In this document: piece by piece, positions 1-64,000 of the stretch | How the letters are laid out: the number at the start of each line of letters is the position of its first letter | Numbering within the stretch: the stretch's first letter is position 1 | DNA from: an uncultured Woeseiaceae bacterium | GTDB lineage: Bacteria; Pseudomonadota; Gammaproteobacteria; Steroidobacterales; Woeseiaceae | Reading direction: 5' to 3' | NCBI GenBank assembly: GCA_964491485.1 | Contig: CAZBGV010000003.1 | Coordinates: forward strand, 4,878 to 68,877 | DNA: 64,000 nucleotides | Notes under the pieces: generated by a model | Databases searched by the model: none | The model's input: only the letters and a program-made list of their open reading frames with translations | Told to the model about the DNA's origin: nothing | Made by a program: the position numbers and the translations under genes

Positions 1-79
1 GCTTTCGAGCTTGGATTTAGAGCAGGGGTGAGCAGACCAAGCGTTCTGGCTCACTAATCCAATACATTCGACAATTACA

Positions 80-901
80 ATGCAAAAGACCACCTGTTTC
101 GATGCCTTCGAGCAAGGTGTGCTGGCCGTTCAATCAGGCGAACTTATTGAGTCTGTCAGCGCCAAGGATAAGGAATTTCATTTTCAGAATTGGTTCCAGA
201 GGCGTCTGGAATCACTCGATGTTCATTTCGAAGGCTCGGGCCGCAATACCTATCCCGACTTCTGTCTCGTCGAGGCTGCGGAGGGATACGAAGTTAAGGG
301 GCTGGCTTGGCCAGGGCGCGAGCGGGACTACGACGCCAACAGTCAGGTACCGACCGGTTATCACAACGGTCGTCAAATCTTCTATGTTTTTGGACGGTAC
401 CCGTCCGATTTAAGCCAATTTCCGGAAGAAAGCGGCGGTCGACGACAATATCCGGTAATTGATCTAGTTTTGTGCCATGGCGATTTTTTGAACGTGGATC
501 ATAATTACGTTCATAAGAACCGGAGCGTCAAGGGCTTTGGCACGTACGGCGATATTATGATTCGCGATCGAAAAATGTACGTTGCGCCGACTCCATTTGC
601 TCTGACTGAAGGCACGAACGGCTTAATGACTTTGATCGTGCCGGAGAAAATAGGTCCGGATCCTCGCTTTAGAGTGGTAGGTCGCCTGACTCGTGTGGAG
701 GCGACAAAGCTCGTCGTCGGTTATACGTTCGACCTTCGCACAAATCAGATCAAAGCTGAGATGGCGCACAACCCTAATGCTGGGACGGAGCATAAATTTA
801 TCGCCTATCGGTTAAAGTCCCAGGCATCAAAGCCCGTTTCGATGTCATCGGAGTCGCCCGAGAATCTACTCGGGCTGGCCCGAAGTGTGGACAGCGAATG
901 A
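80..901 (+). CDS. putative type II restriction endonuclease (PD-(D/E)xK fold)
   Basis: 273-aa ORF. It has a YPDF..10 aa..EVK motif (aa 58-72) of PD-(D/E)xK type. Its stop overlaps the start of the adjacent methyltransferase (ATGA at 898-901). Low GC. Confidence 0.55.
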   Translation: MQKTTCFDAFEQGVLAVQSGELIESVSAKDKEFHFQNWFQRRLESLDVHFEGSGRNTYPDFCLVEAAEGYEVKGLAWPGRERDYDANSQVPTGYHNGRQIFYVFGRYPSDLSQFPEESGGRRQYPVIDLVLCHGDFLNVDHNYVHKNRSVKGFGTYGDIMIRDRKMYVAPTPFALTEGTNGLMTLIVPEKIGPDPRFRVVGRLTRVEATKLVVGYTFDLRTNQIKAEMAHNPNAGTEHKFIAYRLKSQASKPVSMSSESPENLLGLARSVDSE

Positions 902-3069
902 GTGCCGTGCCGGGAAGCCAGCATGATTGTGCTCGGAAAACTGCACTCGAGCAAAGGTTTCCGATCGTAGAGATTAGCCAGATTTCTGAGCAGGAGAGCT
1001 GGCGCAAAGAAATCAATCGGCCCATTTACCACATTCATAAGTGGTGGGCCACACGGCTCGGATCTGTGTTCCGCGCCATAGCGCTTGCAGCACTATCCCC
1101 TTCGGATACGGATATCTGGAAAGCGTTCTACACACTTCATTCATGCGACGGGAAAGTTGTTCTCGATCCATTTATGGGGAGCGGAACAACACTGGGCGAA
1201 GCGATCAAACTCGGTGCGAAGGCGATCGGATGCGACATCAATCCAGTCAGCACGTTTTTGGTTCGGCAAGCGCTTACTCGTGTTCCTGAGTCCACTTTAT
1301 GGCATACATATCGGCAGCTCGAACGGGAGGTTGCGCCGGAGATACATCGCTACTACAGAACAACCGATCCAGAATCCGGTGAGCCGCTTCAGGTTCTCTA
1401 TTTCTTTTGGGTGAAAGTCGTCGAAACGCCCGACGGCGAATCAATACCGCTTTTCACTCGATATGTTTTTGCGCAAGACGCGTATCCGAGGAAGAAACCC
1501 GCCGCCCGAATAATCTGCCCTAGTTGTTGGGCTATTAATGAAGCAAGGTTCGATACCAATCATCTTGTATGTTTGTCGTGCAAGCATCGCTTTAATCCTC
1601 AGCATGGGCCAGCAAAAGGCCAGTTCGTGATCGATAAGGAAGGTAAACGCCACCGCATCAAGGATGTTCTGCCGAAGGACGGAACACCGCCCAAGCATCG
1701 CCTCTATGCGATGCTTGCCGTGCGGCCTGACGGTGCGAAGGTTTATTTGCCCCCTCGTGCACAGGATTTTGCCCTCTTTGAGGAGGCCGCTGCACGTCTT
1801 GCGCGAGAGGAATTGCCATTGCCGACCTTGGGGGTCAGACCTGGGCACAATACCGATCAGGCCCGCGGGTATAACTATCTCAACTGGCGAGATTTTTTTA
1901 ACGAGCGTCAACTCCTTTGCTTGGGTCTGTTGTTGAAGGCCATTCTTCGAATCGAAAACGATGTAGTGCGTGAACAATTCGTATGCTTATTCTCTAGCAC
2001 CCTCGAATTTAATAATCTGTTTTGCAGCTACAAGGGAGAAGGAACTGGAGCAGTTCGGCATATGTTCTCCAATCACATTTTGAAGCCGGAGCGTGCTCCT
2101 CTTGAGAATTCTGTGTGGGGTACTGCCAAGAGTAGCGGCACTTTCTGTTCTCTATTTGAATCGCGATTGCTGCGAGCGAAGCGCTATCTTGACGAGCCGG
2201 TAGAAGTAGCTTTCGACACAGACCTGCTAGGAGGTCGGGGCGCTCGCCGAAAGATTCTGGCAAGCAAGCCGATTGCAGTCGATATCTATGAAGCGTGGGA
2301 ACCTTTTTCCTCGGCGACTCAAGGGGCGCTGGTGCTAAATGGTGATAGCTCGAGCCTGCCATTACCTGATTCGTCTGTCGACGCGGTGTTAACCGACCCA
2401 CCGTACTTTGATTTTGTTCACTATAGTGAGCTGAGCGATTTCTTTTTCGCTTGGCTTTCTCCGGTGTTGAAGAATCGGTATTCATGGTTTGCACGTGCAG
2501 ATTCATCGTCTGAGGGAGAGGTTCAGCACAAAGATCCGCTTGCTTTTGCAAGGCAGCTATCCAAAGTCTTCGCTGAGTGTCGCCGTGTCCTGAAGCATGA
2601 CGGCGTGCTTGCATTTAGCTTTCATCACTCACGGGAGGAGGGGTGGGCAGCCATCCACGAGGCATTAACTGCCGCCGGGCTTGAGGTAGTCGCTGCATAC
2701 CCGGTCCATGCTGAAATGCGTGGTGCGAGCCCGAAGAGCGCGTCAAAAGCTCCGATCAGTCTTGATGCCATTCTTGTTTGTCGCAAGCATGTGGCATCTC
2801 CGTCTTACTCAGATAACATATCGCAGATCCTTGCTAGAACCGACGAGTACGCGCTCCGCTTAGCGGATGCCGGAATGACTATCTCGTCGGCCGACAGGTT
2901 TGTGATCGCAGCGTCCCAAACGCTGATTTCCACAACCGCGAGTGAGCTGAACTTCGAACAGATCAAAGCCAAGTTGAAATCCGTCCGCCGTAACCTTGAA
3001 GTCAGCGTGGTCACGTTGGGTTCCAGTAGTTACGGCACCGACGCCGCCGCTCGGGGCAGCCGTGCCTGA
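898..3069 (+). CDS. DNA methyltransferase, DUF1156/COG1743-like with Zn-ribbon (N6-A/N4-C class)
   Basis: 723 aa. Motifs seen: N-terminal IHKWWATRLGSVF (DUF1156-like), SAM-binding DPFMGSGTTLGEA, a CPSC..CLSC Zn-ribbon, and the catalytic LTDPPYFDF motif near the C-terminus. Confidence 0.85.
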   Translation: MSAVPGSQHDCARKTALEQRFPIVEISQISEQESWRKEINRPIYHIHKWWATRLGSVFRAIALAALSPSDTDIWKAFYTLHSCDGKVVLDPFMGSGTTLGEAIKLGAKAIGCDINPVSTFLVRQALTRVPESTLWHTYRQLEREVAPEIHRYYRTTDPESGEPLQVLYFFWVKVVETPDGESIPLFTRYVFAQDAYPRKKPAARIICPSCWAINEARFDTNHLVCLSCKHRFNPQHGPAKGQFVIDKEGKRHRIKDVLPKDGTPPKHRLYAMLAVRPDGAKVYLPPRAQDFALFEEAAARLAREELPLPTLGVRPGHNTDQARGYNYLNWRDFFNERQLLCLGLLLKAILRIENDVVREQFVCLFSSTLEFNNLFCSYKGEGTGAVRHMFSNHILKPERAPLENSVWGTAKSSGTFCSLFESRLLRAKRYLDEPVEVAFDTDLLGGRGARRKILASKPIAVDIYEAWEPFSSATQGALVLNGDSSSLPLPDSSVDAVLTDPPYFDFVHYSELSDFFFAWLSPVLKNRYSWFARADSSSEGEVQHKDPLAFARQLSKVFAECRRVLKHDGVLAFSFHHSREEGWAAIHEALTAAGLEVVAAYPVHAEMRGASPKSASKAPISLDAILVCRKHVASPSYSDNISQILARTDEYALRLADAGMTISSADRFVIAASQTLISTTASELNFEQIKAKLKSVRRNLEVSVVTLGSSSYGTDAAARGSRA

Positions 3070-3140
3070 CCGCACCACGGCATGGATCGAAGAGCGAACG
3101 TTGGACTGTGCGAAAACGTTTAGCTGGGCTGGACGAACCC

Positions 3141-3162
3141 GTCTGCCGCATTAGCGGCAGAC
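3141..3162 (+). terminator. stem-loop downstream of the methyltransferase gene
   Basis: gtctgccgc-atta-gcggcagac forms a perfect 9-bp stem. No U-tract follows. Confidence 0.3.
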
Positions 3163-3535
3163 ATCGCCGGATTGGTGCTGCAGAGGGCATAGTCGCGCTC
3201 CGCGCTGGCGTTCTACTCAGCGGGTAGCAGCTGGCTCGCGCCCGGTTTGGAGAGCAGCCCTGCAGACGTCTACCATGTTGCTGGAAGTGTCAGCGGAGCC
3301 GTAAAGAGAATTACGAAAGCGACCCATTTCAGCGGACACGCAGCAGTAGCGCATTCTCGAGCAAGTTTCGAGGAAGCGCCGCAAGTCAGCGCCACTACAT
3401 GAGAAGTCGGGGCGGGTATGCAACTCTCTGATCTATTCGCGACAGTTCCATTTTCCCGACGAGGCCGTTTATCATCAACTACCTCGCAGGCAATACATCG
3501 AGGCTCGGGCCGGCCGGCTCCTGGCAGGGGAACGC

Positions 3536-3799
3536 ATGACCGACCTGCATCGTACAAGAGTCAGCATGAGAGTCCGGTGGCTCGTCGGCCTGCTGCTGCT
3601 CATCCCGATCGTCGGTCCGCTGCTCGTCGGCACCTATGCCCGCAACGAGCCCGAGCTCGCCGGCTTTCCCTTCTACTACTGGTACCAGTTGCTGTGGATC
3701 CCCATCGGTGCCGCCTGCACGGCGATTGCGTACCGGCTGCTCCTGCGGGCCAGGGAGCGTGAGGCGGGACAGCACCGCCCCGGGGGCGAATCCGCGTGA
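3536..3799 (+). CDS. DUF3311-like small membrane protein (partner of the SSS transporter)
   Basis: 87 aa with two TM helices and an FPFYYWYQLLW motif. Its stop overlaps the GTG start of the symporter gene (GTGA). The start could instead be M11 (3566). Confidence 0.7.
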   Translation: MTDLHRTRVSMRVRWLVGLLLLIPIVGPLLVGTYARNEPELAGFPFYYWYQLLWIPIGAACTAIAYRLLLRAREREAGQHRPGGESA

Positions 3800-5406
3800 A
3801 CGGCACCATCGACTGGATCGCGGTCGGCGTATTCCTGTTCTTCTTCCTGCTGGTCACCGTCCTCGGTTTCCTGGCGGCGCGCTGGCGTGCCGGGAAGGGG
3901 CTGGACAGCCTGCACGAGTGGGGTCTCGCCGGGCGCGGCTTCGGGACGTTCGTCGCGTGGTTCCTGATCGGCGGCGACCTGTACACGGCGTACACCTTCA
4001 TAGCGGTTCCCGCGCTGCTGTACGCCGGCAACGTGGTGGGCTTCTTCGCCGTGCCTTACACGGTCCTCGTCTACCCGCTGATCTTCATCTTCCTGCCGCG
4101 GCTCTGGTCGGTTTCGCACCGCCACGGCTACTGCACGACGGCGGATTTCGTGCTCGGCCGCTACGGCTCGCGCAGCCTGGCGCTCGCCGTGTCGCTGACG
4201 GGCATCCTCGCAACGATGCCGTACATCGCGTTGCAGCTCGTCGGCATCCAGGTGGTGCTCGAGACGATGGGCATCGGCGGCGGGGCAGGCGCTTCGCTGC
4301 TGGAGCGCGACCTGCCGCTGTTCGTCGCTTTCGCCGTGCTGGCGGCCTACACCTACTCGTCCGGCTTGCGGGCGCCTGCCCTGATCGCCTTCGTGAAGGA
4401 CTCGCTCATCTACATCGTGATCCTGACGGCGGTCATTTACCTGCCGCTCAAGCTGGGCGGTTGGGGCGCCATTTTCGACGTGGCGCAGCAGAAATTCGAC
4501 CAGCCCGGGACGCCGACGACCGGCACCCTGCCGCCGGAGTCGCTCCATTGGGCGTATGCATCGCTGGCGCTCGGCTCGGCGCTCGCGCTCTTCATGTATC
4601 CGCACTCGATCACGGCTTCGTTGTCGACGAAGAACCGTAACGTGCTGCGGCGCAACGCGGCCCTTTTGCCTGCCTATTCCTTCCTGCTCGGGCTGCTGGC
4701 ACTGCTCGGTTTCGTCGCGCTGGCCGCCGGTGTGACCGTCGACAACCCGCAGCTCGCGATCCCCGCGCTGTTCCAGCAGGAGTTCCCCTCGTGGTTTGCC
4801 GGGACCGCCTTCGCGGCCATTGCCATCGGCGCCCTCGTGCCGGCGGCGATCATGTCGATTGCGGCCGCCAACCTGTGGACGCGCAACGTCTACAAGCCTT
4901 TCATCAAACCCGACATGACGCACGCGGACGAAGCGAGGCAGGCGAAGCTGATGTCCCTGCTGGTGAAGTTCGGCGCGCTCGTTTTCGTGCTCGGCCTGCC
5001 GACGAAGTTCGCCATCAACCTGCAGCTGCTCGGCGGCGTGTGGGTCCTGCAGACGTTCCCCGCGATCGTGATCCCGCTCTACACCCGCTGGTTTCACCGG
5101 CGGGCGCTGTTTTGCGGCTGGCTCGCCGGGATGGCTTACGGGACGTGGACGGCCTGGCAGGCGAATTTCTCGGCGGTGGCCAAAGTGCCGTTCACGGAAA
5201 CGGTCGGGTACATCGCGCTGACCGCGTTCGCGATCAACGTCGCGGTCGCCGTGCTGCTGACCGTGGCACTGCGCGCGCTCCGGGCAGCGGAGGGCAGCGA
5301 CGAGACGGTGCCGGCGGACTATTACGCGGATGCCGGCGACGAAGGCGTGGTGCCCGTCGCGGACGCGTGCCCCGCGGCGGCTCCGGCCGGCGACCGCTAC
5401 TCGTAG
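3796..5406 (+). CDS. sodium:solute symporter family transporter (MctP/ActP-like)
   Basis: 536 aa, polytopic with about 13 TM segments. SSS-family sequence pattern and the typical pairing with DUF3311. Confidence 0.9.
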   Translation: MNGTIDWIAVGVFLFFFLLVTVLGFLAARWRAGKGLDSLHEWGLAGRGFGTFVAWFLIGGDLYTAYTFIAVPALLYAGNVVGFFAVPYTVLVYPLIFIFLPRLWSVSHRHGYCTTADFVLGRYGSRSLALAVSLTGILATMPYIALQLVGIQVVLETMGIGGGAGASLLERDLPLFVAFAVLAAYTYSSGLRAPALIAFVKDSLIYIVILTAVIYLPLKLGGWGAIFDVAQQKFDQPGTPTTGTLPPESLHWAYASLALGSALALFMYPHSITASLSTKNRNVLRRNAALLPAYSFLLGLLALLGFVALAAGVTVDNPQLAIPALFQQEFPSWFAGTAFAAIAIGALVPAAIMSIAAANLWTRNVYKPFIKPDMTHADEARQAKLMSLLVKFGALVFVLGLPTKFAINLQLLGGVWVLQTFPAIVIPLYTRWFHRRALFCGWLAGMAYGTWTAWQANFSAVAKVPFTETVGYIALTAFAINVAVAVLLTVALRALRAAEGSDETVPADYYADAGDEGVVPVADACPAAAPAGDRYS

Positions 5407-6622
5407 CGCAGCGATTCGATCGGGTCGAGCTGCGCGGCCTTCGCGGCGGGCAGGATGCCGAAAACGACGCCGACGGCCGCGGAAAAGCCGACCGAGAGCG
5501 CAATCGCCCACGCCGGCACGTGCGCGGGCGGGAAGCTCGGCAGCATCGAGGCGACCAGCGCGCCGATGCCCCAGCCGAGCGCGATGCCGAGCAGGCCGCC
5601 GAGCAGGCACAAGAGCACGGCTTCGATCAGGAACTGCAGCAGGATGTCGACGCGGCGCGCGCCGAGCGCCTTCAGGATGCCGATCTCGCGCGTGCGCTCG
5701 GTGACCGACACCAGCATGATGTTCATGATGCCGATGCCGCCGACCAGCAGCGAGATCCCGACGATGCCCGCCGCCACCGCCGTGATGGTGTTGACGACCG
5801 AGTTGAAGGATTCGGTCAGCTGCTCGGCGGTTTGCACGCGGAAATCGTCATCTTCGCCGGACGCCAGCCCGTGCTGCTGCCGGAGGACGCGGCGGATGCG
5901 TTCCTCGATCTCCGCCATCTCCTCCAGGTCGTCTACGAGGAGCTGGACCTGGATGTCGAATTCCCGCGATGCGCCGAGCAGCCGTTGCATGGTGGCGTAC
6001 GGCAGCAGCACGTAGTTGTCCTGCGAGAAACCGAAGATTTCCCCGCGCGTTTCCATTACGCCGACGACCTTGCACCACTCCTCGCCGATGCGGATGAACT
6101 CGCCGAGGCCGCCGTCCTCGAGCTCGAGGTCCTCGACGACGTCCGACCCGACCAGGCAGACGAGCCGGCGGCGCTCGTTGTCGCTGCGCGTGAAGAACCG
6201 GCCCTGCTGCGGATACGAGCGGTTCACGTCCATGTAGCTGCTGCCCACGCCGAACGCGCGCGTGAAAGTCGTTTGCGCGCGGTAGCCGACGTTGACCATC
6301 TGGTTGCGCGGGTCGTACAGGAGCGGCGTCACGCTCGATATGCCGTCGACCCGGTGCTCGATGGCGCGCAGGTCGTCCTCGGTGAGTTTCGCGATCCGCC
6401 CCTGGAAGTATTTCTCGCGCGGGGTGTACGAGGAGATCGTGACCGAATTCGATCCCAGGCCCTGGAACTGCGCGTTGATCATGTATGACATGCCCTGCAC
6501 GATGGACACGACGGCCACGACGGATGCCACGCCGATGATGATGCCGAGCGCCGTCAGGAAAGAGCGGAAAGCGTGCGCACGGATCGCGGCGAATGCCGAG
6601 CGCAGGCTTTCGAGCAGCAGGC

Positions 6623-6626
<4 letters not shown>
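5397..6626 (-). CDS. ABC transporter permease, FtsX/MacB-type
   Basis: The track frame 5397..6872 was trimmed to a TTG at 6624-6626 that overlaps the ATPase stop (TTGA). It has an N-terminal TM (FLTALGIIIGVASVV), a periplasmic domain, and a C-terminal FtsX TM bundle. Confidence 0.85.
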
Positions 6627-7314
<688 letters not shown>

Positions 7315-7318
<4 letters not shown>

Positions 7319-8520
7319 CCGGCCTCCATCGCTGCCTTCCCGGCTTCCTTTTCCGCTGCCGCTTCGATCACCCGGTCGCCGGGCCGCAGGTTGCGGAGGG
7401 TGCGGAACGGGCCGGACACGACCGTTTCGCCGGCGCGGAGCCCCTCCCTGATCTCCGCCAGCGAATCCGACGAAAGGCCGAGCGTTACCTCGCGGCGCAC
7501 CGCGTGCCCGTTCTCGACGGCGAACACGTACGGCTGCTCGGCCTCGTCGCCGGCTTCGCCGTCGTACAGCACCGCTTGCAGCGGGATTGCGAGGCCGTCT
7601 TCGCTCGATTCCGTGTAGATCTCGGCGCGGGCGCTCATGCCGGGCCGCACGCCGACGGAGCCCGGGTCGTCGAGCCGGATCTTGACCTCGAACGAGAGGT
7701 TCTGCTGGTTTGCGGCGCGCGCCGCCGACGCAGCGATGGATTCGACCACCCCGGCAATCGCGGTGTCCGGGAACGCCGAGGCGTAGATGGCCGCCGGCTG
7801 CCCCAGCCGGATCTCGGCGATGTCCGCTTCGTCCACGTTCACCTCGGCGAGCATCACGGACGGATCCGCGATGATCGCGAGCTCGGACCCCGGAATGTTG
7901 GTCGTGCTCATGATCACGGCCTCGCCCGGACGCAGGTCGAGCTTGATCACGACGCCGTCGATCGGCGAGCGGATTTCCGTGCGCGCGAGGTTGTCGCGCG
8001 CCTGCGCGAGCGCGGCTTCGGCCTGGGACAGGTACTGCTCGCGCGAGCGCAGGTCGATCCCCGCGAGCTCCAGCTCGTTCTGCGCCGCTTCGAACGTGTT
8101 CGAATCGATCAGCCGCTGGGCGTAGAGCTCGCGCTGGCGGCCCGTCTGGCGCTCGATGTTCTCGAGGAACACGCGCTGCCGCTCGATGGCGATCTTCTGC
8201 AGCCGGACGTTCGCTTCCTGCTGCTCGACCTGGGCGCGATACTGCTCCTGGTCGAGGGTGATGATCACCTGGCCGGCGGACACCTCGTCGCCTTCCTCGA
8301 CCAGCACGGCCTCGACCTTGCCGACGACCTCCGGCCGCAGCAGCACCTCGTCGCGGTAGGCGAGGGCACCGGAGGAGAGAATCGCGCTGCGTACCGCCTG
8401 CGCCTTCACCTCGGTCAGCTCGACCGATTTGGCGTCGTCTCCGCCGGTGAGCTTCGCCGCCAGCGGCACGCCGACGATCAGGACCCCGAGGCCGACGAAG
8501 ATGACCGCCTTGCGGTTCAT
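7315..8520 (-). CDS. efflux periplasmic adaptor (HlyD/MacA membrane-fusion family)
   Basis: 401 aa with an N-terminal TM, lipoyl-like segments and a coiled coil. It overlaps the ATPase gene by 4 nt. Confidence 0.9.
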
Positions 8521-8530
8521 CCGCCGGGCG

Positions 8531-9259
8531 TCAGGTGGCGATCAGGAGCGCCCAGATGCCGAAGACCAGCACCCAGGGCGTCACGGTGACCAGCGCCGCC
8601 TTCATCGTCGACGAGCGCGTCCAGCGGGCATAGCCGAGCACCATGAGCGCGAGCGTCCAGAAGTTCACGAGCGTGAGCGTGTTGCCCCAGTTGAACCAGG
8701 GGTCGCCGGCTTCTGCGTGGATGACGAGCGAGTTCAGCGACAGCGGGACCAGCTCGTTGATGGGGAGCTGATTGCCGTCGGCGAGGAGCATGACCGCGAA
8801 CGCGGCGAGCCCATTGACGACACCCACGAAAGAGGTCCAGGCGGAGAACGAGAACCATTGCCCGTAGCCCAGCGACGGGTCGCCGGCGACCTTGTTGACG
8901 AGGTGCAGGTAGACGGCCTGGACGGCGAGAATCACGAGCGTCATCAGAACGATCGCGATCGTGCTGAACAGCATCTGCCGGCCGGGCGAGAAAAAGCCCC
9001 GCATCGCCTCCGCCTGCTCGGCGGATGCGCCTTGCGCCGCCATCTGCGCAACCGTCTCGTCGATGAACCAATCGAAGTCGACCCAGCTCCAGTAATACAC
9101 GTACGCGCCGATCGTGACCGCGAGCAGGATCAGGAGCGGCCACCAGCACCAGCGCGGATGGCCGCGGACCCCGTCCAGTGCTTGTGAGGGCGCCGCGACG
9201 ATATCGGTCAGCGCGTTGAGGATCGTGTAGCCGGCAGCCGGCGTCGCTGTCACGTTCAT
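8531..9259 (-). CDS. Yip1-family integral membrane protein
   Basis: This is the C-terminal 242 codons of track ORF 8531..11890, starting at an ATG (MNVTATPAAGY) preceded by GGGGG. It has five hydrophobic helices. The upstream part of the track ORF is an Arg/Ala-rich shadow frame. Confidence 0.7.
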   Translation of the reverse strand: MNVTATPAAGYTILNALTDIVAAPSQALDGVRGHPRWCWWPLLILLAVTIGAYVYYWSWVDFDWFIDETVAQMAAQGASAEQAEAMRGFFSPGRQMLFSTIAIVLMTLVILAVQAVYLHLVNKVAGDPSLGYGQWFSFSAWTSFVGVVNGLAAFAVMLLADGNQLPINELVPLSLNSLVIHAEAGDPWFNWGNTLTLVNFWTLALMVLGYARWTRSSTMKAALVTVTPWVLVFGIWALLIAT

Positions 9260-9330
9260 GACGGAATACCCCCGGGATGGCTCATCGCTTGGCGGATGAT
9301 TCCCGGGTACTGTACCAGATCGTGGAACGG

Positions 9331-10878
9331 CTAAAGCAGCCAGTCGATCGGCAGCCAGGACAGGAGCTCGACGACGCCGCGCTCCCAGGCCGTGGTGCCG
9401 GGCTCGGTGTCGTGGCGGATCCGCTCGCCGTCGTGCTGCTCCACCCAGCAGAGGTCCCCGTCGGCGGCGAGCTGCACGCGGTAAGCCACTTCCGGGATCG
9501 CCTCGTCGAACAGCTGGCCGAGCCGGCCCGCGAGATAGGGGCTGTCGATCACGAAACCGAGCTCCGTGTTCAGGCTGGCCGAGCGCTGATCGAGGTTGAA
9601 CGAGCCGATGAAGATACGCGAGCGGTCCGCGGCGATGGTTTTCGCGTGCAGGCTGGTCGCCGAGCTGCCGAAAGGCCCGGCGACCCGCTCCTCGGGGGCG
9701 GCCGACCCGACGAGGCGCATCTCGAACAGCGCGACGCCGGCGGCGAGCAGCTCCGGCCGCCACTTGACGTAGCCCGAATGCACGGCCTTGACGTCGGTTG
9801 CTTCCAGCGAGTTCACGAGGATGCGGACCCTGACGCCGCCCTTCGCCATGCTGGTCAGCGTCTCGACGGCGGTCCGGGTCGGCACGAAATACGGGGAGAC
9901 GAGGTCGAGCTCCGTGCCGACCGGCCCGAGAGCATCGGTCAGGAGCCGCGGGAAATGCGTTTCCGGCGGCGCGAGCCCGAGGCCCTTGGCGGGGTCGTCG
10001 CTCAGCATCTGCACGGGGGCCCATTCCAGGGTGAGCGATCCCGCGAGCAGCTCGTCGACGGGCCCGGCGCCCTGCAGGGCCTCGAGCCGTGCCGCCGCTG
10101 CCGGTGAGGGCGCGAGCAGCTCGCGCACGCCGGCCCGGGGCGCCGGGAGCAGCGTGCCCGCGGGATGCGCGGAGCGGCTCGCCCAGTACTGGTCGAACTG
10201 CGTCGACACCTCGGCGACCACCGGCCCGACGGCCAGCACGTCGAGGTCCGAGAACGTCAGGGCGCCTGCGGGAGCCGCGTCGAAATATTCGTCGCCCACG
10301 TTGCGGCCGCCGATGAGGGTCACCTGGTTGTCGACAGTAAACGACTTGCTGTGCATGCGCCGGTTGAGGCGCATGAAATCCGTGACATAGCCGAGCAGGC
10401 GGGCACGGCGCAGCACGAACGGGTTGAACAGCCGCACTTCCACGTTCGGATGCGCATCGAGAGCGGCCAGCAGCGGGTCGAGCCCCGCGGTGCGGTTGTC
10501 GTCGAGCAGCAGGCGCACCCGCACGCCGCGCTCCGCGGCGTCGAAGAGGGCGCGGTACAGCAGCTTGCCCGTGAGGTCGTCGCGCCAGATGTAATACTGC
10601 GCGTCGATCGACCGCTCGGCGACCTGCGCGAGCCGGAGCCGCGCCGCGAACGCGTCCTGGCCGCCGGTCAGCGGGTAGACCCCGGAGCGGCCCGGGTGCG
10701 CGGCGACCTGCGGCGCGATCGCAACGCCGAGGCGGCTGTCGTCGGTATCGCGGAACGCTACGGACACGGAGCGGCCCTCGAGCGGCGGCAACGGGCTGGC
10801 GATATCGACCAGCACGAGCGCCGCGATCGTGCAGAGCAGCGCAACGATCCCCCTTCCCAGCGTCCTCCCACGCTTCAC
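9331..10878 (-). CDS. phospholipase D / cardiolipin-synthase-like protein
   Basis: Two HKD motifs (HSKSFTVD..GGRN and HAKTIAAD..GSFN) and an N-terminal TM/signal segment. Confidence 0.9.
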   Translation of the reverse strand: MKRGRTLGRGIVALLCTIAALVLVDIASPLPPLEGRSVSVAFRDTDDSRLGVAIAPQVAAHPGRSGVYPLTGGQDAFAARLRLAQVAERSIDAQYYIWRDDLTGKLLYRALFDAAERGVRVRLLLDDNRTAGLDPLLAALDAHPNVEVRLFNPFVLRRARLLGYVTDFMRLNRRMHSKSFTVDNQVTLIGGRNVGDEYFDAAPAGALTFSDLDVLAVGPVVAEVSTQFDQYWASRSAHPAGTLLPAPRAGVRELLAPSPAAAARLEALQGAGPVDELLAGSLTLEWAPVQMLSDDPAKGLGLAPPETHFPRLLTDALGPVGTELDLVSPYFVPTRTAVETLTSMAKGGVRVRILVNSLEATDVKAVHSGYVKWRPELLAAGVALFEMRLVGSAAPEERVAGPFGSSATSLHAKTIAADRSRIFIGSFNLDQRSASLNTELGFVIDSPYLAGRLGQLFDEAIPEVAYRVQLAADGDLCWVEQHDGERIRHDTEPGTTAWERGVVELLSWLPIDWLL

Positions 10879-10908
10879 CGGAGCAAGCGCTTGCGCCGCG
10901 CTCGACGG

Positions 10909-12432
10909 TCAGCGGGCGCGGCGCTCCAATTCCGCCTCCGCTTCCAGGCTCTCGACGTCGCGGAAGATCGTGGCCAGGGCGCGGATGCTGCCGTCCGCGA
11001 TGTAGCTCGCACTGAAATCGTGCTTTGCGGGATCGCCGTCGGTCTCGATCCGGTCCCAGCGCGCGGCGTGCCCGACGTAGTTGATCGCGACGTCGTAATG
11101 CTGGCTCCAGAAGAACGGTGCATCGATGTAGCGCTCGCCGGCGCCCAGGATGTTGCGTGCGGCGCATTGCCCCTGGCGCTGTGCCACGACCCAGTGCTCG
11201 ACGCGGATGCGCTCGCCGCTCACGGGATCGGGCCAGCGCGCGATGTCCCCGGCGGCGTACACGCCCGGGGCGCTCGTCTCGAGATACTCGTTGACGAGCA
11301 CGCCGTTGTCCATCGCCAGGCCGGCATCCTGTGCCAGCGCCGTGCGCGGCCGCACGCCGATGCCGGCGACGATGAGATCGGCATCGAGACGCTCGCCGTT
11401 CTCCAGGCGCACGCCGCCATGCTCGAAGGCGGCCGCGGTATGCCGCAGGTGGAAGCGCACGCCCTTCGCTTCGTGCAGGTGGCGCACGAAGTCGCCGAGC
11501 TCGGCGCCCATGATGCGCTCGAGCGGCCGCGCCTCCGGCGCGACCACGTGCACCTCGACGTTGCGCTGCCGCAGCGACGCCGCGACCTCGAGCCCGATGA
11601 AGCTCGCACCGATGACGACGGCGCGCCGAGCGCCGCCCTCGACCGCCGCGATGATCGCCTCGCTGTCCGCGAGCGTGCGCAGGTAATGCACGCGGGCGAG
11701 GTCGGCGCCCGGTATGCGCAGGCGGATCGGCTCGGCCCCCGTGGCGAGCAGCAGCGCCCCGTAGCCGATCGCCTCGCCGCCTTCGAGCAGCACGCGGGAG
11801 CCGGCCGGGTCGATGCGCACCACGCGCGTGGCGAGGCGCAGGTCGATGCGCTGCTCGCGGTAGAACGCCTCGCTGCGCAGCGGGATCCACGAAGGCTCCG
11901 CGGTGCCCGCGAGGTAGTCCTTGGACAGGTTCGGCCGGTCGCAGGGCGGCGCCGCATCGTCGGAGAGGATGATCACCGGCCCGAGATAGCCTTCGCGCCG
12001 CAGCGTCTCCGCCGCGGCCTCACCCGCGGCGCCGCCGCCGACGATCACGACCGAGGCCGGGGCGCGCGCGGGCCGTCGCTCCGGGACGGCGAGCGGCGCT
12101 TTCTCGCGCACGAACACGCGCCCGTCCGCCGTTTCTACCCGGAAACGCGGCACGGGATTCAGCGCCGGCGCACCGATGGCTTCGCCCGTGCGCAGGCAGA
12201 AGCGGGCGTGATGCCACGGGCAGTGCACCGCATCCCCCACCCGCAGCCCCTTGCCGAGCGGCCCGCCGTAATGCGTGCAACGGCCGCCGATGGCGCAGAG
12301 CTCGCCGTCCACCCGCGCCAGCAGGACGGCGTCGTCGCCGACGCGTCCGGCGAGCAGGCCGCCTTCCGGCACGTCCGTGAGATCGATGCCGGCGCTGAGG
12401 TCCGGCCCCTCGGGTGGTTTCCTGCCTGCCAT
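10909..12432 (-). CDS. Rieske [2Fe-2S] domain fused to an FAD-dependent pyridine-nucleotide-disulfide (ferredoxin-reductase-like) oxidoreductase
   Basis: CTHYGGPL..CPWHHARF Rieske motif, VVIVGGGAAGEAAA FAD fold, and a second VVIGASFIGLE NAD fold. The start was set at ATG 12430-12432 (MAGRKPPEG). Confidence 0.85.
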   Translation of the reverse strand: MAGRKPPEGPDLSAGIDLTDVPEGGLLAGRVGDDAVLLARVDGELCAIGGRCTHYGGPLGKGLRVGDAVHCPWHHARFCLRTGEAIGAPALNPVPRFRVETADGRVFVREKAPLAVPERRPARAPASVVIVGGGAAGEAAAETLRREGYLGPVIILSDDAAPPCDRPNLSKDYLAGTAEPSWIPLRSEAFYREQRIDLRLATRVVRIDPAGSRVLLEGGEAIGYGALLLATGAEPIRLRIPGADLARVHYLRTLADSEAIIAAVEGGARRAVVIGASFIGLEVAASLRQRNVEVHVVAPEARPLERIMGAELGDFVRHLHEAKGVRFHLRHTAAAFEHGGVRLENGERLDADLIVAGIGVRPRTALAQDAGLAMDNGVLVNEYLETSAPGVYAAGDIARWPDPVSGERIRVEHWVVAQRQGQCAARNILGAGERYIDAPFFWSQHYDVAINYVGHAARWDRIETDGDPAKHDFSASYIADGSIRALATIFRDVESLEAEAELERRAR

Positions 12433-12449
12433 GTCGCTGCTGGTGCTCC

Positions 12450-12878
12450 TCAGGCGAGTGCCGGCCGCGGCCCGCGCTGCATTGCCGCGTCGACGCTCCA
12501 CGCCCCGGCGCCGGCAAACACGAAGTACAGGAACACGAAGCAGTAGAGCACGGCGAGCTCGCCCCCGTTCAACATCGGCAGGAGCACGTTGCCCTGGCTC
12601 GCGTGTCCCATGAAATACGCGACGGCCATGAAGCCGCACAGGATGAAGGCGACCGGCCGCGTGAACAGGCCGATCAGGAACAGGAGCCCGCCGAACACCT
12701 CGAGGATGCCGGCGAGTCCGAGCAGGGACATGAGCTCCAGGTTGTCGAACATGGCCTGGTGCGGGAAGCCGAACAGCTTCGCGGTGCCGTGCGGGATCAG
12801 CAGGTACGCGGTGATGATCCGCAGGATGGCCAGCACGCGCGGCCGCCAGCTTTCGAAGAACGCCGTATCGATCGCCAT
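12450..12878 (-). CDS. DoxX family membrane protein
   Basis: 142 aa with 4 TM segments and a DoxX-like pattern (LLIPHGTAKLFGFP). Confidence 0.85.
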   Translation of the reverse strand: MAIDTAFFESWRPRVLAILRIITAYLLIPHGTAKLFGFPHQAMFDNLELMSLLGLAGILEVFGGLLFLIGLFTRPVAFILCGFMAVAYFMGHASQGNVLLPMLNGGELAVLYCFVFLYFVFAGAGAWSVDAAMQRGPRPALA

Positions 12879-13017
12879 TCCTTACCCCTTTGTCGTGCCT
12901 TGTCGCCCGGGAGCGACTTCGTCCGACACGGTACTCCGGCGGCTGGTCGCGGGCAACATCGCCGCCGCCGGCCGTGTACTATTGTGCTTCGCCGCAAGCA
13001 CTGCACGGACCTCCGCC

Positions 13018-13797
13018 ATGCCTGAGAGAATGCCTGCCGTTTTCTTCGGACACGGCAATCCGATGAACGCGCTGCGCAGCAACGCGTGGACCGCGGCCTG
13101 GGCGTCGCTCGGCGAGTCCCTGCCGCGCCCGCGCGCCATCCTGTGCATCTCGGCGCACTGGTACGTCGAGGAGACCGCGGTGACGGCGACCGACGAGCCG
13201 CGCACCATCCACGATTTCGGCGGTTTCCCGCGAGCGCTGTACGAATTCCGCTACCCGGCACCCGGCGACCGCGGCCTCGCGCTCGAAGTGCAGCGGCTGC
13301 TGGCGCCGGTGCCGGTGCGCCTTGCCGACGACTGGGGCCTCGATCACGGCACCTGGTCGGTCCTCTGCCATGCGTGGCCCGCGGCGGACGTGCCCGTCGT
13401 GCAGCTCAGCCTCGACGAGCGGCTGCCCGCGCGGGCGCATTACGAGCTCGCAGGCAAGCTCACGCCGCTGCGCGAGGAAGGCGTGCTGATCGCCGGCAGC
13501 GGCAACGTCGTGCACAACCTGCACACCTACTCCTGGGGCCGGCACATGCCGGAGCCGTACGAATGGGCGAGCGCGTTCGAGCGCCGCGTGCGCGATCTGC
13601 TGCTCGCGCGCGAGCATGCGCCGCTCATCGATTACGAGACGCTGGGCCGCGACGCGCTGATGTCCGTGCCCACCCCCGAGCACTACCTGCCGCTGCTCTA
13701 CGTCATCGCGCAGCAGCAGGACGGCGAGTCGATCGCTTTTCCGGCCGAAGGCATCGACGGCGGCTCGGTATCGATGCTGGCGGTCCAGGTGGGGTGA
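13018..13797 (+). CDS. ygiD: 4,5-DOPA dioxygenase extradiol-like (class III extradiol dioxygenase, YgiD family)
   Basis: MPAVFFGHGNPMNA..ISAHW..IHDFGGFP..GSGNVVHNL pattern. The internal ATG of track ORF 12589..13797 was used. Confidence 0.9.
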   Translation: MPERMPAVFFGHGNPMNALRSNAWTAAWASLGESLPRPRAILCISAHWYVEETAVTATDEPRTIHDFGGFPRALYEFRYPAPGDRGLALEVQRLLAPVPVRLADDWGLDHGTWSVLCHAWPAADVPVVQLSLDERLPARAHYELAGKLTPLREEGVLIAGSGNVVHNLHTYSWGRHMPEPYEWASAFERRVRDLLLAREHAPLIDYETLGRDALMSVPTPEHYLPLLYVIAQQQDGESIAFPAEGIDGGSVSMLAVQVG

Positions 13798-15461
13798 GCT
13801 CGACCGCGGCCGCGGCCTCGTCCGCGCTCTCGCCTTTCCGGCACGGCGTCTTCCGCCGCGTCTGGATCGCCAACGTCGTCTCGCAGTTCGGCGGGCTGAT
13901 CCAGGTCGTCGGCGCATCGTGGATGATGCTGTCGATCGCCGATTCGCCCGGCATGGTCACGCTGGTGCAGTCCTCGACGACGATGCCGATCGTGATCTTC
14001 GCGCTGGTGGCCGGCGCGCTCGCCGACAACTTCGACCGGCGCGGCATCATGATCGCCGCGCAGGTGTTCATGCTGCTCGTCTCGGCGGTGCTCGCCGCCT
14101 GCACCTGGCTCGGGCTGATCACGCCGTGGGTCCTGCTCGCGTTCACATTCCTGATCGGCTGCGGCGCCGCGTTCAACGGGCCGTCATGGCAGGCCTCCGT
14201 CGCCGAGATGGTGCCGCGTGAGGACCTGCCGACGGCCGTGGCGCTGAACAGCATGGGTTTCAACATCGCACGCAGCCTCGGGCCGGCGCTCGGCGGCTTC
14301 ATCGTGGCGCTCGCCGGAGCGGTCGGCGCGTTCGCGCTGAACGCCGTGAGCTATCTCGGCATCATCGGCGTGCTCGTGCGCTGGCGCCGCCCGCGCGAGG
14401 AAAGACTGCTGCCGCGCGAGCGCATCGGCACGGCGATGCGCGTCGGCGTGCGCTACGTCCTCATGTCGCCGGACATCAAGCACACGCTCCTGCGCGCCCT
14501 GGTGTTCGGGCTCGGCGCGAGCGGGCTGATGTCGCTGATGCCGCTCGTGGCGCGCGACCTCGTGAGCGGCGGCTCGGTGTCCTACGGCCTGATCCTCGGC
14601 GCGTTCGGCGCCGGCGCGGTCGGCGGGGCGTTGCTCGCTCATCGCCTGCGCCTGTCGTTCTCCAACGAGGCGATCGTGCGTATCGCGCTCTTCTCCTATG
14701 CGTTCGCGGCGATCGGCAGCGCGGCGAGCCGCTGGCTGCCGCTCACCCTGGGCCTGCAGCTTTTCGGCGGCGCCGGCTGGGTGCTCGCGCTGTCCACCTT
14801 CAATGTGACGGTGCAGACGTCGGCGCCGCGCTGGGTGGTCGGTCGTGCGCTGTCGCTGTACCAGATGCTCGCGTTCACCGGTCTCGCCGGCGGGAGCTGG
14901 TTCTGGGGCATCGCGACGAACGAGCTCGGTATCTCGCAGGCGCTCCTCGGGTCGGCCATCGTGCTGCTCGTGTGCATTGCGATGGGCTGGCGTTACGCCC
15001 AGCCGGAGACCGGGGCGCTGGATCTCGACCTCGCGCGCCGCTGGCAGGAGCCCGAGGTCGCGCTCGATATCGAGCCGCGCAGCGGGCCCGTGGTGGTCAG
15101 CGTCGAATACCGCATTCGCGAGGCCGACGTGCTCGCGTTCCTCGCGGCCATGTCCGAGCGCCGCCGCATCCGGCGGCGGGACGGCGCGCGGCACTGGACG
15201 CTGCTGCGCGACCTCGAGGAGCCCGAGCTCTGGGTCGAGCGCTTTGATTGTGCGACCTGGCTCGACTACGTGCGCCAGGCGCAGCGCGTGACCAAGGACG
15301 ATGCCCGCCTGATCGATACGGTGCTCGCGCTGCACCAGGGACCGGGCAAGCCCCGGGTGCGCCGCCTGATCGAGCGCCAGACGAGCTCGCCGCCGGGTGC
15401 CGTCACCCCGCGCGCGCGCGTGATGACCGGCACGACGACGGACCCCGGCGGCCAGTCCTGA
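13794..15461 (+). CDS. MFS transporter (MFS_3 / EntS-like, with C-terminal cytoplasmic extension)
   Basis: The GTG start overlaps the ygiD-like stop (GTGA). About 12 TM segments, with an FRRVWIANVVSQFG N-terminus typical of this family. Confidence 0.85.
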   Translation: MSSTAAAASSALSPFRHGVFRRVWIANVVSQFGGLIQVVGASWMMLSIADSPGMVTLVQSSTTMPIVIFALVAGALADNFDRRGIMIAAQVFMLLVSAVLAACTWLGLITPWVLLAFTFLIGCGAAFNGPSWQASVAEMVPREDLPTAVALNSMGFNIARSLGPALGGFIVALAGAVGAFALNAVSYLGIIGVLVRWRRPREERLLPRERIGTAMRVGVRYVLMSPDIKHTLLRALVFGLGASGLMSLMPLVARDLVSGGSVSYGLILGAFGAGAVGGALLAHRLRLSFSNEAIVRIALFSYAFAAIGSAASRWLPLTLGLQLFGGAGWVLALSTFNVTVQTSAPRWVVGRALSLYQMLAFTGLAGGSWFWGIATNELGISQALLGSAIVLLVCIAMGWRYAQPETGALDLDLARRWQEPEVALDIEPRSGPVVVSVEYRIREADVLAFLAAMSERRRIRRRDGARHWTLLRDLEEPELWVERFDCATWLDYVRQAQRVTKDDARLIDTVLALHQGPGKPRVRRLIERQTSSPPGAVTPRARVMTGTTTDPGGQS

Positions 15462-15464
15462 GCG

Positions 15465-16193
15465 TCAGTCTTCGGGCTCGACGAGAGCGCGGTCCTGCAG
15501 CCACGCGGCGGCGAGCCAGCAGAGCGCGGCCCAGGCGGCGCCGGCCGCCCAGCCGGCGAGCACGTCGGACGGCCAGTGCACGCCGAGATACACGCGGCTC
15601 ACGCCGACCGAGAGCGCGACGACGACGGCGACCAGCAGCACGTAGGCCTTGAGCAGCGGCGCGGCGATGACGCGCGTCAGGATGGCGGCCAGCGTGAGCC
15701 AGGTGACCGTCGCCATCATCGAGTGGCCGCTCGGAAAGCTTGCGGTGTACACGCGCGTGCCGTGCGGCACGAGGTCGGGCCGCGGCCGGTCGAAGCCGAG
15801 CTTGAGCAGCGTGCTGACGAGGATGCCGCCGGCCACCGCGACCACGGCGAGCGCCGCCGCGCGCCGATGGCCGGCGAGGAGCAGGTAGCCGAGCGTGGCG
15901 AGCGTCACGAAGCCGAGCACCCCGGCGCCGCCGAGCGCCGTGAGATCGCGCGCCATTTCCTCCAGCCAGCCCGGGCCGATCGGGTCGCCGGGATCGTTTG
16001 CGCTGCGCAGCGCGAGCAGGAGTTTCTCGTCGAAGCTGATCGGCTCCTGCTCCACGATCTCGTCGGCGATCTCGATGAATATCCAGGTGCCGCCGGCCAA
16101 TGCGACCAGCGCGACGAGCGCGGGCAGCTGGTGGCGCCCGAGCCACGCGAGGAGCCGCAGGCGCGGGCGGTCTGGCGTCATGTGCATCGGCAT
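15465..16193 (-). CDS. PAP2-family phosphatase
   Basis: KLGFDRPRP, PSGH and SRVYLGVHWPSD motifs. The start is uncertain: the track ORF extends to a TTG at 16265. Confidence 0.8.
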   Translation of the reverse strand: MPMHMTPDRPRLRLLAWLGRHQLPALVALVALAGGTWIFIEIADEIVEQEPISFDEKLLLALRSANDPGDPIGPGWLEEMARDLTALGGAGVLGFVTLATLGYLLLAGHRRAAALAVVAVAGGILVSTLLKLGFDRPRPDLVPHGTRVYTASFPSGHSMMATVTWLTLAAILTRVIAAPLLKAYVLLVAVVVALSVGVSRVYLGVHWPSDVLAGWAAGAAWAALCWLAAAWLQDRALVEPED

Positions 16194-16303
16194 TCGACAG
16201 GGCGGCCGGCCGGTTGCGGCGGCCGCGCGGTCTGGTATGGTGCGCGTCCCGTTCTCGAGACGCAAAACGCGCCGGCCGGACGACGGCGAGGTGCCCGACC
16301 GCC

Positions 16304-16861
16304 ATGTCCCTGCTGCTGCTCGCCTTCGCCCTTTCGCTCGACGTGTTCGCGGTGGCCCTCTCGCGCGGCGTGGCCGCGCCCCCGCGCGCCGTCCTGCGGA
16401 CCGCGCTGACGGTCGGCGGAGCGGTGGGGGTGGCGCACGGCCTCATGCCGCTCATCGGGTGGAGCCTCACGGCGGCAATGGTGGCGCTCATGCGCGATGT
16501 CGATCACTGGGTCGCTTTCGTGCTGCTCGGGCTGATCGGCCTGCACATGATTTTGGAAGCGCGTCATCCGGACGACCTGGATCGACCCGCGGCCAATGGC
16601 GGCAAATCGCTGTTCGCCCTCGCGGTGGCGACCAGCATCGATGCCGCGGTCGCGGGCGGCACGTTCGCGGCCCTCGGCCAGCCGGTGGCGATCGGCTGCG
16701 CCGCGCTCGCCCTCGCCGCGTTCCTCTTCGCGATCGCCGGGGTCTACCTCGGCCGAGTCGCCGGCGTCGCGCTGGGGCCGCGCGCGCAGGTCGCCGGCGG
16801 AGTGGTTCTCATCCTGCTCGGAGTCCGCATCCTGGTCGAGCACCAGTTCTTCGGCGGCTGA
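16304..16861 (+). CDS. mntP: manganese efflux pump MntP
   Basis: 185 aa. MSLLLLAFALSLDVFAVAL and SIDA motifs of the MntP/YebN family. Confidence 0.9.
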   Translation: MSLLLLAFALSLDVFAVALSRGVAAPPRAVLRTALTVGGAVGVAHGLMPLIGWSLTAAMVALMRDVDHWVAFVLLGLIGLHMILEARHPDDLDRPAANGGKSLFALAVATSIDAAVAGGTFAALGQPVAIGCAALALAAFLFAIAGVYLGRVAGVALGPRAQVAGGVVLILLGVRILVEHQFFGG

Positions 16862-16882
16862 GCCGCCGCAGCCGGCGGAGCG

Positions 16883-19438
16883 TCACTGCGGCAGCGCGTA
16901 AGCGACGAGGTAGTCGCCTTCCGGCGTCTCCATGAAATGATGGCCCGCGGCCATGATGGCCACGTACTCGCGGCCGTCGACCTCGTACACCATCGGGCCG
17001 GCCTGTCCGCCCGCCGGCAGCACGTCCCTCCACAGCACCTCGCCCGTGGCGATGTCGATGGCGCGGATGAGGTCGTCGGTCGCCGCTGCGATGAACACGA
17101 GCCCGCTCGCGGTCAGGGCGGCGCCGCCGTTGTTCGGCGTGCCGATCAGGACGGGCAGCTTCGAGGGGATGCCGAACGGCCCGTTCGCGCGCGCGAGCCC
17201 GAGCGGCCGGTCCCAGATCGTCCTGCCGGTCGCGAGATCGATGGCGCGGATGCCGCCGTAGGGCGGCTCCTTGCACGGCAGCTTCGTGAGCGGCACGCGC
17301 CAGCCCGCGTTGATGTAGATCGCGTAAGGCGCGCCGGCCTGCGGGTCTCCCGCGACGCGCGGCGGGTTGTCTTCGGGCAGCTCGTCGCGCGTCAGGTAGC
17401 CGCGGCGCTGCGCTTCCGCGCGCGGCAGCAGCCGGTTGTAGTTCGGTACGTCGTTGTAGTTGGCGACGATCACGCCGCGCCCGGGGTCGACGGCGATGCC
17501 GCCCCAGTCGGAGCCGCCGTTGTACCCGGAGTACTCGATGTAATAGGTGTCGGTAGTCGGCGGCGTGTACATGCCCTCGTACGTCGCCTGCTCGAACTGG
17601 ATGCGGCACCAGAGCTGGTCGATCGGCGTGATCCCCCACATGTCGCGGGCCGTGAGCGGCGGCTGCTCGAGCGTGTGATAGAGCGAGAACGGCTGCGTCG
17701 GGGTGCGCTGCTCGGGCTCGACGCCACCCTGCGGGACGGGCCGCTCCTCGACGCCCGTGAGCGGCTTGCCGGTGCGCCGGTCGAGCACGTACATGTCGCC
17801 CTGCTTGCTGGGCAGGATGAGCGCGGGCACGCTGCCGCCTTGCGTGGGAAAGTCGACCAGCGTCGCCGTCGAGCCCAGGTCGTAATCCCACACGTCGACG
17901 TGCGTCGTCTGGAAATGCCAGACGGGGCGGCCGGTCGCGGCGTCGAGCGCGACGAGCGAGGTCGCGAACTCGTTTTCCGGCGGCGAGCGCCTGGAGCTCC
18001 AGTAGTCGACGGCCGCGTTGCCCATCGGCAGGTACACGAAGCCGAGCTCGGGATCGGCCGAGGCGACCGTCCACATGTTCGGGGTGCCGCGCGTCCAGGT
18101 CGTCCCCGGCGGCCGGCCCTCCGACTCCGGGCGCCCGAGGTCCCAGGCCCAGCGCAGCTTGCCGGTGACCGCGTCGAAACCCTGGATGACGCCGGACGGT
18201 GCGTCGAGCCGCTGGCCGTCGAGCACCTGGTGGCCGGTGACCACGACGTCCCGCACGACCACGGGCGGCGAGGTGATGGACACCATGCCGGGCAGGGTCT
18301 TTCCCATGCCGCGCCTGATATCGACCTCGCCGTGCTCGCCGAAGCTCGCGCAGGGCCTGCCGGTTTCCGCATCGAGGGCGAGGAGGCGGCCGTCGAGCGT
18401 GCCGGCGAAGATACGCGTCGGGCAGCCCGGGGACGCGGCCTGCGCCGCAACGCCGGGCTGCGGGAGCGGCGCCGTCCGGTCCCGGTCCGCCGCGGGCTCC
18501 GCCGGCCGGGCCGGCCGCGGCTGTTGCGCCGCCGCCGGGGCTGCGGCCAGGGTCGTGCGCGCGCGCGCCGCTCCGCCCGGCGGCACTTCGTAGTAAGTCA
18601 CGCCGCGGCAGGCGGCGGTGTAGGGGATGTCCGCGTCGGCGACCTGCGGGTCGTAGCGCCAGCGCTCTTCGCCCGTGGCCGCGTCGAGCGCGATGACGAT
18701 GCTGCGGGCTGAGCACAGGTAGAGGGTGTCGCCGATCTTGATCGGCGTCGTTTCCGCGCCCCAGCGCTCCCCCGGGCGATCGCCGGTGCGGTACACCCAG
18801 GCGCGCGACAGGTTCGCGACATTGTCCGCGCCGATCTGTTCGAGCGGGCTGTAGCGCATGGCGGCATTGCTGCGGCCGTAGGCCGCCCAGTCCCCTTCCT
18901 GCGGCGCATCCGCCGGCTGCCGGAAGCGGTCGTCGGCGATACTGAAGCGGGCGCCCACCGGCCCGCTCGCCGGCGCGCTCCGCGCTGCCCGGGTCACACC
19001 GTGCGCCACGAAGGCGAGCGCGAACACGGCGATGAACACGAGCGCGCAGAGCAGGGCGAGCGTCCGCGACACGCCGCGACCGGGGCCGCCTTCGAGCCTC
19101 GGCAGCAGCAACGCCAGCACGAACGCGAGCACGACCAACAACCCGAGGCGCGGGATCCAGCGCCAGTAATCGAGGCCGGATTCCCAGGCCGCCCACAGGA
19201 GCGTGCCGAAGAACACGGCCGCGAACCACCACGCGCCCGAGATGCGCCCGCGGAATACCTGCACGCCGCCGATCGCGAGGCCGACACCGGCCGGCAGGTA
19301 GTACCAGCTGCCGCCGAGCACGGCGAGCCAGGCGCCGCCGGCGGCCAGCACGATGCCGAGCAGCGCGAGCACGCTGCCGAAAACTCGTTCGGGGAGGCCG
19401 GGGGCCGCCGGCTCCTGCGTTGCGTCGATGGTGGTCAT
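16883..19438 (-). CDS. gcd: membrane-bound PQQ-dependent glucose/quinate dehydrogenase
   Basis: An N-terminal 5-TM anchor followed by a quinoprotein beta-propeller. The start was set at MTTIDATQ. It contains a roughly 35-aa Ala/Pro-rich insertion. Confidence 0.9.
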   Translation of the reverse strand: MTTIDATQEPAAPGLPERVFGSVLALLGIVLAAGGAWLAVLGGSWYYLPAGVGLAIGGVQVFRGRISGAWWFAAVFFGTLLWAAWESGLDYWRWIPRLGLLVVLAFVLALLLPRLEGGPGRGVSRTLALLCALVFIAVFALAFVAHGVTRAARSAPASGPVGARFSIADDRFRQPADAPQEGDWAAYGRSNAAMRYSPLEQIGADNVANLSRAWVYRTGDRPGERWGAETTPIKIGDTLYLCSARSIVIALDAATGEERWRYDPQVADADIPYTAACRGVTYYEVPPGGAARARTTLAAAPAAAQQPRPARPAEPAADRDRTAPLPQPGVAAQAASPGCPTRIFAGTLDGRLLALDAETGRPCASFGEHGEVDIRRGMGKTLPGMVSITSPPVVVRDVVVTGHQVLDGQRLDAPSGVIQGFDAVTGKLRWAWDLGRPESEGRPPGTTWTRGTPNMWTVASADPELGFVYLPMGNAAVDYWSSRRSPPENEFATSLVALDAATGRPVWHFQTTHVDVWDYDLGSTATLVDFPTQGGSVPALILPSKQGDMYVLDRRTGKPLTGVEERPVPQGGVEPEQRTPTQPFSLYHTLEQPPLTARDMWGITPIDQLWCRIQFEQATYEGMYTPPTTDTYYIEYSGYNGGSDWGGIAVDPGRGVIVANYNDVPNYNRLLPRAEAQRRGYLTRDELPEDNPPRVAGDPQAGAPYAIYINAGWRVPLTKLPCKEPPYGGIRAIDLATGRTIWDRPLGLARANGPFGIPSKLPVLIGTPNNGGAALTASGLVFIAAATDDLIRAIDIATGEVLWRDVLPAGGQAGPMVYEVDGREYVAIMAAGHHFMETPEGDYLVAYALPQ

Positions 19439-19583
19439 GGGGGCACTGGGACGGCCCGATGCAAGAACCCTGCCGCCGCCTCGGCCGCTCGCGGCGGCAA
19501 AATCGGCCATCGGCCGTTGCAAGTTTTACCAGCCCCGGAAATTGCTACCGCTGCGATCCGGGGCGGCGGCAGGACCCGTGCCG

Positions 19584-19599
19584 CGGTACGGATATTGCA
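19584..19599 (+). promoter_or_regulatory. weak sigma54 -24/-12 candidate upstream of the HiPIP gene
   Basis: CGGTAC-GGATA-TTGCA. The GG-N10-GC spacing is correct, with one mismatch in the GGCAC core. The -12 element lies about 32 nt before the ATG. Confidence 0.35.
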
Positions 19600-19630
19600 G
19601 CGGCTGCTGGCGATACCAGCGGAGAAGGCG

Positions 19631-20119
19631 ATGAAAGCGATGAGCGGATCTTTGGACCGGCGGCATTTCCTCTGCCTGCTGGGCGGAGTCGCCGCGTCGT
19701 TGCCGTGGCTGCCGGGATGCACCCCTCCGGAGGAGGCCCAGCCGCCGCCGACCAACGATACGGATCCGCGCGACCAGGACGCCGACGAGCCGGCGCCGCC
19801 CGGGCAGTCGGCGAGCGAGCTCGGGCAGCAGCCCGGGCAGGCCGGCGGCCCGGATGCCGGGACCGGCGACACGGCGATGCTGCCGCATCTCGACGAGAGC
19901 GACACGATGGCGCAGGCGCTCGGTTACAAGCACGATGCGAGGCAGGTGAACGCGGAGCAGTTCCCGAGCCGCGCCGACCCCAAGAGCGCGAACGAATTCT
20001 GCAAGAACTGCGTGCACTTCCAGGGCCCGCCCGATCAGCAGTGGGCCCCCTGCACGATCTTCCCGGGCAAGCTCGTCAACGCTGACGGCTGGTGCAGCGC
20101 CTGGGCGGCGCAGACCTGA
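19631..20119 (+). CDS. high-potential iron-sulfur protein (HiPIP) with Tat signal, lipobox and long acidic/Pro linker
   Basis: DRRHF Tat motif, LPGC lipobox, and C-terminal CKNC..C..C (GWCSAW) HiPIP cysteines. GGAGAAGG lies upstream of the ATG. Confidence 0.85.
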   Translation: MKAMSGSLDRRHFLCLLGGVAASLPWLPGCTPPEEAQPPPTNDTDPRDQDADEPAPPGQSASELGQQPGQAGGPDAGTGDTAMLPHLDESDTMAQALGYKHDARQVNAEQFPSRADPKSANEFCKNCVHFQGPPDQQWAPCTIFPGKLVNADGWCSAWAAQT

Positions 20120-20139
20120 CACGCATCCCACGGTGGAGG

Positions 20140-20169
20140 CATGGCCGGGGGGGATGCCCGCCGGCCATG
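20140..20169. terminator. hairpin between convergent genes
   Basis: catggccgg-12 nt-ccggccatg, located between the HiPIP and amidohydrolase gene ends. Confidence 0.4.
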
Positions 20170-20191
20170 TCGCTGATAGGGAGTTGGTTGG

Positions 20192-21421
20192 TCAGCGTCG
20201 GGTATCGCTGACCTGCACGCCTTCGATCACCGTACCGACGGCGTGGCTCGTGTACTCGAACGGATCGCCGTCGTACAGCGCGAGGTCGCCGTCCTTGCCG
20301 GGCTCGAGCGAGCCGACGCGGTCCGCGACGCCGAGCAGTTTCGCCGCCTCGATCGTGAGGTGCGCGAGAGCCTGCTCGAACGTGAGGCCGTGCTGCAGCG
20401 TGATCGCCGCCTCGAACAGCACAACGCGCGTTTTTGGTACGTAGGACTCGAAGCCGCTCTGGAACGCGAACGGAATCCCGGCATCGCTGAGCTTCGCGGG
20501 TGTCGTGAAGGATATGTTCTCGAGCGGGCCGAATGCCCGCGCCATGCTCGGGTGCACGATCACCGGGACGCCCGCGGCACGGATCTCATCGACCACCAGG
20601 CAGGATTCCGCCGCGCCGTCGAGCACCAGGCGGATGTCGAACTCGTCCGCGATGCGCAGCGCGGTCACGATGTCCTGGTGGCGCTGTGCCGTGACCAGCA
20701 GCGGGATTTCTTTGCGCAGCACGCGGCCGAGCGCCTCCAGCGCGAGATCGCGCCCGCCGTTCTGCTTGTCGCCGGCGTCCGCTTGCCTTGCGAGGTATTC
20801 CTGGGCCTTGACGAGCTCGGTGCGCAGCATCGCCGCCGCCTTGCTGCGGTTGCCGGGTGAGGTGCGCCCGCTCTCACTGCCTTCCCCGACCACCGCGCCT
20901 TCACCCAGGGTCGCGGCGATCATCGCGAACGGCACCGTCACCGCGTCGCGGACCGTGTTGCCGGCGGTTTTCACGATCATGGTCTGGCCGGAAATGACCT
21001 CGCCCGGCGCATGCCCGGTGTGGACGGTCGTGATGCCGAAGCTGCGGAGCCAGGCGATGAGCGGCTCGTGCGGGTTGTACGCGTCGATCGCGCGAAGCTC
21101 CGGCTGGATCGCGGAGGAGTGCTCGATCTCGTCCTGATCCTCCGGCTGATTCAAATAGCCGGCAAGCCCGACCACCGAGTGCGCGTCGATGAGGCCCGGC
21201 GTCACCACGGCCGCCTCGAGGACCTCGACGCCGTCGGGGATGCGCACGTCCGCGGCCGGCCCGACGGCCGCGATCCGGCCGTCCTCGATCAGCACCACGC
21301 CGTTCCGGATCGGGGGCGCAGTAACGGGGTAAACCGTCTCGCCGCGTACGGCGATGTCCTGCGCGAGGGCCGTGCCGGCCAGCGCGAGCAGCGCCGCGCA
21401 CGGGGCCATCCGGGCGCTCAC
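20192..21421 (-). CDS. amidohydrolase family protein (secreted)
   Basis: Signal peptide and a VTPGLIDAHSVVG metal-binding region. Confidence 0.85.
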   Translation of the reverse strand: MSARMAPCAALLALAGTALAQDIAVRGETVYPVTAPPIRNGVVLIEDGRIAAVGPAADVRIPDGVEVLEAAVVTPGLIDAHSVVGLAGYLNQPEDQDEIEHSSAIQPELRAIDAYNPHEPLIAWLRSFGITTVHTGHAPGEVISGQTMIVKTAGNTVRDAVTVPFAMIAATLGEGAVVGEGSESGRTSPGNRSKAAAMLRTELVKAQEYLARQADAGDKQNGGRDLALEALGRVLRKEIPLLVTAQRHQDIVTALRIADEFDIRLVLDGAAESCLVVDEIRAAGVPVIVHPSMARAFGPLENISFTTPAKLSDAGIPFAFQSGFESYVPKTRVVLFEAAITLQHGLTFEQALAHLTIEAAKLLGVADRVGSLEPGKDGDLALYDGDPFEYTSHAVGTVIEGVQVSDTRR

Positions 21422-22755
21422 TGGTGCCCCTCCCCGTAGCCGTGGAAGTGCGCGGATACCGGCGTCAACGCGCCGTATCCGCCGTCGGCCACCTTGCGGT
21501 CGTCGGGATCGTCGAGGTCGAACACCTTGCGTCCCTCCACCCAGGTTTCCAGCACCCGCGTGTACACGCTGAACGGGTCGCCGGAGAGAACCACGAAATC
21601 CGCGTCCTTGCCGCGCTCGAGCGAGCCCGTGCGCTCGTCGAGACCGAGCATGCGCGCGCCCGCGAGCGTGAGCGCCTCGAGCGCCGTCTCGCGGGACATG
21701 CCGGCGCGCACGCCGAGCGCGCCCATGCGCAGCAAGAGCCGCGAGTCGGTGATGTAATCGTCGGTGTGGAAAGCGACGTCGATGCCCGCCTGCTCCACTG
21801 TCTTCGGGTTGCTGAAGTTCAGGTGCATGGCCTCGAGCTTGCCGCCGGGGGCATCGACGAGGATCAGGGAGACCGGCACGCCGCTCGCCGCGATCTCGTC
21901 GACCACACGATACGCTTCGCTCACGTGGTGCAGCACGAGCCTGAAGCCGAATTCCTTCTGCAGGCGCAGCGCCGTCATGATGTCGTCGTGGCGGTGCGTG
22001 TGGAAATGCACGATGCGCCTGCCGTCCAGTACCTCGAGCAGCGCTTCCTTCGCGAGGTCGCGGTCCGGCATCTTGTCCTCGTCGCCGTGCGCGTTCTCGA
22101 TTTTCTCGCGGTACGCGAGCGCGTCGACGAAGCGCTGGCGCATGACGGCCGCGGCCTTGGCGCGAGTGCCGGGGAACGGCGGCTCGCCCTGCGGGTTGGT
22201 GCCGTTCGCCATCTTCATGCCGCCGAGCAGCTCGCCGTCCTCATCGCGATACGCGAGATCCGCGATCGTGTTGCCGTCGCGCAGCTTGAGGTAGAGCGTC
22301 TGGCCGCTCATCAGGTGACCGGAGCCCGGCATCAGGTTCGCCGTGGTGATGCCGCCGGCGCGGGCGCGCGCGAGCCCCGAGTCGCGCACGTCGATCGCAT
22401 CGAGTACGCGGGCCGCGGGCTGGACGGGGTCGGAGGCGTCGCCGCCCGCGACGTCGCCGATGTGACTGTGCGTGTCGACGAGGCCCGGCATGATGATGCG
22501 GCCGGTGACGTCGACGGTGCGCGCGCCGCGCGGTATGCGCACGTCGCCGCGCTCGCCGACCGCCGCGATGCGGCCGTCCTCGATCACGAGCACGCCGTCC
22601 TCGATCGGCTCGCTGGCCACCGGCAGGATCGTCGCGCCGGTGAACGCCGTGGCCGCGGCGAGGGCGATCGCCGGCAGCAGCAGGACGGTGAATGCGGCAA
22701 CCCCCGCCAGCGTCACCGCGGACCGGACCGGTCCGCGAGCTATCCGCTCTCTCAT
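21418..22755 (-). CDS. amidohydrolase family protein (secreted)
   Basis: IMPGLVDTHSHIG motif. The start was set at M21 (MRERIARG). It overlaps the downstream paralogue by 4 nt. Confidence 0.85.
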   Translation of the reverse strand: MRERIARGPVRSAVTLAGVAAFTVLLLPAIALAAATAFTGATILPVASEPIEDGVLVIEDGRIAAVGERGDVRIPRGARTVDVTGRIIMPGLVDTHSHIGDVAGGDASDPVQPAARVLDAIDVRDSGLARARAGGITTANLMPGSGHLMSGQTLYLKLRDGNTIADLAYRDEDGELLGGMKMANGTNPQGEPPFPGTRAKAAAVMRQRFVDALAYREKIENAHGDEDKMPDRDLAKEALLEVLDGRRIVHFHTHRHDDIMTALRLQKEFGFRLVLHHVSEAYRVVDEIAASGVPVSLILVDAPGGKLEAMHLNFSNPKTVEQAGIDVAFHTDDYITDSRLLLRMGALGVRAGMSRETALEALTLAGARMLGLDERTGSLERGKDADFVVLSGDPFSVYTRVLETWVEGRKVFDLDDPDDRKVADGGYGALTPVSAHFHGYGEGHQ

Positions 22756-22898
22756 TGCTTCTTCTCGAGACGGTGGAGGCGGCACACGATACCGCATCGG
22801 CCGCGCGCTCGTCACCCGCCGTGCGCCTGCTATGCTACCTGGACGAACGCTGGGGAGGGTGCTGCTCGAGCGCGGCCGGGTTGCCGCAGGAGATCGAC

Positions 22899-23102
22899 AT
22901 GAGCGTAGCGAAAGTATCGGAAATCACCGCCTCCTCGACCACGAGCTTCGAGGATGCCATCACGCAGGGCATCAAGCGCTTCTGCAAGACCGTGGAGGGT
23001 GTGCAGGGCGCCTGGGTGAGTGAGCAGAAGGTCAAGATCTCCGGCGATGCGATCTCGGAATATCGCGTCACCATGAAGGTGACGTTCATCGTCAACGACT
23101 GA
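22899..23102 (+). CDS. dodecin-family flavin-binding protein
   Basis: 67 aa, MSVAKVSEITASSTTSFEDAI..YRVTMKVTF. AGGAG lies 6 nt upstream of the ATG. Confidence 0.8.
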   Translation: MSVAKVSEITASSTTSFEDAITQGIKRFCKTVEGVQGAWVSEQKVKISGDAISEYRVTMKVTFIVND

Positions 23103-23254
23103 GGCCGGCCTGCCGCGGAGGCGGCGGAACACCCGCGCGCCGGCAGGAGAGAGCTGCCGGGCGGCTACGCGCGCCGCCGCGGCCGCGGGCCGCGCGTCGG
23201 CTGCGCGCGCCCGCGGGCGGGTGTCTGCACACGCATGCACAGAGAGGGAAAGCC

Positions 23255-24730
23255 ATGCGCTACCGTCACGATCCCGAAGGCCACCGGCTGCCGATCAGGA
23301 TCGACACGACGTCGAACGGCGAATTCGCACCGATCCCGCTTTCCGTGCGCAATCTCGCGGGCAACCGGCTGGCGCACGAAAGCGCGAGCCGCTGTGCGCG
23401 CCGCCTCGGGCTGTCACGCCGCGATTTCCTCGTATCGAGCTGCGGCGCGGCGAGCACGCTGCTCGCGTTCAACGAGGTGAATGCCGCGATGGGCAGGACC
23501 GGCGGGCGCTTCGCGATCGAGCGCGAGGCGGCGCTCGATCAGGCCGCGGCCGCGGCAGCGCTCGAAGGGCGCGAGTTCATCTTCGACGTGCAGGGGCATT
23601 TCGTGAATCCGGAAGGCCGGTGGCTGCGCGACGATCCGTCGCGTGGCGACGGGTTCCGCTTCGAAAAGACCCACTGCCCGCTTGCGGAGCAGCCGGGGCG
23701 GAACAGCCATCTGGAATGCATCGGGCCGGACGAGTTCGTGAAGGATGTCTTCCTCGACAGCGACACCGACATGATGGTGCTCTCCTTCGTGCCGTCGAGC
23801 CGCGAGGCCGAGCCGTTGACCATCGAGGAAGCGGCGGCGACGCGCGAGATCGTCGCCAACCTGAAGGGCAACCACCGCCTGCTGCTGCACGGCCGCGTGA
23901 ACCCGAACCAGGCAGGGGATCTCGAGGCCATGAACGAGCTGAAGGAGCGCTGGGACGTCTGCGGCTGGAAGACCTACACGCAATACGGGCCGAACGGCAA
24001 GGGGTTTTTCCTCTCCGACGAGAACACGGGCATACCGTTCATCGAGAAGGCCCGCGCCCTCGGTGTTCGCATCGTGTGCGTGCACAAGGGGCTGCCGTTC
24101 GGCCCGCGCTCCTACGAGCACAGCCAGTGCAGCGACATCGGCGTCGTTGCGAAGCGCTATCCCGACGTCGACTTCCTCGTCTATCACTCGGGTTTTGTCG
24201 CGGGCAAGGCGGAAGGGCCGTACACCGGCGACGGCTCCGGCGACGGCATCGATACGCTGGTGAAATCCCTCGTCGACAACGGTATACCGCCGAACAGCAA
24301 CGTCTATGCGGAGCTCGGCAGCACCTGGCGCTTCCTCATGCGCGATCCCGACAGCGCCGCGCACGCGCTCGGCAAGCTCCTCAAGTATTGCGGCGAGGAC
24401 AACGTGCTTTGGGGGACGGATTCGATCTGGTACGGCTCGCCGCAGGACCAGATCCAGGCGTTCCGCACGTTCACGATTTCCGAGGAGTACCAGGAGCGCT
24501 GGGGTTATCCGGCGATCACGCCTGCGCTGCGCGCGAAAATCTTCGGTCTGAACGCAACGCGCCCGTACCGGATCGACGTCGACGAAGTGCGGCTGCGGGC
24601 GAGCGGCGACGACGTCGCGCGCCGCCGCGCCGACTATCTCGACCGGCGCGACCCGAGCTTTCTGACGTTCGGCCCGAAGACGCGGCGGGAGTTCCTGAGC
24701 CTCAAGCGCTGGGAAGGGGCGCGCGGCTGA
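23255..24730 (+). CDS. amidohydrolase-2-like TIM-barrel metal hydrolase
   Basis: 491 aa with an RRDFL Tat-like N-terminus and a C-terminal WGTDSIWYGSPQ pattern. Confidence 0.7.
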   Translation: MRYRHDPEGHRLPIRIDTTSNGEFAPIPLSVRNLAGNRLAHESASRCARRLGLSRRDFLVSSCGAASTLLAFNEVNAAMGRTGGRFAIEREAALDQAAAAAALEGREFIFDVQGHFVNPEGRWLRDDPSRGDGFRFEKTHCPLAEQPGRNSHLECIGPDEFVKDVFLDSDTDMMVLSFVPSSREAEPLTIEEAAATREIVANLKGNHRLLLHGRVNPNQAGDLEAMNELKERWDVCGWKTYTQYGPNGKGFFLSDENTGIPFIEKARALGVRIVCVHKGLPFGPRSYEHSQCSDIGVVAKRYPDVDFLVYHSGFVAGKAEGPYTGDGSGDGIDTLVKSLVDNGIPPNSNVYAELGSTWRFLMRDPDSAAHALGKLLKYCGEDNVLWGTDSIWYGSPQDQIQAFRTFTISEEYQERWGYPAITPALRAKIFGLNATRPYRIDVDEVRLRASGDDVARRRADYLDRRDPSFLTFGPKTRREFLSLKRWEGARG

Positions 24731-24734
24731 GGCT

Positions 24735-25619
24735 TCAGAAGATCCAGCGGATGCCGAAGCCGACCCGGTCCGCAGGCGCCCCGTCGAGTGCGACGCGCTC
24801 GCCGTTGGCGAGCGTCATCCCGTAGCGCTGGTCGAGCTGCCGCCCGAGGCTGAACGACAGTGCGAGCGACGGCCGCACGCGCCACTCGGTCGTCCACTCG
24901 AGCGCAACGGCTTCGTACACCAGCCGCGAGCTCGCCGCGAGCTCGCGATCCGCGACCTGCCATTCATTGCCGTCCGGTGCGACGGCGAGCGTGGAGCGCA
25001 CGCGTCGCGAAGGCTCGAAGCGAACGCTCGTCACCGGAAAGCCGAGGTCGAGCTGCCAGTGTGCATCCGGGCGCCAGGTGACGGCGGCCACCGGATACAG
25101 CGCGTATTCCCCGAAGCGATGGTCCCCGCACACGCCGTAGCGCACGCTGAAGCGGTGCGACAGGCGCGTCCTCGCCACCGCGGCGGCGAGCAGCGTGAAG
25201 CTTTCGCCGTCCCATTCACGCGGCCTCCTGTAAACGTTCGAGGACGTCGAGAGCGCCGGCGCGACGCTGACGCGCCAGCGGCGGGCAGCGCCGAAGCGCC
25301 AGTGCAGCGGGATCCAGGACGTGTGCAGGTGGCCGTTGGTCTGCGGCTCGATCCCGGAAAACCCGAAAATCTGGTAACGGTGCGCGAGGCCCCAGGTGAA
25401 GCGGCCGGCGCCGCCTGCGACGCCCAGCGCGAAATCGCGCGTGTCCTGGTCCGTGGCGCCGCTGCCCGGCGCGAGCGCGGCGCGTGCGTGAGCGACGAAG
25501 GCGACGGAGGCGAACGAATACGGCTCCGGCGCCTCGCACACGGCGGGCGACGGCCGCGCGGCCGCGGGCCACGCGACGGCCAGCAATCCACAGACGGTCA
25601 GGCCGCGGAAGCTCTGCAT
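24735..25619 (-). CDS. putative outer-membrane beta-barrel protein
   Basis: Signal peptide, alternating amphipathic strands, and a C-terminal GFGIRWIF ending in Phe. Confidence 0.55.
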   Translation of the reverse strand: MQSFRGLTVCGLLAVAWPAAARPSPAVCEAPEPYSFASVAFVAHARAALAPGSGATDQDTRDFALGVAGGAGRFTWGLAHRYQIFGFSGIEPQTNGHLHTSWIPLHWRFGAARRWRVSVAPALSTSSNVYRRPREWDGESFTLLAAAVARTRLSHRFSVRYGVCGDHRFGEYALYPVAAVTWRPDAHWQLDLGFPVTSVRFEPSRRVRSTLAVAPDGNEWQVADRELAASSRLVYEAVALEWTTEWRVRPSLALSFSLGRQLDQRYGMTLANGERVALDGAPADRVGFGIRWIF

Positions 25620-25675
25620 GCACCGGGAAGTTACACGCCCGACGCGGGCGCGTGCACTCCCGTGCGGTGCGGCGG

Positions 25676-25691
25676 TGGCACGGAAGTTGCT
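25676..25691 (+). promoter_or_regulatory. sigma54 -24/-12 promoter candidate upstream of the BON-domain gene
   Basis: TGGCAC-GGAAG-TTGCT, about 60 nt before ATG 25753. Confidence 0.7.
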
Positions 25692-25752
25692 CCAAGCCTC
25701 GAACGCGCCGGCACCTGCCGGCGCTCGGAACGCCGCGGGCAGGAGAGAAGCG

Positions 25753-26562
25753 ATGGCACGGGAAGACGAGCGACGACGCGGGCCGGAGCGTGGCTGGCGC
25801 AGGGAGCGGGACCGCTGGTCGTCCGAGAGCGCCCGGCGCAGCGTGCGCGGCGACGACGAGAGCGGCAGCGAATACGAGGACGAGGAGCCCGGTCCGCCGC
25901 GCGCCTGGCGCAGCCAGCGCGTCGAGCGCCGCGAGTTCAGGCCTGACGAGCGCGGCCGCTACCGCGCCTCGGGCCGCCGCGACGATACCGGCTACGGCAA
26001 CGAGTGGCCCGAGGATCATCGCGGCGATTTCTCAGGCCAGCTGCCCGAGCGGGATCGCGACGCGTATTCGGAGCGCCAGTCCGGGCCGTATCGCAGCCCG
26101 GTCAGCGGCCGCCCCGTGAGCGAGGAACAGTATCGCCAGGAGGCGCACTGGCACCGCAGCGAGCCCTATACCGGGTTTTCCGGCAGGGTTTCCGAGTTCG
26201 GCTACGAGGATCCGACCTGGGCCGCGCCGCAGATGGGCCGGAGCGGCGGCGCCGCCGGGCGGCGCTTTCCGCCGCCCGGCAGCGGTTTCAGGGGCGTGGG
26301 CCCGCGCAACTACACGCGTTCCGACGAACGCATCCGCGAGGACGTCTGCGAGCAACTGGCGGAGGACGGCGCGGTGGACGCGAGCCACCTCGACGTCGAG
26401 GTCGAACAGGGGCGGGTGGTCCTGTCGGGCACCGTGCCGGAGCGCTACATGAAGCATCGCGCCGAGGACATCGCGGACGGCTGCCGGGGCGTGCAGGACG
26501 TCGAGAATCGCATTCGCGTCGAGCGGCCGCCGGCCGCGAGCCGCGAAGCCGGCGGGGAATAG
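25753..26562 (+). CDS. BON-domain protein with Arg/Glu-rich disordered N-terminal region
   Basis: AGGAGAG lies before the ATG. The C-terminus reads YTRSDERIREDVCEQL..VEVEQGRVVLSGTV..VENRIRV (BON). Confidence 0.8.
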   Translation: MAREDERRRGPERGWRRERDRWSSESARRSVRGDDESGSEYEDEEPGPPRAWRSQRVERREFRPDERGRYRASGRRDDTGYGNEWPEDHRGDFSGQLPERDRDAYSERQSGPYRSPVSGRPVSEEQYRQEAHWHRSEPYTGFSGRVSEFGYEDPTWAAPQMGRSGGAAGRRFPPPGSGFRGVGPRNYTRSDERIREDVCEQLAEDGAVDASHLDVEVEQGRVVLSGTVPERYMKHRAEDIADGCRGVQDVENRIRVERPPAASREAGGE

Positions 26563-26604
26563 CCCGCGCGAAAGGGCGCCAGGCGCCCCCGCGTTGAAAG
26601 CCGG

Positions 26605-26631
26605 GCGCATTGCGGGGACAATGCGCGTTTT
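26605..26631 (+). terminator. Rho-independent terminator after the BON gene
   Basis: gcgcattg-cgggga-caatgcgc followed by gtttt. Confidence 0.65.
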
Positions 26632-26645
26632 CCCGGTATGTGTTG

Positions 26646-28058
26646 ATGAGCCCACAGAGCGGCTTTTTCGCAAGCCTCAATCACATGGTCGACCGCGCCT
26701 TCGGCGCAATGGACCTGCCGAAAGGGCTCACCGAGCAGATCAAGGCCACGAGGTCCCTGTACCGGGTGAATTTCCCGGTCGAGATCGGCGGCGAGGTCCG
26801 GGTGTTCACCGGGTGGCGGGCGGTGCACAGCGAGCACCGGCTGCCTGCGAAGGGCGGCATCCGCTATTCCCCGATGGTGAACCGCGACGAGATCGAGGCG
26901 CTCGCCGCACTCATGTCGTACAAGTGCGCCATCGTCGACGTGCCTTTCGGCGGTTCCAAGGGCGGGCTCGAGATCGATCCCGCCGCCTACTCGGAGGCCG
27001 ACCTCCGGCAGATCACCAAGCGCTTCGCCTACGAGCTGGCGAAAAAGGGCTACATCAGCCCGGCGGAGAACGTGCCGGCCCCGGACGTCGGCACCGGCGA
27101 GCGCGAGATGGCGTGGATCGCCGACACCTACCGCATGCTGCACCCGCACGATCTGAACGCGCTCGCCTGCGTCACCGGCAAGCCGGTCACCCAGGGCGGG
27201 ATCGTCGGCCGCACCGAGGCGACGGGGCGCGGGGTGCATTACGCGCTCGCCGAGTTCTTCCGTCATCCCGAGGACGTGCAGGCCGCCGGCCTGTCCGGCA
27301 CGCTGGCCGGCAAGCGCATCGTCGTGCAGGGACTCGGCAACGTCGGTTATCACGCCGCGAAATTCCTGCAGGAAGACGGCGCGCTGATCGTCGGCATCGG
27401 CGAGCGCGACGGTGCGCTGTGGTCGGACAAGGGGCTCGACGTCGAGAGCGTGCGGAAGTTCCTGTCGGAGTCGGGGGGCGTCGCGAATTACGGCGGCGCC
27501 GAGTTCATTGCGGAGGGCGCCCGGGTGCTGGAGCAGGACTGCGACATCCTGATTCCGGCCGCGCTCGAGAACCAGCTGACCGCCGCCAACGCGGAGCGGA
27601 TCCGCGCGCCGCTGATCGTCGAAGCCGCGAACGGGCCCACGACGTTCGAAGCCGACGAGATCCTGCGGCGGCGCGGCAGGACCATCCTGCCGGACATCTT
27701 CTGCAACGCGGGCGGCGTGACCGTCTCCTATTTCGAGTGGGTCAAGAACGTCTCGCACATCCGCTTCGGGCGCCTCGACCGGCGCCTCGAGGAGGCCCGC
27801 GGCCGGCAGATCGTCGCGATCGTGGAGCAGGCAACCGGACAGCGCATCCCGGAGCACCTTGCCGCGCCGCTCGAGTCCGGCGCCGGCGAGCTGGACGTCG
27901 TGCGCTCCGGCCTCGACGACACGATGCGGCTCGCCTGGAACAGCATCCGCGAGATTCGCCTGACCCGGAAGAACGTTCCCGACTACCGCACCGCGGCCTT
28001 CGTTCTCGCCCTCGACAAGATAGCCCGCGCCTATCTCGAGTTCGGGATCGGCTACTGA
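26646..28058 (+). CDS. Glu/Leu/Phe/Val dehydrogenase family (glutamate dehydrogenase-like)
   Basis: KGGIRYSP..VPFGGSKGG catalytic motif and a GLGNVG NAD(P) fold. Confidence 0.9.
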   Translation: MSPQSGFFASLNHMVDRAFGAMDLPKGLTEQIKATRSLYRVNFPVEIGGEVRVFTGWRAVHSEHRLPAKGGIRYSPMVNRDEIEALAALMSYKCAIVDVPFGGSKGGLEIDPAAYSEADLRQITKRFAYELAKKGYISPAENVPAPDVGTGEREMAWIADTYRMLHPHDLNALACVTGKPVTQGGIVGRTEATGRGVHYALAEFFRHPEDVQAAGLSGTLAGKRIVVQGLGNVGYHAAKFLQEDGALIVGIGERDGALWSDKGLDVESVRKFLSESGGVANYGGAEFIAEGARVLEQDCDILIPAALENQLTAANAERIRAPLIVEAANGPTTFEADEILRRRGRTILPDIFCNAGGVTVSYFEWVKNVSHIRFGRLDRRLEEARGRQIVAIVEQATGQRIPEHLAAPLESGAGELDVVRSGLDDTMRLAWNSIREIRLTRKNVPDYRTAAFVLALDKIARAYLEFGIGY

Positions 28059-28080
28059 GCGCCAACCAGAGTCTGCCGCA

Positions 28081-28884
28081 GTGAACGACAGCCGGAACCT
28101 CGCGGTTTTCTGCGATTTCGAGAACGTGGCTCTCGGCGTCCGCGATGCCCGCTACGCGAAATTCGACATTCGCCCCGTGCTCGAGCGGCTGCTGGTGAAG
28201 GGCAGCATCGTCACGAAAAAGGCGTATTGCGACTGGGATCGCTACAAGGAATTCAAGCCGGCGATGCACGAGGCGGCGTTCGAGCTCATCGAAGTCCCGC
28301 ACATCAAGATGTCGGGCAAGAATTCGGCCGACATCCGCCTGGTCGTCGATGCGCTCGATCTCTGCTACACGAAGGAGCACATCGACACCTTCGTCATCAT
28401 CTCCGGCGATTCGGATTTCTCGCCGCTCGTCAGCAAGCTGCGCGAAAACAACAAGACCGTGATCGGCGTCGGGGTGAAGAACTCGACGTCCGATCTCCTG
28501 ATCGCAAACTGCGACGAATTCATCTTCTACGACGAGCTGGTCGCCGGGCCCGGCGAGGGCGAGCGCGGGCGCGGCCGGCGCACGAAAAAGGCGGCCCGCA
28601 AGGAGCCCGAGAAAAAGCCGCAGGAGGATCCGGCGGGTGAAGCCATCGGCCTCGTGCTCGAGACGATCGAGGCGCTGTACGCCGAGCGCGGGGACAGCAC
28701 CAAGCTCTGGGGCTCGATGGTCAAGCAGGCGTTGAAGCGCCGGCGGCCGGGCTTCAACGAATCGTCCTACGGCTTCCGCTCGTTCAGCGAGCTGCTCGAG
28801 GAAGCGCAGGCGCGTGGCCTGGTCGAGCTCGAGCTCGACGAGAAATCCGGCGGCTACGTCATCCGCAACGTTTCGCACCCGTAA
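28081..28884 (+). CDS. NYN (LabA-like) nuclease domain + OST-HTH/LOTUS domain protein
   Basis: GTG start. The NYN core reads FCDFENV..NSADIRLVVDA..IISGDSDFSPL. A basic linker follows, then the C-terminal LOTUS-like segment LWGSMVKQALKRRRPGFNESSYGFRSFSELL. Confidence 0.85.
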   Translation: MNDSRNLAVFCDFENVALGVRDARYAKFDIRPVLERLLVKGSIVTKKAYCDWDRYKEFKPAMHEAAFELIEVPHIKMSGKNSADIRLVVDALDLCYTKEHIDTFVIISGDSDFSPLVSKLRENNKTVIGVGVKNSTSDLLIANCDEFIFYDELVAGPGEGERGRGRRTKKAARKEPEKKPQEDPAGEAIGLVLETIEALYAERGDSTKLWGSMVKQALKRRRPGFNESSYGFRSFSELLEEAQARGLVELELDEKSGGYVIRNVSHP

Positions 28885-29007
28885 CGTTCGTTCGCATCTT
28901 CCTGCGCACGCCGTTTGCCCGTGCAGGAATTACCGTTGGCGGCATTTTTTTCAAGCCGCGGCGCTTGCGCGTTCCTGCGCCTGTCGCAATGCGGTTCGCT
29001 CGTGCGC

Positions 29008-29023
29008 TGGCACGCTTATTGCT
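29008..29023 (+). promoter_or_regulatory. sigma54 -24/-12 promoter candidate upstream of the 75-aa ORF
   Basis: TGGCAC-GCTTA-TTGCT, about 47 nt before ATG 29070. Confidence 0.65.
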
Positions 29024-29069
29024 CCCCTCAGGGCACTTTCGTACGAGACGCCAACCAGAGAGGAATGCG

Positions 29070-29297
29070 ATGATCAAGCGCCTGAGCAAGGCCAGACGGA
29101 CGGCCATACTCGAGCACCTGCAGGCACTCGAAAGACAGATTCGTGAGGAGTTCGGGGAAGATCCGGGCTCCCGGCGCAACACCAGGCATTTGTCCGAGAG
29201 CGACCTGAGGTCCAGCCGTCCTCCCGCTCTCCAGGGAAGCGGCGCCGACGAGAGCCGCACCATCGCCAACGAGTTCACGGCGCGCTCCGTGCACTGA
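29070..29297 (+). CDS. hypothetical 75-aa hydrophilic protein
   Basis: Internal ATG of track ORF 28965..29297, preceded by AGAGAGGA. A sigma54 promoter lies upstream and a hairpin downstream. I recognise no family. Confidence 0.45.
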   Translation: MIKRLSKARRTAILEHLQALERQIREEFGEDPGSRRNTRHLSESDLRSSRPPALQGSGADESRTIANEFTARSVH

Positions 29298-29305
29298 CGT
29301 AAACC

Positions 29306-29327
29306 GGCGGCGCCTGCGGGCGCCGCC
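29306..29327 (+). terminator. GC-rich hairpin after the 75-aa ORF
   Basis: ggcggcgcc-tgcg-ggcgccgcc with a weak U-tract. Confidence 0.4.
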
Positions 29328-29489
29328 GCGTCGTTCCGCCGTACCCGCGCCGCGGGTCGGCCACGGAGCCGCTGGCCGGCGACGCCTGCGCGTTGTCGTG
29401 CTTACGTGCCGCGCGTGACAACTTTACAACGCCGGCAAGAATTACCACGGGGCGGGCGCAGGGCGCCCGGCCCGCACGGCGCTGCCTGC

Positions 29490-29505
29490 TGGCACGGGAA
29501 TTGCT
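29490..29505 (+). promoter_or_regulatory. sigma54 -24/-12 promoter candidate upstream of the PRC-barrel lipoprotein gene
   Basis: TGGCAC-GGGAA-TTGCT, about 90 nt before ATG 29596. Confidence 0.7.
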
Positions 29506-29595
29506 TGAAGCTTTCGGCGGCCGCCCGGGGCAACAGAAAGGAAGGTGTTGGACGCGGCCGACGGTTCCGCAAATCAGGCAGCAGGGAGTTCCGAT

Positions 29596-30222
29596 ATGAC
29601 TAGCAAAGGACGTATGGCTATCTGGGCAGGCAGCGCGCTGCTCGCGTGGGGCATGCTCGCCGGCTGCGACACCGGCAACCAGAACCAGCAGGAGCCCGCC
29701 GCGCCGGCCAGTGAGAGCGACTCGGGCGACAACATGGCCATGTACGAGCCCGGCGACAAGGCGAACGACCAGGCCGGCAACGCCGAGGACACCTACGGCA
29801 GCCCGTCGACGGCCAACCCGCCCGGGGCAACGGGGCAGGCCGATTCCGGGACGGGCGCCGGGCAGACACAGCAGCCCGGCATGGGCGCAGGCGCGGGCGC
29901 CAGTCTCGAGAGCATGGCCGCCGACCAGATCGTCGGCAAGACGATCGTCAGCCGCCAGGGCGAGGAGATCGGCGAGGTGAACGACGTCGTGACCGATCCG
30001 ACCAGCGGCCAGAAGTTCGCCGTGGTGGATGTCGGCGGTTTTCTCGGCGTGGGCCAGAAGAGCATCGTGATCGGGCTGGACGAGCTGCAGATGAGCACCA
30101 CGGGTGGCGGCGACCGCCTGCAGAGCGACCTGACGCGCGAGGAGCTCCAGACCAAGACCGAATACGCGCCGGAGGATTACAAGTCCCTGACCGGTAAGAG
30201 CGGGCAGGATACGACGCAATGA
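29596..30222 (+). CDS. PRC-barrel domain lipoprotein
   Basis: Lipobox LAGC, a low-complexity acidic linker, and C-terminal IVGKTIVSRQGEEIGEVNDVV..FAVVDVGGFLGVG (PRC barrel). Confidence 0.75.
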   Translation: MTSKGRMAIWAGSALLAWGMLAGCDTGNQNQQEPAAPASESDSGDNMAMYEPGDKANDQAGNAEDTYGSPSTANPPGATGQADSGTGAGQTQQPGMGAGAGASLESMAADQIVGKTIVSRQGEEIGEVNDVVTDPTSGQKFAVVDVGGFLGVGQKSIVIGLDELQMSTTGGGDRLQSDLTREELQTKTEYAPEDYKSLTGKSGQDTTQ

Positions 30223-30229
30223 CGATAGC

Positions 30230-30260
30230 GACGCGGCGCGGCCCTTTGCCGCGCCGCGTC
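30230..30260 (+). terminator. 12-bp-stem hairpin after the PRC-barrel gene
   Basis: gacgcggcgcgg-ccctttg-ccgcgccgcgtc followed by gtt. Confidence 0.5.
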
Positions 30261-30351
30261 GTTCCGGTACGATCCCGCGCACCGAAGCGCGAGCCGGTGC
30301 AACGAGGCCTGGTCTCAAAGACGGGCTCCGTTGGCCGCGGAGGGGAGTTCA

Positions 30352-30696
30352 ATGAGCACAGGACCGGAAGACGTATCCCCGGACGGCGGCGGCAATGCCG
30401 CCGATACGCGCCGCACCCGCACGCGTTCCACCGAGCCGAAAGCCACCGAGCAGGCCGCCAGTCTCGCCCACGAGGCCGTGGACCGCGTGGCCGAAACGGC
30501 GGCGAAGGCGGAGGAGCGCATCCGCGAGGCGGCGCTCGCGAGCGAGGAACGCCTGCGCGAGAAAGGCGAAGAGGCCCGCGTCACCGCCGACCGCCTGCTC
30601 GACCACATGCGCCAGTACACCCGGGACAACCCGTTCGCGGCCGCCGGCATCGCGTTCGCTGCCGGAATGATTCTTTCCCGGCTGCTGAGGCGATAG
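30352..30696 (+). CDS. DUF883 (YqjD/ElaB-like) membrane-anchored stress protein
   Basis: 114 aa with a helical N-terminus and a C-terminal NPFAAAGIAFAAGMILSRLL anchor. GGAGGGGAG lies before the ATG. Confidence 0.85.
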   Translation: MSTGPEDVSPDGGGNAADTRRTRTRSTEPKATEQAASLAHEAVDRVAETAAKAEERIREAALASEERLREKGEEARVTADRLLDHMRQYTRDNPFAAAGIAFAAGMILSRLLRR

Positions 30697-30731
30697 TGTC
30701 CCGTCCGGCAGCGCTCTGAAGCCGGCCACGC

Positions 30732-31154
30732 ATGCCAGCCGGCCCGGTCAACGGCGCTGAGCGGCGCGATCCGGAACGCCAGCAGCCGGGCGCCGGCGAG
30801 CCCCCCGATTCGTTTCTCGCGGACGTGCGCGCCGCGGCCGATGCCGCCGTCGCGCACGCGCGCGCCGTAGCGGCGACCGCCGCCGCGGAGGCGCGCCTGT
30901 CGGTCGCCTCGGCCACCGCCCTGGCGGCCGTGGCCGTGGCCGCCCTCGCGTTCGTGCTCGTGGCCTGGATCTGCCTGCTCGCGCTCGGCATGTGGCTCGC
31001 CGTGCAGGCCGGCGCGCCGGTCTGGAGCGCCCTGGCCGGCGCCGTGGTCGTGAACCTGGCGGGCGTCCTGGCGTGCCGGATGTGGATCGCGAGGCTGATA
31101 CCCAACCTCGGGTTCGCGCGCACGCGCAACCTGCTTGGCAAGGCGGAAGGATGA
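30732..31154 (+). CDS. YqjE-like (DUF1469 / holin-X-like) inner-membrane protein
   Basis: 140 aa with two TM helices. Its position after the DUF883 gene matches the E. coli yqjD-yqjE-yqjK order. Confidence 0.65.
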   Translation: MPAGPVNGAERRDPERQQPGAGEPPDSFLADVRAAADAAVAHARAVAATAAAEARLSVASATALAAVAVAALAFVLVAWICLLALGMWLAVQAGAPVWSALAGAVVVNLAGVLACRMWIARLIPNLGFARTRNLLGKAEG

Positions 31155-31498
31155 TGGGCCTCGGCCGGCTGAAGCGTGAGGCGGACGCGCTGGCGGCTCA
31201 GGGCGTGCGGCTCGCCGCCGCCCGCGACCGGCACGCGCAAAGCAGCCTCGCGCGGGCCGGGACGGCGCTCTCGTCGCCGGCGGCGCTCGCGATCGTGTTC
31301 GCTGCCGGATTCGTCCTGGGCGCCCCGCGCACGCGGCCGCGGGGAACGCGCGACGATCACGCAGCGGAGGCCGGAAGCGGTGACGGCCGGATCGGCCGCT
31401 GGCTCGCCGGGCCGGTCGGGACACTGGCGCTGAAAGCGGCGTTTGCCCTCCTGGGCGCGGCGGGTGCCCCGGCCCGGGAGGTCCCTCCGGCCGGGTGA
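31151..31498 (+). CDS. YqjK-like small membrane protein
   Basis: ATGA overlap with the upstream gene. 115 aa with one central TM helix. Confidence 0.5.
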   Translation: MMGLGRLKREADALAAQGVRLAAARDRHAQSSLARAGTALSSPAALAIVFAAGFVLGAPRTRPRGTRDDHAAEAGSGDGRIGRWLAGPVGTLALKAAFALLGAAGAPAREVPPAG

Positions 31499-31531
31499 TC
31501 TTCGCCGGCGCCGGCCGCCGCGGGCGCGAGG

Positions 31532-33130
31532 TCAGGCGTGACTCGCCTCCGGCTCGAGCGTGAAATAGAACGCCGCGCCCTCGCCGGGGCGGCTTTCCGC
31601 CCAGATCCGTCCGTCGTGGCGGCGCACCACCCGCACCGCGATGTTCAGCCCGAGCCCGATGCCGTCTTCCTGCGAGTTGCCTCGCTCTTCGCGCTCGAAG
31701 GCGCGGAACAAGCGCTCGGCGGAGTCCCCGTCGAAGCCGATTCCGTTGTCGCGCACGAAATACACGGGCACGCGCCGGTCCTGCTCGCAGCCCACCTCGA
31801 CGCGGCGGCAATCCCGGCTGCGGGTGTACTTGAGCGCGTTGCTCAGGAGATTCAGTGCCAGCGTCCTCACGAGCTTCGGGTCCGCGTGCGCGGCCGGCAG
31901 GTCGGCGAGCGCCAGCTCGACCGCCGGCGGCGGCTCGGAGGCGGCCAGCTCGTCGAAAATGTCCCGGACCATCTCCGTCAGGTCGACCCGCTCGCGCCGG
32001 AACGTGGCGTGGGAAACGATCGAGAGGCCGAGCAGCCGGTCGAGGATCTCCGTCATCCGCTTGACGGCAGTGCCCGTGCGCTCGAGCGCGGTCAATCCGT
32101 CGGGGCCGAGGACGTCGCCGAACTGCTGCGCGAGCAGCTGGGTGTTGACGGAAATGGAATTGAGCGGGTTCCTGAGATCGTGTGCCACGGAATCCGTGAT
32201 GGTGCCGAGGTCGGCGGAGCGATCGGCGAGCTCTTTCGTGCGTTCCGCGATCTCGCGCTCGAGATTGCGGTTGAGCACGGCAAGCTCGTGCTCGGCGATC
32301 TCTGCCGCCCGCGCACGCTCCCGGGCGCGCCGGTTCTCCAGCACGAGCAGCCCGACGAGCGCGGCGATCGCGAAGCCCGAAAACAGCAGTGCGGTCAGGC
32401 CGCGCACCGACATCACGTCCTCGAGCTCTCCCGTGGGCGTCAGTGCGACCTGCCACAGCGTCTTGCTCGTGGGGCGCACGACGCCGGTCGTGGTCGGCGC
32501 GCCGGGAAGATCGTGCGCCGGCTCGCCGCGCCGGTAGAGGCGCATGCCGTCCCAGCGCACCTCGACCGAATATCCGGGCGACACGTCACGCAGCATCGCG
32601 GCGAAGGATCGGGAAGCGTCCACGACGGCGACGAACATGCCGTGAGCATCGACCATGTACACCTGGTAGATCGGGTTACCGGCGGCATCCTCGAACGGAC
32701 CGAGGATCTCCTCACCCCGCAGGCGGCGGGCGCGCTCGAGCAGCGGGCCGGCAATCTGCAGGTCCTCTGATGTCGGCGCGTGGTCCAGCTCGGGATGCCC
32801 GGGCGTGCGCGCGTACTGCACGCCGTGCACCGCATCGCTCCAGAAAACGAGATCGATACCTTCCAGGTGCAGCGGCTCGAGATGCACGTCGGTCGCCCAT
32901 TGATCGCGCGGCAGGTGGCCGTACGTCGCCCAGTAGCGGTGCAGGCTGCGCAGCGTGCCGAGCATCAGCTCGAGATTGCGGGCAAGCTGGCTGCGCGCGG
33001 CCTGCGACTCGGAAGCGACGATTCGCGCGTTCTGCGCCCGGTAATCGTTCTCGAGTATTTTCCACGTTGCGAGCGTGGCCGCGGCGATGACCAGCGTCGC
33101 CGCCACGCTGATGGCGATGTGTCTCGGCAA
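31532..33130 (-). CDS. sensor histidine kinase with periplasmic sensor domain
   Basis: Two TM segments flank a sensor domain of about 250 aa. H-box SVAHDLRNPLNSI and the HATPase N/G boxes (NLLSNALKYT, DNGIGF, GIGLGL) are present. No in-frame ATG exists, so the start was tentatively set at a TTG (aa 301 of the track ORF). Confidence 0.8.
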   Translation of the reverse strand: MPRHIAISVAATLVIAAATLATWKILENDYRAQNARIVASESQAARSQLARNLELMLGTLRSLHRYWATYGHLPRDQWATDVHLEPLHLEGIDLVFWSDAVHGVQYARTPGHPELDHAPTSEDLQIAGPLLERARRLRGEEILGPFEDAAGNPIYQVYMVDAHGMFVAVVDASRSFAAMLRDVSPGYSVEVRWDGMRLYRRGEPAHDLPGAPTTTGVVRPTSKTLWQVALTPTGELEDVMSVRGLTALLFSGFAIAALVGLLVLENRRARERARAAEIAEHELAVLNRNLEREIAERTKELADRSADLGTITDSVAHDLRNPLNSISVNTQLLAQQFGDVLGPDGLTALERTGTAVKRMTEILDRLLGLSIVSHATFRRERVDLTEMVRDIFDELAASEPPPAVELALADLPAAHADPKLVRTLALNLLSNALKYTRSRDCRRVEVGCEQDRRVPVYFVRDNGIGFDGDSAERLFRAFEREERGNSQEDGIGLGLNIAVRVVRRHDGRIWAESRPGEGAAFYFTLEPEASHA

Positions 33131-33243
33131 GTGGCCACGCTCTTTTGCAACGGGGTCTTGTAAAATTGTCCGGTGCGTTCGCTGCGCGGTCAACCGACGG
33201 CGATCGGCGACATACGCTGCACGCTCCGCTCTGCGCCGCGTGC

Positions 33244-35406
33244 TCAACCGGTGAGCGCCGCCGGTTGGAAGCGCGATTCGATCAGGTCCGCGAGGTCGAC
33301 GGGCGAAACGGGCTTGACCAGGTATTCGTCGAAGCCCGCCTCCGTCGCCTGCCGGCGGGCGTCGCGGCTGCTGTAGCCGGTGAGGGCGACGAGCAGCATG
33401 CGCTCGCCGCCGGTGTGCGCGCGCAGCCGTCGCGCAACCTCGAATCCGTCGTACTGCGGTAACCCGATGTCGATGATCGCCGCGTCGGGCTGGACTTCGT
33501 CCGCGACGGCGATGCCCTCGAGACCGTCCGCGGCGGCAAACGTGCGGAATCCGTAATGCCGCAACACGGTCGACAGCGCGTGCCGCGCATCCTCGTTGTC
33601 CTCGATCAGCAACACTTTCCTGAGCTCGCGAACCTCCAGCGGACCGGTCTCCGGGGCCTGCGCTTCCGCTTGCGGCGCGGGGATCGCGGGGAAGCGGATG
33701 ACGAAGCGCGCGCCCTGGTCCCTGCCGCGGCTTTCCGCCGTGACGGTGCCGTTGTGCAGCTCGGCGAGCCGCTTGACGAGCGTGAGTCCGATGCCGAGGC
33801 CGCCGACGCTGCGGTCGATGGAACGCTGGCCCTGCACGAAGAGATCGAAGATGCGCGGCAGGAGCTCTTCCGGGATGCCGATGCCGGTGTCCGCCACCAC
33901 GAGCTGCGCCTCGCCGTCCTGCTCGCGCACCTCGACGCGAATCGTGCCGCCGGGCGCGGTGTATTTGGCCGCGTTCTCCAGCAGGTTCGAAGCAATCTGC
34001 TCGATGCGCGCCTGGTCGCCCTGGATCCACACCGGCGCCGTATCGAGCTCGAGCGCGAGCTTGGCGAAGACCGACGTGCGCTTCAGGTCGCGCGCGACTT
34101 CCGTGACGACGTGACCCAGATCGAGCGGTGCGAGCTTCAGGCGTACCTTTCCCGACGTGGCGCGGCCGACATCGAGCAGGTCGTCGACGATGCGCGTCAT
34201 GTGCTCCACCTGCCGCGAGACGATGGACACGGCATCGCCGGACGCGCGGCTCCCCGCCGCCCGGGCATTCAGGACCTGGGTCGCGGACGTCAGTGCGCCC
34301 AGCGGGTTGCGCAGCTCGTGCCCGAGCATGGCCAGGAACTCGTCCTTGGCGCGATCGGCGGCACGCAGGCGCTCTTCGCGCTCGCCCACGGCGCGGGCCG
34401 AGGCGACCAGCGCACGGCTGACGTCGCGCACTTCGCGCACCGCCGCGCCGGTGGGCGGCATCGGCTGCGTGCCGCGACCGAGCGCCTTGGCGGCGGCCGC
34501 GAGCTGCATCATCGGGTCGGCGATGCGCCGGCTGAAGCCGGCGGCGAGCGTGGCGGCGATCAGCACGGCGAACAGCAGGCCGACGGCGAGCAGGACGATC
34601 GTGTGCTCGGTGATCGCATCCACATCGGCCGCGGGAATCGCCATGGCGACCGTCCAGCCGCTGCGCGCGGAGCGGCTGTAGGGAGAGTAGATCTCCGCCC
34701 CGCCCCGGCTGGTGGTGTAGCGCAGCCAGCCTTCATTGGACGTTGCGAGCGCGCGGTCGAGCGTGCGCGCGAGCTCCTCGCCGGCGGCGGATGTATCGGC
34801 CCAGGTGCCGGCAACGATCTCACCGTTCTGGTCGAGCACGACGGCCACCCAGTCGCGCTGCAGGCGCTGCGGGGTGAGCAGGTCGAGGATGGAGCGTGCA
34901 TCGACCAGCACGCCCAGTACGAACACCTCGCCGCTCACCTCGACCGGCACGCTGATCGGGAAGAAGCGCTCGCCGTCGATCACGGTGACTCCACCGATGG
35001 TCGGCGCCCTCGTCCTGAGCGTGCGGTCGATGCCCGAGCGGTCCACCGATTGCAGCGCGCTCTCCGGCGATCTCGAGACGGTGAGCACGTGCTCACCGGA
35101 AGGCAGAGACAGCGTCAGCAGCCCCCAGTGCGTATGCATGGGCAGCAGGCGTTTCGACTGGCGGTGAAAAGCGCCGAGGTCGCCGCTCTGCAGGTCATAT
35201 GACGTCCCGAGCGCCTGCAGGCCGGTGACGTGTCCGTTGAGCTCCGTATCGACGGCCGTCAGGAGCGCGAGCGTGCGTTCGCGGGCGCCACGCTCGAACG
35301 CGCTGCGCTCACGGTCCGCCACCCAGAGCGTCGTCGCGACGCCGAAGACGGACACCGGCAGCAGGACGGCCAGCGTGAGTACCAACAAGTGAGTGCGGAG
35401 CTTCAT
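33244..35406 (-). CDS. hybrid sensor histidine kinase / response regulator (Cache-like sensor, HAMP, HisKA, HATPase, REC)
   Basis: 720 aa. H-box MLGHELRNPLGAL, an HATPase domain, and a C-terminal receiver (VLLIEDNED..DIGLP..VKP). Confidence 0.9.
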   Translation of the reverse strand: MKLRTHLLVLTLAVLLPVSVFGVATTLWVADRERSAFERGARERTLALLTAVDTELNGHVTGLQALGTSYDLQSGDLGAFHRQSKRLLPMHTHWGLLTLSLPSGEHVLTVSRSPESALQSVDRSGIDRTLRTRAPTIGGVTVIDGERFFPISVPVEVSGEVFVLGVLVDARSILDLLTPQRLQRDWVAVVLDQNGEIVAGTWADTSAAGEELARTLDRALATSNEGWLRYTTSRGGAEIYSPYSRSARSGWTVAMAIPAADVDAITEHTIVLLAVGLLFAVLIAATLAAGFSRRIADPMMQLAAAAKALGRGTQPMPPTGAAVREVRDVSRALVASARAVGEREERLRAADRAKDEFLAMLGHELRNPLGALTSATQVLNARAAGSRASGDAVSIVSRQVEHMTRIVDDLLDVGRATSGKVRLKLAPLDLGHVVTEVARDLKRTSVFAKLALELDTAPVWIQGDQARIEQIASNLLENAAKYTAPGGTIRVEVREQDGEAQLVVADTGIGIPEELLPRIFDLFVQGQRSIDRSVGGLGIGLTLVKRLAELHNGTVTAESRGRDQGARFVIRFPAIPAPQAEAQAPETGPLEVRELRKVLLIEDNEDARHALSTVLRHYGFRTFAAADGLEGIAVADEVQPDAAIIDIGLPQYDGFEVARRLRAHTGGERMLLVALTGYSSRDARRQATEAGFDEYLVKPVSPVDLADLIESRFQPAALTG

Positions 35407-35521
35407 TCGTCCTGGCCGGAAGCCGGATGCCGTCCGGCGTGCCTGTTTGCCCTCCGGGCGGCCGTGGCGGTGGCGGCCGGGGCGCTGGTGCGGCGGGTGA
35501 GCACCGCGGCGAGGCCACGCT

Positions 35522-35704
35522 CTATTTGACCGATTTCAGGTGTTTGCGTTTGCTGCGGGTCCGGAGTGCCTGGAGCCAGCGGAACTTTCTGTTGCCGGCG
35601 GCGGCCGAACGGACGAACCACAGCGCGGAGCCGAAAATGACGAGGACCGCCACGAGTCCGAAAACCGTCATCGGCACGCCGGATTCACCGCTCCAACCGT
35701 CCAT
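35522..35704 (-). CDS. hypothetical 60-aa single-pass membrane protein with basic tail
   Basis: Track ORF. The TM helix is TVFGLVAVLVIFGSALWFV, followed by RKFRWLQALRTRSKRKHLK. It has high GC3 and an AGGAG/GAGG upstream. It sits between a sigma54 promoter candidate and the hybrid HK gene. Confidence 0.45.
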   Translation of the reverse strand: MDGWSGESGVPMTVFGLVAVLVIFGSALWFVRSAAAGNRKFRWLQALRTRSKRKHLKSVK

Positions 35705-35896
35705 CGGCCTCGATCTCCTGCCGCCGCCCGCACGCCGGGCAGCGGTAAAAAGTGCCCAGGCTTGTAAACATTATCCGCCGCCGCCGGCCGGCACGGATGG
35801 CAGGCATACCGGGCCCCGCCGGCATTGCACCGCCCCGCGGGTGCCGGCGGCGTCGGCGCCAATCACGCCGCGGCAGGGCCGCCTGGCCATGCCGTT

Positions 35897-35912
35897 TGCA
35901 AGTCCCGTACCA
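35897..35912 (-). promoter_or_regulatory. sigma54 -24/-12 candidate directed toward the small TM ORF and the hybrid HK
   Basis: The minus strand reads TGGTAC-GGGAC-TTGCA. Confidence 0.5.
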
Positions 35913-35949
35913 GCCCCGGCCGATCCCGCCCGCGGCGGCCGGCGGCAAT

Positions 35950-35965
35950 GGCACAGGATTTGCAG
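35950..35965 (+). promoter_or_regulatory. sigma54 -24/-12 promoter candidate upstream of the REC-GGDEF gene
   Basis: TGGCAC-AGGAT-TTGCA, about 83 nt before ATG 36048. Confidence 0.7.
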
Positions 35966-36047
35966 CTTTCCTCTCCTGCCACGACGCAGCACGGGAGCGG
36001 CCCGCCCATGGCCGACCAGCCTCCCGGACGGAGCAAACGCAAACACG

Positions 36048-36980
36048 ATGCAGGTCCTCGTAGTCGAAGATAACGACGTGGTCGCGACCGGGCTGTCGCG
36101 GGCACTCGGCATGCTCGATACGGAAGTTTCCGTGCACACCGTGCCGGACCTGCGCTCCGCGCAATCGCTGCTCGGCGACGGCGCGCACGTCGACGTGGCG
36201 CTGGTCGACCTCGGGCTGCCGGACGCCCAGGGGCTGGAAGCCCCGACGCGGCTCAAGACGATCGCACCGGGCCTCGTCATCGTGGTGATCACCGGCGACA
36301 GCTCGTCCGAAACCGCTCTCAACCTGATCCGCCTCGGCATACAGGATTACATCCCGAAGAGCGAGGCGACGCCGAAACGAGTGCTGCGCACGATCCGGTT
36401 GGCGCGCGAACGCCACGAACGGGAGCTCAGGTTGAAGCGCATCGCCTGCGTCGACCAGCTCACCGGGTCGCTGAACCGTCGCGGGCTCCTGTCGGCAATC
36501 CGCAACGCCGGCGACGCGACCACCCGCCTCGGGATGTCCTCCGCCCTGATGACGGTGGACATCGATCGGTTCAAGAGCATCAACGACACGTTCGGGCACC
36601 CGACCGGCGACCTGATCCTGCGCCAGAGCTGCCGGCGAATCGCACATTGCGTGCGGGAGAACGACGTCGTGGGGCGTGCGGGAGGCGACGAGTTCTGGGT
36701 CATCCTGAACGGCTTCACGCGGGCCGAGAACGTGCCGGCCATCGCCGGCAAGATGCTGCAGGGTTTCGGCAGCCCGTTCCGCATCAACGCACGCAACATC
36801 GAGGTCGGCGTCAGCATCGGCGTGGCGCTCATGCCGGACCACGCGACCACCGTCCGTGAGTGGATCGAGAAATCGGATATCGCGCTGTTCGAGGCGAAAC
36901 GTGGCGGGCGGAACCGCTGGATGATGTACGAGACCGGCATGCACCCGCCCGACAGCCACCCGCTTGAAATCGCGCGCTGA
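36048..36980 (+). CDS. response regulator with GGDEF output (diguanylate cyclase)
   Basis: The REC domain reads MQVLVVEDND..VALVDLGLPD..IPK. The GGDEF domain has an intact RAGGDEFWV site. Confidence 0.9.
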   Translation: MQVLVVEDNDVVATGLSRALGMLDTEVSVHTVPDLRSAQSLLGDGAHVDVALVDLGLPDAQGLEAPTRLKTIAPGLVIVVITGDSSSETALNLIRLGIQDYIPKSEATPKRVLRTIRLARERHERELRLKRIACVDQLTGSLNRRGLLSAIRNAGDATTRLGMSSALMTVDIDRFKSINDTFGHPTGDLILRQSCRRIAHCVRENDVVGRAGGDEFWVILNGFTRAENVPAIAGKMLQGFGSPFRINARNIEVGVSIGVALMPDHATTVREWIEKSDIALFEAKRGGRNRWMMYETGMHPPDSHPLEIAR

Positions 36981-37109
36981 GCTACCAGAATCGAACCCAG
37001 CGGAGCGGCCCTCAGGCGAGCCGGTCCTGTATACTATGCGTTCGCCCAATGAAGACCGTTGTGGTCCCGTCCGCAGGGTGCCGGGCGGGGTCGCGGATCT
37101 TTAAGGAAC

Positions 37110-38429
37110 ATGGCACGAATACTGCTCGTTGACGACGATACCGCCTTCACGGCAGCCACGCGCAGCCTTCTGCAGGCCGAGGAGCACGAGGTGGAGACCG
37201 TCGGCTCGCTGGCCGAGGCCAGCGGCGTGCTGGACCGCGAATCTTTCGACATGCTGTTCGTCGACCTGGCTTTGCCGGACGGCAGCGGCCTCGAGCTGAT
37301 CCAGGACCAGGGTCCGAAGGCCGTCATCATCACCGGCCACCCGTCCATGGAGACGGCCATCCGCGCGGTGCGCGGGCGGGTCGTCGACTACCTGGTCAAG
37401 CCGCTGGACAAGAGCCAGCTGATACGGAGCATCGAGTCGGTGACGGCCGAAGCGGCCGAGCAGCGCCGCCCGGCCTTCCGGGAGGCAATCCAGCCGGCCA
37501 ACATGATCGGCGAATCGCCGGTCATGAAGTCGCTGTTCAAATCGATCGCGGAGTACGGGCCCACCGACGTCACCGTGCTGATTACCGGCGAGAGCGGCAC
37601 GGGCAAGGACCTCGTCGCGCAGGCGCTGCACAACACGTACAACGCCGACGCGGCGTTCGTCGCCGTGAACTGCGGTGCGATTCCGCGGGAGCTGGTCGCG
37701 AGCGAGCTGTTCGGCCACGAGAAGGGCAGCTTCACGGGGGCGGCCGCGAAGCGCATAGGCGTTTTCGAGCGCGCCAAACGCGGCACGGTGTTCCTGGACG
37801 AGATCGGCGAGCTTCCGCTCGATCAGCAGGTGACCTTGCTGCGGGTCATGGAGACCCGGACGATGCTGCGGGTCGGCGGGGAAAAGGAAATCCCGATGAA
37901 CGCGCGCATCATCGCGGCGACGAACAAGGACCTCGAGAAAGAGGTCAGCGAGGGCAACTTCCGGGAAGACCTGTTCTTCCGGCTGATGGTACTGCCGATC
38001 CACGTGCCACCGCTGCGCGAGCGGGACGGCGACGTCGTGCTGCTTGCCAACTACTATCTCCAGCAGTACGCGAAGGAACACGGCACGCCGTCCGAATTCA
38101 CGCCGAACGTCCTCGCGAAACTCGAGCGCTATCACTGGCCGGGCAACGTGCGCGAGCTCAAGCACACGGTGCTGCGCGCGGCCATCCTGAACCGCGGCAA
38201 GGACCGCATCGACGCACTGCCGGACAACTTCGATCACCCGCCCCGGTGGTCCGACGACAGCAGCAGCCTGCGCGCCGGAATGTCGATCCGGGAAGTCGAG
38301 CGAACGCTGATCGAGAAGACGCTCGAGCACTTCGACGGCAACAAGAAACTGACGGCCGAGGCCCTCGGCATCAGCCTGAAGACGCTTTACAACCGTCTGT
38401 GCGAGTACGAGGAAGAGAAACCGGCGTAA
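37110..38429 (+). CDS. sigma54-dependent response regulator (NtrC family)
   Basis: REC domain, AAA+ domain (GESGTGKD, GSFTGA, FLDEIGEL, RIIAATN), and a Fis-type HTH (LGISLKTLYNRL). Confidence 0.95.
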   Translation: MARILLVDDDTAFTAATRSLLQAEEHEVETVGSLAEASGVLDRESFDMLFVDLALPDGSGLELIQDQGPKAVIITGHPSMETAIRAVRGRVVDYLVKPLDKSQLIRSIESVTAEAAEQRRPAFREAIQPANMIGESPVMKSLFKSIAEYGPTDVTVLITGESGTGKDLVAQALHNTYNADAAFVAVNCGAIPRELVASELFGHEKGSFTGAAAKRIGVFERAKRGTVFLDEIGELPLDQQVTLLRVMETRTMLRVGGEKEIPMNARIIAATNKDLEKEVSEGNFREDLFFRLMVLPIHVPPLRERDGDVVLLANYYLQQYAKEHGTPSEFTPNVLAKLERYHWPGNVRELKHTVLRAAILNRGKDRIDALPDNFDHPPRWSDDSSSLRAGMSIREVERTLIEKTLEHFDGNKKLTAEALGISLKTLYNRLCEYEEEKPA

Positions 38430-38445
38430 CCCGGGACGAGGTCAG

Positions 38446-38676
38446 ATGCCGCTGAGCGAAGCCGAACGCCGGGAGCTGAAGGACGCGTTGCACAAGCTGA
38501 ACAACGCGCTCAACTCGATCTCCATGCAGACGGAGCTGGCGCGTATGTTCGTCGAGCGCAGCGATCCCGCGAAGGCGCTCGAGGCGCTGGATACGGTGAT
38601 GGCCCAGTGCCGGCGCGCCAGCGAGATCAGCCACGGCACCCAGGGCATCTTCGAGGACGGCGCCGGCGAGGCCTGA
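38446..38676 (+). CDS. stand-alone DHp/HisKA-like mini-protein (76 aa)
   Basis: LHKLNNALNSISMQTELA resembles the HDFNNLLTVI-type H-box, and a second helix follows (ALEALDTVMAQCRRASEI). There is no ATPase domain. GAGG lies 5 nt before the ATG, which is 17 nt after the NtrC-like stop. Confidence 0.5.
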   Translation: MPLSEAERRELKDALHKLNNALNSISMQTELARMFVERSDPAKALEALDTVMAQCRRASEISHGTQGIFEDGAGEA

Positions 38677-38804
38677 CGGCACGGCGACGGCGGGACTCGA
38701 CTTAAGGGCGGGCCCGCCGGAGCCTTCGCGGCGGGCAACGAGGACCTGCGGCCGGTGCGGGGCGCTTCGCCGGCGGCGAGCGCCCGCGGCCGGCCGGCGC
38801 CGTT

Positions 38805-39413
38805 TCAGCGCTTCCCGGCGACCGCGTCGAAATTCGCCTGCGCGAACTCCCAGTTGATGATGTGCTCGAGGAACGCGTCCGTATAGCGGTCGCGCTGGTT
38901 CTGGTAGTCCAGGTAATAGGCGTGTTCCCAGACGTCGAGCGTGAGCAGCGGCGTGCGCGCCGTGGTCAGCGGATTGTGGGCATTGGGCGTCGCCACGATC
39001 TCCAGCCGGGAGCCGTCCGTCACCAGCCACACCCAGCCGCTGCCGAACTGGCCCATCGCGGCTTCCTTGAAACGCTTGCGGAACCCGTCGAGGCTCTCGA
39101 AATCGCGGTCCACCAGCTCCGAGAGCGAGCCGCGCGGCTGGCCCTGGCTGTCCGGGGACATGCTGTTCCACAGGAACGTGTGGTTCCATGTCTGGGCGGC
39201 ATTGTTGAATACGCCTGTGTCCTCCTTCTCGAAGGACTGCCGGATCACTTCCTCGAGGCCCATCTTCTCGTAGGGCTTCCCCGCCGCGAGCGTGTTCAGC
39301 TTGTCGCAGTACGCCTTGTGATGCTTGCCGAAGTGAAAATTCAGCGTTTGCTCGGAGACGTGCGGCTCCAGGGCTTTGCGCGAATAGGGGAGATCCGGGA
39401 TCTGGAATGTCAT
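38805..39413 (-). CDS. sodB: Fe superoxide dismutase
   Basis: 202 aa. FHFGKHH, AAQTWNHTFLW and DVWEHAYYLDYQN motifs. Confidence 0.95.
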   Translation of the reverse strand: MTFQIPDLPYSRKALEPHVSEQTLNFHFGKHHKAYCDKLNTLAAGKPYEKMGLEEVIRQSFEKEDTGVFNNAAQTWNHTFLWNSMSPDSQGQPRGSLSELVDRDFESLDGFRKRFKEAAMGQFGSGWVWLVTDGSRLEIVATPNAHNPLTTARTPLLTLDVWEHAYYLDYQNQRDRYTDAFLEHIINWEFAQANFDAVAGKR

Positions 39414-39634
39414 CTAACGCCTCCTTTCAGGATACGTCCTTCAATGCTGCGAGAAGAAGGTCCGCGCGGCTGCGGGGACTGGCGACGAGCTTCGTCGCAC
39501 GACGCCCATGATACCGCCAAAAGCGAGCGATGGCGTAATCGGGAGCGGCAACCGCTCGCGAACGGTTCCGGAAAGGGGAAGGCGGAGCCGGAAAACGATT
39601 CCGGAGGGTTCCGGGAAGCGGCAATGCCGCGCCG

Positions 39635-39674
39635 CAAATAAATGGCCGGCCGCCGACGGATGTCAGCGGCCGGC
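39635..39674 (-). terminator. Rho-independent terminator of the DUF1328-lipoprotein operon
   Basis: gccggccgc-12 nt-gcggccggc. On the minus strand it is followed by CAUUUAUUUG. Confidence 0.6.
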
Positions 39675-39769
39675 GACCCAAGCGCGTGTCAACTCGACGC
39701 CAGCATGCAGTTTATGACGACGCGCTTGTGCTCCAACACGATGCGGTGAATGAAAACCGGTGAGGTACG

Positions 39770-39976
39770 TCAGGCGTTCACGACGACGGAGGCCTGGCCG
39801 TCCTCCTCCTCGAGCAGGGCCTGTGCCGCCCCGTTGTCGTCCGTGGCGTCATCGATCTCGTCGCCTGCTTCGTCCAGGGACTCTCCCGCTTCTTCAGCGG
39901 GCCCTTCGTCGACGTCGCAGCTCGCGACGCCGATGGCGGCGAGCAAGGCGACGAGCGTGAGCTCAGGAAAGCGCAT
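39770..39976 (-). CDS. small acidic lipoprotein (68 aa)
   Basis: MRFPELTLVALLAAIGVASC lipobox followed by a strongly acidic mature part. GGGAGGG lies before the ATG, which is 14 nt after the DUF1328 stop. Confidence 0.5.
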   Translation of the reverse strand: MRFPELTLVALLAAIGVASCDVDEGPAEEAGESLDEAGDEIDDATDDNGAAQALLEEEDGQASVVVNA

Positions 39977-39990
39977 GCCGAGCCCTCCCG

Positions 39991-40158
39991 TTAAATCGGT
40001 GGCCGCCGGCGGCCGCCGATGAACATGACGACCGCCAGGATCAGACCGACGACGAACAGGATCCATGCAATGTTCGCCGCGGTTCCTGCCACCCCGCTGA
40101 ACCCGAGCACGCCCGCGATCAGCGCGATGATCAGAAAAGTCACTGCCCAACCTATCAT
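39991..40158 (-). CDS. DUF1328 (UPF0391, YtjA-like) small membrane protein, 55 aa
   Basis: Absent from the ORF track because it is under 60 aa. My manual translation is [55 protein letters not shown], which closely resembles E. coli YtjA as I remember it. GGGAGA lies before the ATG. Confidence 0.8.
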
Positions 40159-40218
40159 TTCGGTTCTCCCTGAAGCCTCGGAGGGGCATCGCCGCTCTCA
40201 GCCATGCGTGTCCTATCA

Positions 40219-40234
40219 TGCAAACGGTGTGCCA
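40219..40234 (-). promoter_or_regulatory. sigma54 -24/-12 promoter candidate upstream of the DUF1328 operon
   Basis: The minus strand reads TGGCAC-ACCGT-TTGCA, about 60 nt before ATG 40158. Confidence 0.7.
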
Positions 40235-40300
40235 GCCCCCCTCGCGAGCGATTTGCCTGCCGGGCGATCCCGCGCGGGCGCATGAAGCCACTGTTTGCCA

Positions 40301-40330
40301 GCACTATTTACATGGCGATGTAAATAGTGC
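40301..40330. repeat. perfect 13-bp AT-rich inverted repeat between divergent sigma54 promoters (candidate activator/IHF site)
   Basis: gcactatttacat-ggcg-atgtaaatagtgc. Confidence 0.6.
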
Positions 40331-40380
40331 AGCGGCCGAGGGCGTTTTCTGGAACGGCCCGCAGGATCTCACCGGGCCCG

Positions 40381-40396
40381 TGGCATCCTTCTTGCA
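40381..40396 (+). promoter_or_regulatory. sigma54 -24/-12 promoter candidate upstream of the CheY-like gene
   Basis: TGGCAT-CCTTC-TTGCA, about 30 nt before ATG 40426. Confidence 0.6.
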
Positions 40397-40425
40397 TCCC
40401 CCTCTCCCAGGCTGAAAAGGCTGTT

Positions 40426-40869
40426 ATGGCTGTGGCAACTGCGGGCAGACATGTGGCGGATCGGGTACGAGGCGGCGACGCGGCGCCCCGCGAGCGGCGG
40501 CCGCGCATCCTCATCGTGGAAGACGAGGCAGCGGCACGTATCGCGACCCTGCGCTATCTCGAATATCGCGGGTACACCGTCGAGGCCGCCGGCAGCGCCG
40601 AGGAAGCGCTCCGGATGGCGCGCGAGCGGCGCCCGGACGTCCTGATCTGCGACTGGAAGCTCGGAGGAGGCCGGGACGGCGTCGACGTCGCGCGGCAGCT
40701 CCAGAGCGAGCAGGACATCGACATCATCTTCATGACAGCCTACGCCCAGAACGAGCTGCGCCGCAGCGCGTCCGGCGTGCGCACCGTGAGCTGCCTGCGC
40801 AAGCCGATCTCGCTCGGCGTGCTGGCGGCCGCCGTCGATTCACTGGCCGGCCGGCACCGATTCCACTGA
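40426..40869 (+). CDS. single-domain response regulator (CheY-like receiver)
   Basis: RILIVEDE..VLICDWKLGG..LRKP. The start was set at MAVATAG. Confidence 0.85.
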   Translation: MAVATAGRHVADRVRGGDAAPRERRPRILIVEDEAAARIATLRYLEYRGYTVEAAGSAEEALRMARERRPDVLICDWKLGGGRDGVDVARQLQSEQDIDIIFMTAYAQNELRRSASGVRTVSCLRKPISLGVLAAAVDSLAGRHRFH

Positions 40870-40884
40870 GCGGATGAAGGATTC

Positions 40885-40909
40885 GGCGGCGCCCGGAACT
40901 GGCGCCGCC
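40885..40909 (+). terminator. GC hairpin after the CheY-like gene
   Basis: ggcggcgcc-cggaact-ggcgccgcc. Confidence 0.4.
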
Positions 40910-41072
40910 CGCGCGATTTCGCAGCCTGCCCGTTTCGCGGAGTGCCCGTAGCGGCTTCACGCTGCGGCCATCGAGCAGCTTGCCCGTTACCCTCGACGAG
41001 GCTCCTTTCCGGACGCGCTCGACGTCCTTCGTCGGGCGGCGGCCGCCGGGTTTCCCGGAGAAAGGGCTCCAG

Positions 41073-41106
41073 AAAAAAAGAGGCGGTTCCCGGGGGAACC
41101 GCCTCT
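41073..41106 (-). terminator. Rho-independent terminator of the entericidin-like gene
   Basis: agaggcggttcc-cggg-ggaaccgcctct. On the minus strand it is followed by UUUUUUU. Confidence 0.7.
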
Positions 41107-41214
41107 GGTCGATAAAAAAGGGCCACTTTTGCAGAAGGTCGGGTTGACTGCGGTGCTTTGGGGGGAGCTGGGGACAGTCACGGGCCCGACAGATAGACAA
41201 AAGCGGCCCGGAAA

Positions 41215-41382
41215 CTACATTCGATTGTCGTCGTCGTCCTGGATCGCGTCCTCCGTATCCTGGGCGGCATCCTGCGCCGCCTCGCCGGTCGCCTCTACGT
41301 CCTCACCCGCGCCGCGCATCGTGTTGCACGCGCCGAGAGCGAACATCATCAGCACCCAGGCCAACATGAAAACTTGCTTCAA
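41215..41382 (-). CDS. entericidin (EcnA/B)-like lipoprotein, 55 aa
   Basis: Absent from the ORF track. A TTG start lies 5 nt after AAGGAGG. My manual translation is MKQVFMLAWVLMMFALGACNTMRGAGEDVEATGEAAQDAAQDTEDAIQDDDDNRM*. The lipobox plus CNTMRGAGED matches the entericidin signature. Confidence 0.65.
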   Translation of the reverse strand: MKQVFMLAWVLMMFALGACNTMRGAGEDVEATGEAAQDAAQDTEDAIQDDDDNRM

Positions 41383-41437
41383 GGGAACCTCCTTGCCCGG
41401 CCATCCGTGCCGGCGATCATTCCGTTGGGCGTACTAA

Positions 41438-41453
41438 AGCAAGTCCCGTGCCA
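41438..41453 (-). promoter_or_regulatory. sigma54 -24/-12 promoter candidate upstream of the entericidin-like gene
   Basis: The minus strand reads TGGCAC-GGGAC-TTGCT, about 55 nt before the start codon. Confidence 0.7.
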
Positions 41454-41594
41454 AGGTATCGGAGATGCGCTCCGACGCGACTCCGGGAGCCGGCCGGCGC
41501 GCGCGGCGGTCCCGCCGGCGGTAAGAGTTACAAGCGCGGTGCAAAAATGAGCGCGGGCGTACGCCACGGCCGGCGGCGGGCCGGCGGGGCCCCG

Positions 41595-41610
41595 TGGCAC
41601 GCTTTGTGCA
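41595..41610 (+). promoter_or_regulatory. sigma54 -24/-12 candidate upstream of the DUF4398-OmpA operon
   Basis: TGGCAC-GCTTT-GTGCA, about 37 nt before ATG 41647. Confidence 0.55.
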
Positions 41611-41646
41611 GAACGCTGCGCAAACCCGGACCGGAGACCCCAACCC

Positions 41647-42033
41647 ATGATTTGCGCCCCGAAAACGCTGACACTCGCGGCCGTCGCCTGCCTTGCCGCG
41701 GCCTGCGGGAGCACGCCCGAGCGCCCCGTGGAAGACCTGGCCCGTGCCGAAGCCGGCATCCGCCAGGCGGAACAGGGCGGCGCCGAGCGCTACGGCGCGA
41801 TGGAGCTCCAGGGCGCGCGCGACAAGCTCGAGCGCGCGCGGACGGCGGCCGACGACGGGGAGATGGCAGAGGCCGAGCGCCTCGCTGAAGAGGCGGCGCT
41901 GGACGCCGATCTCGCGGCGGCCAAAACGCGCAGCCGCAAGGCCCAGGTCGCGGTTCGGCAGGTCGAGGACAGCATCGCGATGCTGCGCGAGGAGATCCAG
42001 CGCGGCCGCACGCAGCCAGGAGAAATGCCATGA
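41647..42033 (+). CDS. DUF4398-like lipoprotein
   Basis: Lipobox LAAAC and a helical body (ELQGARDKLERARTAADDGEMAEAERLAEEA). ATGA overlap with the next gene. Confidence 0.7.
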   Translation: MICAPKTLTLAAVACLAAACGSTPERPVEDLARAEAGIRQAEQGGAERYGAMELQGARDKLERARTAADDGEMAEAERLAEEAALDADLAAAKTRSRKAQVAVRQVEDSIAMLREEIQRGRTQPGEMP

Positions 42034-42953
42034 AAGCGGCGATTGCGGCGGTCTCCGGCTGCCTGGCGCTGCTCGCGGCGGGCTGCGCGACGACCCCCGA
42101 GAGGGTGCCGGAGCTCGACCAGGCGCGCGCGACGGTGCGCCAGCTCGAGGCAGAGGACGCGGCGGGCACGGTAGCGGCGGAGTCGCTGTCGAGCGCGCGC
42201 CAGGCCTTGGCCCGCGCCCAGACGGCGCAGGACGAGGGCGAGCCGCTGCCCGTCATCCGGCACCAGGCGTATCTCGCGCGGCGGCATGCGGAGATCGGCC
42301 TCGAGACGGTGGGCGAGGCCAAAGCCATGGAAGAGGTCCGGACGGCGGAAGCGCGGCGCCGGGAGCTGCAGCTCGAGGCGCGTACCATGGAGGCGCGCCG
42401 CGCCGAGATGCGGGCACAACGGCAGGCCCGGCAGGCGCGCCAGGAACGCTCGGCGGCAGCGGCCTCGCGCCAGGAAGCGCTGGCGGCGCAACAGGAGACG
42501 GAACGCCTGCAGCAGGAGCTCTCCGATCTCCAGGCAGAGCAGACCGCGCGCGGCATCGTGCTGACGCTCGGCAACAACGTCCTGTTCGAAACCGACAGCG
42601 ACGAGCTCAAGCCCGGCGCGGAACGCTCCATGGACCAGCTGGCCGCCTTCCTCGAGGAACATCCCGAACGGCGGCTCATGATCGAGGGCCATACCGACTC
42701 GCGGGGCACCGAAGCGCACAACCGCGACCTGTCCGAGCGCCGCGCCGAGGCCGTCGCGGAGGCATTGGAGGAGCGGGGCATCCCCGACGGGCGGCTGCAG
42801 CCGGTCGGGCTGGGCGAGGGGTACCCGGTGGCGAGCAACGCGAGCAGTGCCGGGCGCCAGCAGAACCGGCGGGTCGAGGTCGTGATCTCGGACAAGGAAG
42901 GCCGGTTTCCCGAGAACGCGCGGCGCACGGTCGCGCGGCAGAGCAGCGGCTGA
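42030..42953 (+). CDS. OmpA-family lipoprotein with DUF4398-like N-terminal and coiled-coil region
   Basis: Lipobox LAAGC. The C-terminus reads VLFETDSDELKP..IEGHTDSRGTEAHNRDLSERRA..NRRVEV (OmpA_C). Confidence 0.9.
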   Translation: MKAAIAAVSGCLALLAAGCATTPERVPELDQARATVRQLEAEDAAGTVAAESLSSARQALARAQTAQDEGEPLPVIRHQAYLARRHAEIGLETVGEAKAMEEVRTAEARRRELQLEARTMEARRAEMRAQRQARQARQERSAAAASRQEALAAQQETERLQQELSDLQAEQTARGIVLTLGNNVLFETDSDELKPGAERSMDQLAAFLEEHPERRLMIEGHTDSRGTEAHNRDLSERRAEAVAEALEERGIPDGRLQPVGLGEGYPVASNASSAGRQQNRRVEVVISDKEGRFPENARRTVARQSSG

Positions 42954-43024
42954 GCCCCGCCGGGACGGGGGGGTGCCGGGCGGGCGCCTGCGTCAGGGCA
43001 GGTCGCGCCTTTGCGATTCGCGGG

Positions 43025-43450
43025 TCAGGTCCTGCGGTCGCGGAAGGGCAGCGGCGCAACCTGCCCCGAGAGCACGACGTCTTCGAGTTTCGCCCGCAAA
43101 TCGAGGCTCAGGCGCCCGGCCGTGAGCCTGCCGGCGAGCTCCGCGGTCGGCAGCACGACGACCGTGCCGGTGCCGTGCACGTCGCCTTCCATGTGGCCCG
43201 CGATCACCGCCGAGCCGGTACGGACGTCGGCTCGCACCCGGGCATGCTCCCCGATCGACAGCCGGCAATGATGTTCCTCGTCCTGGGTGATGCGGCCGTC
43301 GAAGCAACCTTCGATGATCAGATCCTCCGCGAGGGTCAACTCGCCGCGCATGACGAGCGTCGCACCGAGCACGGAGGCGCCCCCGTCGGTGATGCGCCTC
43401 CGCTGTTCCGGTGCCGGCTGAAAGCGCTCTCGCGGCGGCCTACGCGCCAA
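43025..43450 (-). CDS. bactofilin family protein
   Basis: 141 aa with beta-helical repeats (LIIEGCFDGRI..VIAGHMEGDVHGTGTVVV). Confidence 0.8.
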   Translation of the reverse strand: MARRPPRERFQPAPEQRRRITDGGASVLGATLVMRGELTLAEDLIIEGCFDGRITQDEEHHCRLSIGEHARVRADVRTGSAVIAGHMEGDVHGTGTVVVLPTAELAGRLTAGRLSLDLRAKLEDVVLSGQVAPLPFRDRRT

Positions 43451-43910
43451 GCTTGTGGGCGCGGGCGGGGTCCTCCGCGACCGCGAGCCTCGCGGGATTG
43501 CCGGTGCCCTGGCTGCCCATGTTGACGCTGCCGTTGAAGCGGGCGCCGTCGGCCATCTTGATGCGCGGCGAGTAGATGTTGCCGGTCACCACGGCACTTT
43601 TTGCCAGCTCCACGAAATCGTCGCCGTGGATGTCGCCTTCCACCTGCCCCTCGATCGTGACCGAAGCGGCGTTGATGTCCGCTTTCACCCGGCCTTCCTT
43701 GCCGACCGTGAGATTTTTCTTGTGGTGGGCAATGCTGCCTTCGATCGTGCCCTGGATCACGAGATCCTCGTCCGCCGAGAGCTCGCCCTTGAACACGAGC
43801 GTCGGGCCGATCACGGACACGCTGCGCGTCCGCACGGCCGAGGAGGGTTCCGGTGCCGCCGGGCTGGCCGCGGCCGGACCGGTTTCCTGGTCGCTGGATT
43901 TCCTGAACAT
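43440..43910 (-). CDS. bactofilin family protein
   Basis: 156 aa (LVIQGTIEGSI..VTIEGQVEGDIHGDDFV). It overlaps the downstream paralogue by 11 nt. Confidence 0.85.
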   Translation of the reverse strand: MFRKSSDQETGPAAASPAAPEPSSAVRTRSVSVIGPTLVFKGELSADEDLVIQGTIEGSIAHHKKNLTVGKEGRVKADINAASVTIEGQVEGDIHGDDFVELAKSAVVTGNIYSPRIKMADGARFNGSVNMGSQGTGNPARLAVAEDPARAHKLGA

Positions 43911-44020
43911 GCTTCCTCTCCTGGGTGGTCAGCGGCGCACCGCGTCCCCATGTACGCAGTGGCGATACGAAGTACGAGGTTACTAAAGTGTATCGGACGA
44001 GGCACGCGGTGCCGCTGATT

Positions 44021-45394
44021 ATGAGAAGTGCGTCAGACTCCCTGGCCGCGCGCGGATGGCGGCGCTTGCGCCAACGCCTCCAGGGCGCGTTTGCTCCCGT
44101 CGCCGGACGGCGACAGGTGCCTGCCGGGCGAGCGGCGGAGGGCGTCGCCGCGCCGCGCCCGCGGGTCGTGATCGTGGGCGGCGGCTTCGGCGGCCTCGAG
44201 GCGGCCAAGGCCCTCGCGTCCGCGCCCGTCGACGTTCTGCTGGTCGATCGCCGCAATCACCACCTGTTCCAGCCGCTCCTCTACCAGGTGGCGACCGCGG
44301 CGCTGTCACCGGCCGACGTCGCGTGGCCCATTCGCCGCATCCTGAGAAGGCAGCGCAACGCGCGCGTGCTGATGGCCGAGGTCACCGGGATCGACGCGGC
44401 GCGCCGCGAGGTGCTGCTCGGCGCCCGCCGCGAGCCTTACGATTTCCTGATCGTGGCGAGCGGCGCCACGCATTCCTGGTTCGGGCACGACGAATGGGCT
44501 CCGTTCGCCCCGGCGCTCAAGACCCTGGCCGACGCCACCGCCATCCGGCGACGCATCCTCGCCGCGTTCGAGCGTGCCGAAGCCAGCGACGATGCGGCCG
44601 AGCGCGCGCGCCTCTCCACGTTCGTCATCGTCGGCGGGGGTCCGACCGGCGTGGAGATGGCGGGTGCCGTCGCGGAGCTCGCGCGGCAGTCCCTGGCCGG
44701 CGATTTCCGCAACATCGATACCCGGCAATCGCGCGTCCTGCTGGTCGAGGCCGGTCCGCGCCTGCTCGCGAGCTTCCCGGAGGCGCTGTCCGGGTACGCC
44801 CGGCAGGCGCTGGAAAAGCTCGGGGTCGAGGTGCGGCTGCGCTCTCCCGTCACGCGCTGCGACGAACGCGGTGTCGCGCTTGGCGAGGAGCGCATCGACG
44901 CCGCGACCGTGGTGTGGGCCGCGGGCGTCCGCGCGTCTCCCGCCGGCAACTGGCTGAATGCCCCCACCGACCGCGCCGGGCGCATCGTCGTCGCCGGCGA
45001 TTTCTCCGTGCCCGGCCTCCCCGGGGTGTTCGCGATCGGCGATACCGTGCTGGCGCACGATGCCGCCGGCAGGCCGCTGCCCGGGGTTGCGCCGGTCGCC
45101 AAGCAGCAAGGTGCTTATGTCGCCCGCCTCGTCGCGCGGCGGGTGCGTGGGGCCGCCGATCCCGCGCCGTTCCGCTACCGCGACGCGGGCCAGCTCGCGA
45201 CCATCGGGCGGCGCGCCGCCGTCGTCGACTTCGGGTGGCTGCGCCTCACCGGCTGGCTCGCCTGGTGGTTCTGGGGGCTCGTGCACATCTACTTTCTCAT
45301 CGGCGTGCGCAGCCGCATGAGCGTGGCGCTCGAGTGGCTCTGGTCGTACCTGACGAACGACCGGGGCGCACGCCTCATCACCCGCGACGCTTAG
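44021..45394 (+). CDS. ndh: type II NADH:quinone oxidoreductase (NDH-2)
   Basis: VVIVGGGFGGLEAA and VIVGGGPTGVEMAG dinucleotide folds, and GDTV. The start was set at MRSASD. Confidence 0.9.
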   Translation: MRSASDSLAARGWRRLRQRLQGAFAPVAGRRQVPAGRAAEGVAAPRPRVVIVGGGFGGLEAAKALASAPVDVLLVDRRNHHLFQPLLYQVATAALSPADVAWPIRRILRRQRNARVLMAEVTGIDAARREVLLGARREPYDFLIVASGATHSWFGHDEWAPFAPALKTLADATAIRRRILAAFERAEASDDAAERARLSTFVIVGGGPTGVEMAGAVAELARQSLAGDFRNIDTRQSRVLLVEAGPRLLASFPEALSGYARQALEKLGVEVRLRSPVTRCDERGVALGEERIDAATVVWAAGVRASPAGNWLNAPTDRAGRIVVAGDFSVPGLPGVFAIGDTVLAHDAAGRPLPGVAPVAKQQGAYVARLVARRVRGAADPAPFRYRDAGQLATIGRRAAVVDFGWLRLTGWLAWWFWGLVHIYFLIGVRSRMSVALEWLWSYLTNDRGARLITRDA

Positions 45395-47696
45395 GGGATC
45401 CCCACTCCCGGCGCTCCGTCCGGTCAACCGTCCCCCGGTGCACGTCGGCGATGGCGAGCGCGCTCATGTTGAAGATAGCGCGCGAGGTCGCCGACGGCGT
45501 GACGATGTGAGCCGGCATCGCGGTGCCGGAAAGGATCGGGCCGATCATGAGTGCGCCGCTGATCGCGCGCGTGAGCTCCATCGCGATGTTCGCCGCGTCG
45601 AGATCGGGCATCACGAGCAGGTTGGCCGCGCCCTTCAGGGTCGAGTACGGGTTCAGGGTGTCGCGGATCGTCTCGTCCAGCGCCGCGGTCGCGTGCATCT
45701 CGCCGTCGACCGCGAGCTCCGGCGCCCGCTCGTGCAGCATGCGCACGGCATCGCGCATCTTGCGCGCGCTCTCCGCGCGCGAGCTGCCGAAGTTCGAGTG
45801 CGACAGGAGCGCGACTTTCGGCCGGATGCCGAAATCCGCGATGCGCCCCGCCGCCGCAAGCGTCGTGTTCACGATTTCTTCGGCCGACGGCTCCACCGCG
45901 ACGTGCGCGTCCGCGATGAACAGCGGTCCCTGCGGCAGCATCAGCACGGTCATCGAGGACACGCGGCCGTCCGGGTCCTTGGGGCCGATGATTTCGATGA
46001 TGTGCTGGAGATGGTGATCGAAACGCCCGACCATGCCGCAAATCATCGCGTCCGCGTCGTTGCGCGCCACCATGCACGCCGCGATCACCGTGTTGTTCGT
46101 GCGCATCGCGTCTTTCGCCGCGTTCACGGACACGCCGCGGCGGGCGACCAGGCGGTGATAGAACTGCCAGTACTCGCGGTAGCGCGGATCGTCCTGCGGG
46201 TCCACCAGCTCGAAATCCCGGTCGCGCACGAGGCGCAGCCCGAGTCGGGCGAGCTTCGTCTCGACCACCGCCGCGCGGCCGATCACGATGGGGCGGAGCA
46301 GGCCCTCGTCCACCACCGTCTGCACGGTCCGGAGCACGACCTCGTTCTCGCCCTCCGCGTAGGCGAGGCGGCCGACGCCGTGCTTGGCCACCTCGATGAT
46401 CGGCTGCATGAAGAGGGAAGTGCGATAGCTGAACGCCGCGAGCTGCCGCCGGTAGGCTTCCATGTCCTCGATCGGCCGCTCGGCCACCCCGGAGCGCATC
46501 GCGGCGGCCGCCACGGCGCTCGACACCTCGACCATGAGACGGGGATCGAAGGGCTTCGGAATCAGGTAGTCGCGGCCGAAAGAAAGCGACTCCCCGTGGT
46601 AGGCCGTCTCGACCTCGTCCGTCGATTCGCGCAGCGCGAGATCGGCGATCGCGTCCACGCACGCGAGCTGCATTTCGCGGTTGATGGTCGTCGCCCCCAC
46701 GTCCAGCGCGCCGCGGAACAGGAACGGGAAACAGAGGACGTTGTTCACCTGGTTCGGGAAATCGGAGCGCCCGGTGGCGAGAATCGCATCCGGCCGGACC
46801 GCGAGCGCCTCTTCCGGCCGGATCTCCGGCGTCGGGTTCGCCAGCGCGAGGATCAGCGGCCGCTCCGCCATCGTCGCGACCATCGACGGCGTCAGCACGC
46901 CGCCCGCCGAGAGCCCGAGGAACACGTCCGCGCCCTCGATCGCCTCGCCCAGGGTCCGCAGCGCGGTCTCCCGGGCGTAGCGCGCCTTGTACGGGTTCAT
47001 GCCCTCGCGCCGGCCGGCGTGCACCACGCCGTGCAGGTCGACGAGCGTGATCTGCTCGAGCGGCAGGCCCTGGCTCACGAGCAGGTCGAGGCACGCGAGC
47101 CCGGCGGCGCCGCCGCCGGTCGACACGAGCTTGACGTCGGCCAGGTTCTTGCCGGCGAGCTTGAGGCCGTTCCTGATCGCGGCGCTGGCCACGATCGCGG
47201 TGCCGTGCTGGTCGTCGTGGAAGACGGGGATGCGCATGCGGCGGCGCAGCGCTTCCTCGATCTCGAAGCATTCGGGCGCGCCGATGTCTTCGAGGTTGAT
47301 CGCGCCGAACGTCGGCTCGAGGCTCGCGATGATGTCGACGAGGCGCGCCGGATCGCGTTCGGCGATCTCGAGATCGAACACGTCGATCCCCGCGAATTTG
47401 CGAAACAGCACCGCCTTGCCTTCCATGACCGGCTTCGCCGCCAGCGGACCGATCGCCCCGAGCCCGAGCACCGCCGTGCCGTTCGAGATCACCGCGACCA
47501 GGTTGCCGCGGGCGGTGTAATTCGCGGCCGTGCGCGGATCGTCCTTGATGCGCAGGCACGGCCACGCGACGCCGGGCGAATAGGCCAGCGCCAGGTCGCG
47601 CTGGTTCGCGAGCGGCTTGGTCGGGGCGACACTGATCTTCCCCGGCGTCGGCTCGCCGTGATAACGCAGGGCGTCCGACTCGGGAACGTCAGCCAT
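45378..47696 (-). CDS. maeB: NADP-dependent malic enzyme (malic enzyme + phosphotransacetylase-like domain)
   Basis: 772 aa with an N-terminal LALAYSPGVA..VISNGTAVLGLG region and a C-terminal PTA-like domain. Confidence 0.95.
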   Translation of the reverse strand: MADVPESDALRYHGEPTPGKISVAPTKPLANQRDLALAYSPGVAWPCLRIKDDPRTAANYTARGNLVAVISNGTAVLGLGAIGPLAAKPVMEGKAVLFRKFAGIDVFDLEIAERDPARLVDIIASLEPTFGAINLEDIGAPECFEIEEALRRRMRIPVFHDDQHGTAIVASAAIRNGLKLAGKNLADVKLVSTGGGAAGLACLDLLVSQGLPLEQITLVDLHGVVHAGRREGMNPYKARYARETALRTLGEAIEGADVFLGLSAGGVLTPSMVATMAERPLILALANPTPEIRPEEALAVRPDAILATGRSDFPNQVNNVLCFPFLFRGALDVGATTINREMQLACVDAIADLALRESTDEVETAYHGESLSFGRDYLIPKPFDPRLMVEVSSAVAAAAMRSGVAERPIEDMEAYRRQLAAFSYRTSLFMQPIIEVAKHGVGRLAYAEGENEVVLRTVQTVVDEGLLRPIVIGRAAVVETKLARLGLRLVRDRDFELVDPQDDPRYREYWQFYHRLVARRGVSVNAAKDAMRTNNTVIAACMVARNDADAMICGMVGRFDHHLQHIIEIIGPKDPDGRVSSMTVLMLPQGPLFIADAHVAVEPSAEEIVNTTLAAAGRIADFGIRPKVALLSHSNFGSSRAESARKMRDAVRMLHERAPELAVDGEMHATAALDETIRDTLNPYSTLKGAANLLVMPDLDAANIAMELTRAISGALMIGPILSGTAMPAHIVTPSATSRAIFNMSALAIADVHRGTVDRTERREWGSPKRRG

Positions 47697-48158
47697 GCCG
47701 GCAGGGACGGGGCAGCGAGGGGGATTTGCGCAAGGGCCGCGCGTCAGCGGCCGGAGCGTGCCCTGATACGCGTTTTTCTGCTGCCACTATTGAGTCGAAA
47801 ATGACAAGAATTCCGGCTGAATTCAGCGCTTCGCGAGGCGCCGATTCGCGCCGGTGAGCCCGAAAAAATACCATCCCGGGCCGGGAATGTGCCAGCACCC
47901 GCCCCTCGGCTTCGCGGGATGCCCGGAAATTGCCGGGCTCGGCCGCCGACCTGCCGGTCACGATGCTGCCCCGCCCGCGCAAACGCAGGCTGGTCCAATC
48001 GTGCCGGTTTCCACCGGCAGGCGTTTGACCCGATTGCGAAGTGCCTTCACGATACCCGAACCGCTGCGAGTCATAATGAGAGGCGCATCGTACGCGAAAT
48101 CGCGGGCGCTCGAAGCCGGCTGCAACCGCCGGCATGCGCTCCGCCCGGGAAGACCCAC

Positions 48159-49220
48159 GTGACCGGATCCGACGACGATACGGCGCTCACGCGCACCGTT
48201 GCCAGCACGGCGACCTTGAAGCTGGCCAGCCTGCACTCCATCGACCCTTTCTATACGCCGCTCGAGGAACGCTTCGAGCGCATCACCCGCCTGGCCCGCC
48301 GCGCCCTCAAGGTGCCGATCGCCGCGATCACCGTGGTGCAGGACGACCGGCAGTGGTTCAAGTCGATCGCGGGGCTGGCGCTCACGGAGCTGGCGCTCGA
48401 CAAGAGCCTGTGCGTGCCGGTGCTGAAAGAGGGCCGCCCGGTCATCGTCCCCGATACCCGGCTCGAGCTCGACCTCATGTCCAAACCGCTGGTGTGCGGC
48501 AATCCCGGGATCCGCTTCTACGCCGGCGCGCCGATCCGCAACGCGGACGGCAATACCATCGGGACCTTCTGCGCCATGGACGTCCGGCCGCGCACGCCCG
48601 ACGACGATTTCCGCACGATCCTGGTCGACCTGGCCGACATGGCGCAGCGCGAGCTCTTCTCCGTCGAGCTGCGCAACGCGCAGTCCGCGCTGGTCTCCAA
48701 GCTTGGCAAGGCACGGCGCCAGGCGATGTTCGATTCCCTGACGCGCCTGTGGAACCGCCGCGGCGGGATCGAGCTTTTGGACTCCGCCCTGAAAGAGGCG
48801 ACGCGCTACAACCACACGCTCGGCATCTGTCTCGCCGACATCGACAACTTCAAGCAGATCAACGACCAGTTCGGGCACCAGGTCGGGGACCAGGTGCTGC
48901 GGCGCGCGGCCGGCGGCATCGTCGCCTCCGTGCGGCCGCAGGACATCGTCTGCCGGTACGGCGGCGAGGAGTTCCTCGTCATCGTGCACGACGTGAACGA
49001 GACCGGGCTGGTCGCCGTCGGCGAGCGGATCTGCGCGGGGATGCGCAAGCTCGCCATCAGCCTTTCCGGCGAGCCGCTGCCGGCGACCATCAGCGTGGGC
49101 GTGGCGCTGCGCGCGCGCGACCAGTCCATCGGCGCCGACGAGCTGATCGCGCGCGCCGACCGTGCGCTGTACGCCAGCAAGCGCGCCGGGCGCGACCGCG
49201 TCACCGTGGGCCGGGAATAG
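48159..49220 (+). CDS. GAF-domain diguanylate cyclase (GGDEF)
   Basis: GAF-like N-terminus, DSLTRLWNRRG, and an intact RYGGEEFLV site. A GTG start was chosen (GGGAAGA upstream), but the start is uncertain. Confidence 0.85.
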   Translation: MTGSDDDTALTRTVASTATLKLASLHSIDPFYTPLEERFERITRLARRALKVPIAAITVVQDDRQWFKSIAGLALTELALDKSLCVPVLKEGRPVIVPDTRLELDLMSKPLVCGNPGIRFYAGAPIRNADGNTIGTFCAMDVRPRTPDDDFRTILVDLADMAQRELFSVELRNAQSALVSKLGKARRQAMFDSLTRLWNRRGGIELLDSALKEATRYNHTLGICLADIDNFKQINDQFGHQVGDQVLRRAAGGIVASVRPQDIVCRYGGEEFLVIVHDVNETGLVAVGERICAGMRKLAISLSGEPLPATISVGVALRARDQSIGADELIARADRALYASKRAGRDRVTVGRE

Positions 49221-49300
49221 GGGTCGAACCGATTTTTCGCTGGCGCCAACCGGGAACCCGGGGGGTGAACCTTCGCCAGCGAAAAATCGGTTCGACCCCT
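49219..49300. repeat. 27-bp perfect inverted repeat (28-nt loop) between convergent genes
   Basis: aggggtcgaaccgatttttcgctggcg ... cgccagcgaaaaatcggttcgacccct. The outer imperfect arms gggaatagggg/cccctattccc include both stop codons. Confidence 0.8.
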
Positions 49301-49316
49301 GTTCCTCCCCTATTCC

Positions 49317-49964
49317 CTACAGGAGCCCCTCGAGGCTGTCGAGGTCGTTGATCACCCGCCACGTGCCCCCGGATTTCTCCACGCGCGCCTGCCAGTCGGC
49401 CAGGCGCCCCAGGTACTCGCGCGGGTCCACGTTGTCGCTGCGCAGCTTGGTCACGTTGAGTGCGATGACCTCGAAGCCGTCGAGGTCGAAGGTAATGTCG
49501 CGCACGTAGCCGTCCTTCAGGTCCTCCTTCAGGTCGGAGAAGATGAGGATCGTCTTGCGCCGGGTGCCCTTCTCGTTCAGGAACTCGACCGCCTGCAACA
49601 GCCCGCCCGTGATGTCCGTGTAGGGCGAGGAAGTCGCATTGTGCACGAACGCCGACACCTGCTCCGCGAACAGGCGCTTCTGCCGGTTGATCGTGCTCGG
49701 CCGGTCGTCGAACGAGGTTTTCGCCACGATGTCCTTTTCGCTGAAGCTGCCGGTGTCGATACGGGCGACGGCGAACGAATCGGAGGCATCCAGGCGCGCG
49801 AGCGTGTGCCGGATGATGTGTTCCGCCTTGTCGAGCTCCTGGCGGTACGTGCCGGACGTGTCGAGCAGCATGTAGACGCCGGTATTGTCGTTCCCGGCGC
49901 TGTGCATGCAGGACGCGAGCAGCACCGCCAGGGCGACGCCGGCGGCGGCTTTTCCGGGTTTCAC
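49317..49964 (-). CDS. vWA-like lipoprotein
   Basis: The GTG start overlaps the upstream stop (GTGA). Lipobox LLASC and MIDAS-like LLDTSGT..TDITGG..IFSDLKED. Confidence 0.6.
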   Translation of the reverse strand: MKPGKAAAGVALAVLLASCMHSAGNDNTGVYMLLDTSGTYRQELDKAEHIIRHTLARLDASDSFAVARIDTGSFSEKDIVAKTSFDDRPSTINRQKRLFAEQVSAFVHNATSSPYTDITGGLLQAVEFLNEKGTRRKTILIFSDLKEDLKDGYVRDITFDLDGFEVIALNVTKLRSDNVDPREYLGRLADWQARVEKSGGTWRVINDLDSLEGLL

Positions 49965-51388
49965 GTGCCGACCCTCGTCAGGCGCGAGCCGCCGCCGGAG
50001 TGCGAACGGCCGTTCTTCGCTTCGAGCCACAGCGGAATGAAGAGCGGCAGGTCGTAGAGCTGCTCCGCCAGCATCCCGAGGTAGCGGACCGCGTTGCCCA
50101 GCACGCGCAGCACGAGCGACGCGAAGCGCAGCAGCCCGATGCCGGCGAGCCCCAGCACCGTGCGCAGGGAGTGCACGAAGGTCTCGAGCGGGATCGCGAC
50201 GAAGGTCAGCGCGAACGGCAGGATGAAGCCCATGCCCATCTGCGCCGCGGTGGTGATCCACAGGTACTGGCCGCTCAGCGTCGCGGTTCCCTCGTCGCCG
50301 CGCAGCAGCGCATTGGTCGCGAGCTCGTCCTGCAACAGCACCTCGCGCATGTACGCGAGACCCGCCTCCACGCTGGCGAGCAGCAGCAGGATCGTGAACG
50401 TGATCCACACCATGCGTACGCGCACCTTGTCGGGCAGCGCTCCGATCACCGGGAACAGCCGCGTGATCCTGAGCGACTCCATGAGGAAGAGGCCCATGGA
50501 GATCTCGACCATGATGATCACGAGCGCCGCGATGTCGGCCGTGCGGAAACCGCCGATCAGGCTGGTTCCTCCGACCATCTCCGCCATCGGCCGGGCGATC
50601 AGCGAGAAGTTGATCGTGGCGCCGCCCACCGCCACCGCCAGCACCAGGGCCGAGACGAAGAAATACACCAGCGAGGACGACGACAGCACCGACACGGCGC
50701 GATCCTGGCCCCTCACGATGTCCTCGTACTCCTGCATGTGCCGGTCGATCGCCACCGAGCGATCGAGCAGGCTGTCGACGCTCTTTCGCACGTGCCCGAG
50801 CGTCTGCTGGACGTTGCGCCATTCGGGGCGCATGCGGTGCAGCAGCGCGTGGCGTTTCGCGCTCGCGTCGCGATAGGCGACCAGTGCTTCCTGGTGCGCC
50901 TTCACGAGTGATTTGTGGATGTCCCCGAGCACGTCGCTGATGCCGACGCGGCCTTCGCGCGAGTCGATCTTCGCGACGGCCTCCACGGCTTTTACCCAGC
51001 CCGGCGGGTCGGGCGGAATCTCGACCGCGTCCTGGTGGTCGGCCTCGATGCGGCCGATGGCGTCGGACAGCGAGCGGTGCAGGGCGGCGTAGTTCGCGAG
51101 GTCCTTGCGCACGCTGTCGCTCACCCGGTCGAACTCGCGCTCGACGACGCGCTCCTTGGCTTCGCGGCCGGCCGCGAGCAGCACCTCGCGGTTGCGGCGC
51201 GCGAGGTTCGATTGCGCCTGGCTCACGGCACGCGAGGCGAGTTTCAGGGTCTTGTGCAGCGTATCGGCGGCCGCGCGGATCGCGCGGTGCGCCGTCGGGC
51301 GCGCGAAGTAGAGCGCCGCGACGACGAGCACGATCCAGAGCAGCGCGGAAATCACGGGCCAGGGCGTCAGCCCGAGGAGGAAGCTCAT
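49961..51388 (-). CDS. uncharacterised integral membrane protein (1 N-terminal TM, helical soluble region, 5-6 C-terminal TM)
   Basis: 475-aa track ORF. The ATG lies directly after the riboswitch-like leader. I recognise no family. Confidence 0.7.
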   Translation of the reverse strand: MSFLLGLTPWPVISALLWIVLVVAALYFARPTAHRAIRAAADTLHKTLKLASRAVSQAQSNLARRNREVLLAAGREAKERVVEREFDRVSDSVRKDLANYAALHRSLSDAIGRIEADHQDAVEIPPDPPGWVKAVEAVAKIDSREGRVGISDVLGDIHKSLVKAHQEALVAYRDASAKRHALLHRMRPEWRNVQQTLGHVRKSVDSLLDRSVAIDRHMQEYEDIVRGQDRAVSVLSSSSLVYFFVSALVLAVAVGGATINFSLIARPMAEMVGGTSLIGGFRTADIAALVIIMVEISMGLFLMESLRITRLFPVIGALPDKVRVRMVWITFTILLLLASVEAGLAYMREVLLQDELATNALLRGDEGTATLSGQYLWITTAAQMGMGFILPFALTFVAIPLETFVHSLRTVLGLAGIGLLRFASLVLRVLGNAVRYLGMLAEQLYDLPLFIPLWLEAKNGRSHSGGGSRLTRVGT

Positions 51389-51484
51389 GCTGGTAACCCC
51401 GCTGTCATAGTTCGAAAGAAACCGTAGACCGGTGGCTTTGCGGCCCTTCCTTTCGGAAAGGTGTGCCTTTTTCAGTGCCGGGGA
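51389..51484 (-). promoter_or_regulatory. c-di-GMP-I (GEMM-I) riboswitch candidate
   Basis: The minus strand reads CCCCGGCACUGAAAAAGGCACACCUUUCCGAAAGGAAGGGCCGCAAAGCCACCGGUCUACGGUUUCUUUCGAACUAUGACAGCGGGGUUACCAGC-AUG. The conserved blocks GGCA(A/C)ACC, a GAAA-capped stem, CGCAAAGCC, CCGG and AGCGGGGUUACC occur in the order and spacing of the Vc2 aptamer as I remember it. Confidence 0.75.
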
Positions 51485-51729
51485 AGCCTTTCACAGACGC
51501 TTTGCGGCGTCAACGAACGCCGTCACCGGTCGCCTAACTGACGGAATTCGCGCGGGCCCCCGCCGTTTTGGCATTCGACATAAGGCGGGCGCCGCTCGCC
51601 GGCACGGCAGCGGGCACGCGGAATCTGAGACGCAGGGCAGCGCCCCGGCCAGGTCGCTCCGCTAGCCTGATCGATCGGTCACGGAAACCGTCCCTTCCTA
51701 TGCAAGCGCGACCGCCGTCGAGGGTATCG

Positions 51730-52767
51730 ATGCTGCTCCGCCTCGCCCGCGGACTCGCGGCCGGCCTCACGGTCACGTTGCTGCTCGCCGCCTGTTCGCT
51801 GCAGGGCACGAAGCCCGAGCCGCAACCCGCCGCGGTGCTCGAGCCCGTCGTCGTCACCCAGGCGCGGCGCGAGCCTGTGCCCGTCGCCCTGCCGGCGCCG
51901 GCGCCCGCCGCCGCTCGCGCGGAACCGCCGCCCCCGCCGCCCGCGGCGGAACCCGAGACCGGCCGCATCGCCATCGTCCTTTCCGATCGCAGGCCGGCCT
52001 ACGAGGGCGTCGCCGTGGAGCTCGGCCGGCTCCTCGGGCGTTTCCTGCTCTACAACCTCGCGGACAAGAGCTTGCCGCCCGGCGCCGCGTTTTCCGGGAT
52101 CGCGGATTCGGGCGCCGAGGTCGTCATTGCGGTCGGCCTCGAGGCCGCCCTGCAGGCCATGCGGTCGTCGCCGCTGCCCGTGGTGTTCTGCCAGGTGTTC
52201 AACGTCGACGCGAGCGCCAGCAGCGCGCCGGTGCGCGGCGTCGCGGCCATTCCGCCGCTTGCCCCGCAGGTGCGCGCCTGGAAAAAAGCCCATCCCGGGC
52301 TCCGCTCGATCGGCGCGATCCTCGGGGAAGGGCACGATGCGCTCATCGCCGAGGCTGAAACGGCGGCTGCGGGCGAAGGCTTGAGCTTCCGGTACCGGAT
52401 CGCCGCATCGGATCGCGAGACGCTCTACCTGTTTCACCGCATGGCGCGGGAGATCGACGGCTTCTGGCTGTTCCCCGACAACCGGGTTTTGAGCATTCCG
52501 GTGCTCAAGGAGATCCTGGGCTACGCCGATCGCCACGCCGTGCAGGTCGCGGCGTTCAATCCGGCCCTGCTCGAGCTCGGCGCGGAGCTCGCCGTGTCCT
52601 CCGACGAGGAAGACGTGGCGGCGACGGCACTGGCGGTCGCCGAGCGCATCATCGCGGGAGAGATCGACGACGTCCCGGCGCTGACGCCGCTCACCCGTGT
52701 GCAAGTGCGGACCGCTTCGGCGGCGCCGTCCGCCGCCGCGCCGGGTGCGGCGAAGGGCACGCGGTGA
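51730..52767 (+). CDS. ABC_sub_bind-like periplasmic lipoprotein (putative ligand sensor partner)
   Basis: Start at MLLRLARGL (GAGGG upstream) with lipobox LLAAC. An Ala/Pro linker follows, then an SBP-like fold (RIAIVLSD..VVIAVGLEAA..PVVFCQVFN). Its stop overlaps the next start (GTGA). Confidence 0.7.
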   Translation: MLLRLARGLAAGLTVTLLLAACSLQGTKPEPQPAAVLEPVVVTQARREPVPVALPAPAPAAARAEPPPPPPAAEPETGRIAIVLSDRRPAYEGVAVELGRLLGRFLLYNLADKSLPPGAAFSGIADSGAEVVIAVGLEAALQAMRSSPLPVVFCQVFNVDASASSAPVRGVAAIPPLAPQVRAWKKAHPGLRSIGAILGEGHDALIAEAETAAAGEGLSFRYRIAASDRETLYLFHRMAREIDGFWLFPDNRVLSIPVLKEILGYADRHAVQVAAFNPALLELGAELAVSSDEEDVAATALAVAERIIAGEIDDVPALTPLTRVQVRTASAAPSAAAPGAAKGTR

Positions 52768-55031
52768 CGGGGCGCCGACTCGCTGCCCGCGTTCGCGCCT
52801 GCACCGTCGGGTTCGCGGCGCGGGTCGCGAGCACGGCACGCCGGCTGCGCGAGGCCGCCGCCGGCCGGCGGCGCAACGCGCGGCGCGCCGGAAAGCGCGT
52901 GCTGATCCGCGAAATCCTGACGCTGCAGATCGTCATCACCGCAATCATCGGCGCGCTGGCGATCGCGGGCCTCTACTGGGGCGGCCAGTGGGTGCTGCAG
53001 GACAACTACAGCCGCTGGGCGGTGCAATGGGCCGGGGAGCTGAACGAGCTCGGCGCGCCGCTGTACCTGCGGCACGACGAGGAGGTCGTGCTCAGGCTCG
53101 AAAGCTTCATCGGCAAGTATCCCGAGATCGACCGCGTCACTTATTACTACGAGGACGGCACGCCGCTTTATTCGATCGAGAATCGCCTGCCGGCGGCGCC
53201 GCCCGTGCAGGCCCTGCCGCCCGCGCTGCAGGATGAGCTGTCGGCGCTCGTCGGCAGCGACCGGCCGTACCTGATCGACAGTCACCTGTTCGACGTGCGC
53301 AGCTTCACGATCCTCGCGCCGATCTGGACCGAATCGATCGCGAGCGACGGGCTGTTCGGCTTCGATCCGTCGTCGCCCCCGCCGAGCGCCCGCGACCTCT
53401 CGGGATTCGTCGGCCTGGACCTCGATTTCAGTGTCTTCCATGCGCGGCTGGTGAAGAACATCCAGATCGCGACCAGCGTGCTGCTGCTCCTCCTCGTGGT
53501 CTCCGGCTTGCTCGGCCGGCGCACGTTGCGCCGGGCGCTCATGGCGATCTCGGACCTGCAGCAGCCGATCGCGGAGCTCGCGAAGGGCAATCTTTCCGTG
53601 GAGTTCAAGCCGGCGCGGCACCGCGAGATCTCGGAGATCGTGGAGGCGCTCGAGTCCACGGCGTCGGCGCTCGGCGAGCGGAACGAGAGGCTGTCGCGGC
53701 TCGCGAATCACGATCCGCTGACCGGGCTGTACAACCGGCGGCGCTTCGTCGAGGAGCTGCGGAAGGAAGTCCGGCAGGCCGGCGGCGGCCGGCCGGGCGG
53801 CGCGCTGCTGTTCATCGATCTCGACCAGTTCAAGTACGTGAACGACACCTGCGGGCATCCGGCCGGCGACAGGCTGATCCGCAAGGTGGCCGACCAGCTC
53901 GGCCGTTCCGTGGCCGGGCGCGGCATCGTCGCGCGCTTCGGCGGCGACGAGTTCGTGGTGCTGGCGACCGGCGTGTCACGCGGCGGGGCGCGCGCGCTCG
54001 CCGAATCCGTGCTCGAGGACATGCGCAGGCTGGCGCACGTGGAGGACGGCAACGTCTTCCACGTGCATTGCAGCATCGGCATCGCGATGATCGGTTCCGA
54101 CGGGCTGGACCACGACGAGCTGATAGCGCAGGCCGACATCGCGTGCCGGGAAGCCAAGGCGTCCGGGCGCAACCGGCTCGCGTTCCACAGCATGTCGGGG
54201 CGCGAGGCCGAGCAGATGGTCGCGGACGTGAACTGGGTCAGCAAGCTGCGCTCCGCGATCGACAACGACGAGTTCCTGCTGCGCTACCAGCCGATCGTCT
54301 GCATCGCCTCGGGGCGAACCACCCACCACGAGGTGCTGCTGCGCCTGAAGGGCGAAGGCGGCCGGATGATCGCCCCCGAGGCCTTCCTGCCCGCGGCCGC
54401 GCGCTTCGGCCTGATGGCGGAAATCGATACCTGGGTGGTCGAGGCGGCGGTGCGCGAGCTCGCGCGCTATCGCGGCGAATCTCCCGACCTGTGCTTCTCC
54501 CTCAATCTCTCCGTGAACGCCTTCGAGGCAGAGAACCTCGCGGGCTGGGTCGGGTCGCAGCTCGCGCGGCACGGCGTGCCGGCGGAAAGCATCGTGTTCG
54601 AGATCACGGAAAGCCTCGCGGCCCGGCACCTCGCGCACGTCGAGAAGCAGATCGACGCGTTGCGCGAGCTGGGCTGCCGCATCGCGCTCGATGATTTCGG
54701 AACGGGTTACAGCTCGTTCAGCTACCTCCAGCGGCTGCCGGTCGACATGATCAAGATCGACGGCGCATTCATCCGCGACATCGTGAACAATCCCGTCGAT
54801 CAGAAGATGGTCCGGCTCATCGGCGAGATAGGGCGCGAGGCCGGCATGCGGACGGTCGCCGAGTACGTGCAGAGCAGCGCGGCCTTTTCACTGCTCGGCC
54901 GGCTCGGCATCGATTACGCGCAAGGCTTCTATATCGGCCGGCCGAGCGCGGCGCCTATCCGCAAGGACATGCCGGTGCCGCTCGCAAGCCGCCGCGGGAG
55001 CAAGCGCAGCCCGCGCAAGCGCACGAGCTGA
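52764..55031 (+). CDS. membrane HAMP-GGDEF-EAL protein
   Basis: Two TM segments flank a periplasmic region. HAMP, RFGGDEFVV, and an EAL domain (LRYQPIV..EITES..DDFGTGYSS) are present. Confidence 0.9.
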   Translation: MTGRRLAARVRACTVGFAARVASTARRLREAAAGRRRNARRAGKRVLIREILTLQIVITAIIGALAIAGLYWGGQWVLQDNYSRWAVQWAGELNELGAPLYLRHDEEVVLRLESFIGKYPEIDRVTYYYEDGTPLYSIENRLPAAPPVQALPPALQDELSALVGSDRPYLIDSHLFDVRSFTILAPIWTESIASDGLFGFDPSSPPPSARDLSGFVGLDLDFSVFHARLVKNIQIATSVLLLLLVVSGLLGRRTLRRALMAISDLQQPIAELAKGNLSVEFKPARHREISEIVEALESTASALGERNERLSRLANHDPLTGLYNRRRFVEELRKEVRQAGGGRPGGALLFIDLDQFKYVNDTCGHPAGDRLIRKVADQLGRSVAGRGIVARFGGDEFVVLATGVSRGGARALAESVLEDMRRLAHVEDGNVFHVHCSIGIAMIGSDGLDHDELIAQADIACREAKASGRNRLAFHSMSGREAEQMVADVNWVSKLRSAIDNDEFLLRYQPIVCIASGRTTHHEVLLRLKGEGGRMIAPEAFLPAAARFGLMAEIDTWVVEAAVRELARYRGESPDLCFSLNLSVNAFEAENLAGWVGSQLARHGVPAESIVFEITESLAARHLAHVEKQIDALRELGCRIALDDFGTGYSSFSYLQRLPVDMIKIDGAFIRDIVNNPVDQKMVRLIGEIGREAGMRTVAEYVQSSAAFSLLGRLGIDYAQGFYIGRPSAAPIRKDMPVPLASRRGSKRSPRKRTS

Positions 55032-55151
55032 TCGGCAGACATTGCTCGTTCGGTATCGGCTCTCCGGCAAGTTTTTCAGCCCCGCTTGCAAATATTACAA
55101 GTCGCGTCGCACGTGCCGCGCGCGGCGTTCGCCCGGTATTTCCGCGCTGCG

Positions 55152-55167
55152 TGGCACACTTGTTGCA
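55152..55167 (+). promoter_or_regulatory. sigma54 -24/-12 promoter candidate upstream of the atypical EBP and USP genes
   Basis: TGGCAC-ACTTG-TTGCA, about 220 nt before ATG 55386. Confidence 0.6.
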
Positions 55168-55385
55168 GCCCGCAGCACCGGGATCGACCGCCCGTCCGAC
55201 CCGCTGCGCACCGACCCGTCCGGAGCGTGCCCAGGACATCAGGGAGCAATCGCCAGGAACGGAGGATCTGCATCTCGCAGAAGCACGACGATGACGTCTT
55301 CGATCGTCGCGCCGCACCAGCATCTTCTTCATCCGCTCGACGAGCTCGCCCGGCCGGGTGGGCGCCCGTCGCGCGAAATCCGCGA

Positions 55386-56372
55386 ATGAACGTGCACAGG
55401 AACGCCGCAACGGAGCTTGCAGGCTCCTCCGGCAACGGCGGCACCGCGCCGCCCACGGAGGAAGGTTTCGGACTGCTGGTCGGCCATTCCGATGCCATGC
55501 GCCGGCTCTACGAGCAGATCCGCGAGTGCGCACCCACGGACGACAGCGTTTTCCTGATCGGTGAGGCCGGCTCCGGAAAGGAACGGGTCGCGCGCACGAT
55601 CCACCAGCAGAGCCGGCGCTCGCACGCGGAGTTCGCGCCGTTGTACTGCGGTGCCCTGTCGCCGGAACTGCTGGAGAGTGAGCTGTTCGGCGACGCGAAG
55701 CCGGGTTTCGGTGTGGCGAGCCGCGAGGGCACGGGTCACCTGCAGCGCGCCGCGAATGGCACCCTGTTCCTGGACGACATCACCGAAATGAACGCCGGCC
55801 TGCAGGCGCGCCTGCTGCAGGTGCTCGAGACGCGCGGCGCGGAGCCCGCGACGCGCATCATCGCCGCCACGAGCATGGATCCCGAGGAGGCGGTGGAGCG
55901 AGGCCGCCTGAACGATGCGTTGTATCGACGCCTCGCGCAGTACCTCATCCGCGTGCCCACGCTGCGCGAGCGCAACGACGACGTGATTCTGCTCGCCGAG
56001 CACTTCCTTGCCGAGCGTAATGCCGAGACCGGTATCGTCAAGCAGTTCACCGAGGGCGCGCGCGACGCGCTCAGGGCCCACGACTGGCCGGGCAACGTGC
56101 GCGAGCTCAAGGAAGCCGTGCGCCACAGCCACCTGCTCGCGGCCGGCACGATCAGGATCGAGGATCTCCCGGGGCGCGTGTCGTCGGCCGGGCCCGGCGA
56201 CGAGGACTACATTCGCGTGAACGTGGGGACGCCGCTGTCCGAAGTCGAGCGGCGCACTATCCTCTCGACGCTCGAGCACTACGACGGCGACAAGAAGAAG
56301 GCGGCGGACACGCTGCGCATCAGCCTGAAGACGCTCTATAACCGGCTGAAGCAATACAACCACCGGCGCTGA
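55386..56372 (+). CDS. sigma54-activator-like AAA+ transcription regulator lacking a receiver domain, with a degenerate GAFTGA loop
   Basis: GEAGSGKE Walker A, LFLDDITE Walker B, RIIAATS, and a Fis-type HTH (LRISLKTLYNRL). GAFTGA is replaced by PGFGVA. The start is uncertain because the ATG has no clear SD. Confidence 0.8.
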   Translation: MNVHRNAATELAGSSGNGGTAPPTEEGFGLLVGHSDAMRRLYEQIRECAPTDDSVFLIGEAGSGKERVARTIHQQSRRSHAEFAPLYCGALSPELLESELFGDAKPGFGVASREGTGHLQRAANGTLFLDDITEMNAGLQARLLQVLETRGAEPATRIIAATSMDPEEAVERGRLNDALYRRLAQYLIRVPTLRERNDDVILLAEHFLAERNAETGIVKQFTEGARDALRAHDWPGNVRELKEAVRHSHLLAAGTIRIEDLPGRVSSAGPGDEDYIRVNVGTPLSEVERRTILSTLEHYDGDKKKAADTLRISLKTLYNRLKQYNHRR

Positions 56373-57325
56373 TGGCCAACGTCAAGACGATCCTGGTCGA
56401 CGTCGAGCTCCGTGAGGGAGAGCATCCCGAGCTCATGCGCGCCGGGGAGCTCGCGGCGGCGTCCGGCGCGCGCGTGTTTCTCCTGCTCTCGGCTTTCGAC
56501 TCGTCGCTTGCCGGCGGCCGCCTCCCGGACGCGCGGCGCGTCGGGGCGCTGCGCGAGCGCTGGCTCGCGGAGCTTGCGACCTGGCTGGCCGGGCAGGCAC
56601 GGGTGCTCGAAGCCGTGGGTATCGACACCGAAAGCGCGGTCGCCTGGCATTCGCCGCGCTACGACGCGGTGCTGGCGCGCGCCGCGGAGCTCGAGGCCGA
56701 CGTGATCGTGCGCGCCGCGCACCGCGAAACGGCCGTCGGCCGTTTCCTGTTCGGCGCCGCGGACTGGGAGCTGGTGCGCCGCGCTCCGCAACCGGTCTGG
56801 ATCGTGCGCCGCGGGAAGGGCCTTCGCGAGCGGGGAGCCCGCGTGCTCGCGGCAGTGGACCCCGCGCATCCCGGCGAGCAGAAGGCCGGCCTCGACCGGC
56901 GCCTGTTGAGCGCCGGGCAGCGCATCGTGAATCTTTTCGGCGGCGAGCTGCACATCTTCCACGCCTATCGTCCGGCGACCGCCGTGGCCCCGGTCGCGGC
57001 GACCGGACACCAGGCGGCGCTGCCGGCGCTCGCGGTCGGTCCCGAGATCATCGAGGAGCTGCGCGCCCTGCGCCGGGCGGAGCTCTGCGCGCTCGCGAAG
57101 CCCTTCGGAGTACCCGAGGACCGCATCCACCTGGTGGCGGGCGAAACGAAAAGCGCGCTCCTCGAGCGGGTCGACGCGCTCGGCATCGACGTGGTGCTCG
57201 CGGGAGCCGTCGCGCGCGGCCGTATCGAGCGCCTGCTGATCGGCAGCACGGCGGAGCGCATCCTCGATGCCGTGCCCTGCGACGTGGTCGTGCTGAAGCC
57301 GGAAGCGTTCCCGGACACCGCCTGA
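56372..57325 (+). CDS. tandem universal stress protein (UspE-like)
   Basis: 317 aa with two USP domains (ADVIVRAAH.. and DVVLAGAVARGRIERLLIGSTAE). The start overlaps the EBP stop (TGATG). Confidence 0.9.
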   Translation: MANVKTILVDVELREGEHPELMRAGELAAASGARVFLLLSAFDSSLAGGRLPDARRVGALRERWLAELATWLAGQARVLEAVGIDTESAVAWHSPRYDAVLARAAELEADVIVRAAHRETAVGRFLFGAADWELVRRAPQPVWIVRRGKGLRERGARVLAAVDPAHPGEQKAGLDRRLLSAGQRIVNLFGGELHIFHAYRPATAVAPVAATGHQAALPALAVGPEIIEELRALRRAELCALAKPFGVPEDRIHLVAGETKSALLERVDALGIDVVLAGAVARGRIERLLIGSTAERILDAVPCDVVVLKPEAFPDTA

Positions 57326-57354
57326 GGAGTCGCCGTCCGGCGGCGCGGGCGGCG

Positions 57355-57852
57355 TCAGCCGTGGTCGGGGAAATCGATCTTTGCGTGCCGGCCCTGGTCC
57401 TCGTCGAGGGTGTTCCCGGTGGCGAGCGCCCTGGCCGCGTCGAACATGAAGCGCACCGCTTCGACGCCGGAGCGGTCCCAGTATTCGGCGTAAGTCGGCA
57501 CGACCTCGAGCAGGATCAGCGTCGGGTCGTTGCGCCCTTTCGGGAACCAGAGCTCCTGGACCTCGTTCCACAGCGCGTTGATGCGCTCCGGATCGCGCGT
57601 GGCGCGGACCGTGCCGGAGATCGAGAGGAACGTGGAGCGGCCCTGCATGGCGAGGTTGACGAACGGCTCGTCGGTGATCTCCTCGAGCTTGCCGCTGTCC
57701 ACGCTCGTGATGAACCAGACGTGGCCGTCTTCGGTCGCATCGGCGATCGCCATCGGCCGCGAGCGCAGCTCCGCATCCCGGCGCGTCACGAGCATGGCAT
57801 GCTCGAAGGATTTCAGCACGTCGACGAATTCGTGCTCGCGTTGACCGTTCAT
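57355..57852 (-). CDS. pyridoxamine 5'-phosphate oxidase-like / general stress protein 26 family
   Basis: 165 aa starting MNGQREHEF, with HAMLVTR..LRSRPMA..VWFIT..YAEYWD. GGAGG lies before the ATG. Confidence 0.8.
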   Translation of the reverse strand: MNGQREHEFVDVLKSFEHAMLVTRRDAELRSRPMAIADATEDGHVWFITSVDSGKLEEITDEPFVNLAMQGRSTFLSISGTVRATRDPERINALWNEVQELWFPKGRNDPTLILLEVVPTYAEYWDRSGVEAVRFMFDAARALATGNTLDEDQGRHAKIDFPDHG

Positions 57853-57891
57853 TCGACCTCCTGTCGCACGGCGGGTACATTTTTGGCATTT

Positions 57892-57907
57892 TGCAAGCAT
57901 CGTGCCA
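57892..57907 (-). promoter_or_regulatory. sigma54 -24/-12 promoter candidate upstream of the GSP26-like gene
   Basis: The minus strand reads TGGCAC-GATGC-TTGCA, about 40 nt before ATG 57852. Confidence 0.7.
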
Positions 57908-57924
57908 CGACGGGTTGCCCGCGC

Positions 57925-57940
57925 TGGCACGCCGAATGCA
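57925..57940 (+). promoter_or_regulatory. sigma54 -24/-12 candidate upstream of the secreted Cys-containing protein gene
   Basis: TGGCAC-GCCGA-ATGCA, about 36 nt before ATG 57976. Confidence 0.5.
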
Positions 57941-57975
57941 TCGTGATGACCATTTACGGAAGGAGAGGATTGACG

Positions 57976-58380
57976 ATGAAGGCGACCTTATCCGGGCTGC
58001 TCGCTCTCGTCGTTCTCGCGGGACTCGCCGCCCCGGCGGCCGCGCAGGACGAGGAAGACGAGCGCAACATGGACGCGAGGCATTGCGTTTACATCCAGGC
58101 CATCGACGGCATCGACATCGTCGACGCGCGCACCCTGATCTTCAGGATGCGCAACGGCGACGTGTACCGGAATCGCCTGCCGCGCCAGTGTCCGGGCTTG
58201 CGCCCGCGCGTCACGCTGATGTACCGCAGCTCCGTCGGGCAGCTGTGCAGCGTCGACATCATCACCGTGCTCCAGGATCGCGGTTTCGGGTTCTTCCCGG
58301 GCGCATCCTGCGGGCTCGGGATGTTCGAGCCCATTACGAAAGACATCGCCGACGAGCTCCTGCGTTCGGGCAAGGACTGA
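57976..58380 (+). CDS. secreted 134-aa protein with four conserved-looking cysteines
   Basis: Signal peptide ending AAPAAAQ, AGGAGAGG before the ATG, and Cys at HCVYI, QCPGL, QLCSV and ASCGL. I cannot name a family with confidence. Confidence 0.6.
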   Translation: MKATLSGLLALVVLAGLAAPAAAQDEEDERNMDARHCVYIQAIDGIDIVDARTLIFRMRNGDVYRNRLPRQCPGLRPRVTLMYRSSVGQLCSVDIITVLQDRGFGFFPGASCGLGMFEPITKDIADELLRSGKD

Positions 58381-58409
58381 CGGTCGCCGCGTCGGCGGCG
58401 CCCGCGCCC

Positions 58410-58967
58410 TCAGGAGCGGGCGCCGCCTGACCCCGGTCCCGACCCGGGCTCGGACGCGTTTTCCTCCTGCCGCGCCGTCAGGCGGTCGATGTCGCCGATG
58501 TCGAGCACCGGCGAAGCGTCGATCGCCCCGGCATCGAGCAATGCGGCGACCCGCTCCAGCGCGGCGACGAGCAGCGCCTGCTCCCAGTCCTCGAGCGCCT
58601 GGAACCGCTGGCGGAAGCGGTCGTGCAGCAGGTCGGGAGAATTCGCGAGCGTGCGGCGGCCGCTTTCCGTCACTTCCACCCAGATGCGCCGCCGGTCCTC
58701 GGTATCGCGCCGCCGGCGCACCAGCCCCGCGCGCTCGAGCTTGTCGACCAGCGACGTGACCGTGGCCTGCGTCAGGCGCGCCGCGCGCGCCAGCGTGCTG
58801 GGCAGCACCTGGCCGTGGCGCGCGACGATCTGCAGCATGATGAGCTGCGAGGTCGTGAGACCGGTGCGGCTCGCGAGCAGGCGCGAATTGAGCTCGGTGG
58901 CGCGCAGGATGCGCCGGAGCGCCACCAGCGCCGTCTCGGAACGGTCCTCCGGCGTGCGGCCGCTCAT
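58410..58967 (-). CDS. ectR: MarR-family regulator divergent from the ect operon (EctR-like)
   Basis: Winged HTH (LTTSQLIMLQIVARHG..LVDKLERAGLVRRRRDTEDRR). Its position divergent from ectA matches the described EctR arrangement. Confidence 0.8.
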   Translation of the reverse strand: MSGRTPEDRSETALVALRRILRATELNSRLLASRTGLTTSQLIMLQIVARHGQVLPSTLARAARLTQATVTSLVDKLERAGLVRRRRDTEDRRRIWVEVTESGRRTLANSPDLLHDRFRQRFQALEDWEQALLVAALERVAALLDAGAIDASPVLDIGDIDRLTARQEENASEPGSGPGSGGARS

Positions 58968-59182
58968 GCCGACCCCGCGACGGTGGCCGGGCGGCGCCGA
59001 CGGCCGATAATTTGCAAATCGAAATTCATACGGGCACGTTTCCGGTACGCGCAGCCGTTGCTGCGCTATTTTTCTTCCAGAAGAGTCAGCTATTTACTCG
59101 CCATCGCGGCGAGAGCACTCGCGGTGAACGCTGCTGCGGTTTCAATCATCCGGCCAGTTGTTTAGAATGACAAACCAATTCC

Positions 59183-61093
59183 ATGGTGGTTTCCGACACA
59201 CAACAGGCCGCGCCCGCGGCGGCCGGGCACACGCTGCGCCGGCCCACGGCCGCCGACGGCGCCCGGGTGCACGACCTGGTCGCCGCCTGCCCGCCGCTCG
59301 ACCGGAACTCACTCTACTGCAACCTGCTCCAGTGCACGCACTTTGCCGACAGCTCGATCGTCGCGGAGCAGGCCGGCAGGCTGGTCGGCTGGATTTCCGG
59401 CTACCGGCTGCCCGCCGACCCGGCGACGCTCTTCGTCTGGCAGGTCGCGGTCGACGCGGCGGCACGCGGCACCGGCCTCGGGCGGCGCATGCTGCTCGCC
59501 CTGCTCGCGCGGCCGGAGCTCGCGGGAGTGCGCTGGCTCGAGACGACGGTCACGCCCGAGAACAGCGCCTCGCGCGCGCTGTTCCGCTCTCTCGCGCGCC
59601 ACACCGGGGCACCCCTCGCCGAGACGGCCGGCTTCGAGCGCGACGCGCATTTCGGCGGCCGGCACGCGAGCGAGCCGCTGTTGGTCATCGGACCCATCGA
59701 CAGCGACCACGACCTCGATCACGGCGGCGGGGGCGTTCACGCCCGGCGCTGGCCGGCCGAGCTCCCGTCACGGAGGAACGACATGCCCGAATCCAGTGAA
59801 ACCGCCGCCAGGCCGGCGCAGACGTTCGAGCACCTGGAATCGCGGGTGCAGAGCTACGCGCGCCATTTCCCCGTGTGCTTCGATCGTGCCGAGGGCTCCT
59901 GGCTCTATACCCGCGACGGCAAGCGCTACCTCGATTTCCTCATGGGCTGCTCGAGCCTGAATTACGGGCACAACCCGGCGCCGCTCAAGCAGGCGTTGCT
60001 CGATTACATCGAGCGCGACGGGATCACGCACAGCCTCGACCTGCACAGCGACGTCAAGGAACGGTTCCTGCTCGAGCTGTCGCGCACCGTGCTGGCGCCG
60101 CGCGGGCTCGATTACGTCGTGCAGTTCCCCGGGCCTACCGGCGCGAACGCCGTCGAGGCCGCGCTCAAGCTCGCGCGCAAGGTGACCGGGCGCGAGAACG
60201 TTATCGCCTTCACGAACGGCTTTCACGGCGTGACGCTCGGCGCGCTCGCCTGCACCGGCAGCGGTCACCACCGCGGGGCGGCCGGCACCGCCCTGGCCGG
60301 CGTGACGCGCATGCCTTACGACGGTTACTTCGGCGACGGCGTGGATACCGCGGCCCAGCTCGACAAGCTCCTGTCCGATGCGTCGAGCGGCGTCGACGCG
60401 CCGGCCGCCATCCTGCTCGAGACCGTGCAGGGCGAAGGCGGCCTGAACGTCGCGAGCGACGAGTGGCTGCGCGCCATCGCGGCCGTCGCGCGCCGCCACG
60501 GTGCGTTGCTCATCGTCGACGACATCCAGGCCGGTGCCGGGCGCACCGGCACCTTCTTCAGCTTCGAGCCCGCCGGCATCCGCCCGGACATCGTGACGCT
60601 CGCAAAATCCGTGTCCGGCTACGGCCTGCCGCTCGCGCTCGTGCTCATCGACCGGCGCCACGATCGCTGGCTGCCGGGCGAGCACAACGGCACGTTCCGC
60701 GGCAACTGCCATGCGTTCGTCACTGCCCGGGCGGCGCTCGAAACCTGGTGGCGCGACGGCGCGTTCGCCGACGGTATCCGTGCGCGAGGCGAGCTGCTCG
60801 GGGAGCGGCTCGACGAGATCGCGCGCGCGGCGCGCCCGCACCGGCTCGAGCCCCGGGGGCGCGGCATGATGCGCGGCCTCGCGATGCCCTCGGGCGAGAT
60901 CGCGGCGCGCGTCGTCGAGGGCGCGTTCGCGCGCGGCCTCGTCATCGAGACCAGCGGACCCGACGACGAGGTCGTGAAATGCCTCGCGGCGCTCACCATC
61001 GACGAGGCGGAGCTCCGCCGGGGGCTGGACATCCTCGCGGACGCCGTCAAGGCCGCGCTTGCCGCGGCGGACCGCGACCGCGCCGCGGCCTGA
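59183..61093 (+). CDS. ectAB: EctA (diaminobutyrate acetyltransferase) and EctB (diaminobutyrate-2-oxoglutarate transaminase) in one continuous 636-codon frame
   Basis: Residues 1 to about 172 are EctA-like (CPPLDRNSLYCNLLQCTHF). Residues 201-636 are EctB-like (VQSYARHFPV..NYGHNP..a class-III aminotransferase with the Lys in TLAKSVSGYG). An internal ATG at 59783 has GGAGG 6 nt upstream. No stop codon separates the two parts. Confidence 0.85.
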   Translation: MVVSDTQQAAPAAAGHTLRRPTAADGARVHDLVAACPPLDRNSLYCNLLQCTHFADSSIVAEQAGRLVGWISGYRLPADPATLFVWQVAVDAAARGTGLGRRMLLALLARPELAGVRWLETTVTPENSASRALFRSLARHTGAPLAETAGFERDAHFGGRHASEPLLVIGPIDSDHDLDHGGGGVHARRWPAELPSRRNDMPESSETAARPAQTFEHLESRVQSYARHFPVCFDRAEGSWLYTRDGKRYLDFLMGCSSLNYGHNPAPLKQALLDYIERDGITHSLDLHSDVKERFLLELSRTVLAPRGLDYVVQFPGPTGANAVEAALKLARKVTGRENVIAFTNGFHGVTLGALACTGSGHHRGAAGTALAGVTRMPYDGYFGDGVDTAAQLDKLLSDASSGVDAPAAILLETVQGEGGLNVASDEWLRAIAAVARRHGALLIVDDIQAGAGRTGTFFSFEPAGIRPDIVTLAKSVSGYGLPLALVLIDRRHDRWLPGEHNGTFRGNCHAFVTARAALETWWRDGAFADGIRARGELLGERLDEIARAARPHRLEPRGRGMMRGLAMPSGEIAARVVEGAFARGLVIETSGPDDEVVKCLAALTIDEAELRRGLDILADAVKAALAAADRDRAAA

Positions 61094-61114
61094 GCCAACG
61101 AGGAGCGACAAGAC

Positions 61115-61507
61115 ATGATCATCCGCGATCTGCAAACCGCGCAGCACACGCGCCGCAAGGTCGACAGCCAGGGCTGGAACAGCGTGCGGTTGCTGCTGAA
61201 GAACGACGGCATGGGTTTTTCCTTCCACATCACGACGATCTACGCCGGCGCGGAGCTGCCGATGCACTACCGGCATCATCTCGAGTCCGTCTACTGCATC
61301 GAAGGCACGGGCTCGATCGAGGACGTGGCGACGGGCGAGGTGCACGCGATCCGGCCGGGCATCCTGTATGCGCTCGACCGGAACGACCGGCACGTGCTGC
61401 GCGCGGCGACGGAACTCACCCTCGCCTGCGTGTTCAACCCGCCGCTGTCCGGGCTGGAGGTGCACGATGCGAGCGGCGCCTACCCGCTGGAGGCGGAGGC
61501 GGTATGA
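61115..61507 (+). CDS. ectC: L-ectoine synthase
   Basis: 130-aa cupin ([34 protein letters not shown]). Confidence 0.95.
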
Positions 61508-62433
61508 CAGGGCGGGCAGACGCCTATCCCTCGCGCCAGGCCGCCGAGCCCGCCATCCTGCCGCGCCGCGACCCGGTCGTGCACGGCCGCTGGCACGCGA
61601 GCGCGCCGCTCACCCGCGAGGCAGCCCTGGCCTTCGAGCGCGATGGGTTCCTCGTGCTCGAGGGCCTCTTCGCGGCGGCCGAGGTCGACGCGCTGCGCGC
61701 CGCGGCGGAAGCCCTGCGCGCCGCGCCACCGCAGCGCCTCGAGCCGGAGACCGTGATCGCCGAGCCCGGCTCGGGTGCCGTGCGCTCCGTGTTTCGCGTG
61801 CACGCGCAGAGCCCGCTGTTCGCACGCCTTGCGCGCGATGCCCGACTGGCCGATGTGGCCCGCTTCCTGCTCGGCGACGAGGTCTACGTCCACCAGTCGC
61901 GCATGAACTACAAGCCCGGCTTCGAAGGCAGGGAGTTCTACTGGCATTCCGACTTCGAGACCTGGCATGTCGAGGATGGCATGCCGCGCATGCGCGCGCT
62001 CTCCATGACGGTGCTGCTCACCGAGAACACGCCGCACAACGGCCCGCTCATGCTCATGCCGGGGTCGCATCGGCATTTCGTGGCGTGTGTCGGCGAGACG
62101 CCGGAGGATCACTACAAGCAGTCGCTACGCAAGCAGGAATACGGCGTGCCGGACCGCGATGCGCTCACGTTCCTCGCCGAGCAGGGCGGCATCGAGGCGC
62201 CGGTCGGGCCCGCAGGCACCGTGATCCTCTTCGACTGCAACGTCATGCACGGTTCCGCCGGCAACATCACGCCGTTCCCGCGCAGCAACGTGTTCCTCGT
62301 CTACAACGCGGTCAGCAACGCCCTGGAGGCGCCATTCGGCCCGGCGAAGCCGCGGCCGGAGTTCATCGCCGCCCGGGAGTCGTTCGCGCCGCTGCGCCCT
62401 GCCGCCGGGCAGCTGCTCTCCTGCGCGGCATGA
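61504..62433 (+). CDS. ectD: ectoine hydroxylase
   Basis: ATGA overlap with ect[18 protein letters not shown] signature, 309 aa. Confidence 0.95.
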
Positions 62434-63896
62434 CGGCCGCGAGCGGACAGGAGGTTGCCGGCCACACCGTGGAGAAGATCGGCGGCACGTCGATCAGCGA
62501 CACGCGGGCGGTGCTCGACAACGTGCTGATCGGCGGGCGCGAAGGCGATGCGCTGTACCGCCGCATCTTCGTCGTCTCGGCCTACGCCGGGATCACGGAC
62601 ATGCTGCTCGAGAACAAGCGGACCGGCGAGCCGGGGGTCCATGCCCTGTTCGCCGGCTCCGAATCCGACTGGGCATGGGGCGACGCGCTCTCCGACGTCA
62701 GCGCCCGGATGCGGCAAATCAACGCCGGGATGTTCGATGAGGAAGCGGACCGGCTCATGGCCGACCGGTTCGTGCGCGAGCGCATCGAAGGCGTACGCAG
62801 CTGCCTGCTCGACCTGCACCGGCTCTGCTCCTACGGCCACTTCAACCTGAGCCTCCATCTCTCGACCGTGCGCGAGATGCTGGCGGGGCTCGGCGAAGCG
62901 CACAGCGCCCACAACACCAGCCTGCTCCTGCACCGGCAAGGCGTCAACGCGGTGTTCGTGGACCTGACCGGCTGGCGCGACGAGGCCCGGCGCACCCTGG
63001 ACGAGCGAATCGCCGCCGCGGTGCCGCAACTCGACGTGGCGGGTACGCTGCCGATCGTCACCGGCTACGCCCAGTGCGAGGAGGGCGTCATCGAGCGCTA
63101 CGGCCGCGGCTACACGGAGGTGATTTTCTCGCGCATCGCGGTGCTCACGCGGGCGCGCGAAGCCATCATCCACAAGGAGTTCCACCTTTCGAGCGCGGAT
63201 CCCCGGCTCCTCGGCACGGAGCGCGTGCGGAAGATCGAGCGAACCAGCTACGACGTGGCGGACCAGCTGTCGAACATGGGCATGGAGGCGATCCACCCGG
63301 GGGCGGCCAAGGGATTGCGCCAGGCCGGCATTCCGCTCTGCATCCGCAACACGTTCGAGCCGGAGGATCCGGGCTCGGAGATCCGCGGGGACTATGTCCC
63401 GGCGACGCCCAGGGCCGAGATCATCACCGGCATGAGGAGCGTGTTCGCGCTAGAGTTCTTCGAGCAGGACATGGTCGGCGTCAAGGGCTACGACGCGGCC
63501 ATCCTGGACGCGCTGAAGCGGCACCGGGTGCGGGTGGTCACCAAGACGTCCAACGCGAACACCATCGTGCACTACGTGGCGGGGTCGCTGAAAACGGTGC
63601 GCCAGGCGTCGGACGACTTGCGCGAAGCGTTCGCATCGTCGAGGATAACGGTACGTAAAGTCGCCATCGTCACCGCGATCGGCAGCGATCTCGACGTGCC
63701 CGGCCTGACCGCGCTCGCGGTCGGCGCGCTGGCCGACGCGGGCATCGAAGTGCTGGGCCTGCACCAGCTCATCCGCAATGTGGACATCCTGTTCATCCTG
63801 GCGGAAGAGGATTTCGAGCGGGCCGTCATTGCTTTGCACGAGGCGCTCGTCGAAGGCCGCAAGCAGGCCGCGCGGCGCTCCCGGCACGCCGCCTGA
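62430..63896 (+). CDS. ask: ectoine-cluster aspartate kinase (Ask_Ect type)
   Basis: ATGA overlap with ectD. VEKIGGTSI N-terminus and C-terminal ACT-like repeats. Confidence 0.9.
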   Translation: MTAASGQEVAGHTVEKIGGTSISDTRAVLDNVLIGGREGDALYRRIFVVSAYAGITDMLLENKRTGEPGVHALFAGSESDWAWGDALSDVSARMRQINAGMFDEEADRLMADRFVRERIEGVRSCLLDLHRLCSYGHFNLSLHLSTVREMLAGLGEAHSAHNTSLLLHRQGVNAVFVDLTGWRDEARRTLDERIAAAVPQLDVAGTLPIVTGYAQCEEGVIERYGRGYTEVIFSRIAVLTRAREAIIHKEFHLSSADPRLLGTERVRKIERTSYDVADQLSNMGMEAIHPGAAKGLRQAGIPLCIRNTFEPEDPGSEIRGDYVPATPRAEIITGMRSVFALEFFEQDMVGVKGYDAAILDALKRHRVRVVTKTSNANTIVHYVAGSLKTVRQASDDLREAFASSRITVRKVAIVTAIGSDLDVPGLTALAVGALADAGIEVLGLHQLIRNVDILFILAEEDFERAVIALHEALVEGRKQAARRSRHAA

Positions 63897-63967
63897 CATC
63901 ACCGCACCCGTATCGCCGGTCCCCTCCGGCGTTTTTCATCGACCGACACTCCACGGAGGAATCCATC

Positions 63968-64000
63968 ATGCTGACGGTCAGCGAAACCGTATTGAAGCAA
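63968..64000 (+). CDS. 5' end of an unidentified gene, truncated by the window end
   Basis: ATG (MLTVSETVLKQ..) preceded by GGAGGA with a 7-nt spacer. Confidence 0.3.
   Translation, partial: MLTVSETVLKQ

Follow-up and report, generated by a model that had tools for sequence, protein, structure and literature searches.

Small genes of families that are placed under RpoS or SigB in model bacteria stand behind sigma-54 boxes in an uncultured Woeseiaceae bacterium (Gammaproteobacteria; contig CAZBGV010000003.1, assembly GCA_964491485.1), and we asked whether promoters and genes form a single regulon and which activator might serve it. The stretch analysed, here called the window, spans 64 kb with a GC content of 69% and holds no rpoN gene. 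A first-pass annotation had proposed eight exact TGGCAC-N5-TTGC elements where about 0.1 would be expected by chance, and our counts bear this out, with eight matches versus 0.12 expected and none of 100 dinucleotide shuffles reaching eight. All eight lie between genes, each directed at a start codon 40–219 nt away; as intergenic DNA makes up 15.5% of the window, this placement has a P of ~3e-7. The extended consensus is also present throughout, with a purine after TGGCAC and A or T after TTGC in 8/8. In 80 loci of other bacteria that contain an activator, 1.34 Mb in total, exact boxes average 0.62 per 64 kb; the window exceeds this density 13-fold. These boxes, with their positions in relatives (L numbers), are:

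25676–25690, plus strand: exact box, 62 nt before a BON-domain (OsmY-like) gene (25753–26562)
29008–29022, plus strand: exact box, 47 nt before a 75-aa ORF (29070–29297) without a Pfam match; kept at L085 1186, L086 1840 and L087 2170
29490–29504, plus strand: exact box, 91 nt before a PRC-barrel lipoprotein gene (29596–30222) with a DUF883-like trio behind it (30352–31498); kept in L085–L090
35949–35963, plus strand: exact box, 84 nt before a REC-GGDEF gene (36048–36980); kept in L085–L088 and L090
40220–40234, minus strand: exact box, 61 nt before the DUF1328 gene; kept in L085–L090
39770–40158, minus strand: operon of DUF1328 (YtjA-like, 39991–40158) and an acidic lipoprotein (39770–39976)
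41439–41453, minus strand: exact box, 56 nt before an entericidin-like gene (41215–41382); kept in L085–L088
55152–55166, plus strand: exact box, 219 nt before the EBP2 gene; kept at L093 6130 and L094 9575
57893–57907, minus strand: exact box, 40 nt before a GSP26-like (Pyrid_ox_like) gene (57355–57852)

Terminators bound the small transcription units, namely at 39674–39645 behind the DUF1328 operon and at 41106–41079 behind the entericidin-like gene. Every gene label of the first-pass annotation was confirmed by Pfam. It had listed 13 elements in all, with GG-N10-GC spacing and a start codon 30–220 nt away; the spacing is correct in 13/13, the start codon lies 30–219 nt past the −12 GC, and the 13 boxes fall within 38 kb. 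Eight of its coordinates were exact, and those at 35950, 40219, 41438, 57892 and 35897 had to be shifted by one. The remaining five sites are imperfect:

19584–19598, plus strand: weak −24/−12 box CGGTACGGATATTGC with two mismatches; the start codon of the HiPIP gene follows after 32 nt
19631–20119, plus strand: gene for a high-potential iron-sulfur protein (HiPIP) bearing a Tat-type signal (PF01355, E=1.9e-21)
35898–35912, minus strand: variant box TGGTACGGGACTTGC directed at the sensor operon, with the first ORF 193 nt away
40381–40395, plus strand: box TGGCATCCTTCTTGC, 30 nt before a single-domain REC gene (40426–40869)
41595–41609, plus strand: box TGGCACGCTTTGTGC, 37 nt before an operon of DUF4398 (41647–42033) and DUF4398-OmpA (42030–42953)
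57925–57939, plus strand: box TGGCACGCCGAATGC, 36 nt before a DUF6491 gene (57976–58380)

Allowing up to one mismatch gave 13 matches versus 4.0 expected, the one-mismatch matches by themselves numbering 5 versus about 3.9, and allowing up to two gave 56 versus 62.6. By these window counts, boxes with one or two mismatches show, as a class, no enrichment over chance, and each of the five imperfect sites therefore needs other support. A further one-mismatch match at 37111 (plus strand) is no promoter; it coincides with the start codon of the EBP1 activator gene.

We then compared the window with eight Woeseiaceae relatives (GC 57–67%, activator identity 62–93%). The −24/−12 boxes recur before orthologous genes in all eight while the flanking DNA has diverged, a recurrence noted in L085–L091, and conservation backs most of the imperfect sites as well. 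The variant facing the sensor operon is kept as TGGTA[C/T]GGGA[C/A]TTGC in L085–L088, and the position of the 40381 box holds an exact TGGCAC box in relatives (L085 13325, L086 13076, L087 13883, L088 13643). The 41595 box recurs, its −12 element weakened in the same way (L086 14295, L087 15150, L088 14976, L091 6276); in alignment A4 (55% mean identity), the entericidin-side box and its upstream site stand out as conserved islands, and the DUF4398-side box is present in 4/5 genomes and in register in only three (MAFFT). For 19584 the sole support is a strong upstream palindrome 60 nt away. The 57925 box, back to back with 57893, lacks independent support and is the least supported of the 13 candidates. 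BON orthologues in L097, L104, L105 and L113 have a box 36–73 nt before the ATG, and the GSP26-like orthologue in L093 has TGGCATGACACTTGC upstream. A reading in which the cluster arises from base composition or from some repeat (for example, a dispersed repeat or a mobile element) and is devoid of promoter function is effectively refuted: apart from the chance-level count at two mismatches nothing speaks for it, whereas the shuffles fail to reproduce the exact matches, no repeat family covers the sites, whose common sequence is limited to the 15-mer box and a 13-mer upstream element, and the sites are all intergenic, gene-oriented and at orthologous positions across genomes of differing GC.

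This second common element is a 13-bp palindrome, TG[T/C]AA-N3-TT[G/A]CA, which was recovered by an unbiased Gibbs sampler from 39 upstream regions and which we refer to as the upstream activator site (UAS). It accompanies 10/13 promoters, is kept in relatives, and is usually paired, 18–21 bp apart, with its centre 50–91 nt upstream of the −24 box. A position weight matrix (PWM) trained on relatives only (threshold ≥12 bits) gave ten matches in the window, all intergenic, versus 0.3 expected in shuffled intergenic DNA. A UAS occurs at 39/63 boxes in the relatives and a box at 48/72 UAS matches, counted within the same family of loci from which the PWM was derived. The nine UAS loci comprise eight assigned to promoters and an orphan at 33159, and the PWM scan of the window found no recognisable UAS at 25676, 57893 or 57925. 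The sites that accompany the promoters, given without strand, include:

19518–19530: UAS palindrome TGCAAGTTTTACC, 18.6 bits
28922–28953: pair TGCAGGAATTACC and GGCATTTTTTTCA, 19 bp apart; kept in L085, L086 and L087
29416–29446: pair TGACAACTTTACA and GGCAAGAATTACC, 18 bp apart; kept in L085–L090
35744–35775: pair 186–205 nt upstream of the 35949 box (plus strand) and downstream of the 35898 box (minus strand)
40300–40331: symmetric pair GCACTATTTACA-N7-TGTAAATAGTGC, common to the divergent 40220 (minus) and 40381 (plus) promoters; kept in L085–L090
41520–41532: palindrome GGTAAGAGTTACA with flanking TGCAAAAATGA, common to the 41439 (minus) and 41595 (plus) promoters
55066–55099: pair GGCAAGTTTTTCA and TGCAAATATTACA, the best-scoring at 21.6 bits; identical in L093, the stronger site also in L094

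The odd placing of the 35744–35775 pair, which is distal to the first of its two promoters and lies downstream of the second, is repeated in L085–L088. The elements are A/T-rich islands in GC-rich DNA, and the pair upstream of the PRC-barrel gene and the orphan at 33159 overlap sigma-70-like hexamers, as would be expected if the upstream pairs were sigma-70/sigma-S promoters or nucleoid-protein (IHF) sites, with dual or conventional control and the −24/−12 boxes secondary. We consider this improbable, given that only 2/9 UAS loci match the sigma-70 pattern and that the element is palindromic, its G and C positions are invariant and the spacing within pairs is fixed. IHF has an asymmetric consensus, and the UAS misses its CAA-N4-TTR spacing by one base. 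Moreover, the distance between UAS and −24 box is constant and the two are conserved together.

The first-pass annotation had counted two activator genes, of which the first looks competent and the second does not. The regulatory genes are:

31532–35704, minus strand: sensor operon, synteny kept in relatives
35522–35704, minus strand: 60-aa membrane protein of the sensor operon
33244–35406, minus strand: dCache hybrid histidine kinase of the sensor operon
31532–33106, minus strand: second kinase of the sensor operon
37110–38429, plus strand: EBP1, REC-AAA+(GSFTGA)-HTH_8 activator (PF00158)
38446–38676, plus strand: 76-aa stand-alone DHp/H-box protein with an invariant ALHK[M/L]NNALNSIS
55386–57325, plus strand: EBP2 (55386–56372) and a tandem-USP protein (56372–57325)

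EBP1 orthologues (62–93% identity) always lie amid PRC, BON, CsbD, DUF1328, entericidin, DUF4398-OmpA, SOD, catalase and DUF883 genes, and EBP1, the proposed master regulator, is likely the activator of the set. Its gene is preceded by a TATACT −10-like box, the adjacent sensor-kinase operon has its own sigma-54 box at 35898 (minus strand), and the 76-aa H-box protein is a possible phosphotransfer link. EBP2 combines AAA+ and HTH_8 domains but lacks REC; PGFGVA takes the place of GAFTGA in its loop, the L2 insertion is missing, Walker B is DD, and the leader of its gene carries a 32-codon remnant of a DUF1028 gene. The decayed sigma-54-contact loop is a trait of the whole conserved EBP2 clade. 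Together with the missing REC domain and the position of its gene behind the regulon's best UAS, this makes EBP2 more likely a modulator than an activator.

The predicted UAS is assigned to EBP1 by synteny and co-conservation, that is, by association. Real sigma-54 promoters whose palindrome is bound by another activator, or which are divided among several, the candidates being EBP2 and EBP3 (a REC-containing paralog clade found on EBP1 contigs in two relatives, with an HTH very similar to that of EBP1) encoded elsewhere in the genome, would leave EBP1 to control part of the set or something else. The recognition helix ISLKTLYNRL is common to EBP1, EBP2 and EBP3, the strongest UAS of the window sits at EBP2's own promoter and is kept in L093 and L094, and the three boxes lacking a UAS imply at least one further activator. 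We nevertheless regard this alternative as unlikely, since EBP1 alone among the activator genes keeps its synteny with the regulon, in 8/8 relatives and down to 62% identity, and EBP2, lacking GAFTGA, should not activate.

With EBP1 as the activator, sigma-54 RNA polymerase would wait in closed complexes on the boxes. The sensor module (dCache hybrid kinase, second kinase and small membrane protein), whose cis-elements are present at its own sigma-54 box, would be autoregulated and would phosphorylate the EBP1 receiver domain, possibly via the 76-aa H-box protein. Activated EBP1 would then bind the tandem palindromes, which lie about two helical turns apart, its ATPase ring would assemble, and the GSFTGA loops would open the promoters. 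The predicted output comprises at least ten compact transcription units: envelope and membrane stress proteins (PRC-barrel, DUF883-like, DUF1328, acidic lipoprotein, entericidin, DUF4398/OmpA and the 75-aa protein), signalling proteins (REC-GGDEF, single REC and kinases), HiPIP, and the EBP2-USP operon. EBP2, which keeps an ATP-binding site and the EBP1-like recognition helix, would most likely modulate the response by competing for the UAS or by forming mixed rings, and the BON, GSP26-like and DUF6491 genes may answer to another activator.

Altogether, the earlier proposal that sigma-54 promoters and small stress-type genes form one regulon is supported by boxes kept before orthologues in eight relatives, a common conserved UAS and a conserved GSFTGA activator. 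The best explanation as a whole, to which we give a probability of about 0.7, is that the window is a conserved sigma-54 regulon island working by the EBP1/UAS mechanism proposed here. This marine-sediment-type gammaproteobacterium would thus carry about a dozen clustered, conserved, predicted sigma-54 promoters, and the cluster points to a stress response under the control of an ATP-driven activator rather than of a dedicated stress sigma factor. The term general stress is read from Pfam gene families only, and the stimulus could be narrower, e.g., osmotic or envelope stress. In the literature searched, neither the wiring of RpoS/SigB-type stress genes to a sigma-54 activator nor a precedent for the UAS sequence was found.

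The architecture resembles NtrBC at glnAp2, ZraSR-zraP and GlrKR/QseEF, in which a REC-AAA+(GAFTGA)-HTH_8 activator with neighbouring kinases acts on −24/−12 promoters. Tandem palindromic sites ~100 bp from the start site and an autoregulated sensor operon, predicted here, are likewise found in NtrC-family regulons. In contrast to those regulons (nitrogen, zinc, glmY), the Woeseiaceae island contains small RpoS/SigB-type stress proteins, its dense array of boxes, a UAS sequence of its own and extra phosphorelay parts (hybrid kinase, stand-alone H-box protein and single REC). The Psp response (PspF-sigma-54) is also a sigma-54-dependent envelope/membrane stress response, and PspF, like EBP2, lacks an N-terminal regulatory domain; however, the GAFTGA loop of PspF is functional and PspA restrains the protein, and no pspA-like gene was found near EBP2 in the window. 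Activator homologues without GAFTGA include Rhodobacter capsulatus NtrC and TyrR. Others are VpsR of Vibrio cholerae (PMC6158489) and Caulobacter NtrC (PMC10274813). EBP2 similarly is an AAA+/HTH protein without the residues for engaging sigma-54, but such homologues retain a sensory or REC domain and work at promoters of the sigma-70 type. Unlike VpsR and Caulobacter NtrC, EBP2 stands behind a sigma-54 promoter with the regulon's UAS and is predicted to be co-transcribed with a USP gene. Surveys have tied sigma-54 to the cell exterior and stress (Francke et al., 2011, PMC3162934; Carrera-Reyna et al., 2025, PMC12316311), with USP-family genes (COG0589) enriched mainly in Planctomycetia (Carrera-Reyna et al., 2025, PMC12316311); neither mentions Woeseiaceae, this UAS or an RpoS-like stress regulon arranged in a cluster.

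In gene families, as identified here, the island is like the responses governed by RpoS (E. coli), SigB (Bacillus) and EcfG-NepR-PhyR (Alphaproteobacteria). The RpoS regulon includes BON/OsmY, entericidin B, DUF883 (ElaB/YqjD), KGG (YciG) and catalase, with DUF1328 (YtjA) also counted; that of SigB includes GSP26 (YdaG), CsbD and Mn-catalase (YdbD), and that of EcfG PRC-barrel and CsbD. The predicted output thus resembles a general or osmotic stress regulon of this kind placed on an enhancer-dependent sigma-54 basis. In contrast to these systems, the Woeseiaceae promoters are of the −24/−12 rather than the −35/−10 type, and where the former set sigma availability via proteolysis or partner switching, the latter would need an ATP-hydrolysing enhancer-binding protein. 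By this comparison, the Woeseiaceae island is best described as a putative functional analogue of the sigma-70-family general stress responses and not as a member of them.

The window contains eight exact matches to the sigma-54 -24/-12 element TGGCAC-N5-TTGC (hereafter box). Shuffles that preserve dinucleotide frequencies predict 0.12, and none of 100 such shuffles reached eight. The first-pass annotation had named these eight sites, and they hold up under exact pattern matching, although five of its coordinates were off by one.

Exact sigma-54 boxes in the window (coordinate, strand, gene faced)
25676 (+), BON gene
29008 (+), 75-aa ORF
29490 (+), PRC gene
35949 (+), REC-GGDEF gene
40220 (-), DUF1328 operon
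41439 (-), entericidin gene
55152 (+), gene of EBP2, a REC-less AAA+-HTH protein (55386-56372)
57893 (-), GSP26-like gene

At 69 % GC spurious ORFs are plentiful; gene calling therefore relied on a codon-bias model, and starts were then corrected from sequence reading. Intergenic DNA makes up 15.5 % of the window and contains 8/8 exact boxes (P ~3e-7). At all eight a purine follows TGGCAC and A or T follows TTGC, in agreement with the extended sigma-54 consensus in DNA of 69 % GC. The exact-site density in an empirical background of 80 activator-containing loci of other bacteria (1.34 Mb, reused from the genome-collection scan for EBP2) was 0.62 per 64 kb. Five imperfect sites had been listed beside the exact ones (19584, 35898-, 40381, 41595 and 57925). 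As had been claimed, all 13 keep the GG-N10-GC spacing (eight exact, four with one mismatch, one with two), and each is intergenic and oriented toward a gene whose start codon lies 30-219 nt past the -12 GC. The imperfect sites are correctly spaced and oriented, but as a class they occur at chance frequency: five one-mismatch matches against ~3.9 expected (13 against 4.0 for up to one mismatch in total) and, for up to two mismatches, 56 against 62.6 expected in the window; three of the 13 sites are weaker candidates. A further one-mismatch match at 37111 (+) was discarded as a promoter: it coincides with the start codon of EBP1, the activator gene (ATGGCAC...), and relatives show no conserved box there. 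A dispersed repeat or mobile element as the source of the sites was also rejected, as no box-containing region belongs to any repeat family.

Reading of the upstream regions first revealed a recurrent A/T-rich element. When a Gibbs sampler was run blind on the DNA upstream of every exact box in the window and the relatives (39 regions), it settled on a palindrome of 13 bp, TG[T/C]AA-N3-TT[G/A]CA. A weight matrix built from the relatives only gave 10 sites of at least 12 bits in the window, every one intergenic; shuffling predicts 0.8 for the whole window and 0.3 for its intergenic DNA. The sites are mostly paired, 18-21 bp centre to centre. Eight promoters (19584, 29008, 29490, 40220, 40381, 41439, 41595 and 55152) have them 50-91 nt ahead of TGGCAC, with one symmetric set common to each divergent promoter pair. 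The divergent boxes at 35898- and 35949+ share a distal pair 186-205 nt from the 35949+ box, an odd placement that recurs in the four closest relatives (contigs L085-L088), and the window scan found no site at 25676, 57893 or 57925. An IHF site was considered and rejected, since the element is palindromic and its CAA-N3-TTA spacing is one base off the IHF consensus; we therefore read it as a predicted activator (enhancer) site, termed UAS. A reading of the pairs as sigma-70 promoters was likewise rejected: overlap with sigma-70-like hexamers is confined to the PRC pair and an orphan at 33159. This orphan UAS-like pair, ACAATTTTACA-N7-TTGCAAAAGAG (33140-33172, -), lies just upstream of the second kinase gene of the sensor operon described below and overlaps a sigma-70-like TTGACC-17-GACAAT, with no recognisable -24/-12 box downstream.

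EBP1 orthologs were taken from public MAGs named Woeseiaceae or Woeseia, and eight contigs were compared (L085-L092; EBP1 identity 90, 89, 83, 81, 74, 69, 66 and 62 %, respectively; GC 57-67 %). Exact copies of one window protein were met only on contigs shorter than 2 kb. Synteny is strong in L085-L088 and thinner in the more distant contigs. The common gene order runs PRC, a DUF883-like trio, kinases, REC-GGDEF, EBP1, a small H-box protein, SOD, lipoprotein, DUF1328, REC, entericidin, DUF4398-OmpA, bactofilins, NDH-2 and malic enzyme, and the relatives' neighbourhoods add CsbD, Pmp3, more PRC and BON, catalase, MgtC and YflT-like genes. Boxes, exact or with one mismatch, again precede the orthologous genes: at all 11 sites that this comparison covered (the 13 less 19584 and 57925) the ortholog follows a box in at least one relative, and exact sites number 5-6 in each of L085-L088 within 14-21 kb. 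The PRC and DUF1328 boxes are each kept in six relatives, the REC-GGDEF box in five, the entericidin box in four and that of the 75-aa ORF in three. The box of the single-REC gene is present in four relatives, all with exact TGGCAC where the window has TGGCAT, and DUF883-like genes of relatives carry an additional box in front. UASs accompany 39 of the relatives' 63 boxes, and boxes 48 of their 72 UAS matches, a co-occurrence that is partly circular because the matrix derives from the same loci; the boxes lacking a UAS are mostly one-mismatch matches, many within genes.

The entericidin/DUF4398 intergenic region, aligned by MAFFT across five genomes, has a mean column identity of 55 %, with invariant columns clustered in a central element and in the box on the entericidin side. 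On the DUF4398 side a box occurs in four of the five aligned genomes (no match within one mismatch exists in L085), and MAFFT placed it in register in only three. The box of the DUF4398-OmpA promoter, kept in four relatives, has a weakened -12 element in all of them: at 41595-41609 in the window, and at 14295 in L086, 15150 in L087, 14976 in L088 and 6276 in L091, it reads [G/A/C]TGC, not TTGC, which points to a promoter that is weak, or tuned, by design.

Two activator genes had been proposed within the window, and the claim stands for one of them. EBP1, a REC-AAA+-HTH protein (37110-38429), contains PF00072, PF00158 (E=1.4e-65) and PF02954 (HTH_8), an intact GSFTGA loop, a Walker B DE and a full-length L2 insertion, and is thus an NtrC-family enhancer-binding protein (EBP). 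Upstream of its gene there is a TATACT -10-like box and no sigma-54 box. The variant TGGTAC box at 35898-, conserved as TGGTA[C/T]GGGA[C/A]TTGC, faces a sensor operon (31532-35704, -) of a 60-aa membrane protein, a dCache hybrid kinase and a second kinase. Seventeen nucleotides after EBP1 lies a gene for a 76-aa protein (38446-38676, +), conserved in L085-L088, in which an H-box-like motif, ALHK[M/L]NNALNSISMQAELA, is invariant. By this motif the protein is a stand-alone DHp-type module, and it may provide the histidine phosphotransfer step from hybrid kinase to EBP1. With a box in front of the kinase operon and an H-box protein beside EBP1, an autoregulated phosphorelay feeding EBP1 is therefore plausible. 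Neither rpoN nor rpoS lies within the 64-kb window, and an intact GSFTGA loop in an EBP would imply rpoN only indirectly.

EBP2 has PF00158 (E=3.3e-42) and PF02954. Compared with ZraR, NifA and its own homologs, it has PGFGVA in place of GAFTGA, has lost ~9 residues of the pre-sensor-I (L2) insertion and carries DD rather than DE in Walker B. Because the L1 (GAFTGA) and L2 loops needed for sigma-54 remodelling have decayed, it should not be classed among competent activators of sigma-54. A genome-collection scan with generic EBP peptide patterns, whose best match among those listed had 45-48 % identity, had made EBP2 appear unique; this was rejected, as orthologs at 60-93 % identity occur in Woeseiaceae. 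The loop decay is not peculiar to this genome: in all aligned members of this REC-less clade Walker A is kept, the HTH is near-identical and L1 is hypervariable or deleted. The REC-containing sister clade (62-65 %) has GSF[T/Q/N/R]GA; in three of its proteins outside the window, P0145, P0176 and P0179, the normally invariant GAFTGA threonine is replaced (GSFQGA, GSFNGA and GSFRGA), a hint that coupling to sigma-54 may be relaxed or altered in this clade as well. EBP2 and EBP1 share the recognition helix ISLKTLYNRL, and the best-scoring UAS pair of the window sits at the EBP2 promoter, identical in L093 and, for its stronger site, also in L094; both contigs carry EBP2 orthologs with the upstream box retained. 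On account of this helix and this UAS pair, we regard EBP2 as probably a modulator, acting through competition for the UAS or through mixed rings, and not an activator. Its 219-nt leader contains a 32-codon uORF (MTSSIVAPH..., 55290-55388, +) that overlaps the EBP2 ATG and looks like a remnant of a DUF1028 gene, its N- and C-terminal parts fused; this gene is intact between promoter and EBP2 in L093 (6212-6841), and L094 has the same remnant.

The genes behind these promoters belong largely to families that, in model bacteria, are members of RpoS, SigB or EcfG general stress regulons. The annotated gene labels agreed with Pfam (HiPIP, BON, PRC, REC-GGDEF, EBP, DUF1328, REC, entericidin, DUF4398, DUF4398-OmpA, EBP, tandem USP, Pyrid_ox_like for the GSP26-like gene, and DUF6491). 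Stress-type families comprise BON, DUF1328, entericidin, PRC, DUF883-like, USP, GSP26-like and OmpA-like in the window, and CsbD, Pmp3, catalase, KGG and Mn-catalase in relatives; such small envelope, osmotic and oxidative stress proteins are the gene content of a general stress response. The small units are compact and have their own terminators. The promoters are of the -24/-12 type and not those of a dedicated sigma-70-family stress sigma factor, with sigma-70-like hexamers at only two upstream elements. Two neighbours were rejected as members: the SOD gene, which has neither box nor UAS and is separated from the DUF1328 operon by a terminator, and the ectoine promoter region, likewise without box or UAS. 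The adjoining ectoine cluster begins with a fused ectA-ectB (GNAT plus class-III aminotransferase, 636 aa; 59183-61093, +), a fusion conserved in L093, followed by ectC-ectD-ask, with a divergent MarR gene. The GSP26 ortholog of L093 has TGGCATGACACTTGC upstream.

Boxed BON genes are also found beyond these relatives. On four metagenomic contigs (L097, L104, L105 and L113), a box lies 36-73 nt ahead of the ATG of BON orthologs that share the disordered N-terminus, and boxes there also precede a KGG-repeat protein, an Mn-catalase and a REC-like gene. A different conserved element, AAACTTTGCCGGTACAAATTCC, lies ~50-70 nt before the box of BON genes (L097 7320-7345, with equivalents in L104 and L105) and may be the enhancer of another activator. 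The L097 Mn-catalase, linked to the boxed BON genes, is closest to proteins of Rhodanobacteraceae and other Xanthomonadales (80-84 %). Over 20.9 kb of the Mn-catalase locus of Dyella jejuensis, however, there is no sigma-54 box, and a simple extension of the wiring to cultured Xanthomonadales was therefore rejected.

Several other features of the window were recorded. A low-GC (~55 %) segment (80-3069, +) with overlapping ORFs of 273 and 723 aa, the larger with a DPPY methyltransferase motif, is probably a horizontally acquired restriction-modification system. The only Rfam hit in the window is a c-di-GMP-I riboswitch (75.7 bits; 51389-51477, -) upstream of a 475-aa protein without Pfam match and a VWA-like 215-aa protein; four genes encode GGDEF or GGDEF-EAL proteins, one of them, REC-GGDEF, behind a sigma-54 box. 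Between two convergent genes, an inverted repeat of 32 nt with a 28-nt loop (97 % complementary; 49214-49305) is probably a bidirectional terminator.

Altogether, the conserved boxes of relatives and the shared UAS support, with the corrections described, the sigma-54 wiring of stress-type genes first proposed, and a conserved EBP1-dependent sigma-54 regulon targeting stress gene families is the most economical account. The inducing stress may be general, osmotic or envelope. It is tempting to speculate, at a probability we put at about 0.35, that Woeseiaceae rely on enhancer-dependent sigma-54 transcription, in place of a stress sigma factor, for their general or osmotic stress response. One phosphorelay-fed NtrC-type activator would act on a dedicated palindromic enhancer before at least a dozen small stress genes, a GAFTGA-less, REC-less paralog on the same enhancer would serve as brake or ring poison, and the boxed BON, KGG and Mn-catalase genes of an unrelated uncultured lineage would hint at repeated origin. 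If true, the response would be strictly off without the activator ATPase, with a phosphorelay as its gate and no exposure to competition among sigma factors. Woeseiaceae are among the most abundant marine-sediment bacteria, with Woeseia oceani as cultured representative; for this little-studied clade the box, the 13-bp enhancer and a candidate regulator offer testable elements, together with a conserved clade of degenerate EBPs wired into the parent regulon.

General stress responses are, in the textbook view, controlled by dedicated sigma-70-family factors (RpoS, SigB, EcfG), of whose regulons the island is a functional analogue only. The literature searched yielded no description of sigma-54 control of these gene families, or of rpoN or rpoS in Woeseia or Woeseiaceae. 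A 2011 comparative study tied sigma-54 to the cell exterior (PMC3162934), a 2025 PSSM survey found USP-family enrichment, mainly in Planctomycetia (PMC12316311), and a metatranscriptome study of Woeseiales draws attention to other stress genes and does not address this gene set. Of interest in the proposed NtrC-type sigma-54 regulon are its content, its density, the dedicated enhancer and the embedded degenerate paralog. The GAFTGA-less EBP homologues VpsR (PMC6158489) and Caulobacter NtrC (PMC10274813) have kept their sensory domains and act at sigma-70 promoters, whereas EBP2 is REC-less.
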